Shown: positions 1 to 63,971, numbered from the whole stretch's first letter. The stretch is DNA of 63,971 bases, filler included, from Vezdaea acicularis (GCA_026025075.1; 3 parts of 3 records of this genome joined end to end with filler, not necessarily neighbours in it); one strand, 5' to 3'. Translations and numbers: made by a program. The notes: generated from the sequence alone by a model not told the origin.

Positions 1-2719
1 GGCGGGGAGTTGATCGAGAGCACGAAGAGGTTCTGCGGCTCCATGAAGTCGGTGACTTGGCCGTGCTGTAGGAAGAGCGAGACGAGGCACACGATGTTCG
101 TGATGAAGACGAGGATCAGCACGACGTAGAAGATCTTCTGCCAGGGTTGGTTGCCGCCCGACGAGAAGGCCTGTGAGTGGACGGAGGCGTTGAAGGATTG
201 GTATTGGGGCGTCGTGAGTTGTGGGTTGGTCTGAGAGTAGTTCCAGTCGTGGACAAAGGGCGAGTTTTGCGTGCTGAGGAGGAGTGTATCGCCTGCTAGG
301 ACGGCGAGGACCTCGGCGGAAGATGGGAGCGTCGTGTCGAGGACGTAAGACGTCGGTTTGGACGTGGTCTTCGGGATGAATTCACTAAGCAGGCGGGCAT
401 TGCTGGCGTTGCCGTCCGTAATTCCGGCGTTCAAGCTTAGGGAATTTCCCCATTCGCTGGCAATGTTCTTCCAGTCGTTTTGGATCTCGCCGATTGGAGC
501 TTTGGGTTCAGACTTGATATACGCGAGCTTGTCGTTTGGATCTTCGCAGTGCGAATAGAGCATGCCCCCCGCGAGCGCCGCGTGATATCGTGTGGTGCAA
601 TGGGGCGTCAGAAAGGATCTCAGTGAGCACAATTCATACGGCTGGTCCATCGTCTTCGCGATATCAGGCGCTTTCGCCAATAGATAGATGCCGCCATCCG
701 CGTAGATGGTCGTTACATTGAGGAGCGTATTGAAGGCGATGGGTAACTTTTGAAATGTCGGAATCGTCTGATTTCCGGATCTGTCGAAGAGGAAAATGTC
801 GTCAACTACAGTCTTATTGCTCCACCCTCCATATTTGCCAGCCGCGATATATGCAGCAGTGTCGTTGGCGGTATTGTTGTCACTCCAGAGACTCCAGACG
901 AAAGGCTTGAGTTCCTCTTCCGTCAGACCAGCACACATGATATTCACAGTGGGTGACGGAACAGATGCGATGATCTCATACTCTCCCACGCCTGAAAGGT
1001 CCTCAGGCTGGATGATATACCGTGCGTTCAAGGGATCGCGTGCCGCAGCAAAGATCCCAGCATGTGGCATGGCCATGGTAAGATTGTGAAACCTCCGCTT
1101 CGCCTTGGTAGAAGTCTCCGTAAAGTTTTGGATGTTGATCCACGATCCATATATAGTAGTGTTATCAAAAAGAGTCCCTGGCGCCAGCGGTCGAAAGTGC
1201 AGATCATCTGAGCCTTGTCCAGACCCTCCAACCGTTGTCCAGTTGGACAAGAACGATGCATAGTTATGGAAAGCTTGACCAGCATGTTGTATTTCTAGGC
1301 TAATCGTCAGCTAGACCAAAAGCTCAAGATTATCATCACCTACGTAAGCATGTGGTTCCACTTGCAGAGCCGCCAGGTGTTGCTGGATTAGGATCATCTA
1401 ATGGCTGTATCGGGGTCTGACATTTCATCTCGACAAAGGCCGGATTCGCATACTTCGTCTGTACCTGACCCCAAAGCACTTGATCTCGAGGTTTATCCCA
1501 CTTCAATTGGGGAGCAACTGGGCGCGCATACGTTAGGAACAGAACGCTTTCAAGATTTGAGACTGGGGGTGTGGCATACCTAAAGCGTCTGCAGCTGTAG
1601 TGTAAAATATAGCAATCAAGGCAGCTGTCAAAGAAATCATACCCAGAAACGACAACGCTGCATATCGAACACTCTCCCAGTGAGTGATGAGCGTACCCGG
1701 CTGCATGATCCATTGCCTCATCGCCATTTCCGCGATAGTCACTCCTTTGGAGCCCTTCACGAAGGCTCGTCGGCTGAGCTCTTGGCCTAGGAAGGAAACA
1801 AATACAGTAACAAATGACAATTCAATAGTCTTTGCGAATAGCGTACTGAGCGTAGAGGCGGTTGATGGCGTCAGCTTTCCATTCGAGTGGATGCTTTGCC
1901 ACCGCGGGGCAATCAACGCTATTACTAGATAGACAGCTGACATTACTGTTGAACTGCATGTCTGTTAGTCTAACCTCGGGCATCGAACATGGGTGACGCT
2001 ACTATATGGAAAGTATGAAAATAGTAACAGATAACCAATTGCCCTTCCCATGCAATATGTTCTGGCGAGATCGGCATGTTGGATCTATCATTCGCGATTT
2101 CAGATTAGCTGCCGTTTAATCAATCAAAAGCGGATCTGAAAAAACTGGCCATACCGTCGCCTTTTAGTGATACACGCGAAGAAGCGACTCCATCATCCTG
2201 AGCAGAGAGGAACGAGTTGTGCAGAGACTGAGTGCTCGCTCTATGGCCCTTCGTCTCTGTCTGCTCAAGGTTTGGAGAACCGTGATATCCAGTGTCCTGT
2301 CCGAAGAAGACCTCTTCTCTGCCAACATGTGCTCGAAAGTTTGGGGACAGCAACGGGTCTGCAGACCCGGGCATGGACGGTGTGCTTAGATCTGAGCCAT
2401 AGGTCGGCGGAGATCTTGGACCCGGTCCGGATCCAGGAGCTTGTTGCAGGGAGGGCCCCCGACTATGCGTTGGGCCCTGCGCGCCACCACTTGATATCCC
2501 GAGTCCATGTGATGGTGAGAACCCTCCCAGATCTCCGTAGACACTCTCAGCAGGTGGTGCGGCTCCGTCTAGCAGACCCTGATTTTGATCTGAAGTCGAT
2601 CTTCGATATGCGTGTCGAGTGTGTACGGGGGAGGTCGGCGACGAAATCAGGGTAGGGTTTGATCCAATTGAGGCCTCGGAAACCTCCCGTCGCGGGATCC
2701 TGTTGTAGCCGTGCGACAT
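1..2719 (-). CDS. Conserved fungal multi-pass membrane protein of unknown function; multi-exon, 3' end runs off the left edge
   Basis: ATG at 2719 opens a Ser/Pro-rich N-terminus. GT-AG introns join it to hydrophobic exons (WLSVTIFILSIYSTVMSAVYLVIAL; AKTIELSFVTVFVSFLGQELSRRAF; WIMQPGTLITHWESVRYA) and then to a long luminal exon (NLTMAMPHAGI...) that appears to stay open to the window edge. Confidence 0.8.
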
Positions 2720-4299
2720 CAGATTCGTCTATCGCAAGCAGCGGCCGCCTGAGGCATGCGCTGCACTGTCTGAACGGTTGCAGTGGTCGCAACAGGACAG
2801 TTTGACGTCGTAGGGAGAGCAAGGGCGATACGACCAACGATTCGCCGCCAGCCTGGTTCGCTTGCACGGGTGCTCCCTAGCCTCGACAGTTGGTAGCCAA
2901 CGAGCGCAGTCTGTCGAAGACGCAAAATGCAAGAGTAACCAAGCTCGGAGAGTAAACGGGTCTTCGGGTCGTAAAGCGTGGAAGCGATCGTGGGTATGTC
3001 GCCGATGGTATATAGAGATGTGAAAATGCAGGTCGCATGCGCCCGGGCGCAGGCCTAAATGAAAGGTGTTGAAATTCCAGCTGTCCCGGCGGGGTCTACT
3101 CTTACGCCGCAAATCCTGGAAGGCTGTGGAGATGTCGCAACCTTCATGGCTGGGCCCTTGGCTCGCCGCGATCCTTTTTTAGGAAAGCCAAGGCGCACAC
3201 GTCCAGACCAGTCAGGCCTCACGCCGACCGAGAGCCGCATATGCAGCCAATAAGAAACGTATCCGGTTCCTCGAGGACGGTAAACTCAACCAATGAAGCC
3301 ACCGACTCGATGTGGCAAAGTGAGGGCATCGCTTTGGCAAAGGGCTTGAGACGTCCTTCCAAACACAACATTGCATCGGCTGATCCTCCGCGTCCTGAGC
3401 GGAACAGATCCAGAGAGAAATTCTCGGTGCTTTCGCGTCAAAAGAGAGCATGCAGGCATGAAGGCCCGCCGGAACGTTTCACATGAACGGCCCATCCCAT
3501 GCACAAGGAAGTCTTTGAGCGTTTCGTCATTCCATGCTCTTGTTGCCCGCTTGCCAAGTATTTGAGCAGCGAATGGAATTACAATTTCTGGAGGACTAGA
3601 GTGCGAGGGCGGCGTGGTCGACATAACCGAGACGGTGGTCTTCTCCGCTTTCTGGCCGTTAGGTAAGCCGCGGGTAGGGCAAGAGGTGAGAGCTAATTAT
3701 ATAAACTTCTGACACGAAACACGCCCTCTCCGCGATGAGGGTAGACGGGATTCTAGAGGGTTGTCTTGTTGTTTCTCGTGATGCGGGCAATCGGCCCCAG
3801 CAGACTTCTGGGTTTCGAGGAAATGGTGGAGGGCGAGGAGTCCTGATTGGCGAGCCGGAGCTGAGGCTGTAGATTATTCCGCCGCCCTTCTGTAAATAGA
3901 TCAGCACCTCGACCAGTTTGTATAGAGATCAGTCGAATATGCATACTTCAGAGGAGAAACCGTCAGCGGAGAACGCAAGTCATGTTGGTTATCGTACGGC
4001 TGTGGCCCATAATCGACCGCAAACGCCATTGAGCTCTGTGCGTAAACCTGCCTTTGATGTAAGGTTTGCACGCAAGGTAGTCATCGCCAGAGCTGGAAGG
4101 CTATAGTAGCCGTAATCCATCTTTTAATAAGTGAAGTTGGCCGAGCTTAAGAGTCAACAAGGCTATTCATCTAATTATAGTAGTTTAGCAGGTTTCATCC
4201 AATGCTATGCACCTATGAGAAAAGTCCGCACAATAGAAGGTCAAAAGTTCGAGGCTCGGAAAACCGCCGGACACGGATCTTACTCAGACCCACCTAAAC

Positions 4300-5826
4300 A
4301 TGACTTCTCCACCTCCATCTCCTCCCCTTCCGCCCTCGGAAGAGATCGCCCTCGCAGCTTCCACCCACAACATTCTCCTCCTGAAAGCCCTCCTTAACTC
4401 CGACTCTTCCCTAGTAAACTTCCAAGATCCTGAGACCGGATATACGCCTCTGCACTGGGCGATTTTAGGATGCATCTCTTCCGATCTGTCGAAGCCTGTA
4501 GAGGCATTGAAGGCAGAGAGAATACTGGGAGAAGGCATAAAAACGGAGAAGGATCAAATAGAAGAATTAAGGCACAATGGAGAGAGAACGCTCGAGAATG
4601 GGCTCGCTGGGGACCCAACCCGCGCGTTAGAGCACGCAGCTAAGGGGACGACAGCAGCAACAAGCTCCGACCATGGACTCAGCGCAGACTCACAAACCGC
4701 ACTAGCACCCCCAGACGGAATTTCCGCTACAGAAGGTGTACCGGCCGGCGCTACAGAAGAGGACCTCGAAAGCGGCCGCGAGACAGTCAAGCTCCTCCTC
4801 GCCAATGGCGCCATCTGGAACGACTTGGATGTGCGCGACGAAACGCCCGGATGCCTCGCGCACCGCCTTGGCCTGTCCGAGATCTATGAGCTTATCGTCG
4901 AGGCCGGCGTGCGCGCTGAGCTGCTCCTGGGGCTTCTGGAAGGCTATGCGCCGCTTGGGGATAAGGATAGTGAGGACGAAGAGGACGAGGACGACGGTGG
5001 CAGAGAGGACGTGAAAGGAGAAGAAAAGGACGAGAACGGAGAAGCCGATAAATTCAACCACGCCAAATCCTCTCAACGAGATGACGAAGAAAAACCCATC
5101 CCCTCCAATATCACCAACCCCCCGACCACCAGCGACCCCACCCCCGAAACCTACCTCACCAACCCGCTCCACCCATCCTCCACCCCAAACGCCCTCCTCG
5201 ACACCTCCCTGAACCCGATCATGATGTCCTGGGAAACCCCCATCATGTCCCTCAGCGCCTCCCTCCTCCTCCCCCGCCCGGGTCTCCGCGTCCTAAACAT
5301 CGGCTTCGGGCTAGGCATCATCGACCGCTGCATCCAATCTTACTCTCCCTCTACGCACCACATAATCGAAGCCCACCCCTCGGTCCTAACCTCTCCCCTC
5401 CTCTCCCCCTTCCGCGCAAACCCAACCTGCACCATCCACGCCGGCAAATGGCAACACGTCCTCCCCTTACTGATCGACCAGGGCCTCCAATTCGACGCCG
5501 TCTACTACGACACCTTCGCCGAGAGCTATGCGGAGTTTAAAATCTTTTTCGAGCAGTGGCTTTCCCCTCTGTTGGCGGACGGCGCCCGGTGGGCTTTTTT
5601 CCATGGCGCAGGCGCCGACAGGAGGGTTTGTTATGACGTGTATACGCGTGTGGCGGAGATGGATCTGGGGAAGGCCGGGTGGGGCGTTGAGTGGCATGAT
5701 GTCCCGGTTAGAGAGGAAGGGGAGGAGGGGATGGGTGGACAGGAGGCAGGCAGGTGGGAGGGCATGAGGAGGCCGTATTGGGTATTGGATACCTACCGTC
5801 TGCCTCTTTGCACGGCGCTTGAATGA
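4300..5826 (+). CDS. RMT2: Protein arginine N-methyltransferase 2 (ankyrin-like N-terminus plus GAMT-like SAM methyltransferase)
   Basis: 508-aa ORF with TPLHWAI, LLANGAIWNDLD..ETPGC, MMSWETPIM, VLNIGFGLGIID (SAM motif I), HHIIEAHP, FDAVYYDTFAESY and RRPYW..DTYRLP. Confidence 0.93.
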   Translation: MTSPPPSPPLPPSEEIALAASTHNILLLKALLNSDSSLVNFQDPETGYTPLHWAILGCISSDLSKPVEALKAERILGEGIKTEKDQIEELRHNGERTLENGLAGDPTRALEHAAKGTTAATSSDHGLSADSQTALAPPDGISATEGVPAGATEEDLESGRETVKLLLANGAIWNDLDVRDETPGCLAHRLGLSEIYELIVEAGVRAELLLGLLEGYAPLGDKDSEDEEDEDDGGREDVKGEEKDENGEADKFNHAKSSQRDDEEKPIPSNITNPPTTSDPTPETYLTNPLHPSSTPNALLDTSLNPIMMSWETPIMSLSASLLLPRPGLRVLNIGFGLGIIDRCIQSYSPSTHHIIEAHPSVLTSPLLSPFRANPTCTIHAGKWQHVLPLLIDQGLQFDAVYYDTFAESYAEFKIFFEQWLSPLLADGARWAFFHGAGADRRVCYDVYTRVAEMDLGKAGWGVEWHDVPVREEGEEGMGGQEAGRWEGMRRPYWVLDTYRLPLCTALE

Positions 5827-8224
5827 ACGGAGGGGGTGGTGAGCTTGGGGTCCGCGGTAGGGTATAAGCGCTCCAGTGCGGTTCAGGGGCGGGGAAAGAG
5901 AGAGCTCAAGATTTGTGCTGTGGGACTCTGATTCTTGTGTTTTGCTCTCTTTCTCTTGAGTTACTCGACGGGCCTCAGAACAGCTTGGTCGCGGGGACAA
6001 TCAAGTCCCAGCATGATCGCGCGGCCGACCCAATCCGGGATGAATCCGGGATGGGAGGCGGGCGATCCCGTTCAGGCTGAAAGCGGAAGAAAAAGGAGCA
6101 GCATTAGCACAACGAAGTCTAAGGCAACGACAACGCATAAAACTGTAGAGATGGCAACAAGATCGCTTGATGCTCCGATGTATTTTCAAGATGTGCTCTA
6201 TGGAATTCTTAATATGCTTGCAGGTCCGGGACACTGGGCTTGGAGGTCGTCGGGCGCTATGTCGTGAGTGTGCAACAAGCTTCCCGGTAGCCAAGGATCT
6301 AAGGCCTTGTCCGGTCGACGCTCGCGAACAGCGTCGTCGCACAACAAAGTCCCGAAGACGAGCCTCGAGACGGATCGTCGCATACGAGATCTCCGGGCGC
6401 TCAACTGTTCCCGTAACTTGCCTATCCAGAATACGACATGATGCCTGATCCCGCAACGATTTGACGCGCAAAGCAGACGTTCGTCGTCGCCAAAAGGGAA
6501 AATGTGTAGCCCATCTAATTCCGCGCTAACCTCGCCGTGATGAAGCTCCAAGGGGACCCGGGAAAGCTTAATGTACGGGTGACTGGAATGAGGCGGTGTG
6601 ATTTCGCATCTCTCCCCTTTTCCTCTAGAGGTTTGTGGTGGTTCACGGCACGGGTCGTTGGCGGAGACGCCAGGCACAGATGATTGAGTGGGGATCTGCT
6701 CACGGCATTATCCTGGAAAGCGCACCGGTGGGGCACCTGAGCTCGGGGGGTGGGTGTTCCTGATGATGCGCCTGTCAGGTGGAGCCACGGTTGAGCGTGA
6801 AGAGTTTTGGGGAGAGTGCGCACGTCATGAAAGAATGCACACGGATCCGTCTCGAGAGATGGTGATGCTGGATCCGATATTACTCTCGAGCATGGGGAAA
6901 AGAAGGGCTGGATGGCGCGAAAGTCAGTCATGGACCAGGCACTGGCAGCGATCTGGTTGTGATGTGATCCGCCTTGCCCCTAGTCCGCCGCGAGCGAGGC
7001 CGGACTTTCGCTCGCCGATTTCCCCGACCAGGAAGTTCGCTGATTGGCTGGCCTCGACCGGGCCAATCAGCCCGCGCGGCGAGAAAAAGGAGACGCGGCC
7101 TTGGCTACAGTAGCCTCCGCCGGCATTTCATCTGCGGCGGGACTCGAGTACATTATGCTACAGCACGTCTGACAGTGCTCACGCAAGGCGTACATGGATG
7201 CAGTCGGTCAATCCATCGCGAGCTGTATTGAACTGCTGTACGCTATCGACGGTCGACCGAGGCGGGCTGATAGGCGCATGGACGACGCACGAGCGGGCAC
7301 TCAATCAGGGCCCAGCCTGCTCGTTCGGGGCTTCCAGACGGCCACCGCCAGGTGTTTCGCGACGCGCCACCATCCGGAGAAAGAGGGTGTCGCTGGGTCT
7401 ATCAGGACCCCCCAACCAGTTCGACGGGCGACGAAAGTAAAGTGCCCCAGCCAGAGGGGGGGGCGAGATCGCTCGTCCGCCGTGGTCCCGTCCGCTCCCA
7501 TTCGCCGGATTCCGCCGCCCTTCGAGGCCCGCGCATCTTCCGCGCCACGCCCCAATGGCGGAGGGAGATCGCGCCGATGATTTCCTCTCGCGCTCCGCTC
7601 ATCAGCAGCGTGACAGGGGCGAAGGGCAGCGACGCGACCGGGGGCTGCTGCAGCGCGCGGGACTTCGCTTAGGACAGGGGAGCTCGTTTGGGCCTTAGCG
7701 CACCGCTAGAGACGCTAGCGCGTGCAGGGTCGCCGCACACCCCTCGCAGCTGCCCTGAACTCATCAGAAGTGACAGCAAGAGCGATGCAGGCCCGCGGAG
7801 AGCGAGAGCGAGAGAGAGTGAGAGAGAGTGAGGCCTCGACGCTGGCTGGCTGCATCTAGCAGTAGGGACGTGGTTGGCCGCTCTTTCCTCTCTCGAATCA
7901 GCTCGTCCTCTTATCGTCGGGTCCGGCACTCCCAATCCACCCACGATCTGCGATCGAAACCTTCTCCCTTACTCCAGAGCAGCCCAGCTCGACTGTTCGT
8001 CCCCTCACTCACTCTTTCTTTCTTGACCACACACTCCACCGTCTGGACCCTTTTGTGACTTCTCGCAACACTCGCTGGCACGAGCACTGCCAGATCCGTC
8101 CGCAGAGCCAGCCTCACGTTCGTTGCAATCCCAATTCCCATCCCGATACACCCCCTCGCGTCTCGGTCCCATCGCCACATCCGTCCATCGCTCCTGAAAC
8201 AGCTGGTATACCTTATCGGCCACC

Positions 8225-10946
8225 ATGTCCGTCCAGGATGAGACGTCCGGCAACATCATCGCCCTCGAGGGCGACGTGGGAACCATCACGACCCAACTGA
8301 GGCTCCTACCGCCTTCCTCCAAGATCCTGACCCTCCCTTCCTTTTCCTCGGCGCTGAAGGCGACCACCACCACCACCACCACCGACGAGACGTTCGATGT
8401 GCGTGGCTATGTTCGCAATGTTCACGAGACATTCACCAAGCGATGTGAGCACGCTCGCAAGTTCCTTCGATCCTCGACCAGCTCCCAGCCGAGACTGGTC
8501 TTCATGAATGGCGGTTGTGTCAGCGCACGCACCGCTTGCATCACCAAGATAACCGAGGAGATGGCGGGCGGGGACGTTCAGGACGGTGAGCGGATATTCG
8601 ACGCTTTGGTCAGGCGCGGTGTAGCCGGTCTATACGACGCCGAACCTTTCACAATCGCCGAGGAACCCAATACCGAGGAGATCACCGTCGGCTTGGAGAA
8701 TAAGGTCCTCCAGGAGGAACCTGCATCGATAGAGTCTCAGAAGCATAAGGAAGGTCCCACACCCGCAGACCCACCCTCTAGGTCACCAATGGAGGCCTTT
8801 CACGATGCAGAGTCACACGCTCACAAGTTCGAGATGAGCATCAAGGACGGCATGGTCGCGAAGCCAACCAAAACCGAAGCGTTCCCAGAGATCCCCGACG
8901 ACAATCTCACATCTGGCTCTCGCGCGTCGTTCGAGAAGCGCACGTCGTTCGGCTCATACGACCATGATAACACGTCAGATGTTGGCGAGGATGATGGTAT
9001 ATTCGAAGAAGCAGAGGAGCATTCGGAGGTTGAGAAGGTGCAATATGGGAAGGCCTTGGTGGTTCACGTGAGGAAGGGGAGCAGTAACAGTAGCTTGCGG
9101 AGGAGCCGCTCGATGGACAGAGTGGCCGAAGCGGATACCTTTGAGAACTTGACTCCAACCATCCGGCGTGTGCGGTCAGCCGAGTTCCAGAGAACGACGG
9201 AAAAGCCGTTGCTTCGACGTGGATCGAGCTGGGACGCGCTTCCACGAACGGTGTATGTACGGAGAGGCTCAAGGGACAAGGATATCAAGCCGCTCTACGT
9301 TGACCAAGGGACGAATCCAATCCACGAAGACACGCCCGCAGCGCCTTTCGAGCCAGTCTTCCCCCTGGTTGAAGATCTGATCATCAATTTCTCAGACGGC
9401 ATAGCCTACGAGTTGTTTGATGCTGTCATTCGCTCCTACAAGGACGGCTCTTATCCAAAGCGACCCGGAGCTCAGTCACGGCCTTCGGTGCCCAGCAGTC
9501 CCACCTTCTCACAGCATTTCGACGAAATTCGACCACAATCGACTGCGACGGTTGAGACGGATGATGAAGGCTACCATAGCCCCAATGAAGTCAACCCTTA
9601 TACCGTAGCACTCGGCGACGGACAGGCGCAATGGCCGAAGAGGGTCACGTCGAAAGCGTTTCCAAACATGCTTTCGGTGCAATCACCCCCTACCCCCGCA
9701 ACTACGCCGCCGCCCCACGCCCACTCCAGCACAAGCTTCCAGAAGTTCGTCGAGTTCTCGCCCTTGAACATCAAGACGCCTCTGGGTGTGCAAAACTCGT
9801 TTAGGACATTACTAGCTCAGAGATTCCCACCGGCGTTGGGCTACAAGCAGCTGTTGTATGCCTCGGAAACGGATAGATTCTGGAAGCCGGTACTGCGGAT
9901 TGACGAGGGGTATGGTAATGAAGGCCGTACAGTCGATCAAATAATCGCTATCGGCTATGCTGAGCGAGTGAACAAAGACCTATTCCATATGGTCAGCGGC
10001 CAGATTGAGCGTGTGGGCGCCAAGCGCAGCGGGCTTAGCAAGAGTGCCACAATCGATATCAGGTATTTCTTAGACAAATAGATGTGAGATGGATTAAGCT
10101 AACAGGAGACGTAGATATCTCGTTTCGACTGCTCTTCAGAGTATCGCACAGCAATCGCCTGCAGACGAAAAGGCATCCGATCCCATGGCTTATCCAGCTG
10201 TGCTTGCAGAGCTCCTTGTCCCCCATCTCGAGGCCTACTTGGCTGGCAACGAGCTCGCCCGGCTGTTGGTCCTCAAATACGACCCAGCGATGCTCCCGAC
10301 CGTTCTCGAGCTGCGCAGGATCATCGGCGAAGACGCATTCAAGGTGGCCGGAATTGTGGATTCCTCTGGAGATCCCCGAGTCGCCGTGCCTCCGACCAAT
10401 ATGCTGAGCAACGAGGGCACGTCAATGCTCAACGCCCGCAGTCGCTTCAGCGGCAATTACAGGTATAACAGCTCGGGAAGCATTCGTAGCTCGGCCGTGC
10501 CTCAGAAACGGACAGAGGAGCTTCTTCCGAAAGCGAATTTCCTTCTCTCGTCGACGGCTAGTGAGAACGAAATCAACGAGTTCGTCGCTAGCATTCGAAA
10601 GGTCGTGTCGGCCAAGAACTCCTTCTTCGAGCCGGAAGCAGAACCCGTGGTTGCTCCTACGCCGATACAGGCACCCCCTCCGATTCCAGCGTCGACGGTC
10701 CAACAACGTGGTCCACGTGCAAGGTCTCGATCGAAGACGGCTTCGTCACGACCCAAGGAACTACTACTAGAACGACCGGAAACGCCACCGAGGACGCCGG
10801 GCGCCGCCGCGGTCGATCCGTGGGAAGGCTTCGTCGACAGTGACGACGATGAGATGGACCGCATCTTCATGCCGCTTGTGCCGATGAAGGGAATGCCGCG
10901 GAAGGGCAACTCGAGGAAGGCTTTGAAGTGGCTCGGTCTTGCCTAG
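8225..10946 (+). CDS. Conserved fungal hypothetical protein, two exons (intron 10063-10114)
   Basis: The 618-aa and 253-aa ORFs join in frame through GTATTT...GCTAAC...TAG. N-terminus IIALEGD..TITTQLRLLP and C-terminus KGNSRKALKWLGLA. Confidence 0.8.
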
Positions 10947-11825
10947 GATTTCAGCTAAACTGTGCTAATTTAGTCTCATGGGAATGTTTTTAAAAAAAAT
11001 AAGGACGCTCGGTGGCTGGCTGGAAAAGCTCTTTTTTTTTTCTCGGCCGGTGTTTGTCTTGTTTAGTTTTATTTGCTTCATCTGTTGCTATACCATGGCT
11101 TCCTTGCCCCCTCCCCTTTACACGTTGGGCGTGTTTTCTCCAATGTCATGACTCAACCTCTTTTCTTCCCTTCTTTTTTCTGCAGGCACGTTGCTTAGCA
11201 CCCGATGCCCCTCCTTTCCCTCAAAAACCCAAGTCGCTTTATAATGGCACTCGGCGATGTCCTTGGGTCGGACAGTGGCCTAGAGCTGGAGCAGTAGCCG
11301 TGTCTCCTTTTGCATGTAGATAGATAGATGCCTCTTAGCTAAAGCCGGCGCTTTACGTAGTTGGCTAGCTGAAGTCGAGCACTCGCCTCTAGTAATTGAA
11401 AACAGATGTGGAATACTTCGTTCAGTGAGCTGGTGAACAACGTGATGTTTTTTTTCTTTTCAGCTGGTTAGATTAGATCAGGATTAGATTCTGGATAAGG
11501 GCGTGGGCAGTGGGGGGGGGAGGACTTCTTTCTGCCGGGCGGTGAGGCGATGAGCTTGATGGAACTTCGGTCGCGTCTTGGACTGAGATGCGCACATCCC
11601 CCACCCCCGTTGCTATACAGCTAGGCTCACCTTCCCTGTTTGACTTCCCCTCCATTCGATGGTCTATTTCTTCTGACACACCTCTGCATAGCCCTCAGAT
11701 TTTGATTCCGATTCCGATCGGCAGATCACGCCCGCGCGCACCTCCAGTGCACATCCCACAGATCCCGGCATCCTCCACCTCCTCCGCTATCCTCCGCCCT
11801 CCCCCGCTCTCCCCATCCGCGGTAG

Positions 11826-13038
11826 ATGGTGGAGATGTATTCTCTCGCCGACACAATAGCGTACCTCCCCCCTCCCCCTCTCAATCCCCTCCCTCGTCCT
11901 CCGCCTCCAAGCTCCCGGGCCTCCTCTCGCGCCAAAAAGTCCCTTGCTGATCTCTTCAACGCAGTATCTCCCGCGCAGAGCTCACCTCCTCTATACCACC
12001 CAGCCCAAGCCAAGTTTCTTCCGATAGGGAGGATGAGGCCCTACGGGCACTGCTTCGCGCGCGAGTAGCCGCGGGGATACAACTCGTTCCCCCAGCTCCA
12101 TCGGTGCCGCATACAGGCACAGCCACAGGTACAGACCCAGACATAGGCCTGGCCATACCTCAAAGCGAGTCAGCGAAGGAGGAAAAGGAGGATAGCTATC
12201 CCTTCCACCTCTTCCACCCTTCCTCCCATGGCGCGACGAGCGCATACGCAAACGCGAATACGAACACAAACCTGCATATCCTCCTCTCAGAACTAAAGGA
12301 CGAGACCGAGCTTAACCGAGGAAGTGGAGGGTTTTTGCGCGGGAGGGAGAAGGAGTGGTATTTCTGGGACGACGACGCTGCTGCTGAAGAAGGAGAAGAG
12401 GATGAGGATGGGGGAGGAGGGGGGGAAAGGGAGAGGGAGAGGAAAAGTTTGAGGAGGAGAGGCAGGGGATGGAGAGGAGAGTGGGTGGAGGGTGGGACTG
12501 CGGTTAGTGGGGGGCAGGTCAGGGAGGGGGCGGGGGGGAAGTGGGTTAGTAACTTATCCCTCTCCTTCCTTGTCTCGTTGTCGGTTTTCGCTGGCCTGGT
12601 GGCTAGCAGCAAAGCGAACGGATGGACGAAGACGTGCTAATAGTATTGGGCGTATAGCCAGGTACCGCGCTCCCCTGGCGCGTCATCACTCTTCCCCTCC
12701 TCCCCCTTTCCCAAAAATCCACGCAAAAAGCCAGAGCTCTACACACCCACACCCTCCCCACAAACATTCAGCAACACAAACATCCCCGTCCCCGACCAAG
12801 CAAACCCCGCCGCATCAAACTCCGCCAACGACTGCGCGCAGAAGCGGAGATGAAAGCGCAGAGGCAGGCGAAGAGGGAGGAAGAAGAGAAGGAGAAGGAG
12901 CTGGCGAGGGTGGAGAAACGGAGGAGGTTGAATCGGGGCAAGAAGGTTAGGAGGAGGGGGAAAGGGAAGGTTGGGAAAGGGGAGAAGGGTAGGAAGGAAG
13001 GAGAAGGAGAGGGGAGTGGAGAAAGGGTGGCCGAGTGA
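11826..13038 (+). CDS. DUF2011-like fungal protein, three exons (introns 11861-11964 and 12545-12657)
   Basis: Intron phases checked by hand. The spliced product reads MVEMYSLADTIAISRAEL...YPFHLF...GGFLRGREKEWYFW...AVSGGQV...W/PGTALPWRV...RPSKPRRIKLR...EKRRRLNRGKKVRRR, which matches the recalled DUF2011 motif order. Confidence 0.7.
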
Positions 13039-13216
13039 GGGAGTCGGAGAGGAGAACCTCTCTCCACGAGGGGAACAACCAATATATTGACCTAGCATCG
13101 GCCCAAGAGTGCAATATCACGCCGTATACTCCCAGCTTATATACAGCCCCCATTCAGCCTCCTTTTCCCCCATTCCCCAGCACCAACCACCTCCCTCTCC
13201 TCCCCCCCGCAACACC

Positions 13217-14420
13217 TCAAACATAAACATTGGCGGCCACCGTCCCCGTACTCTCCGCCTTAAACCCCTCAAGGGCCCACGTGCGATCGCCCACGACCTC
13301 CATCTTAGTCGTGATGGCACTCAGGCCCACCCCACCCTTAGTCTCCGCGCCCGCACCAGCACCACCTCCAACGACCTCATCCACATCGACAATGCCCGCG
13401 GTGATGGTCTGGCCGGGTTTGACGGCCACGCTGATGGTGGTGAGACGCGTGCCGGGGCCGGAGAGGGTGAAGTTGGGGCTGGTGCCGGAGTGCGTGATGG
13501 TGCTGTTGTAGGCGGCGGCGTGGTTGGCGACGGGGGATACCTCGGCGTAGCTGCTGCTGTCGTTGGCCCAGAAACAGCCTTCGTTTGGTTTGCAGCAGGG
13601 GCCGGGGAGGGGGAGGGGTCTGTGGGTGGGAAGGGGAGGTTTAGTTTTGGAATGCTGATATGATAGGGGTAAGGAGGGGGGGGGAGAGAACTCACTGGCG
13701 GACGCAGTCGGGGTCGCGGTAACCCCCGGGACACGCTTCGCATAGTGTCATGTTGTGCGGATCAAAGTCCTCGGTGACGAGGCCCCAGATCTCCGCGACG
13801 TAGCCGAGGCTGTAGCACGAGAGATCGACCTGGATCGTGAAGTTCGAGCGGAGGCTCTTGATGCTGACGTTTGCGGGCGGGTCTCCGTTCTCGCAGGACG
13901 CGTTGCTGAGCTGCGTGGCATTGGCGATGCCGGCGTACGAGTTCACGGGGATGTATGGCGGGGACTGGTCGTACGCCTGCGGGGAGACGCAGGTGCAGTT
14001 GCTGACGCAGTCGAAGACGGCGGGGACTTCCTGCGAGGGCGTGATGCCGAAGTTGGGGAAGCAGATCGGCGTGCTCGTGTTGGAGGTGCATTGGCAGCCG
14101 AAGTTGTTGAAGACGCACAGGTCGTTGAAGGAGGTGAAGTTGTTGCGATACGTCCCCGGCGGGTAGCCGGATGCGGGGAGGGAGCCCGTGCAGTTGAGGA
14201 CCTGGATGAGTGAGTATTTTCAGACATAGGACAGCTGAGAAGTCAATCGCGATGGACGAGTCAAGGCGACTCGCAAAGGAAACGCAAGCCTTACCGTCAA
14301 GTCATACGGGCTTGTATCCGTTGTGTTCCCCAGCGCCTGGACTTCTCCTACAGGGACCAGCGACCAACCAGCGGCAAGCCGGACTAACAATAAAAGCGCA
14401 GGAAATATCAGATGAATCAT
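13217..14420 (-). CDS. Secreted cysteine-rich protein A (~344 aa; exons 14420-14295, 14201-13696, 13619-13217)
   Basis: Signal peptide MIHLIFPALLLLVRLAAG and phase-compatible GT-AG introns. Contains the domain LNCTGSLP...LC...NFGCQC...C...CVSNCTC, further Cys motifs and several N-x-S/T sequons. The ORF track does not show it as one ORF. Confidence 0.8.
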
Positions 14421-15416
14421 CGCAAGATGATCTTCGGCTCGACAGAGCCCACGGTAGACCTTCACGAGAACGGTCCACGATAAAAAAGAAGCCCACCACA
14501 AATCAAATGTATGGACACGAAGGAAAGGCTTGGCAGATCGAATGCCATTATTGCCGGAGAGGCAATTACTTATACAAGAGATTGCTGATGACGTCTACGT
14601 GGGCGCATTGACGCCGCATGGTGGAGGAGATGAGTACCTTCTCCTCCACAAGAGGGGAAGCTCATATGCCTTTTCCATCGCTTCGAAACAGGCGCTCGGT
14701 AGAGGATGTTTCGCGCTCAAATAAAGGGTGTTGAAGATGTGGTTGGCGACAAACGTATTTGATCCTTCGCGTGCAGTGAATCTGGTAGCAGAAAATTGGT
14801 GAGGGCTTTCTCGCCCCGCAAAGCGGCCGGCTGCTCGCCGAGAACGAGGCTTAACCCGAGGGAAAGGAAACGCGATTGGATGAGAAAATCTTAAATCATT
14901 CGGAGTCCCTCAATTTAGGCTTCAAAACCCATTTCTTCAAGTCAACGAAATGGGGGGCTTTCGTATTTCCTGAGGGTCGCGTAAGTCGTGGGTGGAGCGT
15001 TGCGGTATATTTCCGACATTCGTCCTGAGCAATGACCTCCTTCGTGACCAAATTTCAAGACTGCGCGTAGACTGTGCTTAGTGTGCCAAAAGAACAAGGT
15101 ACGTGTACCGTGGAAATGGCTGTGTGACGGCACTCAGGTGCTCGTCGAAAGCGTGGTAGATGGTAGTTACTACATATAGTTATACAGGAGGTTAGTATGA
15201 AACTGATTAATCCGCTTATATCCCGATGCGGATAGGAATGCCCGTCTCTTCTAATCCCCGTCAGCCAAATGCCTATCAAAGCGGAAGCGCCAGTCGGTCA
15301 AGCAAACCCCACCCACTGGTCCATCAAACCTTATGCCCAGAATGTACACGCTAAAAATCTCAAGCCGTAGTAGAAAATATCCGTCTACTCCAATGCGCAT
15401 GCGACAAATGGAATGA

Positions 15417-17017
15417 TTAAGCATCGGGGTGGCTCTCCCTCCATTGTTCCTCCTTTCGCCATTCATTCTCCCTGCGCGCCTGCTCTTCTTGCTGCCTCGC
15501 CCGTTCTCTTTGTATTCTCTCCTTTTCCAACTGCTCAATCTCCTTCTGGCGCTGCTCTTTCTCCTTCTCCCACTCCGCCTTCTCGCGCTCCCTCTGTTCG
15601 CGTTCCTGTTGGAGCTCCTCCTGCACTTTCTGCCTCTCCTCGTCATTTTTCTTCTTCTCGTAATCGGATTCGAGATCTTCAGGCCATTGAGGAACGTAGT
15701 CAGTCTTTCCGGTGAATAGTTTATTAAGATTTTGGCGCACATCGAATACTATGTCATCGGAATAACCTTGAAGGCGGTAGCCGCCCTGTTTGTCTTCGCG
15801 GTCGGAGTCCTTACTTGTACTTCCCATAGGTCGGTGGACGCCGATTAACGGTGGCCACACACCGATACACCTGACGCCCTGCTTGCAGTAGTCTGCCAGG
15901 GTCAAGTCAATCTCTCTGTAGGCGTCTTGCAATCTCTCAAGCAACTTTTGGGCGCCTCGTTGACTGACGGCATAGGCTGCCGTGCACACTGCACCGCTGG
16001 TCGGGTACATGATGCGGGTTTGCTCCGGATACGCGGTATCGTCCAGGTGGCTGACGAGACTCCAGCGACGGTGTCTTCGAGGGACAGTTGCGCCTTGTTC
16101 TGTAACAAACGTGCGGTTATCATGTTCATCCGGGCTCTGACCGCAGTGTCCGATCCAGATGAGATCCCAATCATCACCGTAAGGGCTATGGGGTACGACA
16201 TGAGTGGCGTTGCTGACGTTGCTGAACATGCGACTGCCGTATGCAAAAGAGCTGAGTTGCTCCTTGAGGTGGACGTCCCAGGTCGCATCATCTTCAAAGA
16301 ACAGAGCAGAGGAAATCTCGTCCTTTACAACCCTTTGACGAGTGTCAGCAATAGAAGTCGACTAGAAGAAGTGGTGGCCAGCTTACTCTGACAGCATATT
16401 CATATGACCGCGGAAGCAGCCTAAACTGCTTTTCAACAGACTTCGGTCCCAATGCTATGAACAGAGTTAGTGGGATGCTTGTCAACTAAAGAGCAGGGTA
16501 CAGTACGGGAGGGTACGCTTTCTCGAGTATCTCATCGCCATCCACTCCATCCCGGAATTCGATATTGATCTTCGACGCTTTGCCGGCGAGGACGAGCTGA
16601 TCTTGCTTGTCTGTCCGACCAGGCATGCTCAACGCAAAGATCCTTTCGAACTGTATACGCGTTAGCCACGATAGCCACGAACAACCAGAATTGGCCATGG
16701 CATGATCATGCACGTACTCCCAGCGTCTTATTCTTTATCCGATCATATCCTTTCCCCGAAACGTCTCCAAAGAAAGTGGTATTATACCTGGGACCCGATC
16801 CGGACTCAGATTCGGATACGAGCGGGTCCTTGAGTGCCACAGGCCGAGGTAGATGCAGATGCTCATAATTAAGAAGGGTGAAGGAGAAGATGACACAGGC
16901 GCACACCAAGGCAGTAATCATGCGGCGGTTGATGCGGCCCCCGCGTATAGCGTCCATTGCTGTAGGTAAAAACGCCTGCTTTTCTGTGGGGCTGGATGGT
17001 GCACTGGGCAAGTACAT
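15417..17017 (-). CDS. Glycosyltransferase family 25 protein (type II membrane), four exons, with a charged coiled-coil C-tail
   Basis: N-terminal TM (ITALVCACVIFSFTLL), then FERIFALSMPGRTDK, GCFRGHMN, ALFFEDDATWD, SPYGDDWDLIWIGHCG and VCTAAYAVSQRGAQKLL. Confidence 0.88.
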
Positions 17018-19052
17018 TGCTGATAGGAAACAAACGATCTTTCGACGACGAGAAAGAAAGACAGAAAGGAAAGGCGCCGAGGAGTAAGGAAGAGGAAGGA
17101 TAGGGTTGATTAGGGCGTGGGAGAACTCATGAAGGACGAATTTGCATGGAGGAGGAGGGATGTCTCAACCATGAAAAGGAACACAGACTAGGAAATTGAT
17201 TGACAATCGGAGCAAACCAGCCAGCAGCTGAGCTGTAGCTAAGGCTCCAAGGTGACATCGGGAAAGGAAGTAGTGGCCTGGCTAGACCGTTCTCCTTATT
17301 TCGACGAAGAGATACACATTTGGTGGCGTGCCCGAAGGCAGCGTCCCCCTCGGTCGCGAACAGGCCGCAGACTCAAAATATCGATAAAACGGCCGGTTGA
17401 CCATATTCTGCAAGCTTGGCAAAGCTTGACCGGCGATTGGTTCAGGGGTTCGCTAACCGCTGTTTATCCTTCGTGGCTCGGAAATTCGGCTCAAAGCTAT
17501 ATTGTAGAGGTCCGCCAGCATGGCCCGACAGTGGCAGCTTCTCTGGTCAAGCTGCGCAGAGCTCCGTCGAGATCTCAAGAGTCTTCAAAACTCCTTCTAG
17601 ATCATCGTCGCATGGATCGCCGTGCATGAACGGTGATTAGTCGATGGGTTTGTCGACACCGTCGTATCCGATTTCGTGGCGAAGAGCCGGGGTGCCATGC
17701 ATGCCATGCAAGATGACCAGGGTGTCACTCGGCTAGGGCGAATTCATTGACCAAAGCGGCAATCCAAACGATTCCGAAAAGTGCCCCCCCCTCGAGACTC
17801 CATGTGAGATATAGGGGTACAATGGATGAGATGATCAAGGCCATACGGCCGAATTGGAGAAGCTCAATCTCGGGAGCATCAACCGCATCCTCTCCCCATC
17901 GGTAAATCGGGGAGCCTCGGTTCAAGCTAAAAGCTATTTGGAGCCTTTTGCTTACATAGCGAGATTTGGCCATCCTTGATCCCAGCAACCACAACTTTAG
18001 CCCAGACTCAAATCCGACCTCAGCCACGAATCTCTTTCACTAATCAGGTAGCATACGCCGACGGTGCAACATCATGCATGCGTGGATATCCCCCCATTTT
18101 CATTGCGACGCTCTCTCTCGAAATCTGATAGTCACATGCGGAAACAGGAGACTGCTAAGCCTTTCCGATCATGCGTTCTTCAGAGATGGACTCGCAAAAC
18201 GTTTCTGGAATGTTAGTACGGGGCAGTCGCTATTATACTACTATGTGTATCTAATACATCTAAAATTTGTCTCGCTGAGTGGTCATGTCTCGCCTGATGG
18301 TTGAAAACATTACCCTTACAGATTCGCCCCGAGAATTGACAGGGGAAGTGCTTGGTACGAGAGCAGTCAGCAACGCAATAGAATCGCCCAAGATGGGTGA
18401 AGCAGTCCTCTCCTTTCACAGCAATCATTCTAGCTAGATGTATCCAAAGAAATTTATCCAGGCAATTAATCTCACTATTCTCGGAATGGCATTGAGCCGA
18501 TCCTGGCAAGAATAATGATACCAAAGAAGGTCTTATCTCGTACCCACTTGATTAACGAAGTTCCAGCTTGACAAATAGGAACGCTAAGAATTTCACAATG
18601 CAAGGACAGTAGTTCTTAAAACATAAACTTGCCCCAGACGATCAAGTCTTTTGAGACAGGTGGTCGAAAAGGAATAGGGAATGACAATGCTGACTATAGA
18701 AAGTACAAGCCCTTTCCCTTGTGGACCTCTGATAGAGCATTTGAGGTCATGTTTAGATTGCTCAGTAGATCTTTTAGACCTTTAGACCTTTTACGGTCGA
18801 AAATCAAGAGTCTAAGTACGAGAGTCGTATGCTCAGGTACTAGATTCTCCCAGCCTTGTCAGCCTTTTCAGCCTTGTCACACAACAAGGCTGCACTGCTA
18901 CGGGACCCTGCTTTGTGTATTTATAGAACGTCAAATCCAGCGTTCAAAGCCTTCTCATATCATCTCCGATATGGCCGTACCATCATCTTGGTCAAGCGTG
19001 TTAGCAATATCTCTCTGATTACCCAACATCATCACGTCCACAAGTTTTCTCA

Positions 19053-22000
19053 ATGGAATTTGGTTTAGCCGCCAGCATAGTTACCATCATAGGAGCTAGC
19101 GCCAAGACTGTTAAATATCTGCAGGATGTGAAAGATGCTCCACCTGCTCGACGGAAGCTTGCCGTGGAAGTGGCTAGTCTCTTGAGCCTTCTCACGGACT
19201 TGCAATACCGAGTTGAGGGAGCAAAGGCAAACGAGCCATGGCTCCAGGGTGTTCAATCGCTTGCAGTAGAAAACGGACCCTTGGACCAGGTCAGGGGAGT
19301 AATGGAAGACTTGGCCAGGAAACTTCGACCAGTCGGGAAGCTCAAGGGATCTGTCCGAGCTTTGATCTGGACATTCGATAAAGAGAAGACCGATGACATG
19401 CTATCAAAGATCAATCGTGTCAACATGCAAATAAGTATTGCTCTACAGAAAGACCAATTGTTTGTTCACCAAAAGACCCAATTCCGTGTATATAGACACT
19501 AAACGTTCGTAGTGCACTATCTCTAAGGACGGACAAACAAGTCGAAGGTGTTGATGGGAAGGTACACGACATTGCAGATGGCGTTTCAGCATTACGCCTA
19601 GGTAAATCAAGACTATCCAAAATTCCCCGGCGGGATCAGTACTGACAGCCCATCAATTCAGACCAAAAGGAAGCGGCCTTAACTGGACGTCGTCGCCTTA
19701 TGGCAGAATGGATATCACCATTGGACTTCCATCATATACATAATGCCGCTCTGAGTAGCAGGCAATCAGACACAGGGAAATGGTTCCTAGAGTCTGAGCA
19801 GTTCAAACAATGGCTTCAGGGAACAAGTAAAGCTCTCTGGTGTCCGGGGATGCGTCAGTTCAAACTCTCTTTATACTTACTCTCTTGACACTTACTGACC
19901 GAAGATCTAGCCGGTGCCGGTAAAACAGTTATTGCGTAAGTTCCTTTCCCTTCCCTGCTCAATGATAACTTCGAACCTTTTAATAGAGCGATTGCTATAG
20001 ATCATGTGCAAAAACGATATACTAGTACGAAAACTGGAATGGCTTACATCTATTGCAATTATAAAGAGCAAAGCGAACAGACCTCCGTCAATCTTGTCGG
20101 CAGTCTACTACAGCAGCTGGCTCAGCAAAACCCTTCCATATTGGATAACTTGACGAGCATCTACGAACATCATTCTTCCAAAAATACCCGTCCAGCGCTT
20201 CACGAGATATCAAAAGTCTTTCAATCGACAATCTCCAGCTTTAAAAACGTCTTCATAGTCATAGACGCTCTTGACGAATGTTGTGAAGAGAACGGATCTC
20301 GAGATGGATTGCTTGAAAGTCTCGGAGCCTTGGTTGATAATGCACGATTCATGTTCACTTCAAGACCTAATGTGCGTATCAACAAAGGATTTCCGTATAT
20401 GCAAGAGTTGGAAATAATTGCAAGTAATGAAGACGTACGGACCTACTTGGATGCAAGGATTCTCCAAACACCTCGACTTGTCCGTATCATCAGATCACAT
20501 CTTGATCTTAAAGACATGATTGCAGATACTATCTCTAATAATGTCGAAGGAATGTATGTATTCTCTAATTCATCTGTTCTATCGTCAAGTAGACCAACAA
20601 TCTGACTTATTCTACCGCTGCAAATTGATCCACAGCAAAAACCATCTGACGGTTTCGCCAGGTTTCTACTAGCTCGGTTTCACATGGACTCGGTATCAAA
20701 CAAGCGTAGTCGGAATGAACTCCTCAAAGCTTTGCCGAACCTATCTAGTAGTTTGGAAGGAGCATATAACGAAGCGCTAGAGAGAATCGATGCTCAAGGG
20801 AAAGACGATCGACAGCTCGCCATGAAGGTAATATACTGGATCACCTTGGCCAAGGTCCCTTTGACTGTGCGTGAGCTTCAACATGCCCTCGCTGTCAAAC
20901 CCAGAGCAAGCCGACTAGACGAAGGTGATATTGTCGATGAGGAGACTCTATTGTCAGTTTGCGCCGGCTTAATCACTATCGAACCAAAGAGTCATATAGT
21001 CCGCTTAGTCCATTTCACAACACAAGACTACTTCAGAAGCATTCAGAAGGCTCGCTATCCAGATATTCATGCAGAAATTGCAACTGCTTGTCTCACCTAC
21101 CTCCTTTTTGAAGACTTCGCGACAGGACCATGCGCCAGCGATATGGATTTCTTAAATAGATTAGAAGTAAATGCTTTTCTAGACTATAGCGCTCGATATT
21201 GGGGTGAACATACGCGCGAAGTGGAAGATGCTGTTGAAATACCTGTTTTGGAGTTGCTTCAAGATAAATCACGCCTATCTTCCTATGCCCAGGTGACTCA
21301 TGTTCCAGAGTACAAATATGAAGGATTCAGCCAGTATTTTCCAAGAGGGGTTTCCGGGCTACAAGTTGCAGCAGCTTCTGGTCTAAATCAGACGATATAT
21401 CTGCTGCTGGAGAAGGGGGTCGACGTCGAGGCCAAAGACAGCCACGGATGGACAGCCCTGATCTTGGCAGCCTGGGGAGGGCACGAGGCCGTGGTGCGGC
21501 TGCTGCTGGAGAAAGGGGCCGACGTCGAGGCCAAGGACAGCGAGGGAAGGACGGCCCTGATCTGGGCAGCTCGGGGAGGGCACGAGGCCGTGGCGCGGCT
21601 GCTGCTGGAGAAAGGGGCCGACGTCGAGGTCGAGGCCGAGGACAGCCGCGGAAGAACGGCCCTGATCTGGGCAGCTTGGGAAGGGCACGAGGCCGTGGTG
21701 CGTCTGCTGCTGGAAAAAGGGGCCGACGTCGAGGCCAAGGACAGCGATGGAAGGACGGCCCTGATCTGGGCAGCTGCTGAAGAGTACGATCGCGTGTTGA
21801 TGCAGTGGCTGGAGGAAGTGACCGATTTCGAGGCCAAAGACAACCGGGGAAGGACAGCCCGGTATGGGGCAGCTGGGAGAGGGCACGAGGCCGTGGTACG
21901 GCAGCTGTTGGAGAAAGGGGCCGACGTCGAGGCCAAGGGCAGCTGGGGAGGGACAGCCCTGCATGAGGTAGCTCAGGGAGGGCGCGAGGCCGTGGTGCGG

Positions 22001-23218
22001 CAGCTGCTGGAGAAAGGGGCCGACGTCGAGGCCGAGGACAGCCATGGAAGAATGGCCCTGATCTGGGCAGCTTCGGAAGGGCACGAGGCCGTGGTGCGGC
22101 TGCTGCTGGAAAAAGGGGCCGACGTCGAGGCCAAGGACAGCGAGGGAATGACAGCCCTGTATGGGGCAGCTGGGGGAGGGCACGAGGCCGTGGTACGGCT
22201 GCTGCTGGAAAAAGGGGCCGACGTCGAGGCCAAGAACAGCGAGGGAAGGACGGCCCTGAGCTGGGCTGCTGAAGAAGGGTACGAGGCCGTAGTGCGGCAG
22301 CTGCTGCAGAACGGGGCCAACGTCGAGGCCAAGGACAGCAAGGGATGGACGGCCTTAGGGTGGGCATCTGTTCGCGCACGCGAGGCTGTGATACCGATGC
22401 TGCTGGAGAAAGGGGCCGAGGTCGGGGGTAAGGACAGCAATGCATGGACGGCTCTGGGCTCGCCAGCTGAGGAAGGGCACAAGGCCGTGGTACAGCTGCT
22501 GGGCGAAGGGGCCGACATTGAGGCTAAGGACAGCCGGAGAAGGTCGATTCTAAGGAGAGCAGCTGAAGAAGGGCATGATGCCGTTGTGCGGCTGCTGCTG
22601 GAAAAGGGGGCCGACGTCGAGGCCAAGGACAGCGAGGGAAGGACAGCTCTGTATGGGGCAGCTGAAGAAGGGCATGATACCGTTGTGCGGCAGCTGCTGG
22701 AAAAGGGGGCCGACGTCGAGGCCAAGGACAGCCAGGGAAGGACAGCTCTGTATGGGGCAGCTCGGGGAGGGCACGAGGCCGTGGTGCGGCAGCTGCTGGA
22801 GAAAGGGGCCGACGTCGAGGCCAAGGACAGCCAGGGAAGGACGGCCCTGCATGAGGCAGCTGAAGAAGGGCGCGAGGCCGTGGTGCGGCAGCTGCTGGGA
22901 AAAGGGGCCGACGTCGAGGCCAAGAACAGCTGGGGAGGGACAGCCCTGCATGAGGCAGCTGAAGAAGGGCGCGAGGCCGTGGTGCGGCAGCTGCTGGGAA
23001 AAGGGGCCGACGTCGAGGCCAAGGACAGCCAGGGAAGGACGGCCCTGCATGAGGCAGCTGGGGGAGGGCACGAGGCCGTAGTGCAGCTGCTGCTGGAGAA
23101 AGGGGCCGACGTCGAGGCCAAGGACAGGCAGGGAAGGACGGCCCCTTATGTGGCAGCTTTGGAAGGACACGAGGCCGTGGTGCGGCGGCTAAGATCTGTC
23201 TCACAGCATGGGAGTTAA
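19053..23218 (+). CDS. Fungal NLR-like STAND protein: HeLo-like/SesA-type N-terminal domain, NACHT NTPase, winged helix and 19 ankyrin repeats; six exons
   Basis: N-terminus MEFGLAASIVTIIGAS..., Walker A LWCPGMPGAGKT assembled across an intron, YIYCNYKE, Walker B FIVIDALDEC, FTSR, GMFLLARFH, VRLVHFTTQDYF, then ankyrin repeats. Five GT-AG introns restore a single frame. Confidence 0.92.
21347..23190 (+). repeat. Coding tandem array of 19 ankyrin repeats (~99-bp unit) with high internal DNA identity
   Basis: Recurrent gaggccgtggtgcggc...gctggagaaaggggccgacgtcgaggccaaggacagc; protein unit GxTALxxAAxxGHEAVVRLLLEKGADVEAKDSx. Confidence 0.97.
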
Positions 23219-23793
23219 CACTCTGCCGGCCCACCCACAGTCACAACACTTAAACGCCTTTTATATTCCCAAACTTCTTCCTTACCTATTTGTCAGCAGC
23301 ACGTCTCTCGTATTTGCTTTCTAGTTTCTCCGGCGAGATATGTAAGAAATGATTGCGAATGATGATTTCACAATGCTGTTGAAGTCATAGAGATTGTCAC
23401 ATCTAGTGCAAGAGAAATTGATGCTCGAAGTGGAAGATTCCCTTGATTGATATTCAAAAGGTCCCAGCCGCGACCTGATCCAAATATCCTGTCTTGTGGA
23501 ACAATTAGACTCAAGAAAGGTTTGAGGTTGTCATTAAGGTGCACGCCAGCTCAATCAGGCAATTAACAGGAGCCCAACCAAAGGCTCATCCTTAATTTGG
23601 GGTATAAGACTTTAAGAGGGGTAGTGCATAAATCATGCACTATATACAGGTTCATCATTTGCACTAAGTCATCGTGCAATTAGCGAAGAAACCCTATAAT
23701 TCTTCATCCTTGCACAACTTTAAACCATACAATCTAACAAGTAACTCTTGACTGTCTAGCAGGTGGACATAAAGGGTATCTCTTCGCTATCAT

Positions 23794-24381
23794 TCAACCG
23801 CCCCAAGTAACAAAAGGTCTGCAATTCCGGCCCCAATCTCTCTGCCGCCGTCCAGGCGAAAGTCCACATACCTTACCACTGACTTCTGCTGCTCTGTGTC
23901 TCCTATCTATCTGAAGTATCGGTCGTTCCGTAACAATCGAAGCGATGGAACACCGGCACGACGATATGCAATGTAAGCGAAGGTCACTGTTGTATAGATC
24001 TATATCGCTATGAGGAGGCGCATGACAGAGCACTCGTGTCGACACAAACGGGGCGGCGCAGGCACATCCCATGTTGAGTTGGTTCCAGCTGTTGTAGGCG
24101 CACAGCGCCGTGAGGGAGGAATAATGCTGTGGATATGTGTGTGGAGGCCAGGGGGGAGGAGGTAGTGGGCCCTCGCAAACTATTTCGTCTAGTAGGGAGT
24201 TGCGTGTTTCTGGAAAACCGGGCTGAGGGTTGTCTGGGTGGTATCGCGTTGGCGTTCTTGGACGGATGGCGATGTCATTTGAAGGTGGATCGAGGGCTGA
24301 GATAGAAGCAAGACTTGCCCCAGTTGATATGAAGACAAGGATGATTGAGCAGAGCAAGCCCGCGTAATTGCATGCTTCCAT
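23794..24381 (-). CDS. Secreted cysteine-rich protein B (~195 aa; C-terminus uncertain because of a possible GTATGT donor near 23871)
   Basis: Signal peptide MEACNYAGLLCSIILVFISTGASLA and an 8-Cys domain IVCEGPLP...LCAYN...NMGCAC...C...CISSCRC homologous to protein A. Confidence 0.78.
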   Translation of the reverse strand: MEACNYAGLLCSIILVFISTGASLASISALDPPSNDIAIRPRTPTRYHPDNPQPGFPETRNSLLDEIVCEGPLPPPPWPPHTYPQHYSSLTALCAYNSWNQLNMGCACAAPFVSTRVLCHAPPHSDIDLYNSDLRLHCISSCRCSIASIVTERPILQIDRRHRAAEVSGKVCGLSPGRRQRDWGRNCRPFVTWGG

Positions 24382-24984
24382 GACGTTTTGGTCAAGCGGG
24401 AGGCTAAGTCATGACCTCAAACAAAGGGCTTAATGTCACTAGATCGTAGAAATATATCCTCCATAGAAACCTGCATATGGAGAGAAGTGACTTTAAAAAG
24501 AACGAAGAGGCAAAGGATACAACATACACGCCATATAAGGCAGAGTATTATGGGGAAGGTGAGCTATGGAAAAATCCCTCGAAAGCTGGTCCAAGCTTTC
24601 CTCATTTTGGAATTAATACTTGGGAATAGGTGGGAGCTATGATTAGCTCCCGATCGAAACCAGATACTGTGAAGCCATATAGCACTATATGGCTTGCTGG
24701 TGTAAGCTGGATAGTAGGGTCAAGAAGCGCCTTGATTATATCTAGCCATTCTCTAGTTAATCCATGTGAAGGCGCGTTGTTGCGCATTCGCGAGCCCACC
24801 GGGAAACACTTCGGCAGGCCGGATCGCTAAGCTCCGATCCGCCGTAGCCATCCCTTTTTATTCGTCCACCGTCGACTTCCAGCTCAACTCCCCAAATCCC
24901 TTTACCCCATTCCTCGTATCTTCGACATCTCTGTCTGGAGAAACCGTCAAGCCAATTCTCTCTCCTCTCACTCTCACAAAACGT

Positions 24985-25328
24985 ATGCCCCTCACAATGC
25001 TCTACACCACCCCTCTCCTGCGCTGGCTGCAGCGCAAGCGGTACCAATACGAAGTCACCTTCTCACTCTACATGTTAACGCCCACCGAGAAGTTCATCTT
25101 CAGTGAGTCATGACATAAATAGTATTTCTCTGGAGGCACTTGCTGACTAGCGGGACAGACTCGTTTTTGTTCCTCTTCATCTCGATGATCATTATCGCCG
25201 CGTCACTTTACCTCCCGCAACACATCATGACGATCGCGAGCCGCGCCTGGTTCTATTATGCTGGAGAGGAGGGGGATGGATCTCGCGCCGGGAAGTGGGG
25301 GAGGGATGGAGGGGTGATTCAAACGTGA
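24985..25328 (+). CDS. Serine palmitoyltransferase small subunit-like protein (Tsc3/DUF3317), intron 25103-25158
   Basis: Spliced product LRWLQRKRYQYEVTFSLYMLTPTEKFIFNSFLFLFISMIIIAASLYLPQHI...RAWFYY. The start could instead be the ATG at 24997. Confidence 0.88.
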
Positions 25329-25589
25329 AGTGTGGGTGCTTCATGGAGTGTTCAATTGGTCGCTGATGGAGGGTTTCGATACCGGACTGCTCATAGGAGA
25401 TTGGCACCGCGAGGGAGCAAAGGAGCATTCCATCTGGAGTTTGAAGGCGTTGGTCTCTATCATGTATACGGCATTTCTGGGTCAAACTTGATCGAGCATG
25501 AGAATCTTGCTCGTATTCTTCCAGCGGATGAAAGAGGAGACGAAAGCTATCAGATAATCGCTAATCTTAATTTTCTTACACATAAATCC

Positions 25590-27599
25590 TTAAATCTCTC
25601 CCATAACTTTCCCCGATATACCGCCAGTGGCCGTGACAAACGTAGTGGCGCCGCCTCCCTTCTGGATCATGAGATGCTTCATCGTGTTATACATGAGCTC
25701 ACCCACACCCCCAATCCCTCGCTCTTCCAACCATTTCAATACCTCCAATCTATAATTTGGCCACGTAAGACGTATCCCACCGTCATTACCCAAAGCAGCC
25801 AGGCTCCTTTGAGTCACCGGACCCGCGTGCCTTACAGAAATTCCGTTCGCGGAAGCATCTTCCATCTCCCTGAGACAAGCGATGCTTAGAGCGCAGAGAA
25901 TGGAGGAATGTGAAAGCGAAAAGAGTGTTGGCAGCGGATGAGCCAAAGAGTCTGCGTAGGTGCGTAACGGTGGTAGGAGAGAGTCGGGAATAAGACAGCC
26001 TAATGCATTCACATCATCGTGGTTGAAAGCGCGGTTGCGCCACAAACAATTGCATATATCCATGAGGAACCCATTGAAATGGTTCACATAGTCGCGCGGA
26101 TAGCCACCTTCTCCGCCTTTGGCGCTCGCAGCGCTCATTGCACCCTCGAATGCTCGTTTGTAGGTTGCAAGGATGGCACATATTCGGGAAAGTGTACTTA
26201 GTGAGCATGTGAAGACGAGCTGGTAGACGAGCAGTGCGGATGGTGTGCTGATACGAATGGTCCTCCAGTGGCTGGTGTGGGCTATCGCCCCGGTGACTAT
26301 TTCGTAGAAGCTCAGGATAGGAGATGTAGCGGAAACAAATACTTCAGGAGGAGCATTTTGAAGCAAGGCAAGGCAGAGCGTGTCACAATGGCTAATCAAG
26401 CGCGAGTATGAGGTTGACGCAGAGCTTGGCGGATCCTGCGTTAGCTGTAAATATACGGTCCAGTTACGGAGCATCGACGTGTAACAGCCCAGGAGATCGA
26501 TCTGAGACTTGAGTGTATCATCAAGTACCGAAGTTTCAAGTGGTTCGAGAAAATCGGTGTAGAGTTCTGAATTATGTCAGCAACTTAAGGTAATTGAAGG
26601 TTAAAGAAGGTCACCTTCAAAGGGGCTTGGAGGAAGATATGACAAGAGTTCAAGGACAGTCTTGCGGTGCTGCCGACCATCCCAAGTGGGGAGCATCCGC
26701 TGGAGAAACCTTTCAAAAGACGGCAGAAATTTCTTGAAAAGTCAGTGCTGCCGTATAAAAGGATCAAGTAAGACGATACTTTTGAGACCTGGGCGTAGCG
26801 GCACGCCCCATTCAACACTTCCTCGACCTCCACGTTTCGTTGGGGTTCCTCAGAAGGAGCCAGCCGATCTTCAAAGAAGGATGAAAGCCAATTGTCGATT
26901 CTTCTCGACGAAGATCCCGGTTCACGAAGAATGAGAAATTTTTGAAGAAGAGGATCAACAAGAACCGATACCATCTGGTTGGGAAGATCAAGCTTGTCCA
27001 GCTTGTAGATAAAATCCCGAGCAGTTTCGATCTCCTCCAAGGTAACGGATGACTTCAACAGCAATTAGCAAATGTTTGAGCAGCCACGAATAACGGATGC
27101 AAACCTCATTTGCGCTCGAGGTATGCACTTCAGGGACAGCAGAGACCCTGCTCCGCTTTGCGCCGTTAAGGCCGCGTCGAACCACTCTAAAGGACGATAC
27201 TTGGGAGTTCGCTTGTAGGTTTTTCTGAGCATATCTTTCTTGAACCGAGACAAGATGGTCTCGCCACTCTCTATCTGGGTGGCTGAAATGTGAGGCTTTG
27301 CCCTTCGCTGTATCGCCCACTATGACATCAGGATAGTAATCTTTGTAGACCCTAATCAGGCCGATAAGGGGCGGCTCCCCGCCAATATTCCTCGAGAGTT
27401 CCAATCTGCGTGATCTATGTCAGAATCCACTACATTGGAAGTGAGATTCTGAACTCACAGCATTTGTATTCTGTATGGACGTACGTGCTTGCGACGTGTG
27501 ATTAGGGCAAGGAGATGGCATAGCATCGGCCTAAAGGAGTTATGTATCACATCAAGCAGCAATAAGGTAGATCATACCTGATGCTTATCATATCCAGCA
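25590..27599 (-). CDS. mis6: Centromere protein I / Mis6 (5' part missing at the spacer), multi-exon
   Basis: RKHVRPYRIQ, EPPLIGLIRVYKDYYPDVIVG, SVTLEEIE...LDKLDLPNQMVSVLVDPLLQKFL, NHFNGFLMDICNCLWRNRAF and RHAGPVTQRSL. Confidence 0.88.
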
Positions 27600-27699
27600 N
27601 NNNNNNNNNNNNNNNNNNNNNNNNNNNNNNNNNNNNNNNNNNNTTAATTAATTAANNNNNNNNNNNNNNNNNNNNNNNNNNNNNNNNNNNNNNNNNNNN
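27600..27699. other. Artificial contig-joining spacer (N44-TTAATTAATTAA-N44)
   Basis: Exactly 100 nt, with a central palindrome that gives stops in all six frames. An identical copy lies at 54709-54808 and genes are truncated on both sides. Confidence 0.97.
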
Positions 27700-28363
27700 G
27701 GGCGCCCACCCCGGCGCGCCCCCCATGGGCGGCTTCGGCGGCGGCGTCGGCGGAGCCACCGGACTCACTCCTTCCTCCTCCTCCGCGCAAGCAGGCACCA
27801 TCCACGACTGCCTCAGCGCGGCCCCGCTCCTCCGCAGCCTCCGCCTCCGCTTCTGCGGCGGAACCACCTACGGCACGCCCGACCCCTCCTTCGCCCTCCT
27901 CCTCGGCTCCTCCACCTGGCCCCTCCTCTCCTCCTTCTCCATCGAAAGCATCATGCTCCGCGACGCCGACCTCCTCTCCTTCCTCAAACGCCACCAATCC
28001 ACCCTCCGCTCCCTCTCCCTGCACAACATCGCCTTCTCCTCCGCAACCCCGCACCACGGCCCCCCTCCTCCCCCGCCTCCCCCACCCATACATCACGGCG
28101 GCGCCGGCGCCGGCTCAATCACTCACGCCGGCCCGGGGCTCTGTCAGGCCTTCCTGGAAGAACTCTGGCATCTCCAGCTCAGTCTCGAGTCCATCGACCG
28201 TTTCGTCATCTCCGACGAAGACGGGAATAGTACCGGCAATAGCCCTGGCTTTGACGGCGCCGTTGTCTTGCAGTATCTCCGCGGCGCGGATCCGGAGGGT
28301 ACGGGCTCGTTTTTGGATAGGCCCGTCGGCGGCGATGAGGTTTGGGATGATGAGTATATCTGA
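27700..28363 (+). CDS. C-terminal fragment of a fungal F-box/LRR-like protein (5' end lost at the spacer)
   Basis: LRSLRLRF...TWPLLSSFSIESI...LLSFLKRHQSTLRSLSLHNI resembles the degenerate LRR tail of fungal F-box proteins; stop at 28363. Confidence 0.5.
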
Positions 28364-29183
28364 ATGGGAGAAGGGGAGGGGCAGAGGGGGAAGCACTCTC
28401 TATACGCCGGGTTTTGGCCGGATGCTGGAAGGAGTGCTGTGGAAGACTGATATCATACTCGTCGCTGTCGTTATCACCGAGGAGTGGGGTTTGCGGGTTG
28501 GAGTTTCGTTGTATCTACTCTTCCTTTCTGCTTCCGGCGCCGCGATCTTCTTCTTTCTTCTTTTCCCCTTCTTTTCTCTTTTCTCCCCTCTACTTTTCCA
28601 CGTCTACTTCTTCGATTTCCACTTCTTCTTCGATTTCCTCTTCGACTTCTTCGATTTCTCACTTTCTCTTCTATCCCTTCTTCTTCTTCTCCTTGCGCTT
28701 TCTTGGGCTCCAGTGAACTCAACGGCCGGGTATTCCTTCTCATTACCTTACCTCCTTCCGCCCCCCTTTTTCGGCGCTACCTCAACTTTTGGATAGTATT
28801 GGATCAGATTGGATTGGATACGCTACTAGTATATTTCGAGTCTTCTGGGAATCTTATGACTAGGCTTATACTTGGTGGTGGACGGGTTGGGGGGTGGGTA
28901 TGTAGGGGGGTTGGATCTGGATACGAACGGAGGAGTACAGGGTGGGAGCCAATATGTGAACCAAGAGACGTCTTCCACAACCAGAAATTCCAGCTACGGT
29001 GTCAAATCGACGGGTATAGGCATTGTTGAAACCGTGATCTATACGCTTTATCTTCTTCTTCTTCTAGAGATATCCAAACCCCGCCCCCCAAGGAGACTTC
29101 CGCAAGATCTAGGCCGCAAGGAAACTTCTATGGTCCATCTCCATCTCCACACTTCCCCCTTCCTCCCCACAATCACAGACAAA

Positions 29184-31078
29184 TCACAGCGTGACGATAG
29201 TAACAGCTAAAATGCCCCTAACCTCCTTCAACCTCGCCACCACATCCGGCCTTACCTCTTTATCCACGCCCAGAATCATGAGGGCCTCGCGCTGACCCTC
29301 TTCCTGCGGCGCCGTCGTCGTCGTCGCGGTACTCAGCTCGCTCGCTTCGCTCAAAGGCGCCACGCTCATGAAATTGATATTCACGTCCATTTCACCGAGG
29401 AGCATGCCGACGCCGCCGATCTTGCCGGGCGAGTCGTAGTTATGGCAGATGAGCAGCGTGCCGGCGGGCACGAAGCTAGTGCTGAAACGGTCGAGGCGGC
29501 TGATGAAGATTTGGGCGTCGGAGCAGAAGCCGCTGATGACTTGCTGTTGCTGGTGCTCGTCTTCGGGGGTGGGGAGGGGGTGGCGCTCGTGGCTGGAAGA
29601 GCGGCTGGGGCGGGCACGCAGGGTGACGAGGGAGGAGTAGGTGTGGGTGATGGGGTCGCGGGAGTGCGTTTGGTTGATGATGAGACCGCGCTCTTTGGCG
29701 ATGAGGTCGGCGTTGACGATGTTCACGTTCATGCCGGCGGTGCTGGATATTGATTGGGTGAGGCCTTTGACGAGGGCGGCGAAGAGGGGCTTGGTGTTGT
29801 TGATGGTGGAGAGCTGGTGCTTGGTGTTAGTGCCTGATGCGATGGTGGAGAGGGGGCTTTGGGTGACATACCTCGCCTTCGTAAATCAGATCAAATGAGG
29901 TGCCACTCCCGTGTGCTTGAAGCGAGCCGTAGTGCTGTGTGTAGAGGCTGCCCATCTTCTCGACGAGCTGCACGAAAGGCTGGAGCTTCTTGTACTCTTC
30001 AGGGAGGATTATTGGTGCGTTGACGGCAGAACGGGGAAGCTCGCCCGCGAGGATCGCCACTGTTTGAGAACACACGTCGATACTCACATTCTCTTGGGCT
30101 TCTACGGTGCTTGCACCCAGATGAGGCGTTGCAACGACGCGAGGATGCGCTATCAGCTTTGCGGCTGTGCTATCAGAAGCTGGAGGCTCCGAGGTGAATA
30201 CGTCTAAGGCTGCACCCGCGAGATGCCCGGATTCGAGCGCTGCCAGCAATGCCGTTTCATCGATCATCCCTCCTCGTGCAACATTCAGTATCCGCGAGCC
30301 TTTCTTCATCAACGCAAGCTCATTTGACGAGATCATTCCCCGAGTTGATGCGATTAGGGGTGTGTGGATGGTGAGGAAGTCGGAGACGGCGAGAAGAGAA
30401 GGCAACGACGTGTGCAGGGTAACAAAGGCAGCAGCAGCAATTGCTGGAGAGGCGTATGGATCTAATCCATGTAGCGTCATACCCAGCCCATGGGCCATAC
30501 GGGCCACGTTCAATCCCACCTTTCCCAAACCTATAATGCCCAGGGTTTTACCCTTGGCTTCAACCCCGACCAACCTGGACCGCTCCCATTTGCCTGCTTT
30601 AATCGATGCGCAGCCATCAGGGATGTTGCGCGCCATGGAGAGCATCAGAGCAATTGTGTGTTCTGCGGCCGCTCCGATATTGCCAGACGGCGAGTTGACA
30701 ACTATGATGCCATGTTTCGTTGCTGCTTCGACATCTACCAAGCTGCCATCAGTACTGGACTACTCGAAGCCAATTGCAAGCAAACAGGATCCGGGCAACC
30801 GCACCAACATTGTCAACGCCAACTCCAGCCCTCGCAACAATACTCAGCTTGGTTCCCTTTGCGAGCAAATCGGCCGTGACTTTAGTTTCGGAGCGGACAA
30901 TCAACGCGTCATATTCTGGAATGATTTCTAAAAGCTGCTCGGCAGAGAGCCCTTTCTTCTCATCGACATCTAGAGACGATTTCAACAAAGCGATGCCATC
31001 TGGAGAGACTTTCTCTGCAATCAGCACTTTTGACCTCCTTGAGTATCCATTGGCTGCCCCGGTATTTTGGGCTGCCAT
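29184..31078 (-). CDS. D-3-phosphoglycerate dehydrogenase with ASB and ACT domains (type I architecture), three exons
   Basis: YDALIVRSETKVT, VARAGVGVDNVD, AAAEHTIALM, GIIGLGKVG, LNVARGG, DVFTSEPP, TPHLGASTVEAQ, NIVNADLIAKERG and the ACT motif NYDSPGKIGGVGMLLG..VNINFM. Confidence 0.93.
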
Positions 31079-31433
31079 ACTTGAAACCACCCAGCTCCGT
31101 ATGGACTAGAATTTGGGAATGATACATCAAGGACAAAGGGAACTCCCAGCAATCGCGTAGAGTCGTAGCCCGGCAAAAGAAATTAAATCGACAACCGATG
31201 TCGGAAAGGTGGGGCAATGCGGGGGAGAGTCTGGGGTCGCAACGCGAAGCGAAGCGGGACGGTGCAATCACAAGCAAGTAAGATCTCGAAGTAGTTAGTC
31301 CTTGAGTAACGTAGATGATTATCTGATCCAACAACGTTTTATTGTGGCCGTGGTTGCTGTCTCCGGCTTCGCTCATTGCATTCAGACGATCGAGGCTTCG
31401 GCCCAAAGACGGCCGTGATTAGAAAAGGTCGAG

Positions 31434-32600
31434 TTACCAATTGCTTCTCGTCTTCAAATTCTCGTTTTGAATCACTTCAATCCAGTAGCTGTGAACGTGT
31501 AAGCGCATATGTACAGACCATACTTCTTGGACTCCCTGTTATTTTACTCACTCATCTGGGTCAAGAATGAAAGCAACGTTCTTCATTCGGCCATCACTTA
31601 GGCGCTTCTTCCAATTGACTTTCAGATCATCGAATCGCGTACAAGCTGCATCAAGATCGTCGACGGTAATGCCTGGAATAGCAGTCAGCATCCAGCTCCT
31701 TTTGGTCTGTAGATATACGAACATATATGCCCGAATCCTTGAGGCTCAGCGTTTCCGTCATGATACTTGAAATCCGCTTTGTCGGTAGTTTCATAATTCC
31801 AGGTGAGTTCAAGGAGCCCCTCCATGCCCGCAAGCACTTCAAATTCACCCGTCTTCGTTTTCTCGTAACCAAGAAAGTACAAATCGAAGCCACCGTCTTT
31901 GTTTTCGACGGTCCGAACCAGCGACATGCCCAGTACATTGCGGTAAAAGTCTAGTGAAGCCTTCGCTGATTTCACACGGATCATTGAGTGATTCATGCGG
32001 TATGTATCCGTATGAGTGTCCTTGACGTGTTCGGTTTTGTCCACAGGGTTTTGTCCGATTATCTCGACCCAATATCCATCAGGATCCAAAGCAAAGGCGA
32101 TATGTCGCATCTTCCCATCCGTCAGCCTTTTCTGAAATTTATAGCCGGCATTTTCGATCCTGGCACAAGCAGCCTGTATATTGTCCACCGAGACACAGAC
32201 ATGGCCAAAACCGCGGAAATGCTCTGAGTTGCCGTTGTTGATTTTAAAGTTCGGGTCGCTCTCCGTGCCATAGTTATGGGTAAGCTCGATGATTCCCTCC
32301 CGATCTGTCCAATGCTTCCCGCTCGAGACAGACTTTGGGCCATCGTGAGCGAGGAAGTACAGGCAGAATTTGTTATCCGGAAAGTCCATCTTATGGATTT
32401 GTTTGAAACCGAGAAAGTCATAGTACTTGACTAGGAAAGGTCAATCCAGGTCTTTCTCAGCCACCGTAAGGCGTACCTGAAGCTTCTGGGTCTTTTACCC
32501 GAAGCCTGCTTTGGTATTAGATGAGCTCTGCCTGCTGGACGCCAGCACGTACTTACATGGTGTGGTTGAGTTTATATTTTGAAACATCGGTGGCCGCCAT
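31434..32600 (-). CDS. GLO1: Glyoxalase I (lactoylglutathione lyase), monomeric two-domain fungal type, five exons
   Basis: MAATDVSKYKLNHTMLRVKDP, IELTHNYGTE, GFGHVCVSVD, MNHSMIRVK, LELTWNY, GFGHIC and DPDDYWIEVIQ; introns are phase-consistent. Confidence 0.95.
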
Positions 32601-33598
32601 GACTGCGTAAGGTCTGCACTTTGCAAAAAGTCTGATTGATACAGTTAGACTTTTCTGGAAAGCTACCTCGTTTGAAGAGGTTGTATCGAGCAATTGATAG
32701 TTCTCTTGTAGTTGTCGCAATTCTGACGAAACTCATGATGCACAACCAAAATTTTAGACTGGCGCTTTCTTGACGAACATTTCAGGACCGACTCATGACG
32801 TGAGAAGCTCGGATCTAAGCCGAGGCACCTCAGGGTGGAGCCAACCATCCTAGGCCAACCAGAGATGATAGCAGCATCATGAAAGCTTTATTCCTCGACT
32901 CTGGTCAGCTATCAATCCGTGTTTCCTACCCTGAAGGCATCGCAAGGATCTTTGCTAAGCTTCGACATCACGTGGCATTCCCACGCTGTCTCGGAGTTAA
33001 GCTCTGGTCCAGGCCGAGAAGTTTGACCGAGACAAGGTCCTCATGCCATAACGAAGGGTTTACACTTTGCTGGCGATAAGATACGTAACTAAGAAAATTT
33101 TCTAAAGGTTCCTTGTGAGCAGTCTACTAGAGATTCTGGAAATTGCTTTGGTGATCGCCACTCGCCACGCGTTGTTGCGTGAAAAAAGGGTTTGGGCTTC
33201 GGGGAGATGTATCGTCGTTTAGAATGTTCTATCTCTCAACATGAGCCAGCTTCTCCCGGGAGCATTTGTAAGGGACGATATGCTGTACCTTTTGGGCATG
33301 TCGGAGCTTGTAAGGACCGCCATGACGTGAGTGAAATTATGGGCGGTCCGGAAAGATGAATAGAGCCCAGTTGGTAATAGACCGACTTTCCTGTGGCGGT
33401 ATAGAAGCGAGCGCGCTTGGTGCATTGTAGAGGCTGCCGGCTGGTTAGATGCCGATGTCCGCTCGTGGCCATTACGATTAGACTGCATGACTCCGACTGG
33501 GGACGATAAATATTGGGCCTGGACCCTGGTGTAGGGAGAAAATAATCCAACAACACCAAAGTCGATACTTCCCACACTTCATACGCGTGAGGATTGAG

Positions 33599-36500
33599 AT
33601 GGCGGAACCTGGCCAAGAGAAAGATCACGCCAAGACCATTGGTGATGTAGCTGCCGGGGGTCTGAGCACAGATGGTCCGCACATCGCAACCGAGCCATTA
33701 CGATACGTTGGTACCGACAGTAGCTCTTCAGTCGTCGACGCAGAGCTCGGCGACCTCGAAAAGAAAGGAGAATCACTCCCTCGGAGGGTCGTAACACAGT
33801 CCTCATTCGCAACTGAGGATGCCTCACGATTCGATTCGAGGGAAGACGATGGGGCGTCCGGGGGGAAGAAGAAAAAATGGTACAAACGATTGAATCCTCT
33901 GAAATGGGGAGAAAAACCACCTGTTCCGGAAGAACGTACCGTATCAAGAGAATACGGGGCGTCCTTCCTGAGTATGCTCACCTTCCAATGGATGGCCCCA
34001 ATAATGAGAGTAAGTCGCCGTTGCGTTCAACCAGCCGATTCATTCTCTCTTGCAATTGGCTAACTCTCTCTGTAGACAGGCTATCGGCGCCCCCTAGAGT
34101 TGAATGATATATGGCTCGTCAACCCAGATCGTCGTGCTGAAATCATGGCAGAGAAGCTCAGTGCATCATTTAGTACGCGTGTCGCGCGAGGAGACAAATA
34201 TCCTTTGCTTATGGCTCTACATGAGACCTACAAAAGGGAATTCTGGATTGGAGGCCTTTGCCAGTTTACCTCGAGTATATTGCAGGTCTTGTCGCCGTTC
34301 ACGCTTCGATATCTCATTCAATTCGCTGGCGAGGCTTACTATGCACAGCAACTGAGGACGAAAGGACCACCAATAGGTCGAGGCATAGGCCTTGTCATCG
34401 CCGTTACGGTAATGCAAATGATCCAGAGCTTAGGAACGAGCCATTTCATATATAGGGGAATGATGGTTGGCGCACAATGTCGGGCAGTGCTCATATCGGT
34501 CGTTTTTCAGAAGGCTATGAAGATATCAGGGAGAGCCAAGGCGGGTGGGAAGGCGATTGAAGGACCCGCTGGAGCTACTACAGTCGAGGACGAAAAAATC
34601 GGGAAAGAAGGGGGAAAAGCTAAGAAGTCTAATGGCCACGCCCAAAGATCAACTCCGGATAAGACTCCTGGTGTAATTGGTGAAGGTTTAGGTTGGGGAA
34701 ATGGCCGAATCGTAACGTTAATGAGTGTCGATACATACCGAGTGGACCAGGCCTCTGGAATGTTCCACATTATATGGACAGCACCGGTATCCATTTGCCT
34801 GACGTTGGCTCTTCTTCTCGTCAACCTAACGTACAGCGCTCTGGCTGGATTCGGTCTGCTTGTTCTTGGAATCCCTCTCCTGACCATGGCAGTGAAATCA
34901 CTATTCGTTCGAAGACGCGCCATAAACAAGATCACCGACCAAAGAGTTAGCTTAACGCAGGAAATACTGCAAGCGGTCCGCTTCGTGAAACTCTTCGGTT
35001 GGGAAGAAGCATTTCTCGAACGAATAGGGGATATCAGAAAGAGAGAAGTCCGATCCATTCAGATCCTCTTGGCTATACGAAATGCGGTTAACGCAGTATC
35101 GATGGTGAGAACAGCCTTTCTCATACTGTGCCCCAGTTGAAGATTGCAACGCTAACATCTGCCCAGTCCCTTCCAATTTTCGCTTCTATGTTGTCATTTA
35201 TCACATATTCTCTGTCCAAGCATATTCTCGACCCGGCACCGATATTCTCTTCGCTCGCACTTTTCAATTCGCTCAGAATGCCACTCAACTTGCTGCCGAT
35301 GGTGATTGGACAGGTCATCGATGCTTGGGCGTCGCTAGGACGGATCCAAGACTTCCTCATTGCTGAAGAGTTGGAGGAAGACGCCATTCGGGACTACGAT
35401 TCAGAGAACGCAGTCGAGATGAGACATGCCAATTTTACATGGGAGAGAACCGTCACCCAGGATCTAGAGAAGGGAAAACCGGGTCAGAAGCCAGCTACAA
35501 AGAAGCAAAATAAAGACGGGAAGAAAGTTCAAAAAGAAGAGGCTGCAGCGAGCGGGTCTGGGTCCGGTGAAGGTGATAGCTCGGATACTAGTAGTACCCA
35601 TTCAGAGCAGGAACCTTTCAAGTTGTCAGACATCAACTTTACGGCTGGCAGAAACGAGCTCCTCGCTGTCATTGGCAATGTCGGTTCAGGAAAGAGTTCT
35701 TTGTTAGCTGCGTTGGCTGGGGACATGCGAAAGACCCAGGGCCTCGTAATGATAGGCGCTTCGCGGGCGTTTTGCCCTCAGTACGCTTGGATTCAGAACA
35801 CGACTGTACGAGAAAACATTGTGTTTGGAAAAGAATTCGATCCCGTCTATTACAATAAGGTCATTGACGCATGCGCCTTGCGTCCTGATCTTGAAATCCT
35901 TCCCAATGGCGATCAGACCGAAATTGGAGAACGCGGCATCACCGTCAGTGGTGGCCAAAAGCAGAGAATCAATATTGCAAGGGCAATCTACTTCAACGCA
36001 GACATTGTCCTGATGGACGACCCGCTGTCAGCAGTCGATGCTCATGTTGGCCGGCATATGTTTGATAACGCTATTTCCGGGCTCCTGAAAGACAAATGTC
36101 GGATATTGGCGACACATCAGCTTCACATCTTGAATCGATGTGATCGTGTCATCTGGATGGACAATGGTTCAATTCTGGCTATTGACACTTTTGATAACCT
36201 GATGGCAAACAACCCGGGCTTCCAAAAGCTGATGGTGACCACGGCGCAAGAGAAAGCAGGAGATGAAGAGACGGATAAAAATGATGAAACCCGTGATGAA
36301 GAGAAGAAAGGCAGGAAGAAACGATCAAAGCCGGCTGCGGCCCTGATGCAAGCTGAAGAGAGGGCAGTCAAGAGTGTCTCGTGGGGTGTCTACAAGTCCT
36401 ACATCGCGTCATCCGGCTCTTTACTCAACGCACCACTCGTTATAATGCTCTTGATCCTGTCTCAAGGCGCTAACATCGCGACAAGTCTGTGGCTTTCATG

Positions 36501-38136
36501 GTGGACTTCTAACAAATTCGGATTCTCAATGGGACAATATATTGGGGCTTATGCTGGACTGGGTGTGGTGCAAGCCTTGATGATGTTCATATTTTCGGTG
36601 GCCCTGACAGTCACCGGGACACAAGCAAGCAAGGTTATGCTTGGCAAGGCCATGAAGCGCGCTTTGAGGGCGCCGATGTCATTCTTTGACACCACGCCAC
36701 TTGGTCGTATCACGAACAGGTTCTCCAAAGACGTCGACACGATGGACAACACCCTAACGGACGCAATGCGCATGTACTTTTTCACGCTTTCAATGATCAT
36801 CTCAGTCTTCATATTGATCATTGTCTACTTCCACTATTTCGCTATAGCTCTTGGCCCCCTGTTCATCATGTTCGTCTTCTCTGCCAGCTACTATCGGGCG
36901 TCTGCGCGAGAAATGAAACGACACGAGGCCGTCTTGCGATCTCACGTCTTTTCAAAATTTGGCGAAGCTCTCTCAGGAACCGCCTCCATCCGAGCGTATG
37001 GCCTTCAAACCCGGTTTGTTAAGACTCTTTACGAAAGTATCGACAATATGGACTCGGCATACTACCTCACTTTCTCCAATCAGCGCTGGCTGAGCCTCCG
37101 TCTTGATGTAATCGGAAATTCACTCGTCTTCACCACCGGAATTCTTGTCGTCACATCTCGCTTCAATGTGTCACCCAGCATCGGTGGACTCGTTCTCTCT
37201 TATATCTTGTCGATCGTACAGCTGATCCAGTTCACCGTACGACAGCTTGCTGAAGTTGAGAATGCCATGAATGCAACCGAAAGAATACACTTTTATGGCA
37301 CCGAGCTTGAAGAGGAAGCGCCACGCCACCTGAATCCCGTCGAGCCGTCATGGCCTGAAGCTGGCGAGATCGTCTTCGATCATGTTCAGATGCGTTATCG
37401 AGCCAATCTACCTCTTGTCCTGAACGATCTGTCTCTGCACGTAAAGCCTGGCGAACGAGTTGGTGTCGTTGGTCGGACCGGCGCAGGGAAGTCCAGCATT
37501 ATGTCGACGCTCTTCCGCCTCGTTGAGATCTCTAGCGGCAGCATCACCATTGATGGGTTAGACATCAGTAAAGTCGGTCTCCATGACCTACGGACACGCC
37601 TGGCGATCATCCCCCAGGATCCCACGCTTTTCAGAGGTACCATCCGCTCTAATCTCGACCCTTTCAACGAGCACACGGACCTTGAGCTATGGTCTGTTCT
37701 GCGCCAGAGCTATCTCGTGTCCGAAGATGCAAATCTGGACGACAAGACTCCAGGACGGATCCACCTGGACGGTGTAGTCGAGGAGGAGGGTCTTAATTAT
37801 TCGCTTGGACAGCGTCAGCTCATGGCGCTCGCTCGGGCTCTCGTTCGAGGCTCAAGGATAATCGTTTGTGATGAGGCGACTAGCAGCGTTGACATGGAAA
37901 CCGACCAGAAGATTCAAGAGACGATGGCTAGGGGGTTCAAGGGTAAGACCTTACTCTGCATTGCACATCGCTTACGAACGATTCTTGGCTATGATCGTAT
38001 TGTTGTCATGGACAAGGGTAATATTGCTGAGGTTGACACTCCTCTGGCGCTCTGGGAGCTGGGAGGAGTCTTTAGGAGCATGTGCGACAGGAGTGGGATT
38101 CGCAGGGAGGATTTCGAAGAAGGAAGTCTAGAGTAG
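33599..38136 (+). CDS. YOR1: ABCC/MRP-type ABC transporter, YOR1-like (TMD-NBD-TMD-NBD), introns ~34010-34078 and ~35105-35166
   Basis: GNVGSGKSS, EIGERGITVSGGQKQR, MDDPLSAVDAHVG, FFDTTPLGRI, GRTGAGKSS, NYSLGQRQL and CDEATSSVD. Confidence 0.93.
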
Positions 38137-38332
38137 GCGTTAGCAAGAGCGTGTTTTGTTTGGCATTGGCAGCATGATCGGGCTTACTGCATATATCCAG
38201 GCATATTTGAAGCAGCTCATAGAACGGCTTACTCAAGTCGCAATTCACTTACTTCAAACTGTTCATGTCATCAAAACTTCTTCGTTTCACGTGCACGAAG
38301 CTCAGGCCGAGTCACGGTTGGCAAAAGCGATG

Positions 38333-39058
38333 TTATTGAGTATCTCCAAACTCTTCTATGTTCAGCCTCCGGAAATCGATCACAGTGCAGAGTCCGTCTG
38401 GGTTCTCGGCGGCCACGAAGGACCTTTCATCTACGCGGCTTATCCTGGTGCGAAGCGCCGTGATGACCACAATCGTGGCCGCGAATGTGAAGTCGGCTGG
38501 AGCCGCCACTCCCCTCAACCCGAACGCGAAGGGGAGCTGTTGCGCCCGGAAACTGGTTGATGCTGGCCATACTTGGCTGAGGTGATCTTTGCGGATAACT
38601 GTGTCGTCTCAAGTAAGTATCTCGCGCTATATCATCCACTGCAGGGTATGCTTACGAAAAGTCACAGAGTTCCATATGTCAAACGGCGACTGTTGCCGAT
38701 TCCAGTATAGCTGGTGTATAAATGCAGATAGGCGCCAGGTATCTTCGTCGCCTCTGTGCCAGACCAAATTCGAGTGCGTCTGCCGGTTCGAATTCAAGAT
38801 CATTGCGACGGATTCCGGCGTGTCCTGGAAATCCAAAATCACGTTTCTGGTCTCTTGATTGCTCGTTTCGCCCGCCTTGGGGAATCGCACGTAGGTGTTT
38901 CTCACGTCGACGATATCCCAGCCTTGACCGGCGGCGAATGCATCGGCTCTTCCAAACCCGATTCGGTGTATCACTTCTGCGCAGCTGAGAGATGCCGCTG
39001 GGTTGATTAGGGTTAGGAGGATGCTCAAGAGCGTGAAGATGATGACCTGGTTCCTCAT
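38333..39058 (-). CDS. Orphan secreted protein (~222 aa, two Cys), intron 38599-38655
   Basis: Signal peptide MRNQVIIFTLLSILLTLINPAAS. A GTAAGC...CAG intron joins the 143-aa ORF in frame to the 38333-38518 ORF. Confidence 0.72.
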
Positions 39059-39708
39059 GCTTCAGGCGGGTCCGTGAGGTTGATGGAGCTCCAGGGAGTT
39101 TCCATGCTCTGGCGATACAGCTCGAGGCAGCGACGTGAGGTTCCTTATAGCGGGCGTTTTCATCAGAGAGAAACACTAAATCCAGTACTTGTGTCACTTT
39201 GAGGGATAATTCACCCTCTTGCGGCGGTGATGGGCTGTTTCACGAGCTATTTCAAGTTGTGTAGCCTTGTACATCTAGGACAAATTTGGAATGGTCGTTG
39301 GTATTAGCTTCGCCTTTCTCCCAGGCTGCTCAAGGGTGGAGACCGGTGGCCGGTTTGAGACGTGCCCCACTGCATCCGCAGGAAACCTTCAAAAACAACT
39401 CTGACGCTCCTCCGACGTGCACAATGTTTGTCAAAAGGAGCGCAAAAGCAATTTGACAAGATAAAACACCGGCACCCACCGAGAAGCGATATATCCGCTC
39501 TCTCTTAGAGGATTTATTGGCTCGTGCGCCAATTATTGTTGGTGATGTCTGACCATTCCCGGTCGACGCGCCAAAGTGTCGTGCAAATGCCGCATATCAA
39601 ATATGCGGCTGCCCTACGACCAGAAGCGGTTTTCCAGGATCGTCCTTCATCTTGGAGATTTCTTCATAGTAAAAGTGCAAGGCCATCAGGCCTTCTCTTT
39701 CCATCCTC

Positions 39709-40938
39709 ATGGGTTTTCTTCTTTATTATTGGTTCCAGCTTCTTTCGTTGACAGTCGCAGTCCTTGGGTCGATTGGCACATCGATAGAAAAACGAACGGT
39801 GCCAGAATTATTGCGGACTCCTGTCGACGGACGCATCAACTGCGATGGCCCTCTTCCTCCCTTCTGGGTGCCGCTCCCAAAGCCCGACGAGGGTGAACAG
39901 CTCACACTACATGATCTCTGTGCCAAGGCCGGCGGCCTCTCGGGACCCAACGTCGGTGGATTCTGCGGCGACAACTTCCAGATCTATTTCGAACCATCTT
40001 TCACCCCAGTGAGCGGGAGACAGATAGGAAATCCGCGTCTGTTCCACTACTGCAAGACTCGTTGCGTCTGCGAAGAACAGCTGGCCGTAGCGTCATCGAG
40101 AAGAACTGCACTCATGGCGCTTGCGAGAACGGAGCCACTCCAATGGTTTCCAGGGGATCAGACGTACATGATCACGTTAGATGAGAATGACGACTACAAG
40201 GTCCCGCCGAGCATGCACATGGGGGAAAGTGGCGCGTATGTTCCCACTACCGCAGTCTTCCAGCGTTTCCCGGCCTATCTGTGGAGAGTCAGCATCAATC
40301 CAGCAAATAGTGTGACGTGCAGTGGACCCCTCCCAAGAGATATACCTACTCCCGCCAACATCGAAGATTACACGGACCTGCAACAACTATGCGCCATCCA
40401 GCATTTCGGCGGCAACCCGTTCGTCTTCCCTGCCCTATTCCCAAGCCTTCCCTCCCCACAACAAAGATATCACAACTAACCGCCATCCCCTAACAGAAAA
40501 GCCAACGCAGGAGCCTACTGCCACCGCGAAGCCGACGACGTCCACGTCGAGTTCGCCGACGAGCTAACCCCAAGTCTCGGCTGGACATTCTACGTGCACA
40601 ATCCACACGCGTTGAGTCTCCGAACCTACTGCTCAGTCCGCTGTCGCTGCCGCCTGCGACAAAAAGACGACGCCCCCGACAAAAGAATCCCCATCCCCAT
40701 CGCCGAAGGGCGGCGGACAAAGTATAATCTCCCAGCCCGCCCCAAGAGAAAACAAGTCTTGACGCAGCGCGTCCTTGGGTGTTTCCTCGGATCGCGGGTG
40801 TATACTGATGATGATCGATGTAAGAATGAAGGAGGAGTGGACGCTGCGTATTCCATCCCGGCGCTGCTGGCGGCGGAGAGGAGAGGTTCTTGGGGGTTGA
40901 GAGTGAGGAAACGGGCGTTAAGGGGAGGGCGAGAGTGA
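39709..40938 (+). CDS. Secreted cysteine-rich protein C (~383 aa) with two tandem copies of the CxGPLP domain, intron 40419-40496
   Basis: Signal peptide followed by a Kex2-like EKR. Domain 1 is INCDGPLP...LC...NVGGFC...CKTRCVC. Domain 2 is VTCSGPLP...LC...(intron)...NAGAYC...CSVRCRC. Confidence 0.82.
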
Positions 40939-41245
40939 GAGGGATTTTAGGGCGTGAGAATGCGCTTGTTGGCCCTGGTTCATATGTATATTCTTTTTCA
41001 ATGCCATTTGATTCAAAGCTAGATAGCTTATAGACTGTCGCGCCGTTGCCTTGATTGGGGGGCAACTTTATGGGTATATAACAGTTCTCCGGATCAATAG
41101 GCCCTTCATCCTAGCGCTATGATTGTCGTTACGGTGTCAGCGCAAGGAGGGTAGCCAGCGCTTCATTGCTCCCCCTACGTTCAAGAGGTCACAGCATTCA
41201 ATCGCGTGTGAGAAAGCATGCGGCTCAGAATTCATATCCATTCTG

Positions 41246-43370
41246 TTAATTGATGGAAATATTGATGATCTTGATATCCTCCTCCGGCTTCTCCTTATAC
41301 GCCTTTGCATTCTCGATCTTGTGCACGACGTCCAACCCCTGAATCGCGCGTCCGAAAATGGTATGTTTGTCATCGAGCCATGGCTAGAAACACAGGACGT
41401 ATCAGCCCCCAAAACCCAAACGAGTCAAAGCCGAAGTAGGAAAAAAAAAGGGGGTCCGCGGGCATGGGGATGAACTTACCGTCCTTTCCGTTGTGATGAA
41501 GAACTGACTTCCGTTCGTCCCGGGCCCTGCATTCGCCATGCTGACCGTGTACGGCCGATCATGCCGTAGGCGCTCGGTGATCTCGTCCTCGAACTCGCCG
41601 CCCCATATACTCTCACCGCCGGTACCATCCCCATTCGGGTCGCCGCCCTGGATCATGAATTTCCTGATGACGCGGTGGAAGATGGTGTTGTTATAATAGC
41701 CATTGCGGGAGTGTGTGACAAAGTTCTCGACGGTCTTTGGCGCGAGCGAGGGGTATAGGCGCAGGTGAATGTCGCCGTAGGTGGTGTGCAGGACGGCGGC
41801 GGTGCCGGACTCGGCCTGCTGCGCTTTCGCGGGCTTGGAGGCGTTGGCGGAGAGTGGCTTTTCGTTCTGGATGTCGCGCGTGCTCTTGGTGATTTCGGTC
41901 TCGTTCGTGAAGAGGTAGAAGCGTACTTTGTTCAGGCCTGTGGCGACTAGGATCGGGTCTCGCATCTCAGCATCCTGTAGCAGTGGGTTGGACGATGCGG
42001 CCATGGAGACGGTGACGATTTCTTTTTGTTGGGGCGCGCCTTGGTACAGGGCGAGATGTAGGGGGCGGAATGGCTCTTCGGCGCCGTAGGTACGCACGAC
42101 TCGGTTGGTGTAGGTATTTAGCACTTTCGTGCCGTGCAGGGAGCCGAAGAGGATGAAATGCCCGCTTTCGTCGAAGATGACATTCGCCTTTGTGAGGAGG
42201 GAAGGGGCGGCGTCAAGGGTGTTCTCGAGGGCCATGCGCCGGTTGAACTCGAGCTCGCTGAGTGTAGACCCATCGGTGCCGGCTTGGCGCATTGTCTGGA
42301 GCGTCGAGAGGGACTCGTCGTATGTGCGAGTCATGGTTGCTGAGGCAAAGTCGAAGAGTCGTATTTGTCGATCGGGGAAAGAGAAGGTGACGAAATGTTG
42401 ACCGGTGGGGGAGATGCTTAAGGAAGAGGGGCAAGATTTTGCTTTCTTGAACGCAAAAAGGGAGGTGCTGCTTTTGTATTGGAATACGTTGGACGGCTTT
42501 TCATAGGTTGACGGGGACCAGTATTCGAGCATACCGCCAGTGTCAGCCGATATGCAGCAGTCGTAGATGGGGTTATAGGCAATTATAGAAACAGAGGCGC
42601 GGTGAAGTGTAGGTAACGTGTGTATGGGGGCCTCGTTGCCGCCTCGTCCATCGAATATGTGTACTTTTGGACTCTCCTCCTCGGAGACCGCTAAAAGAGG
42701 GAGGGATGCTCCACGCTTGTGGATCCAGCAGATAGCATTCGGCACAAACTCGAGCTGGAGCATAAACAGGAGATCTATGCCTCGTCAGTCTCTACAGCTA
42801 GCACAGCGTGCTAGCACAGGTAACGTACCAAACGTAATTACGTCAAACACTTTGATAGTCCTGTCCGCACCAGCTGTGGCAAAGCTCCTTCCGTCTGCAC
42901 TAACGGATACACTCCTGATCTCTCCCTGATGTGCCTTGAATTCCTTGGCAAACTCTATGCTCACCGCGACCTTCTTCCAGAACTTCACAACGCCGTCAGT
43001 CGAGCTGGTGATCAGGAAGTCCGTAAAGGATGTCATAGTTGCAAAAGAGAGCTGTTCTCGGTGCATGAGAGATTTCGAGTACCGCTTAGAGGCGGGCAGA
43101 GCGGAGATGTATAGCTTTTCGTACGGGAGCTTCCTCCTCTTTTTCTTGGGCGCATTGCTGGGGAGGGCGGGCCCGATATCGTCGTCTTCTGAAGATGAAT
43201 CTGCAGGGAAAGTGTTAGTCTTGATGTATTGTAGGGAGTATGTGCGCTCAATCACCTTCGTCTTGGATATGCGCTGTCTTCTCTCCATTCTTCTCGTTGA
43301 CCTCAGCCGCCTCAACTTGAGATATTGACCGTTTACGAGGCCGCGGTGCGACAGCCGATTCGTCTTCCAT
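41246..43370 (-). CDS. cyp15: WD40-repeat plus cyclophilin peptidyl-prolyl isomerase (CYP15/PPWD1), four exons
   Basis: [91 protein letters not shown] and [12 protein letters not shown]. Confidence 0.95.
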
Positions 43371-43778
43371 GCTGCGTGCTGAAATTTCTCCTTGGTCTGA
43401 GTTTTAATCTGGTATGGCTCAGAATTGAGAGCTTATGCAAGGCTTCTATGGCGATATAAAATTTACAAGGCGGAATTTGTTAGTCGTCGCGTATCGCGTC
43501 CCCAGAGTTCACTTTTGACTTCACAGCGACTGCCTACGCCGATTTAAGTATATCGAATAAGGCTAACTAACGAGACATTTAATGTTTTGCAGAGTGTCAA
43601 CTTTGTTGAGAATTTCATATTCAAGTCTAATCTATGCACTAGCAAAATGCTCAATAATCACGGCTTCCAACGCAAGGTGTGCTACCTTTGACCCCTCCAG
43701 ACTTTTTAATGAATACCAGATGCATACGTATCATTCTGAATAACCTTACCGCGCCAGTAGCGCCTACATCCAAAATGA

Positions 43779-44851
43779 CTATTCCTCTTTAACAGCGTCA
43801 GGATGCGCTTTAGCCTGCGTGCCTGTGCCGAACCCATTCACCCTGCCGTAAAGCCACTGCAAAGTTGCCGTGCTCAGGGTCATGGTGATTGCACTGACAC
43901 CGAAGAGGGCCGCTCTGAATGGAGGCGTGAGTTGCTCAAAGAGCGGGTAAGGGTACCTGGACTGTGAATACGTGTCGTAGATCCCAAAGATTTGGAGATG
44001 CTCACCATCCGTTATGCTTGAAGCATTGCTCTATCCAAGCCCAGTACGCCATCGCTAGAGCACCGCTGATGCCCATAGCCGGCAGTGCTGATATGGTCCA
44101 GGGTGGAGAGAAGAACAGTAGGTCAATAGTAAGCAGCAAGGCCGGCATGGCATGGAAACCAATATCTGCAACCATTTAACATGAATGGCTCCCATGCTGG
44201 GGCAAGCATACCTGCGGTAGGGTCCAGCTCGACCCATTCCGGTACCACCAGTTTCTTGTCTACCTGCAGAGGAGCGTTTAGTCCGCAGCAACCTAGACAG
44301 AGTTCCAAAATCTCGAGCTTACCGCGCTGATGCCCCAGTACAGAACACTGATCAACACCTCCAGCGGAGCGCTACACACGGACAAGGCATTCTTGACCAA
44401 GAACAGCTGCGGCGAGAGCGTGATATCCGCCAACAAGCCAAACGCAAACGTCAGAGTGGCCAAGGACAACCCAATGATGGTTAGATATTGCATATGCCAT
44501 CCATACGAGTCGTTCCTGGCATGAGTTTAGCAGCTATTACCCAACCACCAATTTGCGTAGTGAAAGCCCCCCCCAAAACGTACACTAGATTCGGAAAGTC
44601 TACAAGACTTGAAGTGTTGTCGTCAGTATCCGCGTGGGAAAAAAAATTCGTCAGTCCGCCATTGTCTTACTATTTGAACGACAGCCCGAAGCTGACGAGC
44701 CCGGCAAGCTGGGAAAAACGAAGATCAGCGATGGTTTCTACGAGTTCTGCTTATATGGCCATACATGGAGAGTAGCAGAGAAGCTCCGCGAAGGCGAGCG
44801 TAGTCTTTGTAGAGGGTGGTGGCGCGCCATAATATTTGCCGTTTGGGACAT
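43779..44851 (-). CDS. FAR-17a/AIG1-like integral membrane protein, multi-exon (start 44851 or 44830)
   Basis: RHHPLQRL.SPSR, NDSYGWHMQYLTIIGL, SAPLEVLISVLYW, GFHAMP, YWAWIEQCF.HNG and YPLFE; includes a 24-nt micro-exon. Confidence 0.85.
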
Positions 44852-45258
44852 CTTCACCGTTAGTTTGTTGCTTATGCTCGGAGTCTGACGTCTCCAGTTC
44901 GCTATATCATATGCTAACCGCGGTTACATCCGGCGACGCGTTGGGAGACGCGAACGGATTTAGTTCACCATGTATTAACGAGCTATCGTTCCAAGATCCA
45001 GCTATCTATTTGAATAAGTAATACACATATGCAAGCTGCCAAGTCCAAGAGATGATGCCCAACAAGACAATTCTACCTTGTCCAATGCTTTTCGTCCGTG
45101 ACCCTCGTCCGCGAAATCCGAGCCGAGGCAGAACACCCCGCCGAGAGTTCCGAAGAAAGCCAACCTCGAAGATGTCGCGCCCAACCCGCATTTTATAACG
45201 AACTTCCATTCCCCCAACCAAGGGGTGCGACCTTGCGCCCCATGACCAGTAGAGGAAC

Positions 45259-46395
45259 ATGCCTTCCTCCCTCGCTGCGGCCAGCGCCGTAAAAGCGCTG
45301 GACTCACACACCTACTCCGCCTTCCTCCCCGAAGACTGGTGTATAGGAACAGGTTAGCTAGCCATCACCCACCCACTTCCCCCCCTTACCGCATCCCCCC
45401 TCCCACAAACTCCCATACACACGCATCCAATCCACATCTAATCCTCACCAGTCCCGCACGGCGGCTTCCTGACCACAATCTTAATGACCGCCTCCGCCTT
45501 GCACTTCCGCACAACCCTCTCCGCGCAGAACCAACCGCATACACTAGCACTCCACGTAGATTTCCTCCGACGAACACACGTAGGCCCAGCCACGCTTAGA
45601 ATAACAGACGTGAAGCTCGGCCGTCAGACGTCCGTCATTCATATCTCTCTCTCACAGCGAACTTCCCGTGCTGCCGCCGCCGTTGAAGACCAGAAAAAGG
45701 ATGTCGAAGCAGAAGAAGAAAAACTCATCAGCACCCTAACCCACACCCAACTCTCCCCCTCCCCCTCCACCTCTCACGGGCCCACCCTCCCCACTCTCCC
45801 CCCCCTCACGCCTACGCCCTTACCAGCCACCCTCTCCCTCCTCCCAACCAACAACGACCCTAACTGGACACCAGGCATCCTCCCCCACCCCTCCTTTCGC
45901 AAAGCAGCACAACACCTCCTCTACCACTTCCCACGAGACGGCCCCGCGCACCCAAGCTTCTGCGACGAATGGATCCAACTGGCTTCCGGCGAGCGCTTCA
46001 CGGATAAGTGTTTGGGCTACGTGTGTGATATGTGGCCGCAGGTGGTTGAGAATTATCGGAGCGCTAGCCACGGCGACGGCGACAGCCCTGAGGCCCTCAC
46101 AAGCCCCCAAGACAATCACACGGACCAGAAGCTCGAGACGGGACTCAACTGGTACCCAACCCTCCTCCTAAATCTCGAGATCAAGAAACTTTTACCCCCG
46201 GAAGGACTAGACTGGCTCTTCGTCCGGGTGCGCGCGAAGCAGATCCGTAACGGGCGGCTGGATCTGGAGGTTGTGGCTTTGGACGAAGAGGGGGAGATCG
46301 TGGCGTTGAGTCATCATGTCTGTTTCGTGGTTGGGGCCGAGCGGAATTTGGCGCGGAGGGAAGGGGGGGGTGGGAGTGGGGCGAGTAAGATTTAG
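45259..46395 (+). CDS. Acyl-CoA thioesterase-like (double hot-dog fold) protein, intron 45353-45451
   Basis: DSHTYSA...DWCIGT/VPHGG, LHVDFLRRT..GPA, KLGRQTS, WYPTLLLNLEIKKLLP and KQIRNGRLDLEV. Confidence 0.88.
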
Positions 46396-46599
46396 CGGAG
46401 GTTGGACGGTGGATGGGATGGGATGGGGTGGGGGGGGTTTGTGGGTTCTGGTGAGATGGGATGGTAAGGGGAGGTCGGAGGTATGAGGTTTAAGATCTAA
46501 GGGGGGTTCTAGTCCCCCCTTTTGGTTCCCTATCGCTCCGAGAAGCAGAGCAGGACAAGATCAGCCCTCGACCAAACCCCACACTTTGGTCCACAAGGC

Positions 46600-47707
46600 T
46601 CAAAGACTTCCCTCCCATGAAAATCCACAAAAGGTGCAATCGCAGGAGACCTTCGCCCCCCCTTCCTGGTCGACGGGAGGGATCTTCGAGTACGCGACCC
46701 GGCTCTGCTTACACCTCTCACACGACCACTCTGTCGAGAGCAGCCTCTTCACCCGCGGCACCATCGCCGCGTCCAGCGTCACTATACTCGGATCTGTCCG
46801 TGCCACCTCGTCGGTGTCGGCGCCAAGCATCTCCTCTCCGTCGAATAAGCCCGCAAAGCGGCGCTTAAGCTCCGTCCACCGTGCCACTCCCTCTTCCGCG
46901 GCCGACTCGGGCTCTTCCATAGCAGGTTCCTCCCTAGCAGATCCCTCCCGAGCATCCTCCGGCCCAGCAGCTTCCTCCACCATCTCCGCCCCGTCCAGCC
47001 ACTTCTGCGTAAGTATGCCCTGCCAGCCCTCCCAACTCCGACCCATACCGCCGGTTGGGATGGACTCGAGACCCTGCACGAGCTCGATGGCGGGCAGGGG
47101 CGTCTTCGGATTAAAGCGAAAGAGGCGCCAATCGGCATTCGCGAAGCCCGTATGGGTGAGGGCGACGCGCAGAAAGCCCGAGTGCGAGACGATAGCGATG
47201 GCTTTCTCCGGCCGGGCGCGCAGCCAGGCGAGACATGCATAGCCGCGGAAGGCGATCGCGGGGGGTGTGAAGGCAAAGGGGCCGGTCTTCGCGGGATAGG
47301 TGGGGGAGACGGTGGAGAAGGAGAAGGTTGGGAATTCGCGCGCGATGGTGGTGATGGGCGTGCCGGTGTCGCAGGGCTTGGCGCTGTTTTCTTGGAACTC
47401 GGCGCGGGTTTGTACGGGGATGTGGCGGGCGAGGAGGAAGGAGAGGGCGTGTTGCGTCGTTTGGAGCGTGCGTCGGAGGGGGCTGGTGACGATCAGCTCG
47501 ACGTCGTTGATGATGGAGCATTGTGTCTGGAGCGAGGTGCGGAGGTCGTCGCATTGTTGGAGGCCGAGCTCTGTGAGGGGAGGGTCGCGGAGTTCGTAGT
47601 TCTGTGGATGGCGTTAGTGGAGGCAGGGGCGGGGTTTCGTGGCTGGACTTATTGGTTTTATTGTGCTCTGCTTCGGCGTGACGGATGAATAGTAGAGTGG
47701 GAGGCAT
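46600..47707 (-). CDS. Histidine phosphatase / phosphoglycerate-mutase-like protein (~352 aa) with a C-terminal Cys4 zinc ribbon; proposed AT-AC intron 47604-47652
   Basis: FIRHAEAEHN, DPPLTELG, IVTSPLRRTLQT, QENSAKPCDTG, IAIVSHSGFL and FANADWR. The frame is open from 47603 to the stop at 46600 and ends CERC-x24-CTFCGFSW. Confidence 0.85.
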
Positions 47708-50004
47708 GCTTAGTCGGAAGGATAAGACGCAGTAGGAACAGTGTAAAATATGAAAGGAGGGCTAATTCAAGCCAAAATTTCTGATCTATGGCTTTGAACT
47801 GGGTAGAGAATACAAGGGAGCTGTGAGAGAGGGCACGACGGAAATGAGCATGAATTTTGACGAGCCAAAATTTCTGATAAGAGTCAGAGCGACCTTTGAC
47901 TCGCCTCTCCCAAATTTCTGTTGGTGTGAGAAGCTCGTGATTGCCACGAGGGAATTGGTATCAACAATATATGATACATTCAGAGACAGCTCGGATCATC
48001 TTTGATCACGACTTCTTCACGAGCGCATCAACGAGCCCAGTGCAATACTCGAAAGGGAATTATTTATGCTTCGGTGAAGCTGTATGACGTCGATAGCACT
48101 AAGACGTTGGTCCCACAGAGCTAAAAACGGACCAATGACTTTTAAAACTCCTGTGCCTGAGCATAAAGCACAGTACAAGCAGGTATCCCGTGTGCGCAGG
48201 TATCCGTAGGATAGAGGTGGAGTAACGTTGTCTACCTCGCGGCCAACGACAGTGAATTGCATGCTTGGGACCACCACTGTCCGAGACCATATGTCGTCTC
48301 ATGAAAGCTCCTGGAGAATCGCCGAAAGAGGCATCCCGCAACGATTCTTGGATCTTTGTCCCAAGCAAACTTGCGTTGACGTGGTACTCGTTGCCTCTCG
48401 GAACAATCACATGTGGCCAAGACCTGCGTCGAAAAGGGGGTCGATCAAGAGGTTGCAGACAGGAGACGCGGTCAAGCAACAGTCACGCAAGGTCGGTGGA
48501 GGGTCGGTGCCCTTCTGAAACTCGCTTGGTCGCAGGCAGGCGCCGCCCTTGCACGCAAGCAGCAGCGATCGTCTGCAGGCCCAAAGGCGGCCAGGGAAAC
48601 ACGTGCGGTCCACCCGCGAGCGCAAACCGAGATTTCAGGAGGTCTCCCCGACCGCCGTGGCGGCGCGGCTCTGCGTCATTCTTGCGCGCATCGCAACGGC
48701 CAAACGAGAGATGGAGAAAGGGGATTCCACGACAGCACTGCCAGGGGCCTGCCGCGCAGACTTCTTTGGGGGTTGTGGACCTTTCTGCGGACCCGTCATA
48801 TGCGTCCTAGTGAACACGCCTTCCCGCGCTGAGTTGTTGTTTCTTCGTCGCTTTCCAGGATGATCTCAGCTGAGGTTAGAGATGGACCGAGGCGCCGCTA
48901 TCGACGGGGAGGGCTTATGGCGATGCGCAAGGCGTTCTCCAGACCTCAGCCCTAGACGAGTCTGCTGCTTGGTTTGCCCAAGAACGATGTGAGCGGCTGA
49001 GAGGGTGGTGTTCGTCTTTCCTGCTGCGTATGCTTGGAGCTATCGACGAGCATTTCCTGTTGCGGTGAGGGTTCTCGTACGAGAGAGGGAAAGCAATTCT
49101 CCTTGGGATGAGGCTGAGCGGAGCTTGGGGGAGCTCGGCGACTACTCCCCATTGAAGGGAGATGGATGATTGGACGTGGGGCCGGTGGCGCCAGAGCTTG
49201 GAGAGGCCTGCCAATTATAGCTCTGTTGGTGCAACCTCCTCGGTCATTCTCCGCCGCGAAGTTGCCATGTCGCTCCGTTGCTACGTTGCGGTGTTGCCCA
49301 TGTTGCTATGTAGACAGGGAAAGGCGGCCGTTCAACCACCTTGGAAACGTCAGGCACGTCTCTGGCTACTTTGCCATTCTTTGTTCGGAGGCATGTGCGC
49401 GAGGCAGTCAGCCATTCTTTGCGCAATAGCCGTGCATTAGCAAGAAGCTACGCACTTTTGGCGTGGGATGCCAGCAATAGAAGAACCCGAAAAGTCTCCC
49501 CTATAACCAGCCAATCGGTGATCAGTACAGATTGAGAAAGTGAAAAGTGAAAAGTGCAAACAGCTGGTGAAGAGGAGAGCTAAAATCTTACTGTGCCGAG
49601 CCACTGTCCTGTTCTGCTGTCTCTGCTGAAGGTTATTGCTGCGGGGGGCGCCCGCGCTTTACCGCTCTGCTTGCGAGCCTTGGCCGTTACGTGCGGCCAG
49701 ACGAAACCTTGCGCCGTTTCGCGTTGCTTGGTCGCTGCAGCGCAGCCGCTAGCCCCGGACCCTGTCCAGGAGCACATTCCCATAAAGTCGTCCCTCCTCA
49801 GCTGTTCCTAGCTCCTCTATTTATCCTCTTGCTCCCTCTTTCACCTACCTCTCATTCTGCCCGTGGACTATAAAAGCATTGCGTTCTGTCCTCCGTTGCT
49901 TACGACGGCCTACCCCACCAAGCTCGATCATCGCTAAACCCACAATTGCTTGGCCCACCACCCAGGAAACTGAAAAGCATAACAAACCCCTGACAGGAGC
50001 AATC

Positions 50005-52422
<2,418 letters not shown>

Positions 52423-52932
52423 AGCATCCCCAAAAAGCCTGGTTCTCATACTCTATTTTATGGCTAGACTGCGTAGGGGTCTTGTCTTGGCATTGGGTCT
52501 GCACAGGATTTGGGAGGACTGGGGTCTGTGCTTGAGAATGCCTGTTTTTTCCTGATATGATTACATCCGGCCTAGCCGTTGCTTGGTTGCAAAAACAAGA
52601 ACTTTCTATGAAAATTGAAATTGCACGAATTGTCTCCTGTTGGTAAACCTTCATGATTTGTTAACTCCAACCTAATGCACGATATGAGCCAGTTGCATCC
52701 TCTTGTTTTTCTCGTTGGTCCGTGGCCCGAAAAGCTGTTTCCACCAATCAGCATCTTTCGCACTTGCAAGGTTTAACCGCAGAACGAAGCTATGATGCAC
52801 CCGGTAAACACGACCCACTACCACAACCATCCGGGCCTTCTTGCGCATTGCTCACCTACCGCTCCTCAAGAAACTCAGCGCAAAATGATCTTTCTCTGCC
52901 CAACTCACCTTTAACAATCATCGCCACATAGC

Positions 52933-54456
52933 ATGTTCGGTTCCGCACCCGGAGCCTCCGCCACCGGTGGCCCAACCGCGAAAAGCTCACTTTTCAAACG
53001 CCCGGCATGGTCGAAACCTGCCGAGACAGCAACGCCCGCAGACCTGTTCAGCCGCTCAAAAGATACGTATGCGGATTTTGTGAAGAATGCGGAGGAGCAG
53101 AAACGGGTAAGGAGGGAGAGGAGGGCGGCGAGAGAGGCGGCGCACCGGGAACGGAGTGCGGAGGAGGGAGGAAGGGGGAAGAGGAGGAAGGTTGGTAGTG
53201 AGGAGGAGAGTGGGGAGGAGGAGGTTGGGGAAGGGTAAGTGTCTTTTAAGATCTGCTGTAATTCCTTGGAGTTTGCGCTCATATGGAATGTAGAGCACCA
53301 GCAGCTCCAGAACGTAGCCCCTCAAAGTCCAAAACACCCCAACTACTATCACCAGTCGCAGTGGTAGAACCGCGAGAGAGTCTGTCTAAAAGCTACGAAG
53401 CGAACGTAAAGGACTCTACCGATCCTACACTGAACGCCATATCTCTCTCAGACGACGAGCCCGCTCCCATCGAAACACCCGCCAGCCCAACCAACCCCTC
53501 GCCGCACGACGACCATGACCCCAGCCCCGCTCTCCCCACAGTCGACATCACCACCCTCAGCGACTCCGAAGACGACTTCTCCGAGCTAACGCGGCGAATC
53601 CGCGAACGCCAGCGCCTCAAGCGCCTCGAAACCGAAGGCCTTACAACCACGCCCGACCGAGCCCCATCCCTCAACAATCGCGCCGGCCCGCAACCAGCCC
53701 CCAGCCACTCTGCCACCGAAACACACCCTCTAGGCCCCGTCATAACCATCTACGTAACCTCCCAACTGCCGCATACCAAACACCTAGACTTCAAACGCCG
53801 GCTCGGGGCGCGGCTGAAGGAGGTGCGGCAGGCATGGTGCAAAACGCACTCTCTCGACGCGGCGACGGCGGCAAGCGTCTTCCTCACGTGGCGCGGCCGG
53901 CGCGTGTTCGACGCAACGAGTATGCGCAGTCTGGGCATTACTGTGGATGAGATGGGGACGGTCTCGGCGGCGGAGAAGCCGGTGGAAGAGGCGTGGGGCG
54001 CGGAGCAGAAGGTTTGGATGCAGATGGTTACGGAGGAGATGTTTGAGGCGGAGAGGAGGGCGCGGGAGGAGGAAAGGCGGAGGGGCCTGCTAGGAGAGGA
54101 GGTGGGGGAGGAGTCCCTGATGGATGAAGTGCAGGATCCGCCGCTCGTTAAGATCGGGCTTGTCTTGAAGGCGAAGGGGAAGCCGGATGTAGGGATGCGC
54201 GTTAATCCCGTAAGTTCTCTCCCTCCCCCCCTCGGGTTTCATGAAACAGCTCGCTCGTGGGAAAGAGCAGCCTGGCTCACAGAACCTATAGACCACCACC
54301 GTCGCTCAAATGATAAGCCACTACCGCGCCCAACGCCAACTCGCCGACTCCGCCCCCCTCTTCCTCATGTTCGACGGCGACAAGCTGGATCCCGCGCAGA
54401 CCGTCGAGCAGCTGGATCTCGAAGACGAGGAAAGTCTCGAGGTACATTTCAAGTAA
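52933..54456 (+). CDS. Rad60/Esc2-type SUMO-like domain protein, three exons (introns ~53235-53293 and 54210-54291)
   Basis: LFKRPAW and DLFSRSKD N-terminus. SLD1 reads ITIYVTSQLPHTKHL...RLKEVRQAWC...VFLTWRGRRVFD. SLD2 ends LFLMFDGDKLDPAQTVEQLDLEDEESLEVHFK*. Confidence 0.85.
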
Positions 54457-54708
54457 TGAAGACGCTGCTACACCCGCGCTGGTCGCAGCATTGGGTTGGA
54501 ATGAGAAAGTTGGGTTGGAAGGGGGTTTACGCTTTTTTGAGGCTGGGAATACTGGCGGATGAATAGACTTGCGAAGGACTCTGCTTTGGTCCTTAGATAG
54601 CTTGCCCCAAAAAAGGAGCTATCTTCTTTAGAAAGTAGAACAAAAACGTCTGCTCAGTCTCTCCAGTTATATCCCCTTGTTCCTGAGCGGAGATACCTCC
54701 TACCCACC

Positions 54709-54808
54709 NNNNNNNNNNNNNNNNNNNNNNNNNNNNNNNNNNNNNNNNNNNNTTAATTAATTAANNNNNNNNNNNNNNNNNNNNNNNNNNNNNNNNNNNN
54801 NNNNNNNN
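54709..54808. other. Artificial contig-joining spacer (N44-TTAATTAATTAA-N44)
   Basis: Same 100-nt design as 27600-27699. Confidence 0.97.
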
Positions 54809-55029
54809 AACCCCCTTCTCCATCTCCTGAGCACAAAGGCGACCGCAAAGTCATCTTCGCAACCGGCGGCATCACGACGGGCGCCCAGGCGCAGCAGGTC
54901 CTTGACGCTGGCGCGTCCGTCGCGATGGTGTATACAGCGCTCGTGTACGGAGGCGTGGGGACGGTCACGAGGATGAAGAGTGAGATGCTAGAGGCGAGGA
55001 GGCGGGGGAGAGAAGAGCGGGTGCGGTAG
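54809..55029 (+). CDS. C-terminal fragment of class 2 (mitochondrial) dihydroorotate dehydrogenase
   Basis: KVIFATGGITTGAQAQQVLDAGASVAMVYTALVYGGVGTVTRMKSEM matches the FMN phosphate-binding end of DHODH; truncated by the spacer. Confidence 0.82.
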
Positions 55030-55311
55030 GCGGATTGGTGGTGGATTGGTCTTGGGAGAGGGAAGGTGGGGAGAGGGAGTATGGATGGGATATACTCAGT
55101 CATTGTTTGGTCGAGTGTGGAGGGTTGGTCGGATGATGGAGCCCGGTTTCGTGGAACGGGGGATTGTCCATGTCGGAGCAGACCCTTTTGTTTAACGGGA
55201 GGTTGCTGATGAAGATAACGAGGCTTCGCTCGCGTAATGGGAGGTCTCCATATCATGACAGCTCTCCTATACATTACTTGTCGCCAACGTGATACTCCCC
55301 TCTAAACCCCA

Positions 55312-56229
55312 TCAACCCTCTACCTCCCCCTCTCCCAACCCCCCCACCTCCCTAATAACCTCCCTCAGATCCTTTACCCCATGCCCAAACCGTCCAAGAA
55401 ACAACCCCTCAAGCACCTCCTCCCCCCCCATCTCCTTCCGCAACATACTCCACAACCCCCTCCCCGCCGCCCCCCCATAAACCACCCTTATCCTCCCCTC
55501 CCTCCCCGGCAACGCCGCCCGGAACGCTCTGACGACGCCGATAACATGCCTCGCGCTCGCTGGCACCGCCGCGCCGATCGCCCAGACGGGTTCGTATGCG
55601 ATGACCACCTCTGCGCTGCTCGGGAGGAGGGAGAAGATGGGGAGGAGCTGGGTGGTGCATGTTTCCGCGGCTGCGGAAATAGCTGTTGAGTCGGAGGCGG
55701 AGTCAGTGGGCGGCGGCGGTGTGTTCTCGCCGATGCAGATGATGGGAATCATCCCCGCGTTGACGATCAGCGAGGATTTCTGTGCGACAACCGCGTCCGT
55801 CTCCTGGAACAGCCGGCGGCGCTCCGCGTGTCCTACTAATGCGTACTTACACCCCATCTGCGCCAGGTGGGAGGCGGGGAGTTCGCCCGTATACGCTCCA
55901 GGGGGGTACGCGGAGGACGTTTGGGAGCCAAGCTGGACTGAGGGGTTTGGCACATCGGAGGAGAAGGAGGAGGAAGGGAGAAGGCCGAGGCGTTGGGCGC
56001 AGGCGTGCAGGGTTAGTGGGGAGGGGAGCAGGAAGAGTTCGGTGTGCTGTAGGAGGGGGGAGGAGGGCGGGAATTCGTCGAGGAGGGAGGAGAGGTAGGT
56101 GAGGGTTTGGGGTAGGTCGAAGTAGGTCTTTAGGCTGATGCCCACGAGGTATTTCTTCGGGGAGGCCGGGGGTTGGGGGGGTGCTGGTTGGAGAGGAGTG
56201 GTGCTGCTGGTGGCGCTGGTGCTGGACAT
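55312..56229 (-). CDS. Triosephosphate-isomerase-family paralog (non-canonical), intronless
   Basis: VGISLKTYF, GAYTGE, LVGHAERR, IICIGE, IAYEPVWAIGA, VVYGG and GLFLGRF. Confidence 0.88.
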   Translation of the reverse strand: MSSTSATSSTTPLQPAPPQPPASPKKYLVGISLKTYFDLPQTLTYLSSLLDEFPPSSPLLQHTELFLLPSPLTLHACAQRLGLLPSSSFSSDVPNPSVQLGSQTSSAYPPGAYTGELPASHLAQMGCKYALVGHAERRRLFQETDAVVAQKSSLIVNAGMIPIICIGENTPPPPTDSASDSTAISAAAETCTTQLLPIFSLLPSSAEVVIAYEPVWAIGAAVPASARHVIGVVRAFRAALPGREGRIRVVYGGAAGRGLWSMLRKEMGGEEVLEGLFLGRFGHGVKDLREVIREVGGLGEGEVEG

Positions 56230-56700
56230 CGCGGTTGTTGGTGGTGAAGAACAGAAAGAGAGGATGTAGACGGGAATCGAGACGCGGGCGGACGGTTCGA
56301 TGCGCGTGCTACATGGGGCGGGACGGGTAAAAAGGCAGTGGGAGCAATAAGGCTGTGAGGCTCAAGATGCCGTGCCGCACGGGTGGGAAAAAAAAGAGGG
56401 AACTGGCGGGGTAAAAAAAAAGGCGTAGCGTGGTGGAACGCGGCAAGCGCCCGGAAGATTGAAGCACATCGCAAGAGCCCAGACAAGACAGTCTTTGCAC
56501 AGATGCGCCCCCTTCCTTCATTACTATAATCTGTGTTTTTTAAGCTGGTGAGGCATACCTCCGCCGCCACTTCTCAACATCCTCACCCCCCAAAAATACA
56601 AAAACGCAGTCCCAAACTCCCCCATGTACGCATGACCAAGAGAGGGCCGGCGTGGCCGCCTTGCGGCGACAACGCCTACCATCGATCCATCCATGCGCAC

Positions 56701-56905
56701 CCGTTCGACGGCAATCATGGCTCCTTAAGGCCAACACTTTTGCCGTCTAATGATCTTCTAGTCGGCTGTCCCATTCGACAGCCAACATGGCTCCTAAAGG
56801 CCAACACTTTTGCCGTGTCATGATGTTCTAGTCGTCAATGCCGTTCGACGGCAATCATGGCTCCTTAAGGCCAACACTCTTGCCGTCGGATGATCTTCTA
56901 GTGGT
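56701..56905. repeat. Tandem repeat, three copies of an exact 70-bp period, with internal inverted repeats
   Basis: Units start at 56701, 56771 and 56841: cc[g/a]ttcgac[g/a]gc...catggctcct[t/a]aaggccaacact.ttgccgt...atgat.ttctagt. Confidence 0.95.
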
Positions 56906-57017
56906 CCGTCTATACGCGATGAAAATGCCTAGTTCCTGTCTAATACCCATATGCCGGCCTATGCAAAAACTTTTCCGTCCCAATTTTTTGTTGATGGTGT
57001 ATGATGATGCGATGTTA

Positions 57018-58418
57018 TCATTGTACGAGGTCGCGTCCCCATGTTTCGTAGTCGGTGTAATCTTCCGTGTTATTCCCGTTGTATGTGAAGCCATTCGGAG
57101 CGCCAGTTTGGTTCTGGCTCTGGTTCTGGTTGTTGCTGTTGCTGTTGCTGTCAGTGTTGTTGAATTGCTGGAAAGCGTAAAAGGTCATGGCGGGCGCCCC
57201 ATTCGAAGGGCTTGATGTGGCATTGTAAGCTGGCGCGGTCATTCCAGCAGATTCGCTGCACGTCATCGCAGGGTTGACGAAAGCCGCCATCGGTTCTTCC
57301 TCAAAGCTCAACGTCACTTCGATTCCACTTGACCTGGAAAAAGGTCCTCGATTGGCGTTTGACATGGGGTTATGTGTTGCGGTTACGCTGGGAGCCAGGA
57401 TGCTGTCACTGAAGTTGAACGACGCGCGGCTCCATTCAGATGTCCGCTGCATTTCCCTTGTCTGAATTTCAGAGGTCAGGCCAATCATTTCGTCGGCTTC
57501 ACCGGTGAGACTGCTCATGTCGTTTGCCGGGCTCGTCAAGCTCATCGCCGCGACTCCAGATGTCAGTGGCTGGCTGAATGCCGTATCAAAAACAGTGTCC
57601 CCGCTACCCTCCTGTTTCGCGAGACCAATGGGGTACATGCCTTCGATGCTGAAGTTGTGCGACGACCTATTGCTCGGGGTCTCTGACTTGATTGGACTTC
57701 TTGGACTCGACCCAGCGGTAGATGGACTTCGACGCTTGTGAGGCCCCGGGTGGGACTTCTTGACATGTGCCGAGGCATGCGAGAGATGCGTCAAGTGATG
57801 AGGGTTCCCTCGCCGAACAGAACACTTGGAGAAATGCCGCTTCAAGATATCCGACCGACAGAAGGTGTCACTGCACAAGACGCACATGTATGGACGTTCT
57901 CCGGTATCTGCAGAACGATGTTAGCACCTATCGACTAGACCAAGACAGCGGGGCCGCTACTCACGCCTTAAGAGATGCCGCTTCAGATGCTTGGCGTGCA
58001 AATAGACCTTGGAACAATGTGCACATGGCCATTTCCCGTCTGCCCTCGGACCTAGGTCTGCATTCCGGAGGTTCTGGGAATCCGCCATATCTGCCGGTAC
58101 CTCAGGGCGTCCTGGATCACTAGGAAGAACGCCTCGACGACCTTGCTGACCGACGAAGCGCTGTGATGCCATCATGGGCTCCGGGAACGCTGAAGGGTCG
58201 AAAATAGGAAGGGGCGGATGGAATTGGGTGTAAGGGTTCCCTTGACCAGTGTAGATCGGATGCATGTATGCATTGGGATCATCGGGATTCGTAAATCGCA
58301 TCGAGTTTAGAAGCGGTGCGGGTAGTAAGTGTGGAAACGAGCGTCGGCGAGGGTCATCATGGGCAAGCGGGCGTTCCCAAGTTGTCCTCGAGAGAGGAGG
58401 GACCATAGGCGATGACAT
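57018..58418 (-). CDS. C2H2 zinc-finger transcription factor, RfeC-like, intron 57908-57964
   Basis: ADGKWPCAHCSKVYLHAKHLKRHLLR/HTGERPYMCVLCSDTFCRSDILKRHFSKCSVRRGNP, with an N/Q/S-rich C-terminus. Confidence 0.88.
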
Positions 58419-59935
58419 GGCATGGATGGCGAGAGTCGAAGAGGGTGTGAGGGTGAAAAGAAGGAGAAGGGTAATGGAATTGAAGGAAGGAAGAATATAT
58501 AACGAGCGTGAGGGTCAAGACGAAGAATGAATAATTGCCTGGCAGCAGCAGAGCAAGCAGCACCAGCGCCGTTGCTTTCCAGTCGATTTGTTCCGGCGCT
58601 AGCGAAGCCCTGGCCGCCAGGAGGCGTCGGCCACTGGGCTCGGGCTTGGCAGAGCTGGCGCTCGCTGCTGCAGCGCTCACTTGCGTTTCTTCCAGGCTAG
58701 GCCCAACGCATGCTAGGCCGCCTGGACGGAACACGGCCTCCTCGCGCACTTCCTCGGCCAAATGGAGCGGCTTCTGCGCAACCGCTGGTTTGGGAGGGGG
58801 GAGACGGCGTTGGTGGGCTACGTAGCGGACGGCGTGCAAGTGGTGGTGGGTTCAAGATCTTTCTGCTTCGCACGTGAAGGCCTCTCTCGCCCGCCAAGCC
58901 AATCTGTTGAGGACTCGAGAACGAGGGAGCGCGCAGGGAGAGAGGAGAGAGACACCGAGAGAGGACGGAGAGGACAGAGACGTCGATGGCTGGATTGACC
59001 AATGAGCCGGCCTGTGCACGACATTGTGGCTCCGAAGGCAAACATCCTCTCACCTCCGTCGTCCTCGCCCTCGATCTTATCGCCACTCGCCCAGTGATGC
59101 CATTTCGGAAAGGGGAAGTGTTATCCGATCGAGCGTACCTCTCTCCCCCTTGATCGAGCGCTGGGACCAGCGAGCCCGCACCGACGCATGGCAATACTGG
59201 GGAAAATTCAAGACACTGACGACGTTTCACCGGTCACTCGAGATTTCCCCATGTGTCCATGCCCATACCGTCTCCAGACGTGCCTTGTCAGCGGCGGGCT
59301 CCGCAGGTGTTCTTTTGCGAGCTGACTTGGCTGGATCGAGCAGGTCGAAGCAGCGTGGTAGCGAAATGCCTAGGCGGTCAAACACGACCACAGACAGACA
59401 GACCGGCATGGTGAGAGTACTTTTTTTTCGCCTCGATGACAGTCAGACACGATGCTCGTGGTCACGCTGCATTTACCGGCCTGAACCGTGACGTTGGGCA
59501 ACACGCCCGGTTCAGGTATCAATTTGCTCTTTTCAAATGTCCATCTTTCTGGTTGCCCGGGATCAATGACAATTCAGCACGTGAACCCAAGAATTGTGGG
59601 CAGATGCGAGCTCAAAAACGATGAAAAGTGACATTATCACGGGCGTGCTCGTCGCCGAGTACACCCTCTATGAATCGAGCAGTGCTCGTGTGCGTGAGCC
59701 CGACCTATCAAGAGAGCGGAAGTACCAAATGGTTTCCTCGTGCGAGAATATCGGCGAAGCTATCCTATGTGCATGCACTGATCCCAGTTTGCCTGAACGC
59801 CAGTCCGGGTCCCTCCTGACCATCCTTCCCACGGAAAAGAAACAGGTCCCATCTCTTGGTACATTTCGGCATCGTCGTTGCTACGTCTCACCTGAGACAG
59901 ATTCCCAACGAGCCGTGACGCATCCTACTTGCCAA

Positions 59936-60442
59936 TCATAGACTGAGCCTATCCATGCTCAGTCTGTCGACGCTCCGGTGTCTCCGCGCCATGCCTAAAG
60001 GGTAATACTTCTCTTCTCCTCCAGGACTCCTACCGCCGATATACCACTTCTCGGCACCAATAACGTCGCGGAAGCCTTCTGTGGAGCTGCTCGAACTACT
60101 TCGTCGGCGGCTCGATCCACCCATGGCCGAGCCGGTTGAGCCCGCCGATGTGGCTGGTGACGGAGAGGTCGGAGAGGTCGAGGCTTGGCGTGCTGATTGA
60201 AGGTTCGTTGCTGCTTGAACAGCAGCACTGGTGGGGCCGGATGAGGCTTGAGCAGCTTGGGCAGCTTTCGTCGCGATGGACCGTGGATTCGAATGGGATA
60301 CCGAAGTTGGCGATGTGCGACTGGCTGCTGATGACGCAGAGGTGGATGCTGCAACCGTGCTATTGGTCTTGGCCTTTTGGATTGCGGAGTGGGCACGGAA
60401 GGCGGCGAGGAAGTTCGACAGGAAGCTCCTTTGCGTCGGCAT
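59936..60442 (-). CDS. Small conserved fungal Ser/Ala-rich hypothetical protein
   Basis: MPTQRSFLSNFLAAFRA...EGFRDVIGAEKWYIGGRSPGGEEKYYPLGM...DRLSMDRLSL; conserved-looking ends flank a low-complexity middle. Confidence 0.78.
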   Translation of the reverse strand: MPTQRSFLSNFLAAFRAHSAIQKAKTNSTVAASTSASSAASRTSPTSVSHSNPRSIATKAAQAAQASSGPTSAAVQAATNLQSARQASTSPTSPSPATSAGSTGSAMGGSSRRRSSSSSSTEGFRDVIGAEKWYIGGRSPGGEEKYYPLGMARRHRSVDRLSMDRLSL

Positions 60443-62011
60443 CGTGAGGAATGAGTATCTTGATATAGAGCTCACACAACGGCGGGAAGAAGGGTTGTTG
60501 ATGAAGCCACTCCAACCACGAGGAGGTCAAGATAAAGTTGAGATGACCTTGGATTAAAGTTGCGAAGGGGCACACGCCGTGCGTAGTGCAGAGTGGAGAA
60601 AGAAGCCTCGAGCGGGAAAGCTCCACAGTTTATGGCTCCTTTCGTCTCGACGGCTCCACCCAAGCCAATGTTAGCTTCAGCGCAACTCCCGGTTGACGGG
60701 TGACAGCTGCTAGTGAAGGTGGGGAATGTTGGTCTTGCTGATAAGTAGCCGTGGGTCGAGAGTGGGTTCGGTCTCCTTTGCAATACGGCCTCTAGTTGGT
60801 TCCTTGGCCGATCATGTCACCAAGACGCAACGTGCTTTCGGAAGAGGTTTCTCCAAATCCTGGTTCGCTCCGGCTCCCCCCGCCAAAAATCTCCCATCCG
60901 AGCGAGACCGAATTCCTGGTCGCACTTGGAAGCGGGGCCCGATGCCGAACGACAATATCAAAGGAGTATACACATCGGTGGCACGCATTCTTGGCACCAG
61001 TTGCGATCTCACTAGAGTACACCCAGACTATCTCTGGCTTCCGTTGACGATGATTGTGTCACGAGAGGGTGTCCGTCACGTGCGCTGGAGGTGGGCTATT
61101 GGCGAGGGGCGCCCGATTTCACATGTCGCTTGCACTCGGCTTAGGGCTCACCTTTCAGAGATTTTCAGAGATTTTTCAGTCCTGTTTATTGTGACTCACA
61201 GCTGTCACGTCTAGCTTCTCACGTGTCGGTCGTGTTTCAATAGGTATCTCAAGCGGAGCCTTGTAATGTCACAATTCCCGTCACGTCACGGGATCAGGCC
61301 TCTAGATCATCTCGGGGTACAAGCTTGTGCAAATACCTTTGACCTCCGTTGGCACGCGCTAAAAGAGAAGCTCTGCAACAGGTTATTTTAGTAGAAAGAC
61401 GTGGAATCACACGTGGCGTGCGAGAACGCCTAATCGCTGCAAAACCCAGGCGTCCACGGCGTCGAGGGAGTTTGCCTTGCATGTCACTCAGGCTGGTAGC
61501 CGCCAGCCTCACGGTACTTTACCATACCATTGCATACGGACGCGTCGCACTTTTCGCCAAGTTCGCAGGTGCCCGCCAGTCGGACGAATCAGGAGACGTC
61601 GCCGAGCAGCACTGCCTCCCCACAATCGAGCGCCTTTACCTTCTCAATCACGCATCACGACGGTTTCGGACGTGGCTTGCAAGATGTGAGAGCGAAGCTT
61701 CTAAGTCTCTGCAAAGGGCCAGCATTGTTCCTGCTTGCCACTCGGTGCTCGCCCTACTTTATTTACAGCACTTCCCCCAAAGCTGCACAGCTTTGATGTT
61801 GAGCTCTCTTTCTCTCTCATCTCTTCTCAACTCTCCGATCATGCCTTTGCGTTGATTCACTCAGGAATCAATATGAGCCCCGACTTCCGATGACCAAGGC
61901 TGTCACTGTGCTTTGAGTCTCACTATTTGGTCAATTTCCTAAGCAACAGAGCTATACAACCTTTGTTGCCGCAAGCCTGCCGTATCTCCCCCTACATCAC
62001 CTCAACTCCCA

Positions 62012-63954
62012 ATGGCTTCGTCTATATCATCCCCACCCAGCCCGGAAGTTGAGAGAGCGACTTCTGTGACCCTTTCCAAAGTGGCTACTGGGGATGAGAA
62101 TGCCAACACGGCTGGAGCGATGAGTCGAAGGAAACCCTTGTCTCCCACTGCGTCGATTCGAGGCCCAGTAGCCTCGCCCACGTCACTGCCACCCACATCA
62201 CTGCCGACGAGCCCGGAGAGTGGAAGGGCACCTTTTATGGCTTCATCTGACATGATATCTGGGGCAGCTGGACTATTCAATTGGCGGCTGTCAGATATGC
62301 CGAGCCCCGAGATAGGGAGGGGGACGCCGAGAGTCAATTCCGATGCGACCTTTGGTGACGATGGCCGTGAGGCGATTGGCCCACTAGAACGGCCAAACTC
62401 ACCCGGGGCTCCGGCGTTCAAGTACGAAGAGCGCGAGCGAAATCCCTCTATTCAAACGGTACAAGTTGGACCGGTACCTGACCCACGCCCAGATGCTATT
62501 GAGTTACGGGCACAAGATACGGGCCCAGCAAACATACCATCACCGCGAAGAGGCCATGCTGAGCTCTATGGAAGTTTGGGAGGAGTACAACGGGGCTTGA
62601 GCGACAGAAGTAGTAGCCGGGCAAACAGCCCTAAAGCGTTTGATCCACCTGAACCACCCAAGACCATACGGTTCTTCGGTGTCAGCAGAAGTCGTCGCTT
62701 CTGCTTCAGGTTATTTGTCATAGGGGTGGTGATTGTCATCATCGTGATCGTGACTGGCTCTATCGTTGGAGCCAGGTGTTCTCATGGTCGTTGCAAGTAT
62801 GTAGTCTTTATTCTCTTCGCTATTGCACTTTGTGTATGTCCTTCCCTTCATGTCGCTTACAAGCTACCCCTAGAAAGCATCATACACCGCCTCCTCCTCC
62901 CTTCCTAGGCATTGCGCCTGGATCCGGATTCGTTGCCCTCGACGTTGGGGACAATTCCACTCAGATCAATGCGTACGCGCAACACGGTGATGGGTCCATC
63001 CGCCGTTTCCAATATTTGGACGGCAATTGGACGACCGTCACCGGCGATGAAGTCGTCACGCTCGTGGCAGGAGGGGCCCGACCTTCTACACCCCTGATGG
63101 CGTTAGCGTATACCCACCAGGGCGAGCACGTCTGGCACGTCTTCTATATCGCGGCAGACGGGACGTACCAGGACGCCGTCAACTCGGACAAGGCTCCCGG
63201 CTGGAATCCTGGCTTCCTCGGCCGTGGCGGCTACAAAGCGAACAAAAGTAATAATACGGGCCTGACGGCTTGCTTCGCCCCCACGTGGTACGGATATCCT
63301 TACGACGTCACCCAACCGGGCATACGCCTCTACATGGGGCTCGAGGACACGGTGCAGGAGTTCTACTGGACCTTTGGCCAGACCGCCTGGGGCCTGGGCT
63401 CGAATTTCTCCGGCCTCAACCCCGCCAGCGGCGTGGAATGCACCGGCCGCAACGCCAGCGTGATTAACCTCTGGGGCCAGTCCCGCGACGGCGGCGGCAC
63501 CTCCGGCCCCAACAGTCTCGCCGGCGGCGCCCCTCTCGCGCACTACTGGTTCGATTTCAACAACGCGACGAACTCGAGCGACCATCCCTCCCGCCAGTGG
63601 GTCAAGAGCAACGTCTCCTACCCCGGCCTCGCCGACCCCACCTCCATCAGCGTCATCACCACCGGCGACGACCGCCGCGTTCACGTCTCCCTCACCAATA
63701 GCACCGTCATGGAAATCCTCGTCAACGGCACCGCCGAGACGAGTACCCTCACCGGCGAGCTTCATCTCGTCCAGGACTCGTTCGGGGTCAGTGGCGTCAA
63801 GGGGACGAAGTTTGGTAGTGTCGTTCTGCAGACGCCTGAGAAGGGCTTCGATATCCATGTCCTCATGCAGACTCGGACGGATGCGGCGGCGGATCTGAGC
63901 AGGAATCTGCAGAGTGATGGCTGGCGAGTGCAGAATCTGACCGGGATCCAGTGA
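62012..63954 (+). CDS. Type II membrane protein with an extracellular fucose-specific-lectin-like beta-propeller, intron 62797-62873
   Basis: Disordered Ser/Pro N-terminus, then basic residues and a TM (LFVIGVVIVIIVIVTGSIVGA). A phase-compatible intron leads to blade-like motifs (INAYAQHGDGSIRRFQY..GNW, TPLMALAY, WHVFYIAADG, GWNPGFL, IRLYMG..DTVQEFYW...WGLG). Confidence 0.7.
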
Positions 63955-63971
63955 TGTTTTCTGTCTTTTTT

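Follow-up and report, generated by a model that had tools for sequence, protein, structure and literature searches.

Hevein/CBM18, WSC, CFEM, and LysM modules are secreted, span 40 to 100 residues, are stabilized by disulfides, and are found, alone or as tandem copies, in modular extracellular proteins; expansion of these families is common in fungi that are symbionts or pathogens. Hydrophobins carry eight cysteines with two adjacent CC pairs. Secreted proteins of the lichen fungus Xanthoria parietina include unannotated clusters termed "novel" (cl04, cl14, cl15, cl48, cl52, and cl82) which have no InterPro/Pfam domain and no match to a characterized structure (bioRxiv 10.1101/2024.08.16.608140). 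Some of these clusters are members of lichen-enriched orthogroups and show upregulation in thalli (bioRxiv 10.1101/2024.08.16.608140). A further family, deposited as "hypothetical protein" and exemplified by KAI9681287.1 (P0006; Caeruleum heppii, 540 aa), has no name, Pfam model, or studied member. Its typical member has about 540 aa and consists of a signal peptide, two tandem modules with a structured linker, and a separate 12-Cys C-terminal region that is unrelated to the modules and ends in C-x-C-N-x-T-Y-V-S-x-x-C-C.

We analyzed a window of 63,971 nt (the whole stretch of DNA, filler included), which consists of three contigs of one metagenome-assembled genome (MAG) with N runs between them (27600-27699 and 54709-54808). 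The three genes A, B, and C in this window are genuine and come from Vezdaea acicularis, a lichen-forming ascomycete; we conclude with high confidence that they belong to one homologous secreted family. A preliminary description had placed four copies of a cysteine module in them and counted 8, 8, 6, and 6 cysteines in A, B, C1, and C2; translation of the intervals it gave returned its peptides exactly, and the counts were confirmed. No fifth copy was found by HMM search of the window, in which the next ORF after the four stood at E = 0.34. The positions of the genes, of the first three modules, and of the join that separates C from A and B are as follows.

13217..14420, minus strand: gene A, CDS 14420..14295 + 14201..13696 + 13619..13217 (stop included), 344 aa.
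13989..14192, minus strand: module A, 8 Cys, translated from the sequence.
23794..24381, minus strand: gene B, one open frame, 195 aa, 12 Cys.
23950..24177, minus strand: module B, 8 Cys, translated from the sequence.
27600..27699, no strand: artificial join with two runs of 44 N, between the contig with A and B and the contig with C.
39709..40938, plus strand: gene C, CDS 39709..40418 + 40497..40938 (stop included), 383 aa spliced, 14 Cys.
39841..40071, plus strand: module C1, 6 Cys, unit-1 type, translated from the sequence.

Genes A and B lie about 9.4 kb apart on the same contig (window piece 1, 27,599 nt), and C lies on another. The artificial join noted in the preliminary description is thus present as N runs, and its "three members in 64 kb," read as a density, is an artifact of joining three contigs; linkage is confined to A and B.

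In pairwise BLASTP comparisons, the modules matched one another at E = 0.003 (A and B), 0.013 (A and C), 0.002 (B and C1), and 5e-5 (C1 and C2, the latter by its exon 2 half). Taken alone, such values (0.013 to 5e-5) could reflect chance or composition among unrelated Cys/Pro-rich ORFs, an explanation to which we nevertheless assign practically no probability. When leave-one-out HMMs were scored on the 1,574 six-frame ORFs of the window, every omitted gene ranked top among the nontraining ORFs (A, 0.0029; B, 4.7e-11; C, 8.1e-4, with the second half of C2 at 1.1e-3), and the next ORF had E ≥ 0.2. Every copy was also recovered by a foreign unit HMM of 117 module instances from which V. acicularis rows were excluded (C1, 3.2e-16; C2, 5e-27; B, 2.3e-11; A, 1.7e-4, covering half the module). 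An HMM of 36 foreign full-length proteins matched exon 1 of C at 1.6e-39, exon 2 of C at 2.4e-17, and B at 3.7e-9 in its module-2 columns; gene A, at E = 0.42 here, is the weakest member. By hhalign, the eight-cysteine subfamily (A, a B-like protein, and seven others) aligned with the two-module family at 99.1% (E = 8.9e-19), and unit 1 aligned with unit 2 of the internal repeat at 99.1% (E = 8.2e-19; 95 columns). Chance or compositional likeness is ruled out by the HMM recovery, by hhalign, and by 93 database relatives with the same six-Cys register. The pattern shared by A, B, C1, and C2 therefore marks one homologous modular domain, used singly or in tandem.

All four window modules follow the register C-x-G-P-L-P ... 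L-C ... G-x-x-C ... C-x3-C-x-C. The six core cysteines are all kept in 118 of 122 complete module instances, and this practical invariance implies three disulfides. Modules A and B have an additional pair of cysteines (in A, the Cys that opens GCQC and the one in PIC), and C1 and C2 lack the same two, as had been noted before. Across the family, both were present in 9 of the 122 instances and neither Cys was found in the other 113, a co-occurrence that fits a fourth disulfide. A and B would accordingly represent a single-module subfamily with a further Cys pair, implying a fourth disulfide. The preliminary description read this as expected if one disulfide had been lost. This direction is unsupported, given that the eight-Cys form is the minority (9/122) and that its clade in the module tree is weakly supported (8 of 9 members; support of 0.645); gain of the pair is at least as likely as its loss.

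The second module of gene C is interrupted by a predicted intron. The remaining features of this gene are as follows.

40072..40302, plus strand: region after C1 with a conserved Y-x-I-x-x-D-x-x-D-D-Y-like motif, predicted to fold with C1.
40318..40418, plus strand: first half of module C2, CSGPLP...LCAIQHFGGN, family-HMM positions up to 256.
40419..40496, plus strand: predicted intron of 78 nt, GTTCGT...CTAACAG, inside module 2.
40497..40650, plus strand: second half of module C2, KANAGAYC...YCSVRCRC, HMM positions 255-315 (the exon 2 match at 2.4e-17 above).

Spliced C gave one continuous alignment to family-HMM positions 11-315 (209.4 bits), compared with 132.3 bits over positions 11-256 for the public model P0003 (256 aa), which is unspliced and reads into the intron; the predicted junction is seamless against the family profile. 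Thirty of 108 family proteins, as predicted in their source records, end no more than 30 residues past the first half of module 2, in most cases directly after the conserved GG; an intron at this point that gene models frequently overlook would produce such endings. The product of gene C runs from a signal-like N terminus through module 1, which the module tree places in the unit-1 clade, a structured linker, and module 2 to a basic tail. Like the unnamed family, it is collinear with profile positions 11-315 (signal, module 1, linker motif, module 2), has the six-Cys register, and shares the place of its intron with the point at which family models are often cut short; the linker motif is also found in the family consensus. 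Unlike the family, it lacks the 12-Cys region (positions 316-543), which had no match among the window ORFs. Judged by its predicted product, gene C is a short form of the typical member that ends after module 2.

Gene A has two introns (GTAAGG..CAG, 93 nt; GTGAGT..CAG, 76 nt), and its spliced product is identical, letter for letter, to NCBI protein P0002 ("MAG: hypothetical protein M1824_001847 [Vezdaea acicularis]"). This product contains 16 Cys and 13 N-x-S/T sequons and is laid out as a signal-like N terminus, one 8-Cys module, and 225 residues without detectable relatives; its C-terminal part is rich in Ser, Thr, Gly, and Ala and has low predicted order. Gene B encodes a signal-like N terminus, one 8-Cys module, and a short tail, and its sole close relative is P0001 (ENA; 94% identity, equal length). 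Both genes have the module of the unnamed family but differ from it in carrying a single copy, two extra Cys, and unrelated tails. The full architecture is absent from the window: C has two modules only, and A and B have one each and no C-terminal motif. From these predicted layouts, the three genes appear as short or single-module variants rather than full-architecture members.

The preliminary description called all three products signal-peptide proteins, and a hydrophobic N terminus was found in each gene by a crude Kyte-Doolittle hydrophobicity test rather than SignalP (9-residue maximum of 2.99 for A, 3.31 for the 94%-identical relative of B, and 2.66 for C). The same crude test detected a hydrophobic stretch before the first module in 78 of 108 family proteins; several of the 30 that failed look N-terminally truncated. 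An AlphaFold model of C1 plus the linker (m45d2fb104175, 159 residues) reached a pLDDT of 85.2 and a pTM of 0.82, with pLDDT of 81-94 over residues 90-140. For P0002, pLDDT was 86-96 over most of residues 41-120 and 61 in the block 91-100. The two models share the same order of seven secondary-structure elements. The module is predicted to be 75-100 residues long and disulfide-locked, with the order strand (C-x-G-P-L-P), short helix (L-x-x-L-C-A), hairpin (N-x-G-G-x-C), helix, strand (C-x3-C-x-C), and helix. The cysteine motif marks a real module, but the folded unit is predicted to be larger than the motif, since in gene C the 77 residues past C1 fold with it.

No Pfam model matched the four window ORFs at or above its curated cutoff, and the sole Pfam row at E ≤ 1 was Pre-SET (14.9 bits versus a cutoff of 29.1). 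Nothing matched 89 of 91 relatives at E ≤ 0.001. Models for hevein/CBM18, WSC, CFEM, LysM, hydrophobin, and cerato-platanin were absent both for the window ORFs (E ≤ 1) and for the 91 relatives (E ≤ 0.001), in agreement with the earlier statement that the spacing of the module is unlike the patterns of these families. Hydrophobins are also rejected on the absence of an adjacent CC pair from all four window modules. Small modules change fast and profile searches can miss them, so that the module might be a diverged member of a described Cys-rich family, including one in InterPro but not in Pfam. We consider this very improbable in view of the missing Pfam models; furthermore, PDB sequences yielded no relative of the family profiles at E ≤ 1 except one 13-bit row (E = 0.52), and fold comparison of the models of C1 plus linker and of A returned no match to a solved structure. 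The ESM Atlas gave no usable match for P0002 or P0006. The module shares with hevein/CBM18, WSC, CFEM, and LysM that it is small, disulfide-stabilized, predicted to be secreted, and single or tandem; it differs from their patterns in the register C...C...C...C-x3-C-x-C and the N-terminal C-x-G-P-L-P. By analogy, it would most plausibly work like such small Cys-rich carbohydrate- or wall-binding modules.

An exhaustive search of 1,835,955,588 representatives with a profile of the four modules (Vezdaea sequences only) returned 93 proteins at E ≤ 1e-3, 23 at E ≤ 1e-10, and 1 at E ≤ 1e-30. A broader family profile was run as a word-index search only (8,000 candidates scored, 17 returned). All 34 organism-named proteins came from MAGs of lichen fungi; the other matches (ENA, Logan, JGI) are mostly without an organism name. 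The named proteins are from Caeruleum heppii (21), Vezdaea aestivalis (5), V. acicularis (2), and, with one each, Thelocarpon impressellum, Piccolia ochrophora, Teloschistes chrysophthalmus, T. peruensis, cf. Caloplaca, and Haloplaca. Going by these 34 proteins, the family looks lineage-restricted to lichen fungi; distant non-lichen relatives could be missed, because the exhaustive profile was Vezdaea-only and the broader one was searched by word index only. The large lineage-specific expansion first suggested holds in part: named members are lichen-only and Caeruleum heppii has at least 21 paralogues, but only four genes were seen in V. acicularis (A, B, C, and P0099), a number that does not demonstrate a large expansion in this genome.

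Named members occur in Lecanoromycetes (Teloschistaceae) and in Vezdaea, Thelocarpon, Piccolia, and Caeruleum. Teloschistaceae is also the fungal family of X. parietina, whose novel clusters are likewise domain-less secreted proteins of a lichen fungus. On a bolder and rather unlikely reading, the family would be symbiosis-linked and confined to lichen-forming ascomycetes, with a disulfide-locked fold not represented in the PDB and an amplification in one mycobiont to more than 20 diverged paralogues, and its members would be ligands that recognize or modulate the partner at the fungus-alga interface. If true, this would be the first sequence-defined "lichen effector" family common to distant lichen lineages.

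As the best overall explanation, we propose an unnamed secreted family of disulfide modules that act as extracellular binding scaffolds, a proposal about as likely to be right as wrong; the putative role itself, that of a nonenzymatic extracellular binding scaffold, we advance tentatively, at a little under even confidence. It is suggested by the (nearly) invariant columns of 36 full-length members, which consist almost exclusively of Cys, Gly, and Pro (apart from the start Met, one Gln, two Asn, and one Arg), by the lack of His, Asp, Glu, and Ser from all columns conserved at ≥90%, and by the divergence of paralogues, which within one genome share 23-46% identity with P0006. The proteins would be exported and oxidized in the ER; outside the cell, they may form stable nonenzymatic scaffolds whose variable loops bind a partner in the matrix or wall shared by fungus, alga, and other microbes, which would make them effector-like or recognition proteins. 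We infer, as did the preliminary description, an effector, surface, or recognition role.

Strong paralogue divergence fits binding specificity better than bulk structure, which argues against structural glycoproteins that would be cross-linked or embedded in the hyphal wall or the shared matrix of the lichen and would serve surface properties, water relations, or adhesion instead of binding a specific ligand. The sequons and the low-order C-terminal part of gene A would suit such proteins, as would a disulfide-rich family with signal-like N termini and many paralogues in one genome. However, B and C have zero N-x-S/T sequons, no hydrophobic GPI-type tail was seen in the sequences whose C termini were inspected by eye, and the low-complexity repeats typical of wall proteins are missing. 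We give this alternative a minor but real share of probability. An antimicrobial or killer-toxin-like function, with secretion serving to keep competing microbes or the photobiont population in check, is improbable in our estimate, even though the family is expanded and fast-evolving and large killer-toxin Kp4-like groups are reported among the small, disulfide-rich proteins that lichen fungi secrete (bioRxiv 10.1101/2024.08.16.608140).

We think it more improbable still that these are enzymes or metal- or cofactor-binding proteins of a new fold with the active site in module 2. Neither the Pfam and PDB searches nor the fold comparison connected the family with any enzyme. In the two-module proteins, module 2 does keep motifs of its own, Y-C-H-R and D-E-M-T-P-R-L-x-W-T-W, which are retained among Caeruleum paralogues and are absent from unit 1, A, and B. 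Within them, His273, Glu286, Met287, Thr288, Pro289, and Arg290 are (nearly) invariant in 10 sequences, but only Pro289 is invariant across the 36 members. These motifs could make up a site for a specific ligand or a metal, a feature that a purely variable scaffold does not predict.

Three signal-peptide-type genes in the window carry the cysteine module, one copy each in genes A and B and two (C1 and C2) in gene C:

14420..14295, 14201..13696, and 13619..13217, minus strand: gene A, three exons, spliced product of 344 aa
24381..23794, minus strand: gene B, a single open frame of 195 aa
39709..40418 and 40497..40938, plus strand: gene C, predicted product of 383 aa; module 2 is interrupted by a predicted 78-nt intron (GTTCGT...CTAACAG)

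Translation of the stretches quoted for A, B, C1, and C2 in the preliminary description reproduced its peptides exactly and gave 8 Cys in A, 8 in B, 6 in C1, and 6 in C2. The spliced product of gene A (introns GTAAGG..CAG and GTGAGT..CAG) was identical, letter for letter, to the NCBI protein P0002 ("MAG: hypothetical protein M1824_001847 [Vezdaea acicularis]"). A word-index homologue search returned nothing beyond gene A itself for gene A and, for gene B, a sole close relative of equal length and 94% identity. The C-terminal 225 residues of gene A (region 13217-13988, minus strand), for which no relative was detectable, hold eight more Cys, most of the 13 N-glycosylation sequons of this gene, and a Gly/Ala/Thr-rich end.

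Pairwise BLASTP among the four modules gave weak matches (E = 0.013 to 5e-5). When profiles were built leaving out one gene or module at a time and searched against 1574 six-frame window ORFs, the left-out gene was always the top non-training ORF (E = 0.0029 for A, 4.7e-11 for B, 8.1e-4 for C, and 1.1e-3 for the second half of C2; next ORF, ≥0.2). A profile search of the window ORFs found no fifth module copy in the window. A profile built from 36 foreign full-length proteins matched gene C at 1.6e-39 and 2.4e-17 and gene B at 3.7e-9, with gene A at only 0.42. A unit profile built on 117 module instances, from which the V. acicularis rows were left out, matched all four modules (C1, 3.2e-16; C2, 5e-27; B, 2.3e-11; A, 1.7e-4). 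Comparison of a nine-protein profile of the 8-Cys subfamily (single-module proteins with an extra Cys pair) with the two-module family yielded a probability of 99.1% (E = 8.9e-19), and gene A is thus joined to the family via its 8-Cys subfamily. Together, the leave-one-out, foreign, and profile-profile matches show that the likeness among the modules is real homology, bearing out the unnamed, modular, cysteine-rich family of the preliminary description.

The four-module HMM proposed there was run against 1.84 billion representatives and returned 93 proteins at E ≤ 1e-3, 23 at ≤1e-10, and 1 at ≤1e-30; a 36-sequence profile returned 17 proteins among 8000 candidates scored in a word-index search. 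Most matches were 510 to 640 aa long and contained two module copies (approximately residues 40 to 135 and 215 to 320, here units 1 and 2), which constitute an internal repeat (99.1%; E = 8.2e-19; 95 columns). After the two modules came a conserved region that has a further twelve Cys and ends in C-x-C-N-x-T-Y-V-S-x-x-C-C. This C-terminal region was unrelated to the module copies, and we take it to be a second undescribed module; no ORF anywhere in the window matched it. Gene C was collinear with a typical member to the end of module 2 and then continued into a basic tail. A tree of 122 module instances placed C1 within the unit-1 clade and put the B-like protein and P0099 (a third V. acicularis protein) closest to A; eight of the nine 8-Cys modules formed one clade with weak support (0.645). 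The C-x-C-N-x-T-Y-V-S end was also present in two Caeruleum 8-Cys proteins (P0088 and P0089) and in P0083, a module protein without the extra pair, and through this shared end the single-module proteins are linked once more to the two-module family. The longer motif C-x-C-N-x-T-Y-V-S-x-x-C-C ... G-x-V-x-E ... L-G was common to two-module and some single-module proteins and absent from A, B, and C.

All six core Cys were kept in 118 of 122 complete module instances. The extra Cys pair (the first Cys of G-C-x-C and one 8 to 20 residues later) occurred together in 9 instances and was absent from the other 113, a co-occurrence that matches the prediction of a fourth disulfide. The cysteine pattern suggests three or four disulfides in the module. 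Judging by the order of the motifs, the cross-links may be of a Cys1-Cys4 or Cys1-Cys6 type, with the two extra Cys perhaps paired with one another.

P0003, the public gene model of C (256 aa), runs past the predicted 5' splice site (40418/40419) into the intron, stops at 40477-40479, and is without the latter half of module 2. A search of sequencing runs for 39600-41000 matched five, all of them DNA metagenome runs, and no RNA run. The predicted spliced product matched the family profile in a single stretch (positions 11 to 315) at 209.4 bits, compared with 132.3 bits for the unspliced P0003, a gain of 77 bits. Source predictions for 30 of 108 family proteins terminated ≤30 residues past the first half of module 2, mostly directly after the conserved GG, as would be expected of an intron that is often missed at this point. 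Nine metagenome loci matched by a narrower family alignment contained only module 2 and the C-terminal region; the site of gene C's intron was uninterrupted in them, and module 1 was absent from the 2.5 kb upstream. These loci speak neither for nor against a conserved intron. In these near-identical loci from one fungus (L001-L009; e.g., L002:2450-3594), the conserved Trp codon of W-T-W was an in-frame TAG in seven and CAG in two, and the second core Cys was Tyr in all nine; this copy looks like a decaying one.

The possibility that a known family was missed was weighed against searches of several kinds. Pfam gave nothing above cut-off for the window proteins and nothing for 89 of 91 relatives. 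For A, Pre-SET matched below its cut-off (E = 0.04), which we attribute to Cys composition and discard as an artefact. The two remaining relatives, P0013 and P0059, carry MOSC or GDSL domains far from the modules and look like fused gene models. Sequence searches of the PDB yielded no match with one family profile and, with the other, one 13-bit row at E = 0.52 that was taken as noise. The ESM Atlas had no usable match for P0002 or for P0006 (KAI9681287.1 of Caeruleum heppii, a typical two-module member of 540 aa), and our literature search found no paper describing the module or family.

An AlphaFold2 model of 39826-40302 of gene C (C1 and the next 77 residues; 81-row alignment) had a mean pLDDT of 85.2 and a pTM of 0.82. 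The 77-residue "linker" after C1 was ordered too, suggesting that the folded unit exceeds the cysteine motif. For A, the model was confident in the module only (pLDDT of 86 to 96 apart from a block at 61) and stayed below 50 in the remaining 225 residues. The order of elements across the module was identical in the models of A and C1 (strand, helix, strand, strand, helix, strand, helix), which, as a comparison of element order rather than a superposition, agrees with one fold for both modules. Fold searches with these two models found no known fold; the module may represent a new one, of which a missing match is no proof.

The family proteins would be exported, judging from a hydrophobic N-terminus in 78 of 108 (crude test). 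Among 36 full-length members, columns conserved at ≥90% were nearly all Cys, Gly, and Pro, the rest being the start Met, one Gln, two Asn, and one Arg; none was His, Asp, Glu, or Ser. Paralogues in a single genome were 23 to 46% identical to P0006. Since the conserved columns are almost only Cys, Gly, and Pro and the paralogues have diverged, we infer a non-enzymatic role. Our preferred reading, which we hold tentatively and at slightly short of an even chance, is a rigid scaffold with variable surfaces, as is typical of proteins with binding, recognition, or effector-like roles. One rival, an enzyme or metal-binding module of a new kind, would draw on the module-2 motifs and faces the same conservation pattern. 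The 13 sequons in gene A would suit a wall or matrix glycoprotein; however, genes B and C contain none. An antimicrobial protein is a further rival to the scaffold reading.

An organism was given for 34 proteins, and all 34 came from MAGs of lichen-forming fungi: Caeruleum heppii (21), Vezdaea aestivalis (5), V. acicularis (2), and one each from Thelocarpon impressellum, Piccolia ochrophora, Teloschistes chrysophthalmus, T. peruensis, cf. Caloplaca, and Haloplaca. NCBI taxonomy places Vezdaea, Caeruleum, Piccolia, and Thelocarpon in leotiomyceta incertae sedis; Teloschistaceae belong to the Lecanoromycetes. Vezdaea is lichenised or alga-associated, according to one source (PMC13616976). No named match was to a non-lichen fungus. 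Because many further ENA, Logan, and JGI matches carry no organism and the exhaustive database search used a profile of Vezdaea sequences alone, this confinement is an observation on the named matches and not proof of absence elsewhere. Beyond the earlier reading, the data support a typical architecture, two subfamilies, a lichen-fungus range among named matches, and no known fold.

Lichen fungi are hard to manipulate genetically, fungal recognition and control of the alga is an old open question, and secreted "effector" candidates from lichens are mostly species-specific orphans. The family described here is definable by sequence, is predicted to fold confidently, and occurs in several distant lichen lineages, with at least 21 copies in one. 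It offers concrete proteins for expression, localisation, and binding tests, and its profile a way to ask if presence or copy number follows the lichen lifestyle; if relatives occur in ordinary fungi, it would be merely another uncharacterised secreted cysteine-rich family. A preprint on Xanthoria parietina reports 205 secreted proteins without a domain or structural match, together with six structural clusters that lack any annotation; some of these fall in lichen-enriched orthogroups and show upregulation in thalli (bioRxiv 10.1101/2024.08.16.608140). For Cladonia grayi, another source reports that co-culture induces small secreted proteins (PMC6652019).

Runs of N (two of 44 N per site) lie at 27600-27699 and 54709-54808. 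Linkage across these sites is not real, since the window consists of three contigs joined in a row. The contig of P0002 measures 27599 nt, equal to the first piece. Genes A and B, both on this piece, are linked at approximately 9.4 kb apart; gene C is on another contig. The earlier argument from density (three members in 64 kb) is not supported, and neither is a large expansion in the V. acicularis genome. Around genes B and C, the following were observed:

19940-23218, plus strand: NLR-like gene immediately upstream of gene B, in which an NPHP3_N/NACHT NTPase part (E = 1.6e-22) precedes a long and very regular array of ankyrin repeats (Ank, E = 3e-135)
34076-38136, plus strand: ABC transporter upstream of gene C
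38627-39061, minus strand: 144-codon ORF on the strand opposite gene C, starting approximately 650 bp upstream of it
41402-43432, minus strand: cyclophilin/WD40 gene downstream of gene C

The transporter and the cyclophilin/WD40 gene are of housekeeping type, and no secreted-protein gene cluster was found among the neighbors of gene C. The 144-codon ORF has a signal-like N-terminus and no Pfam match, and may encode a second small secreted protein of a family without assignment.
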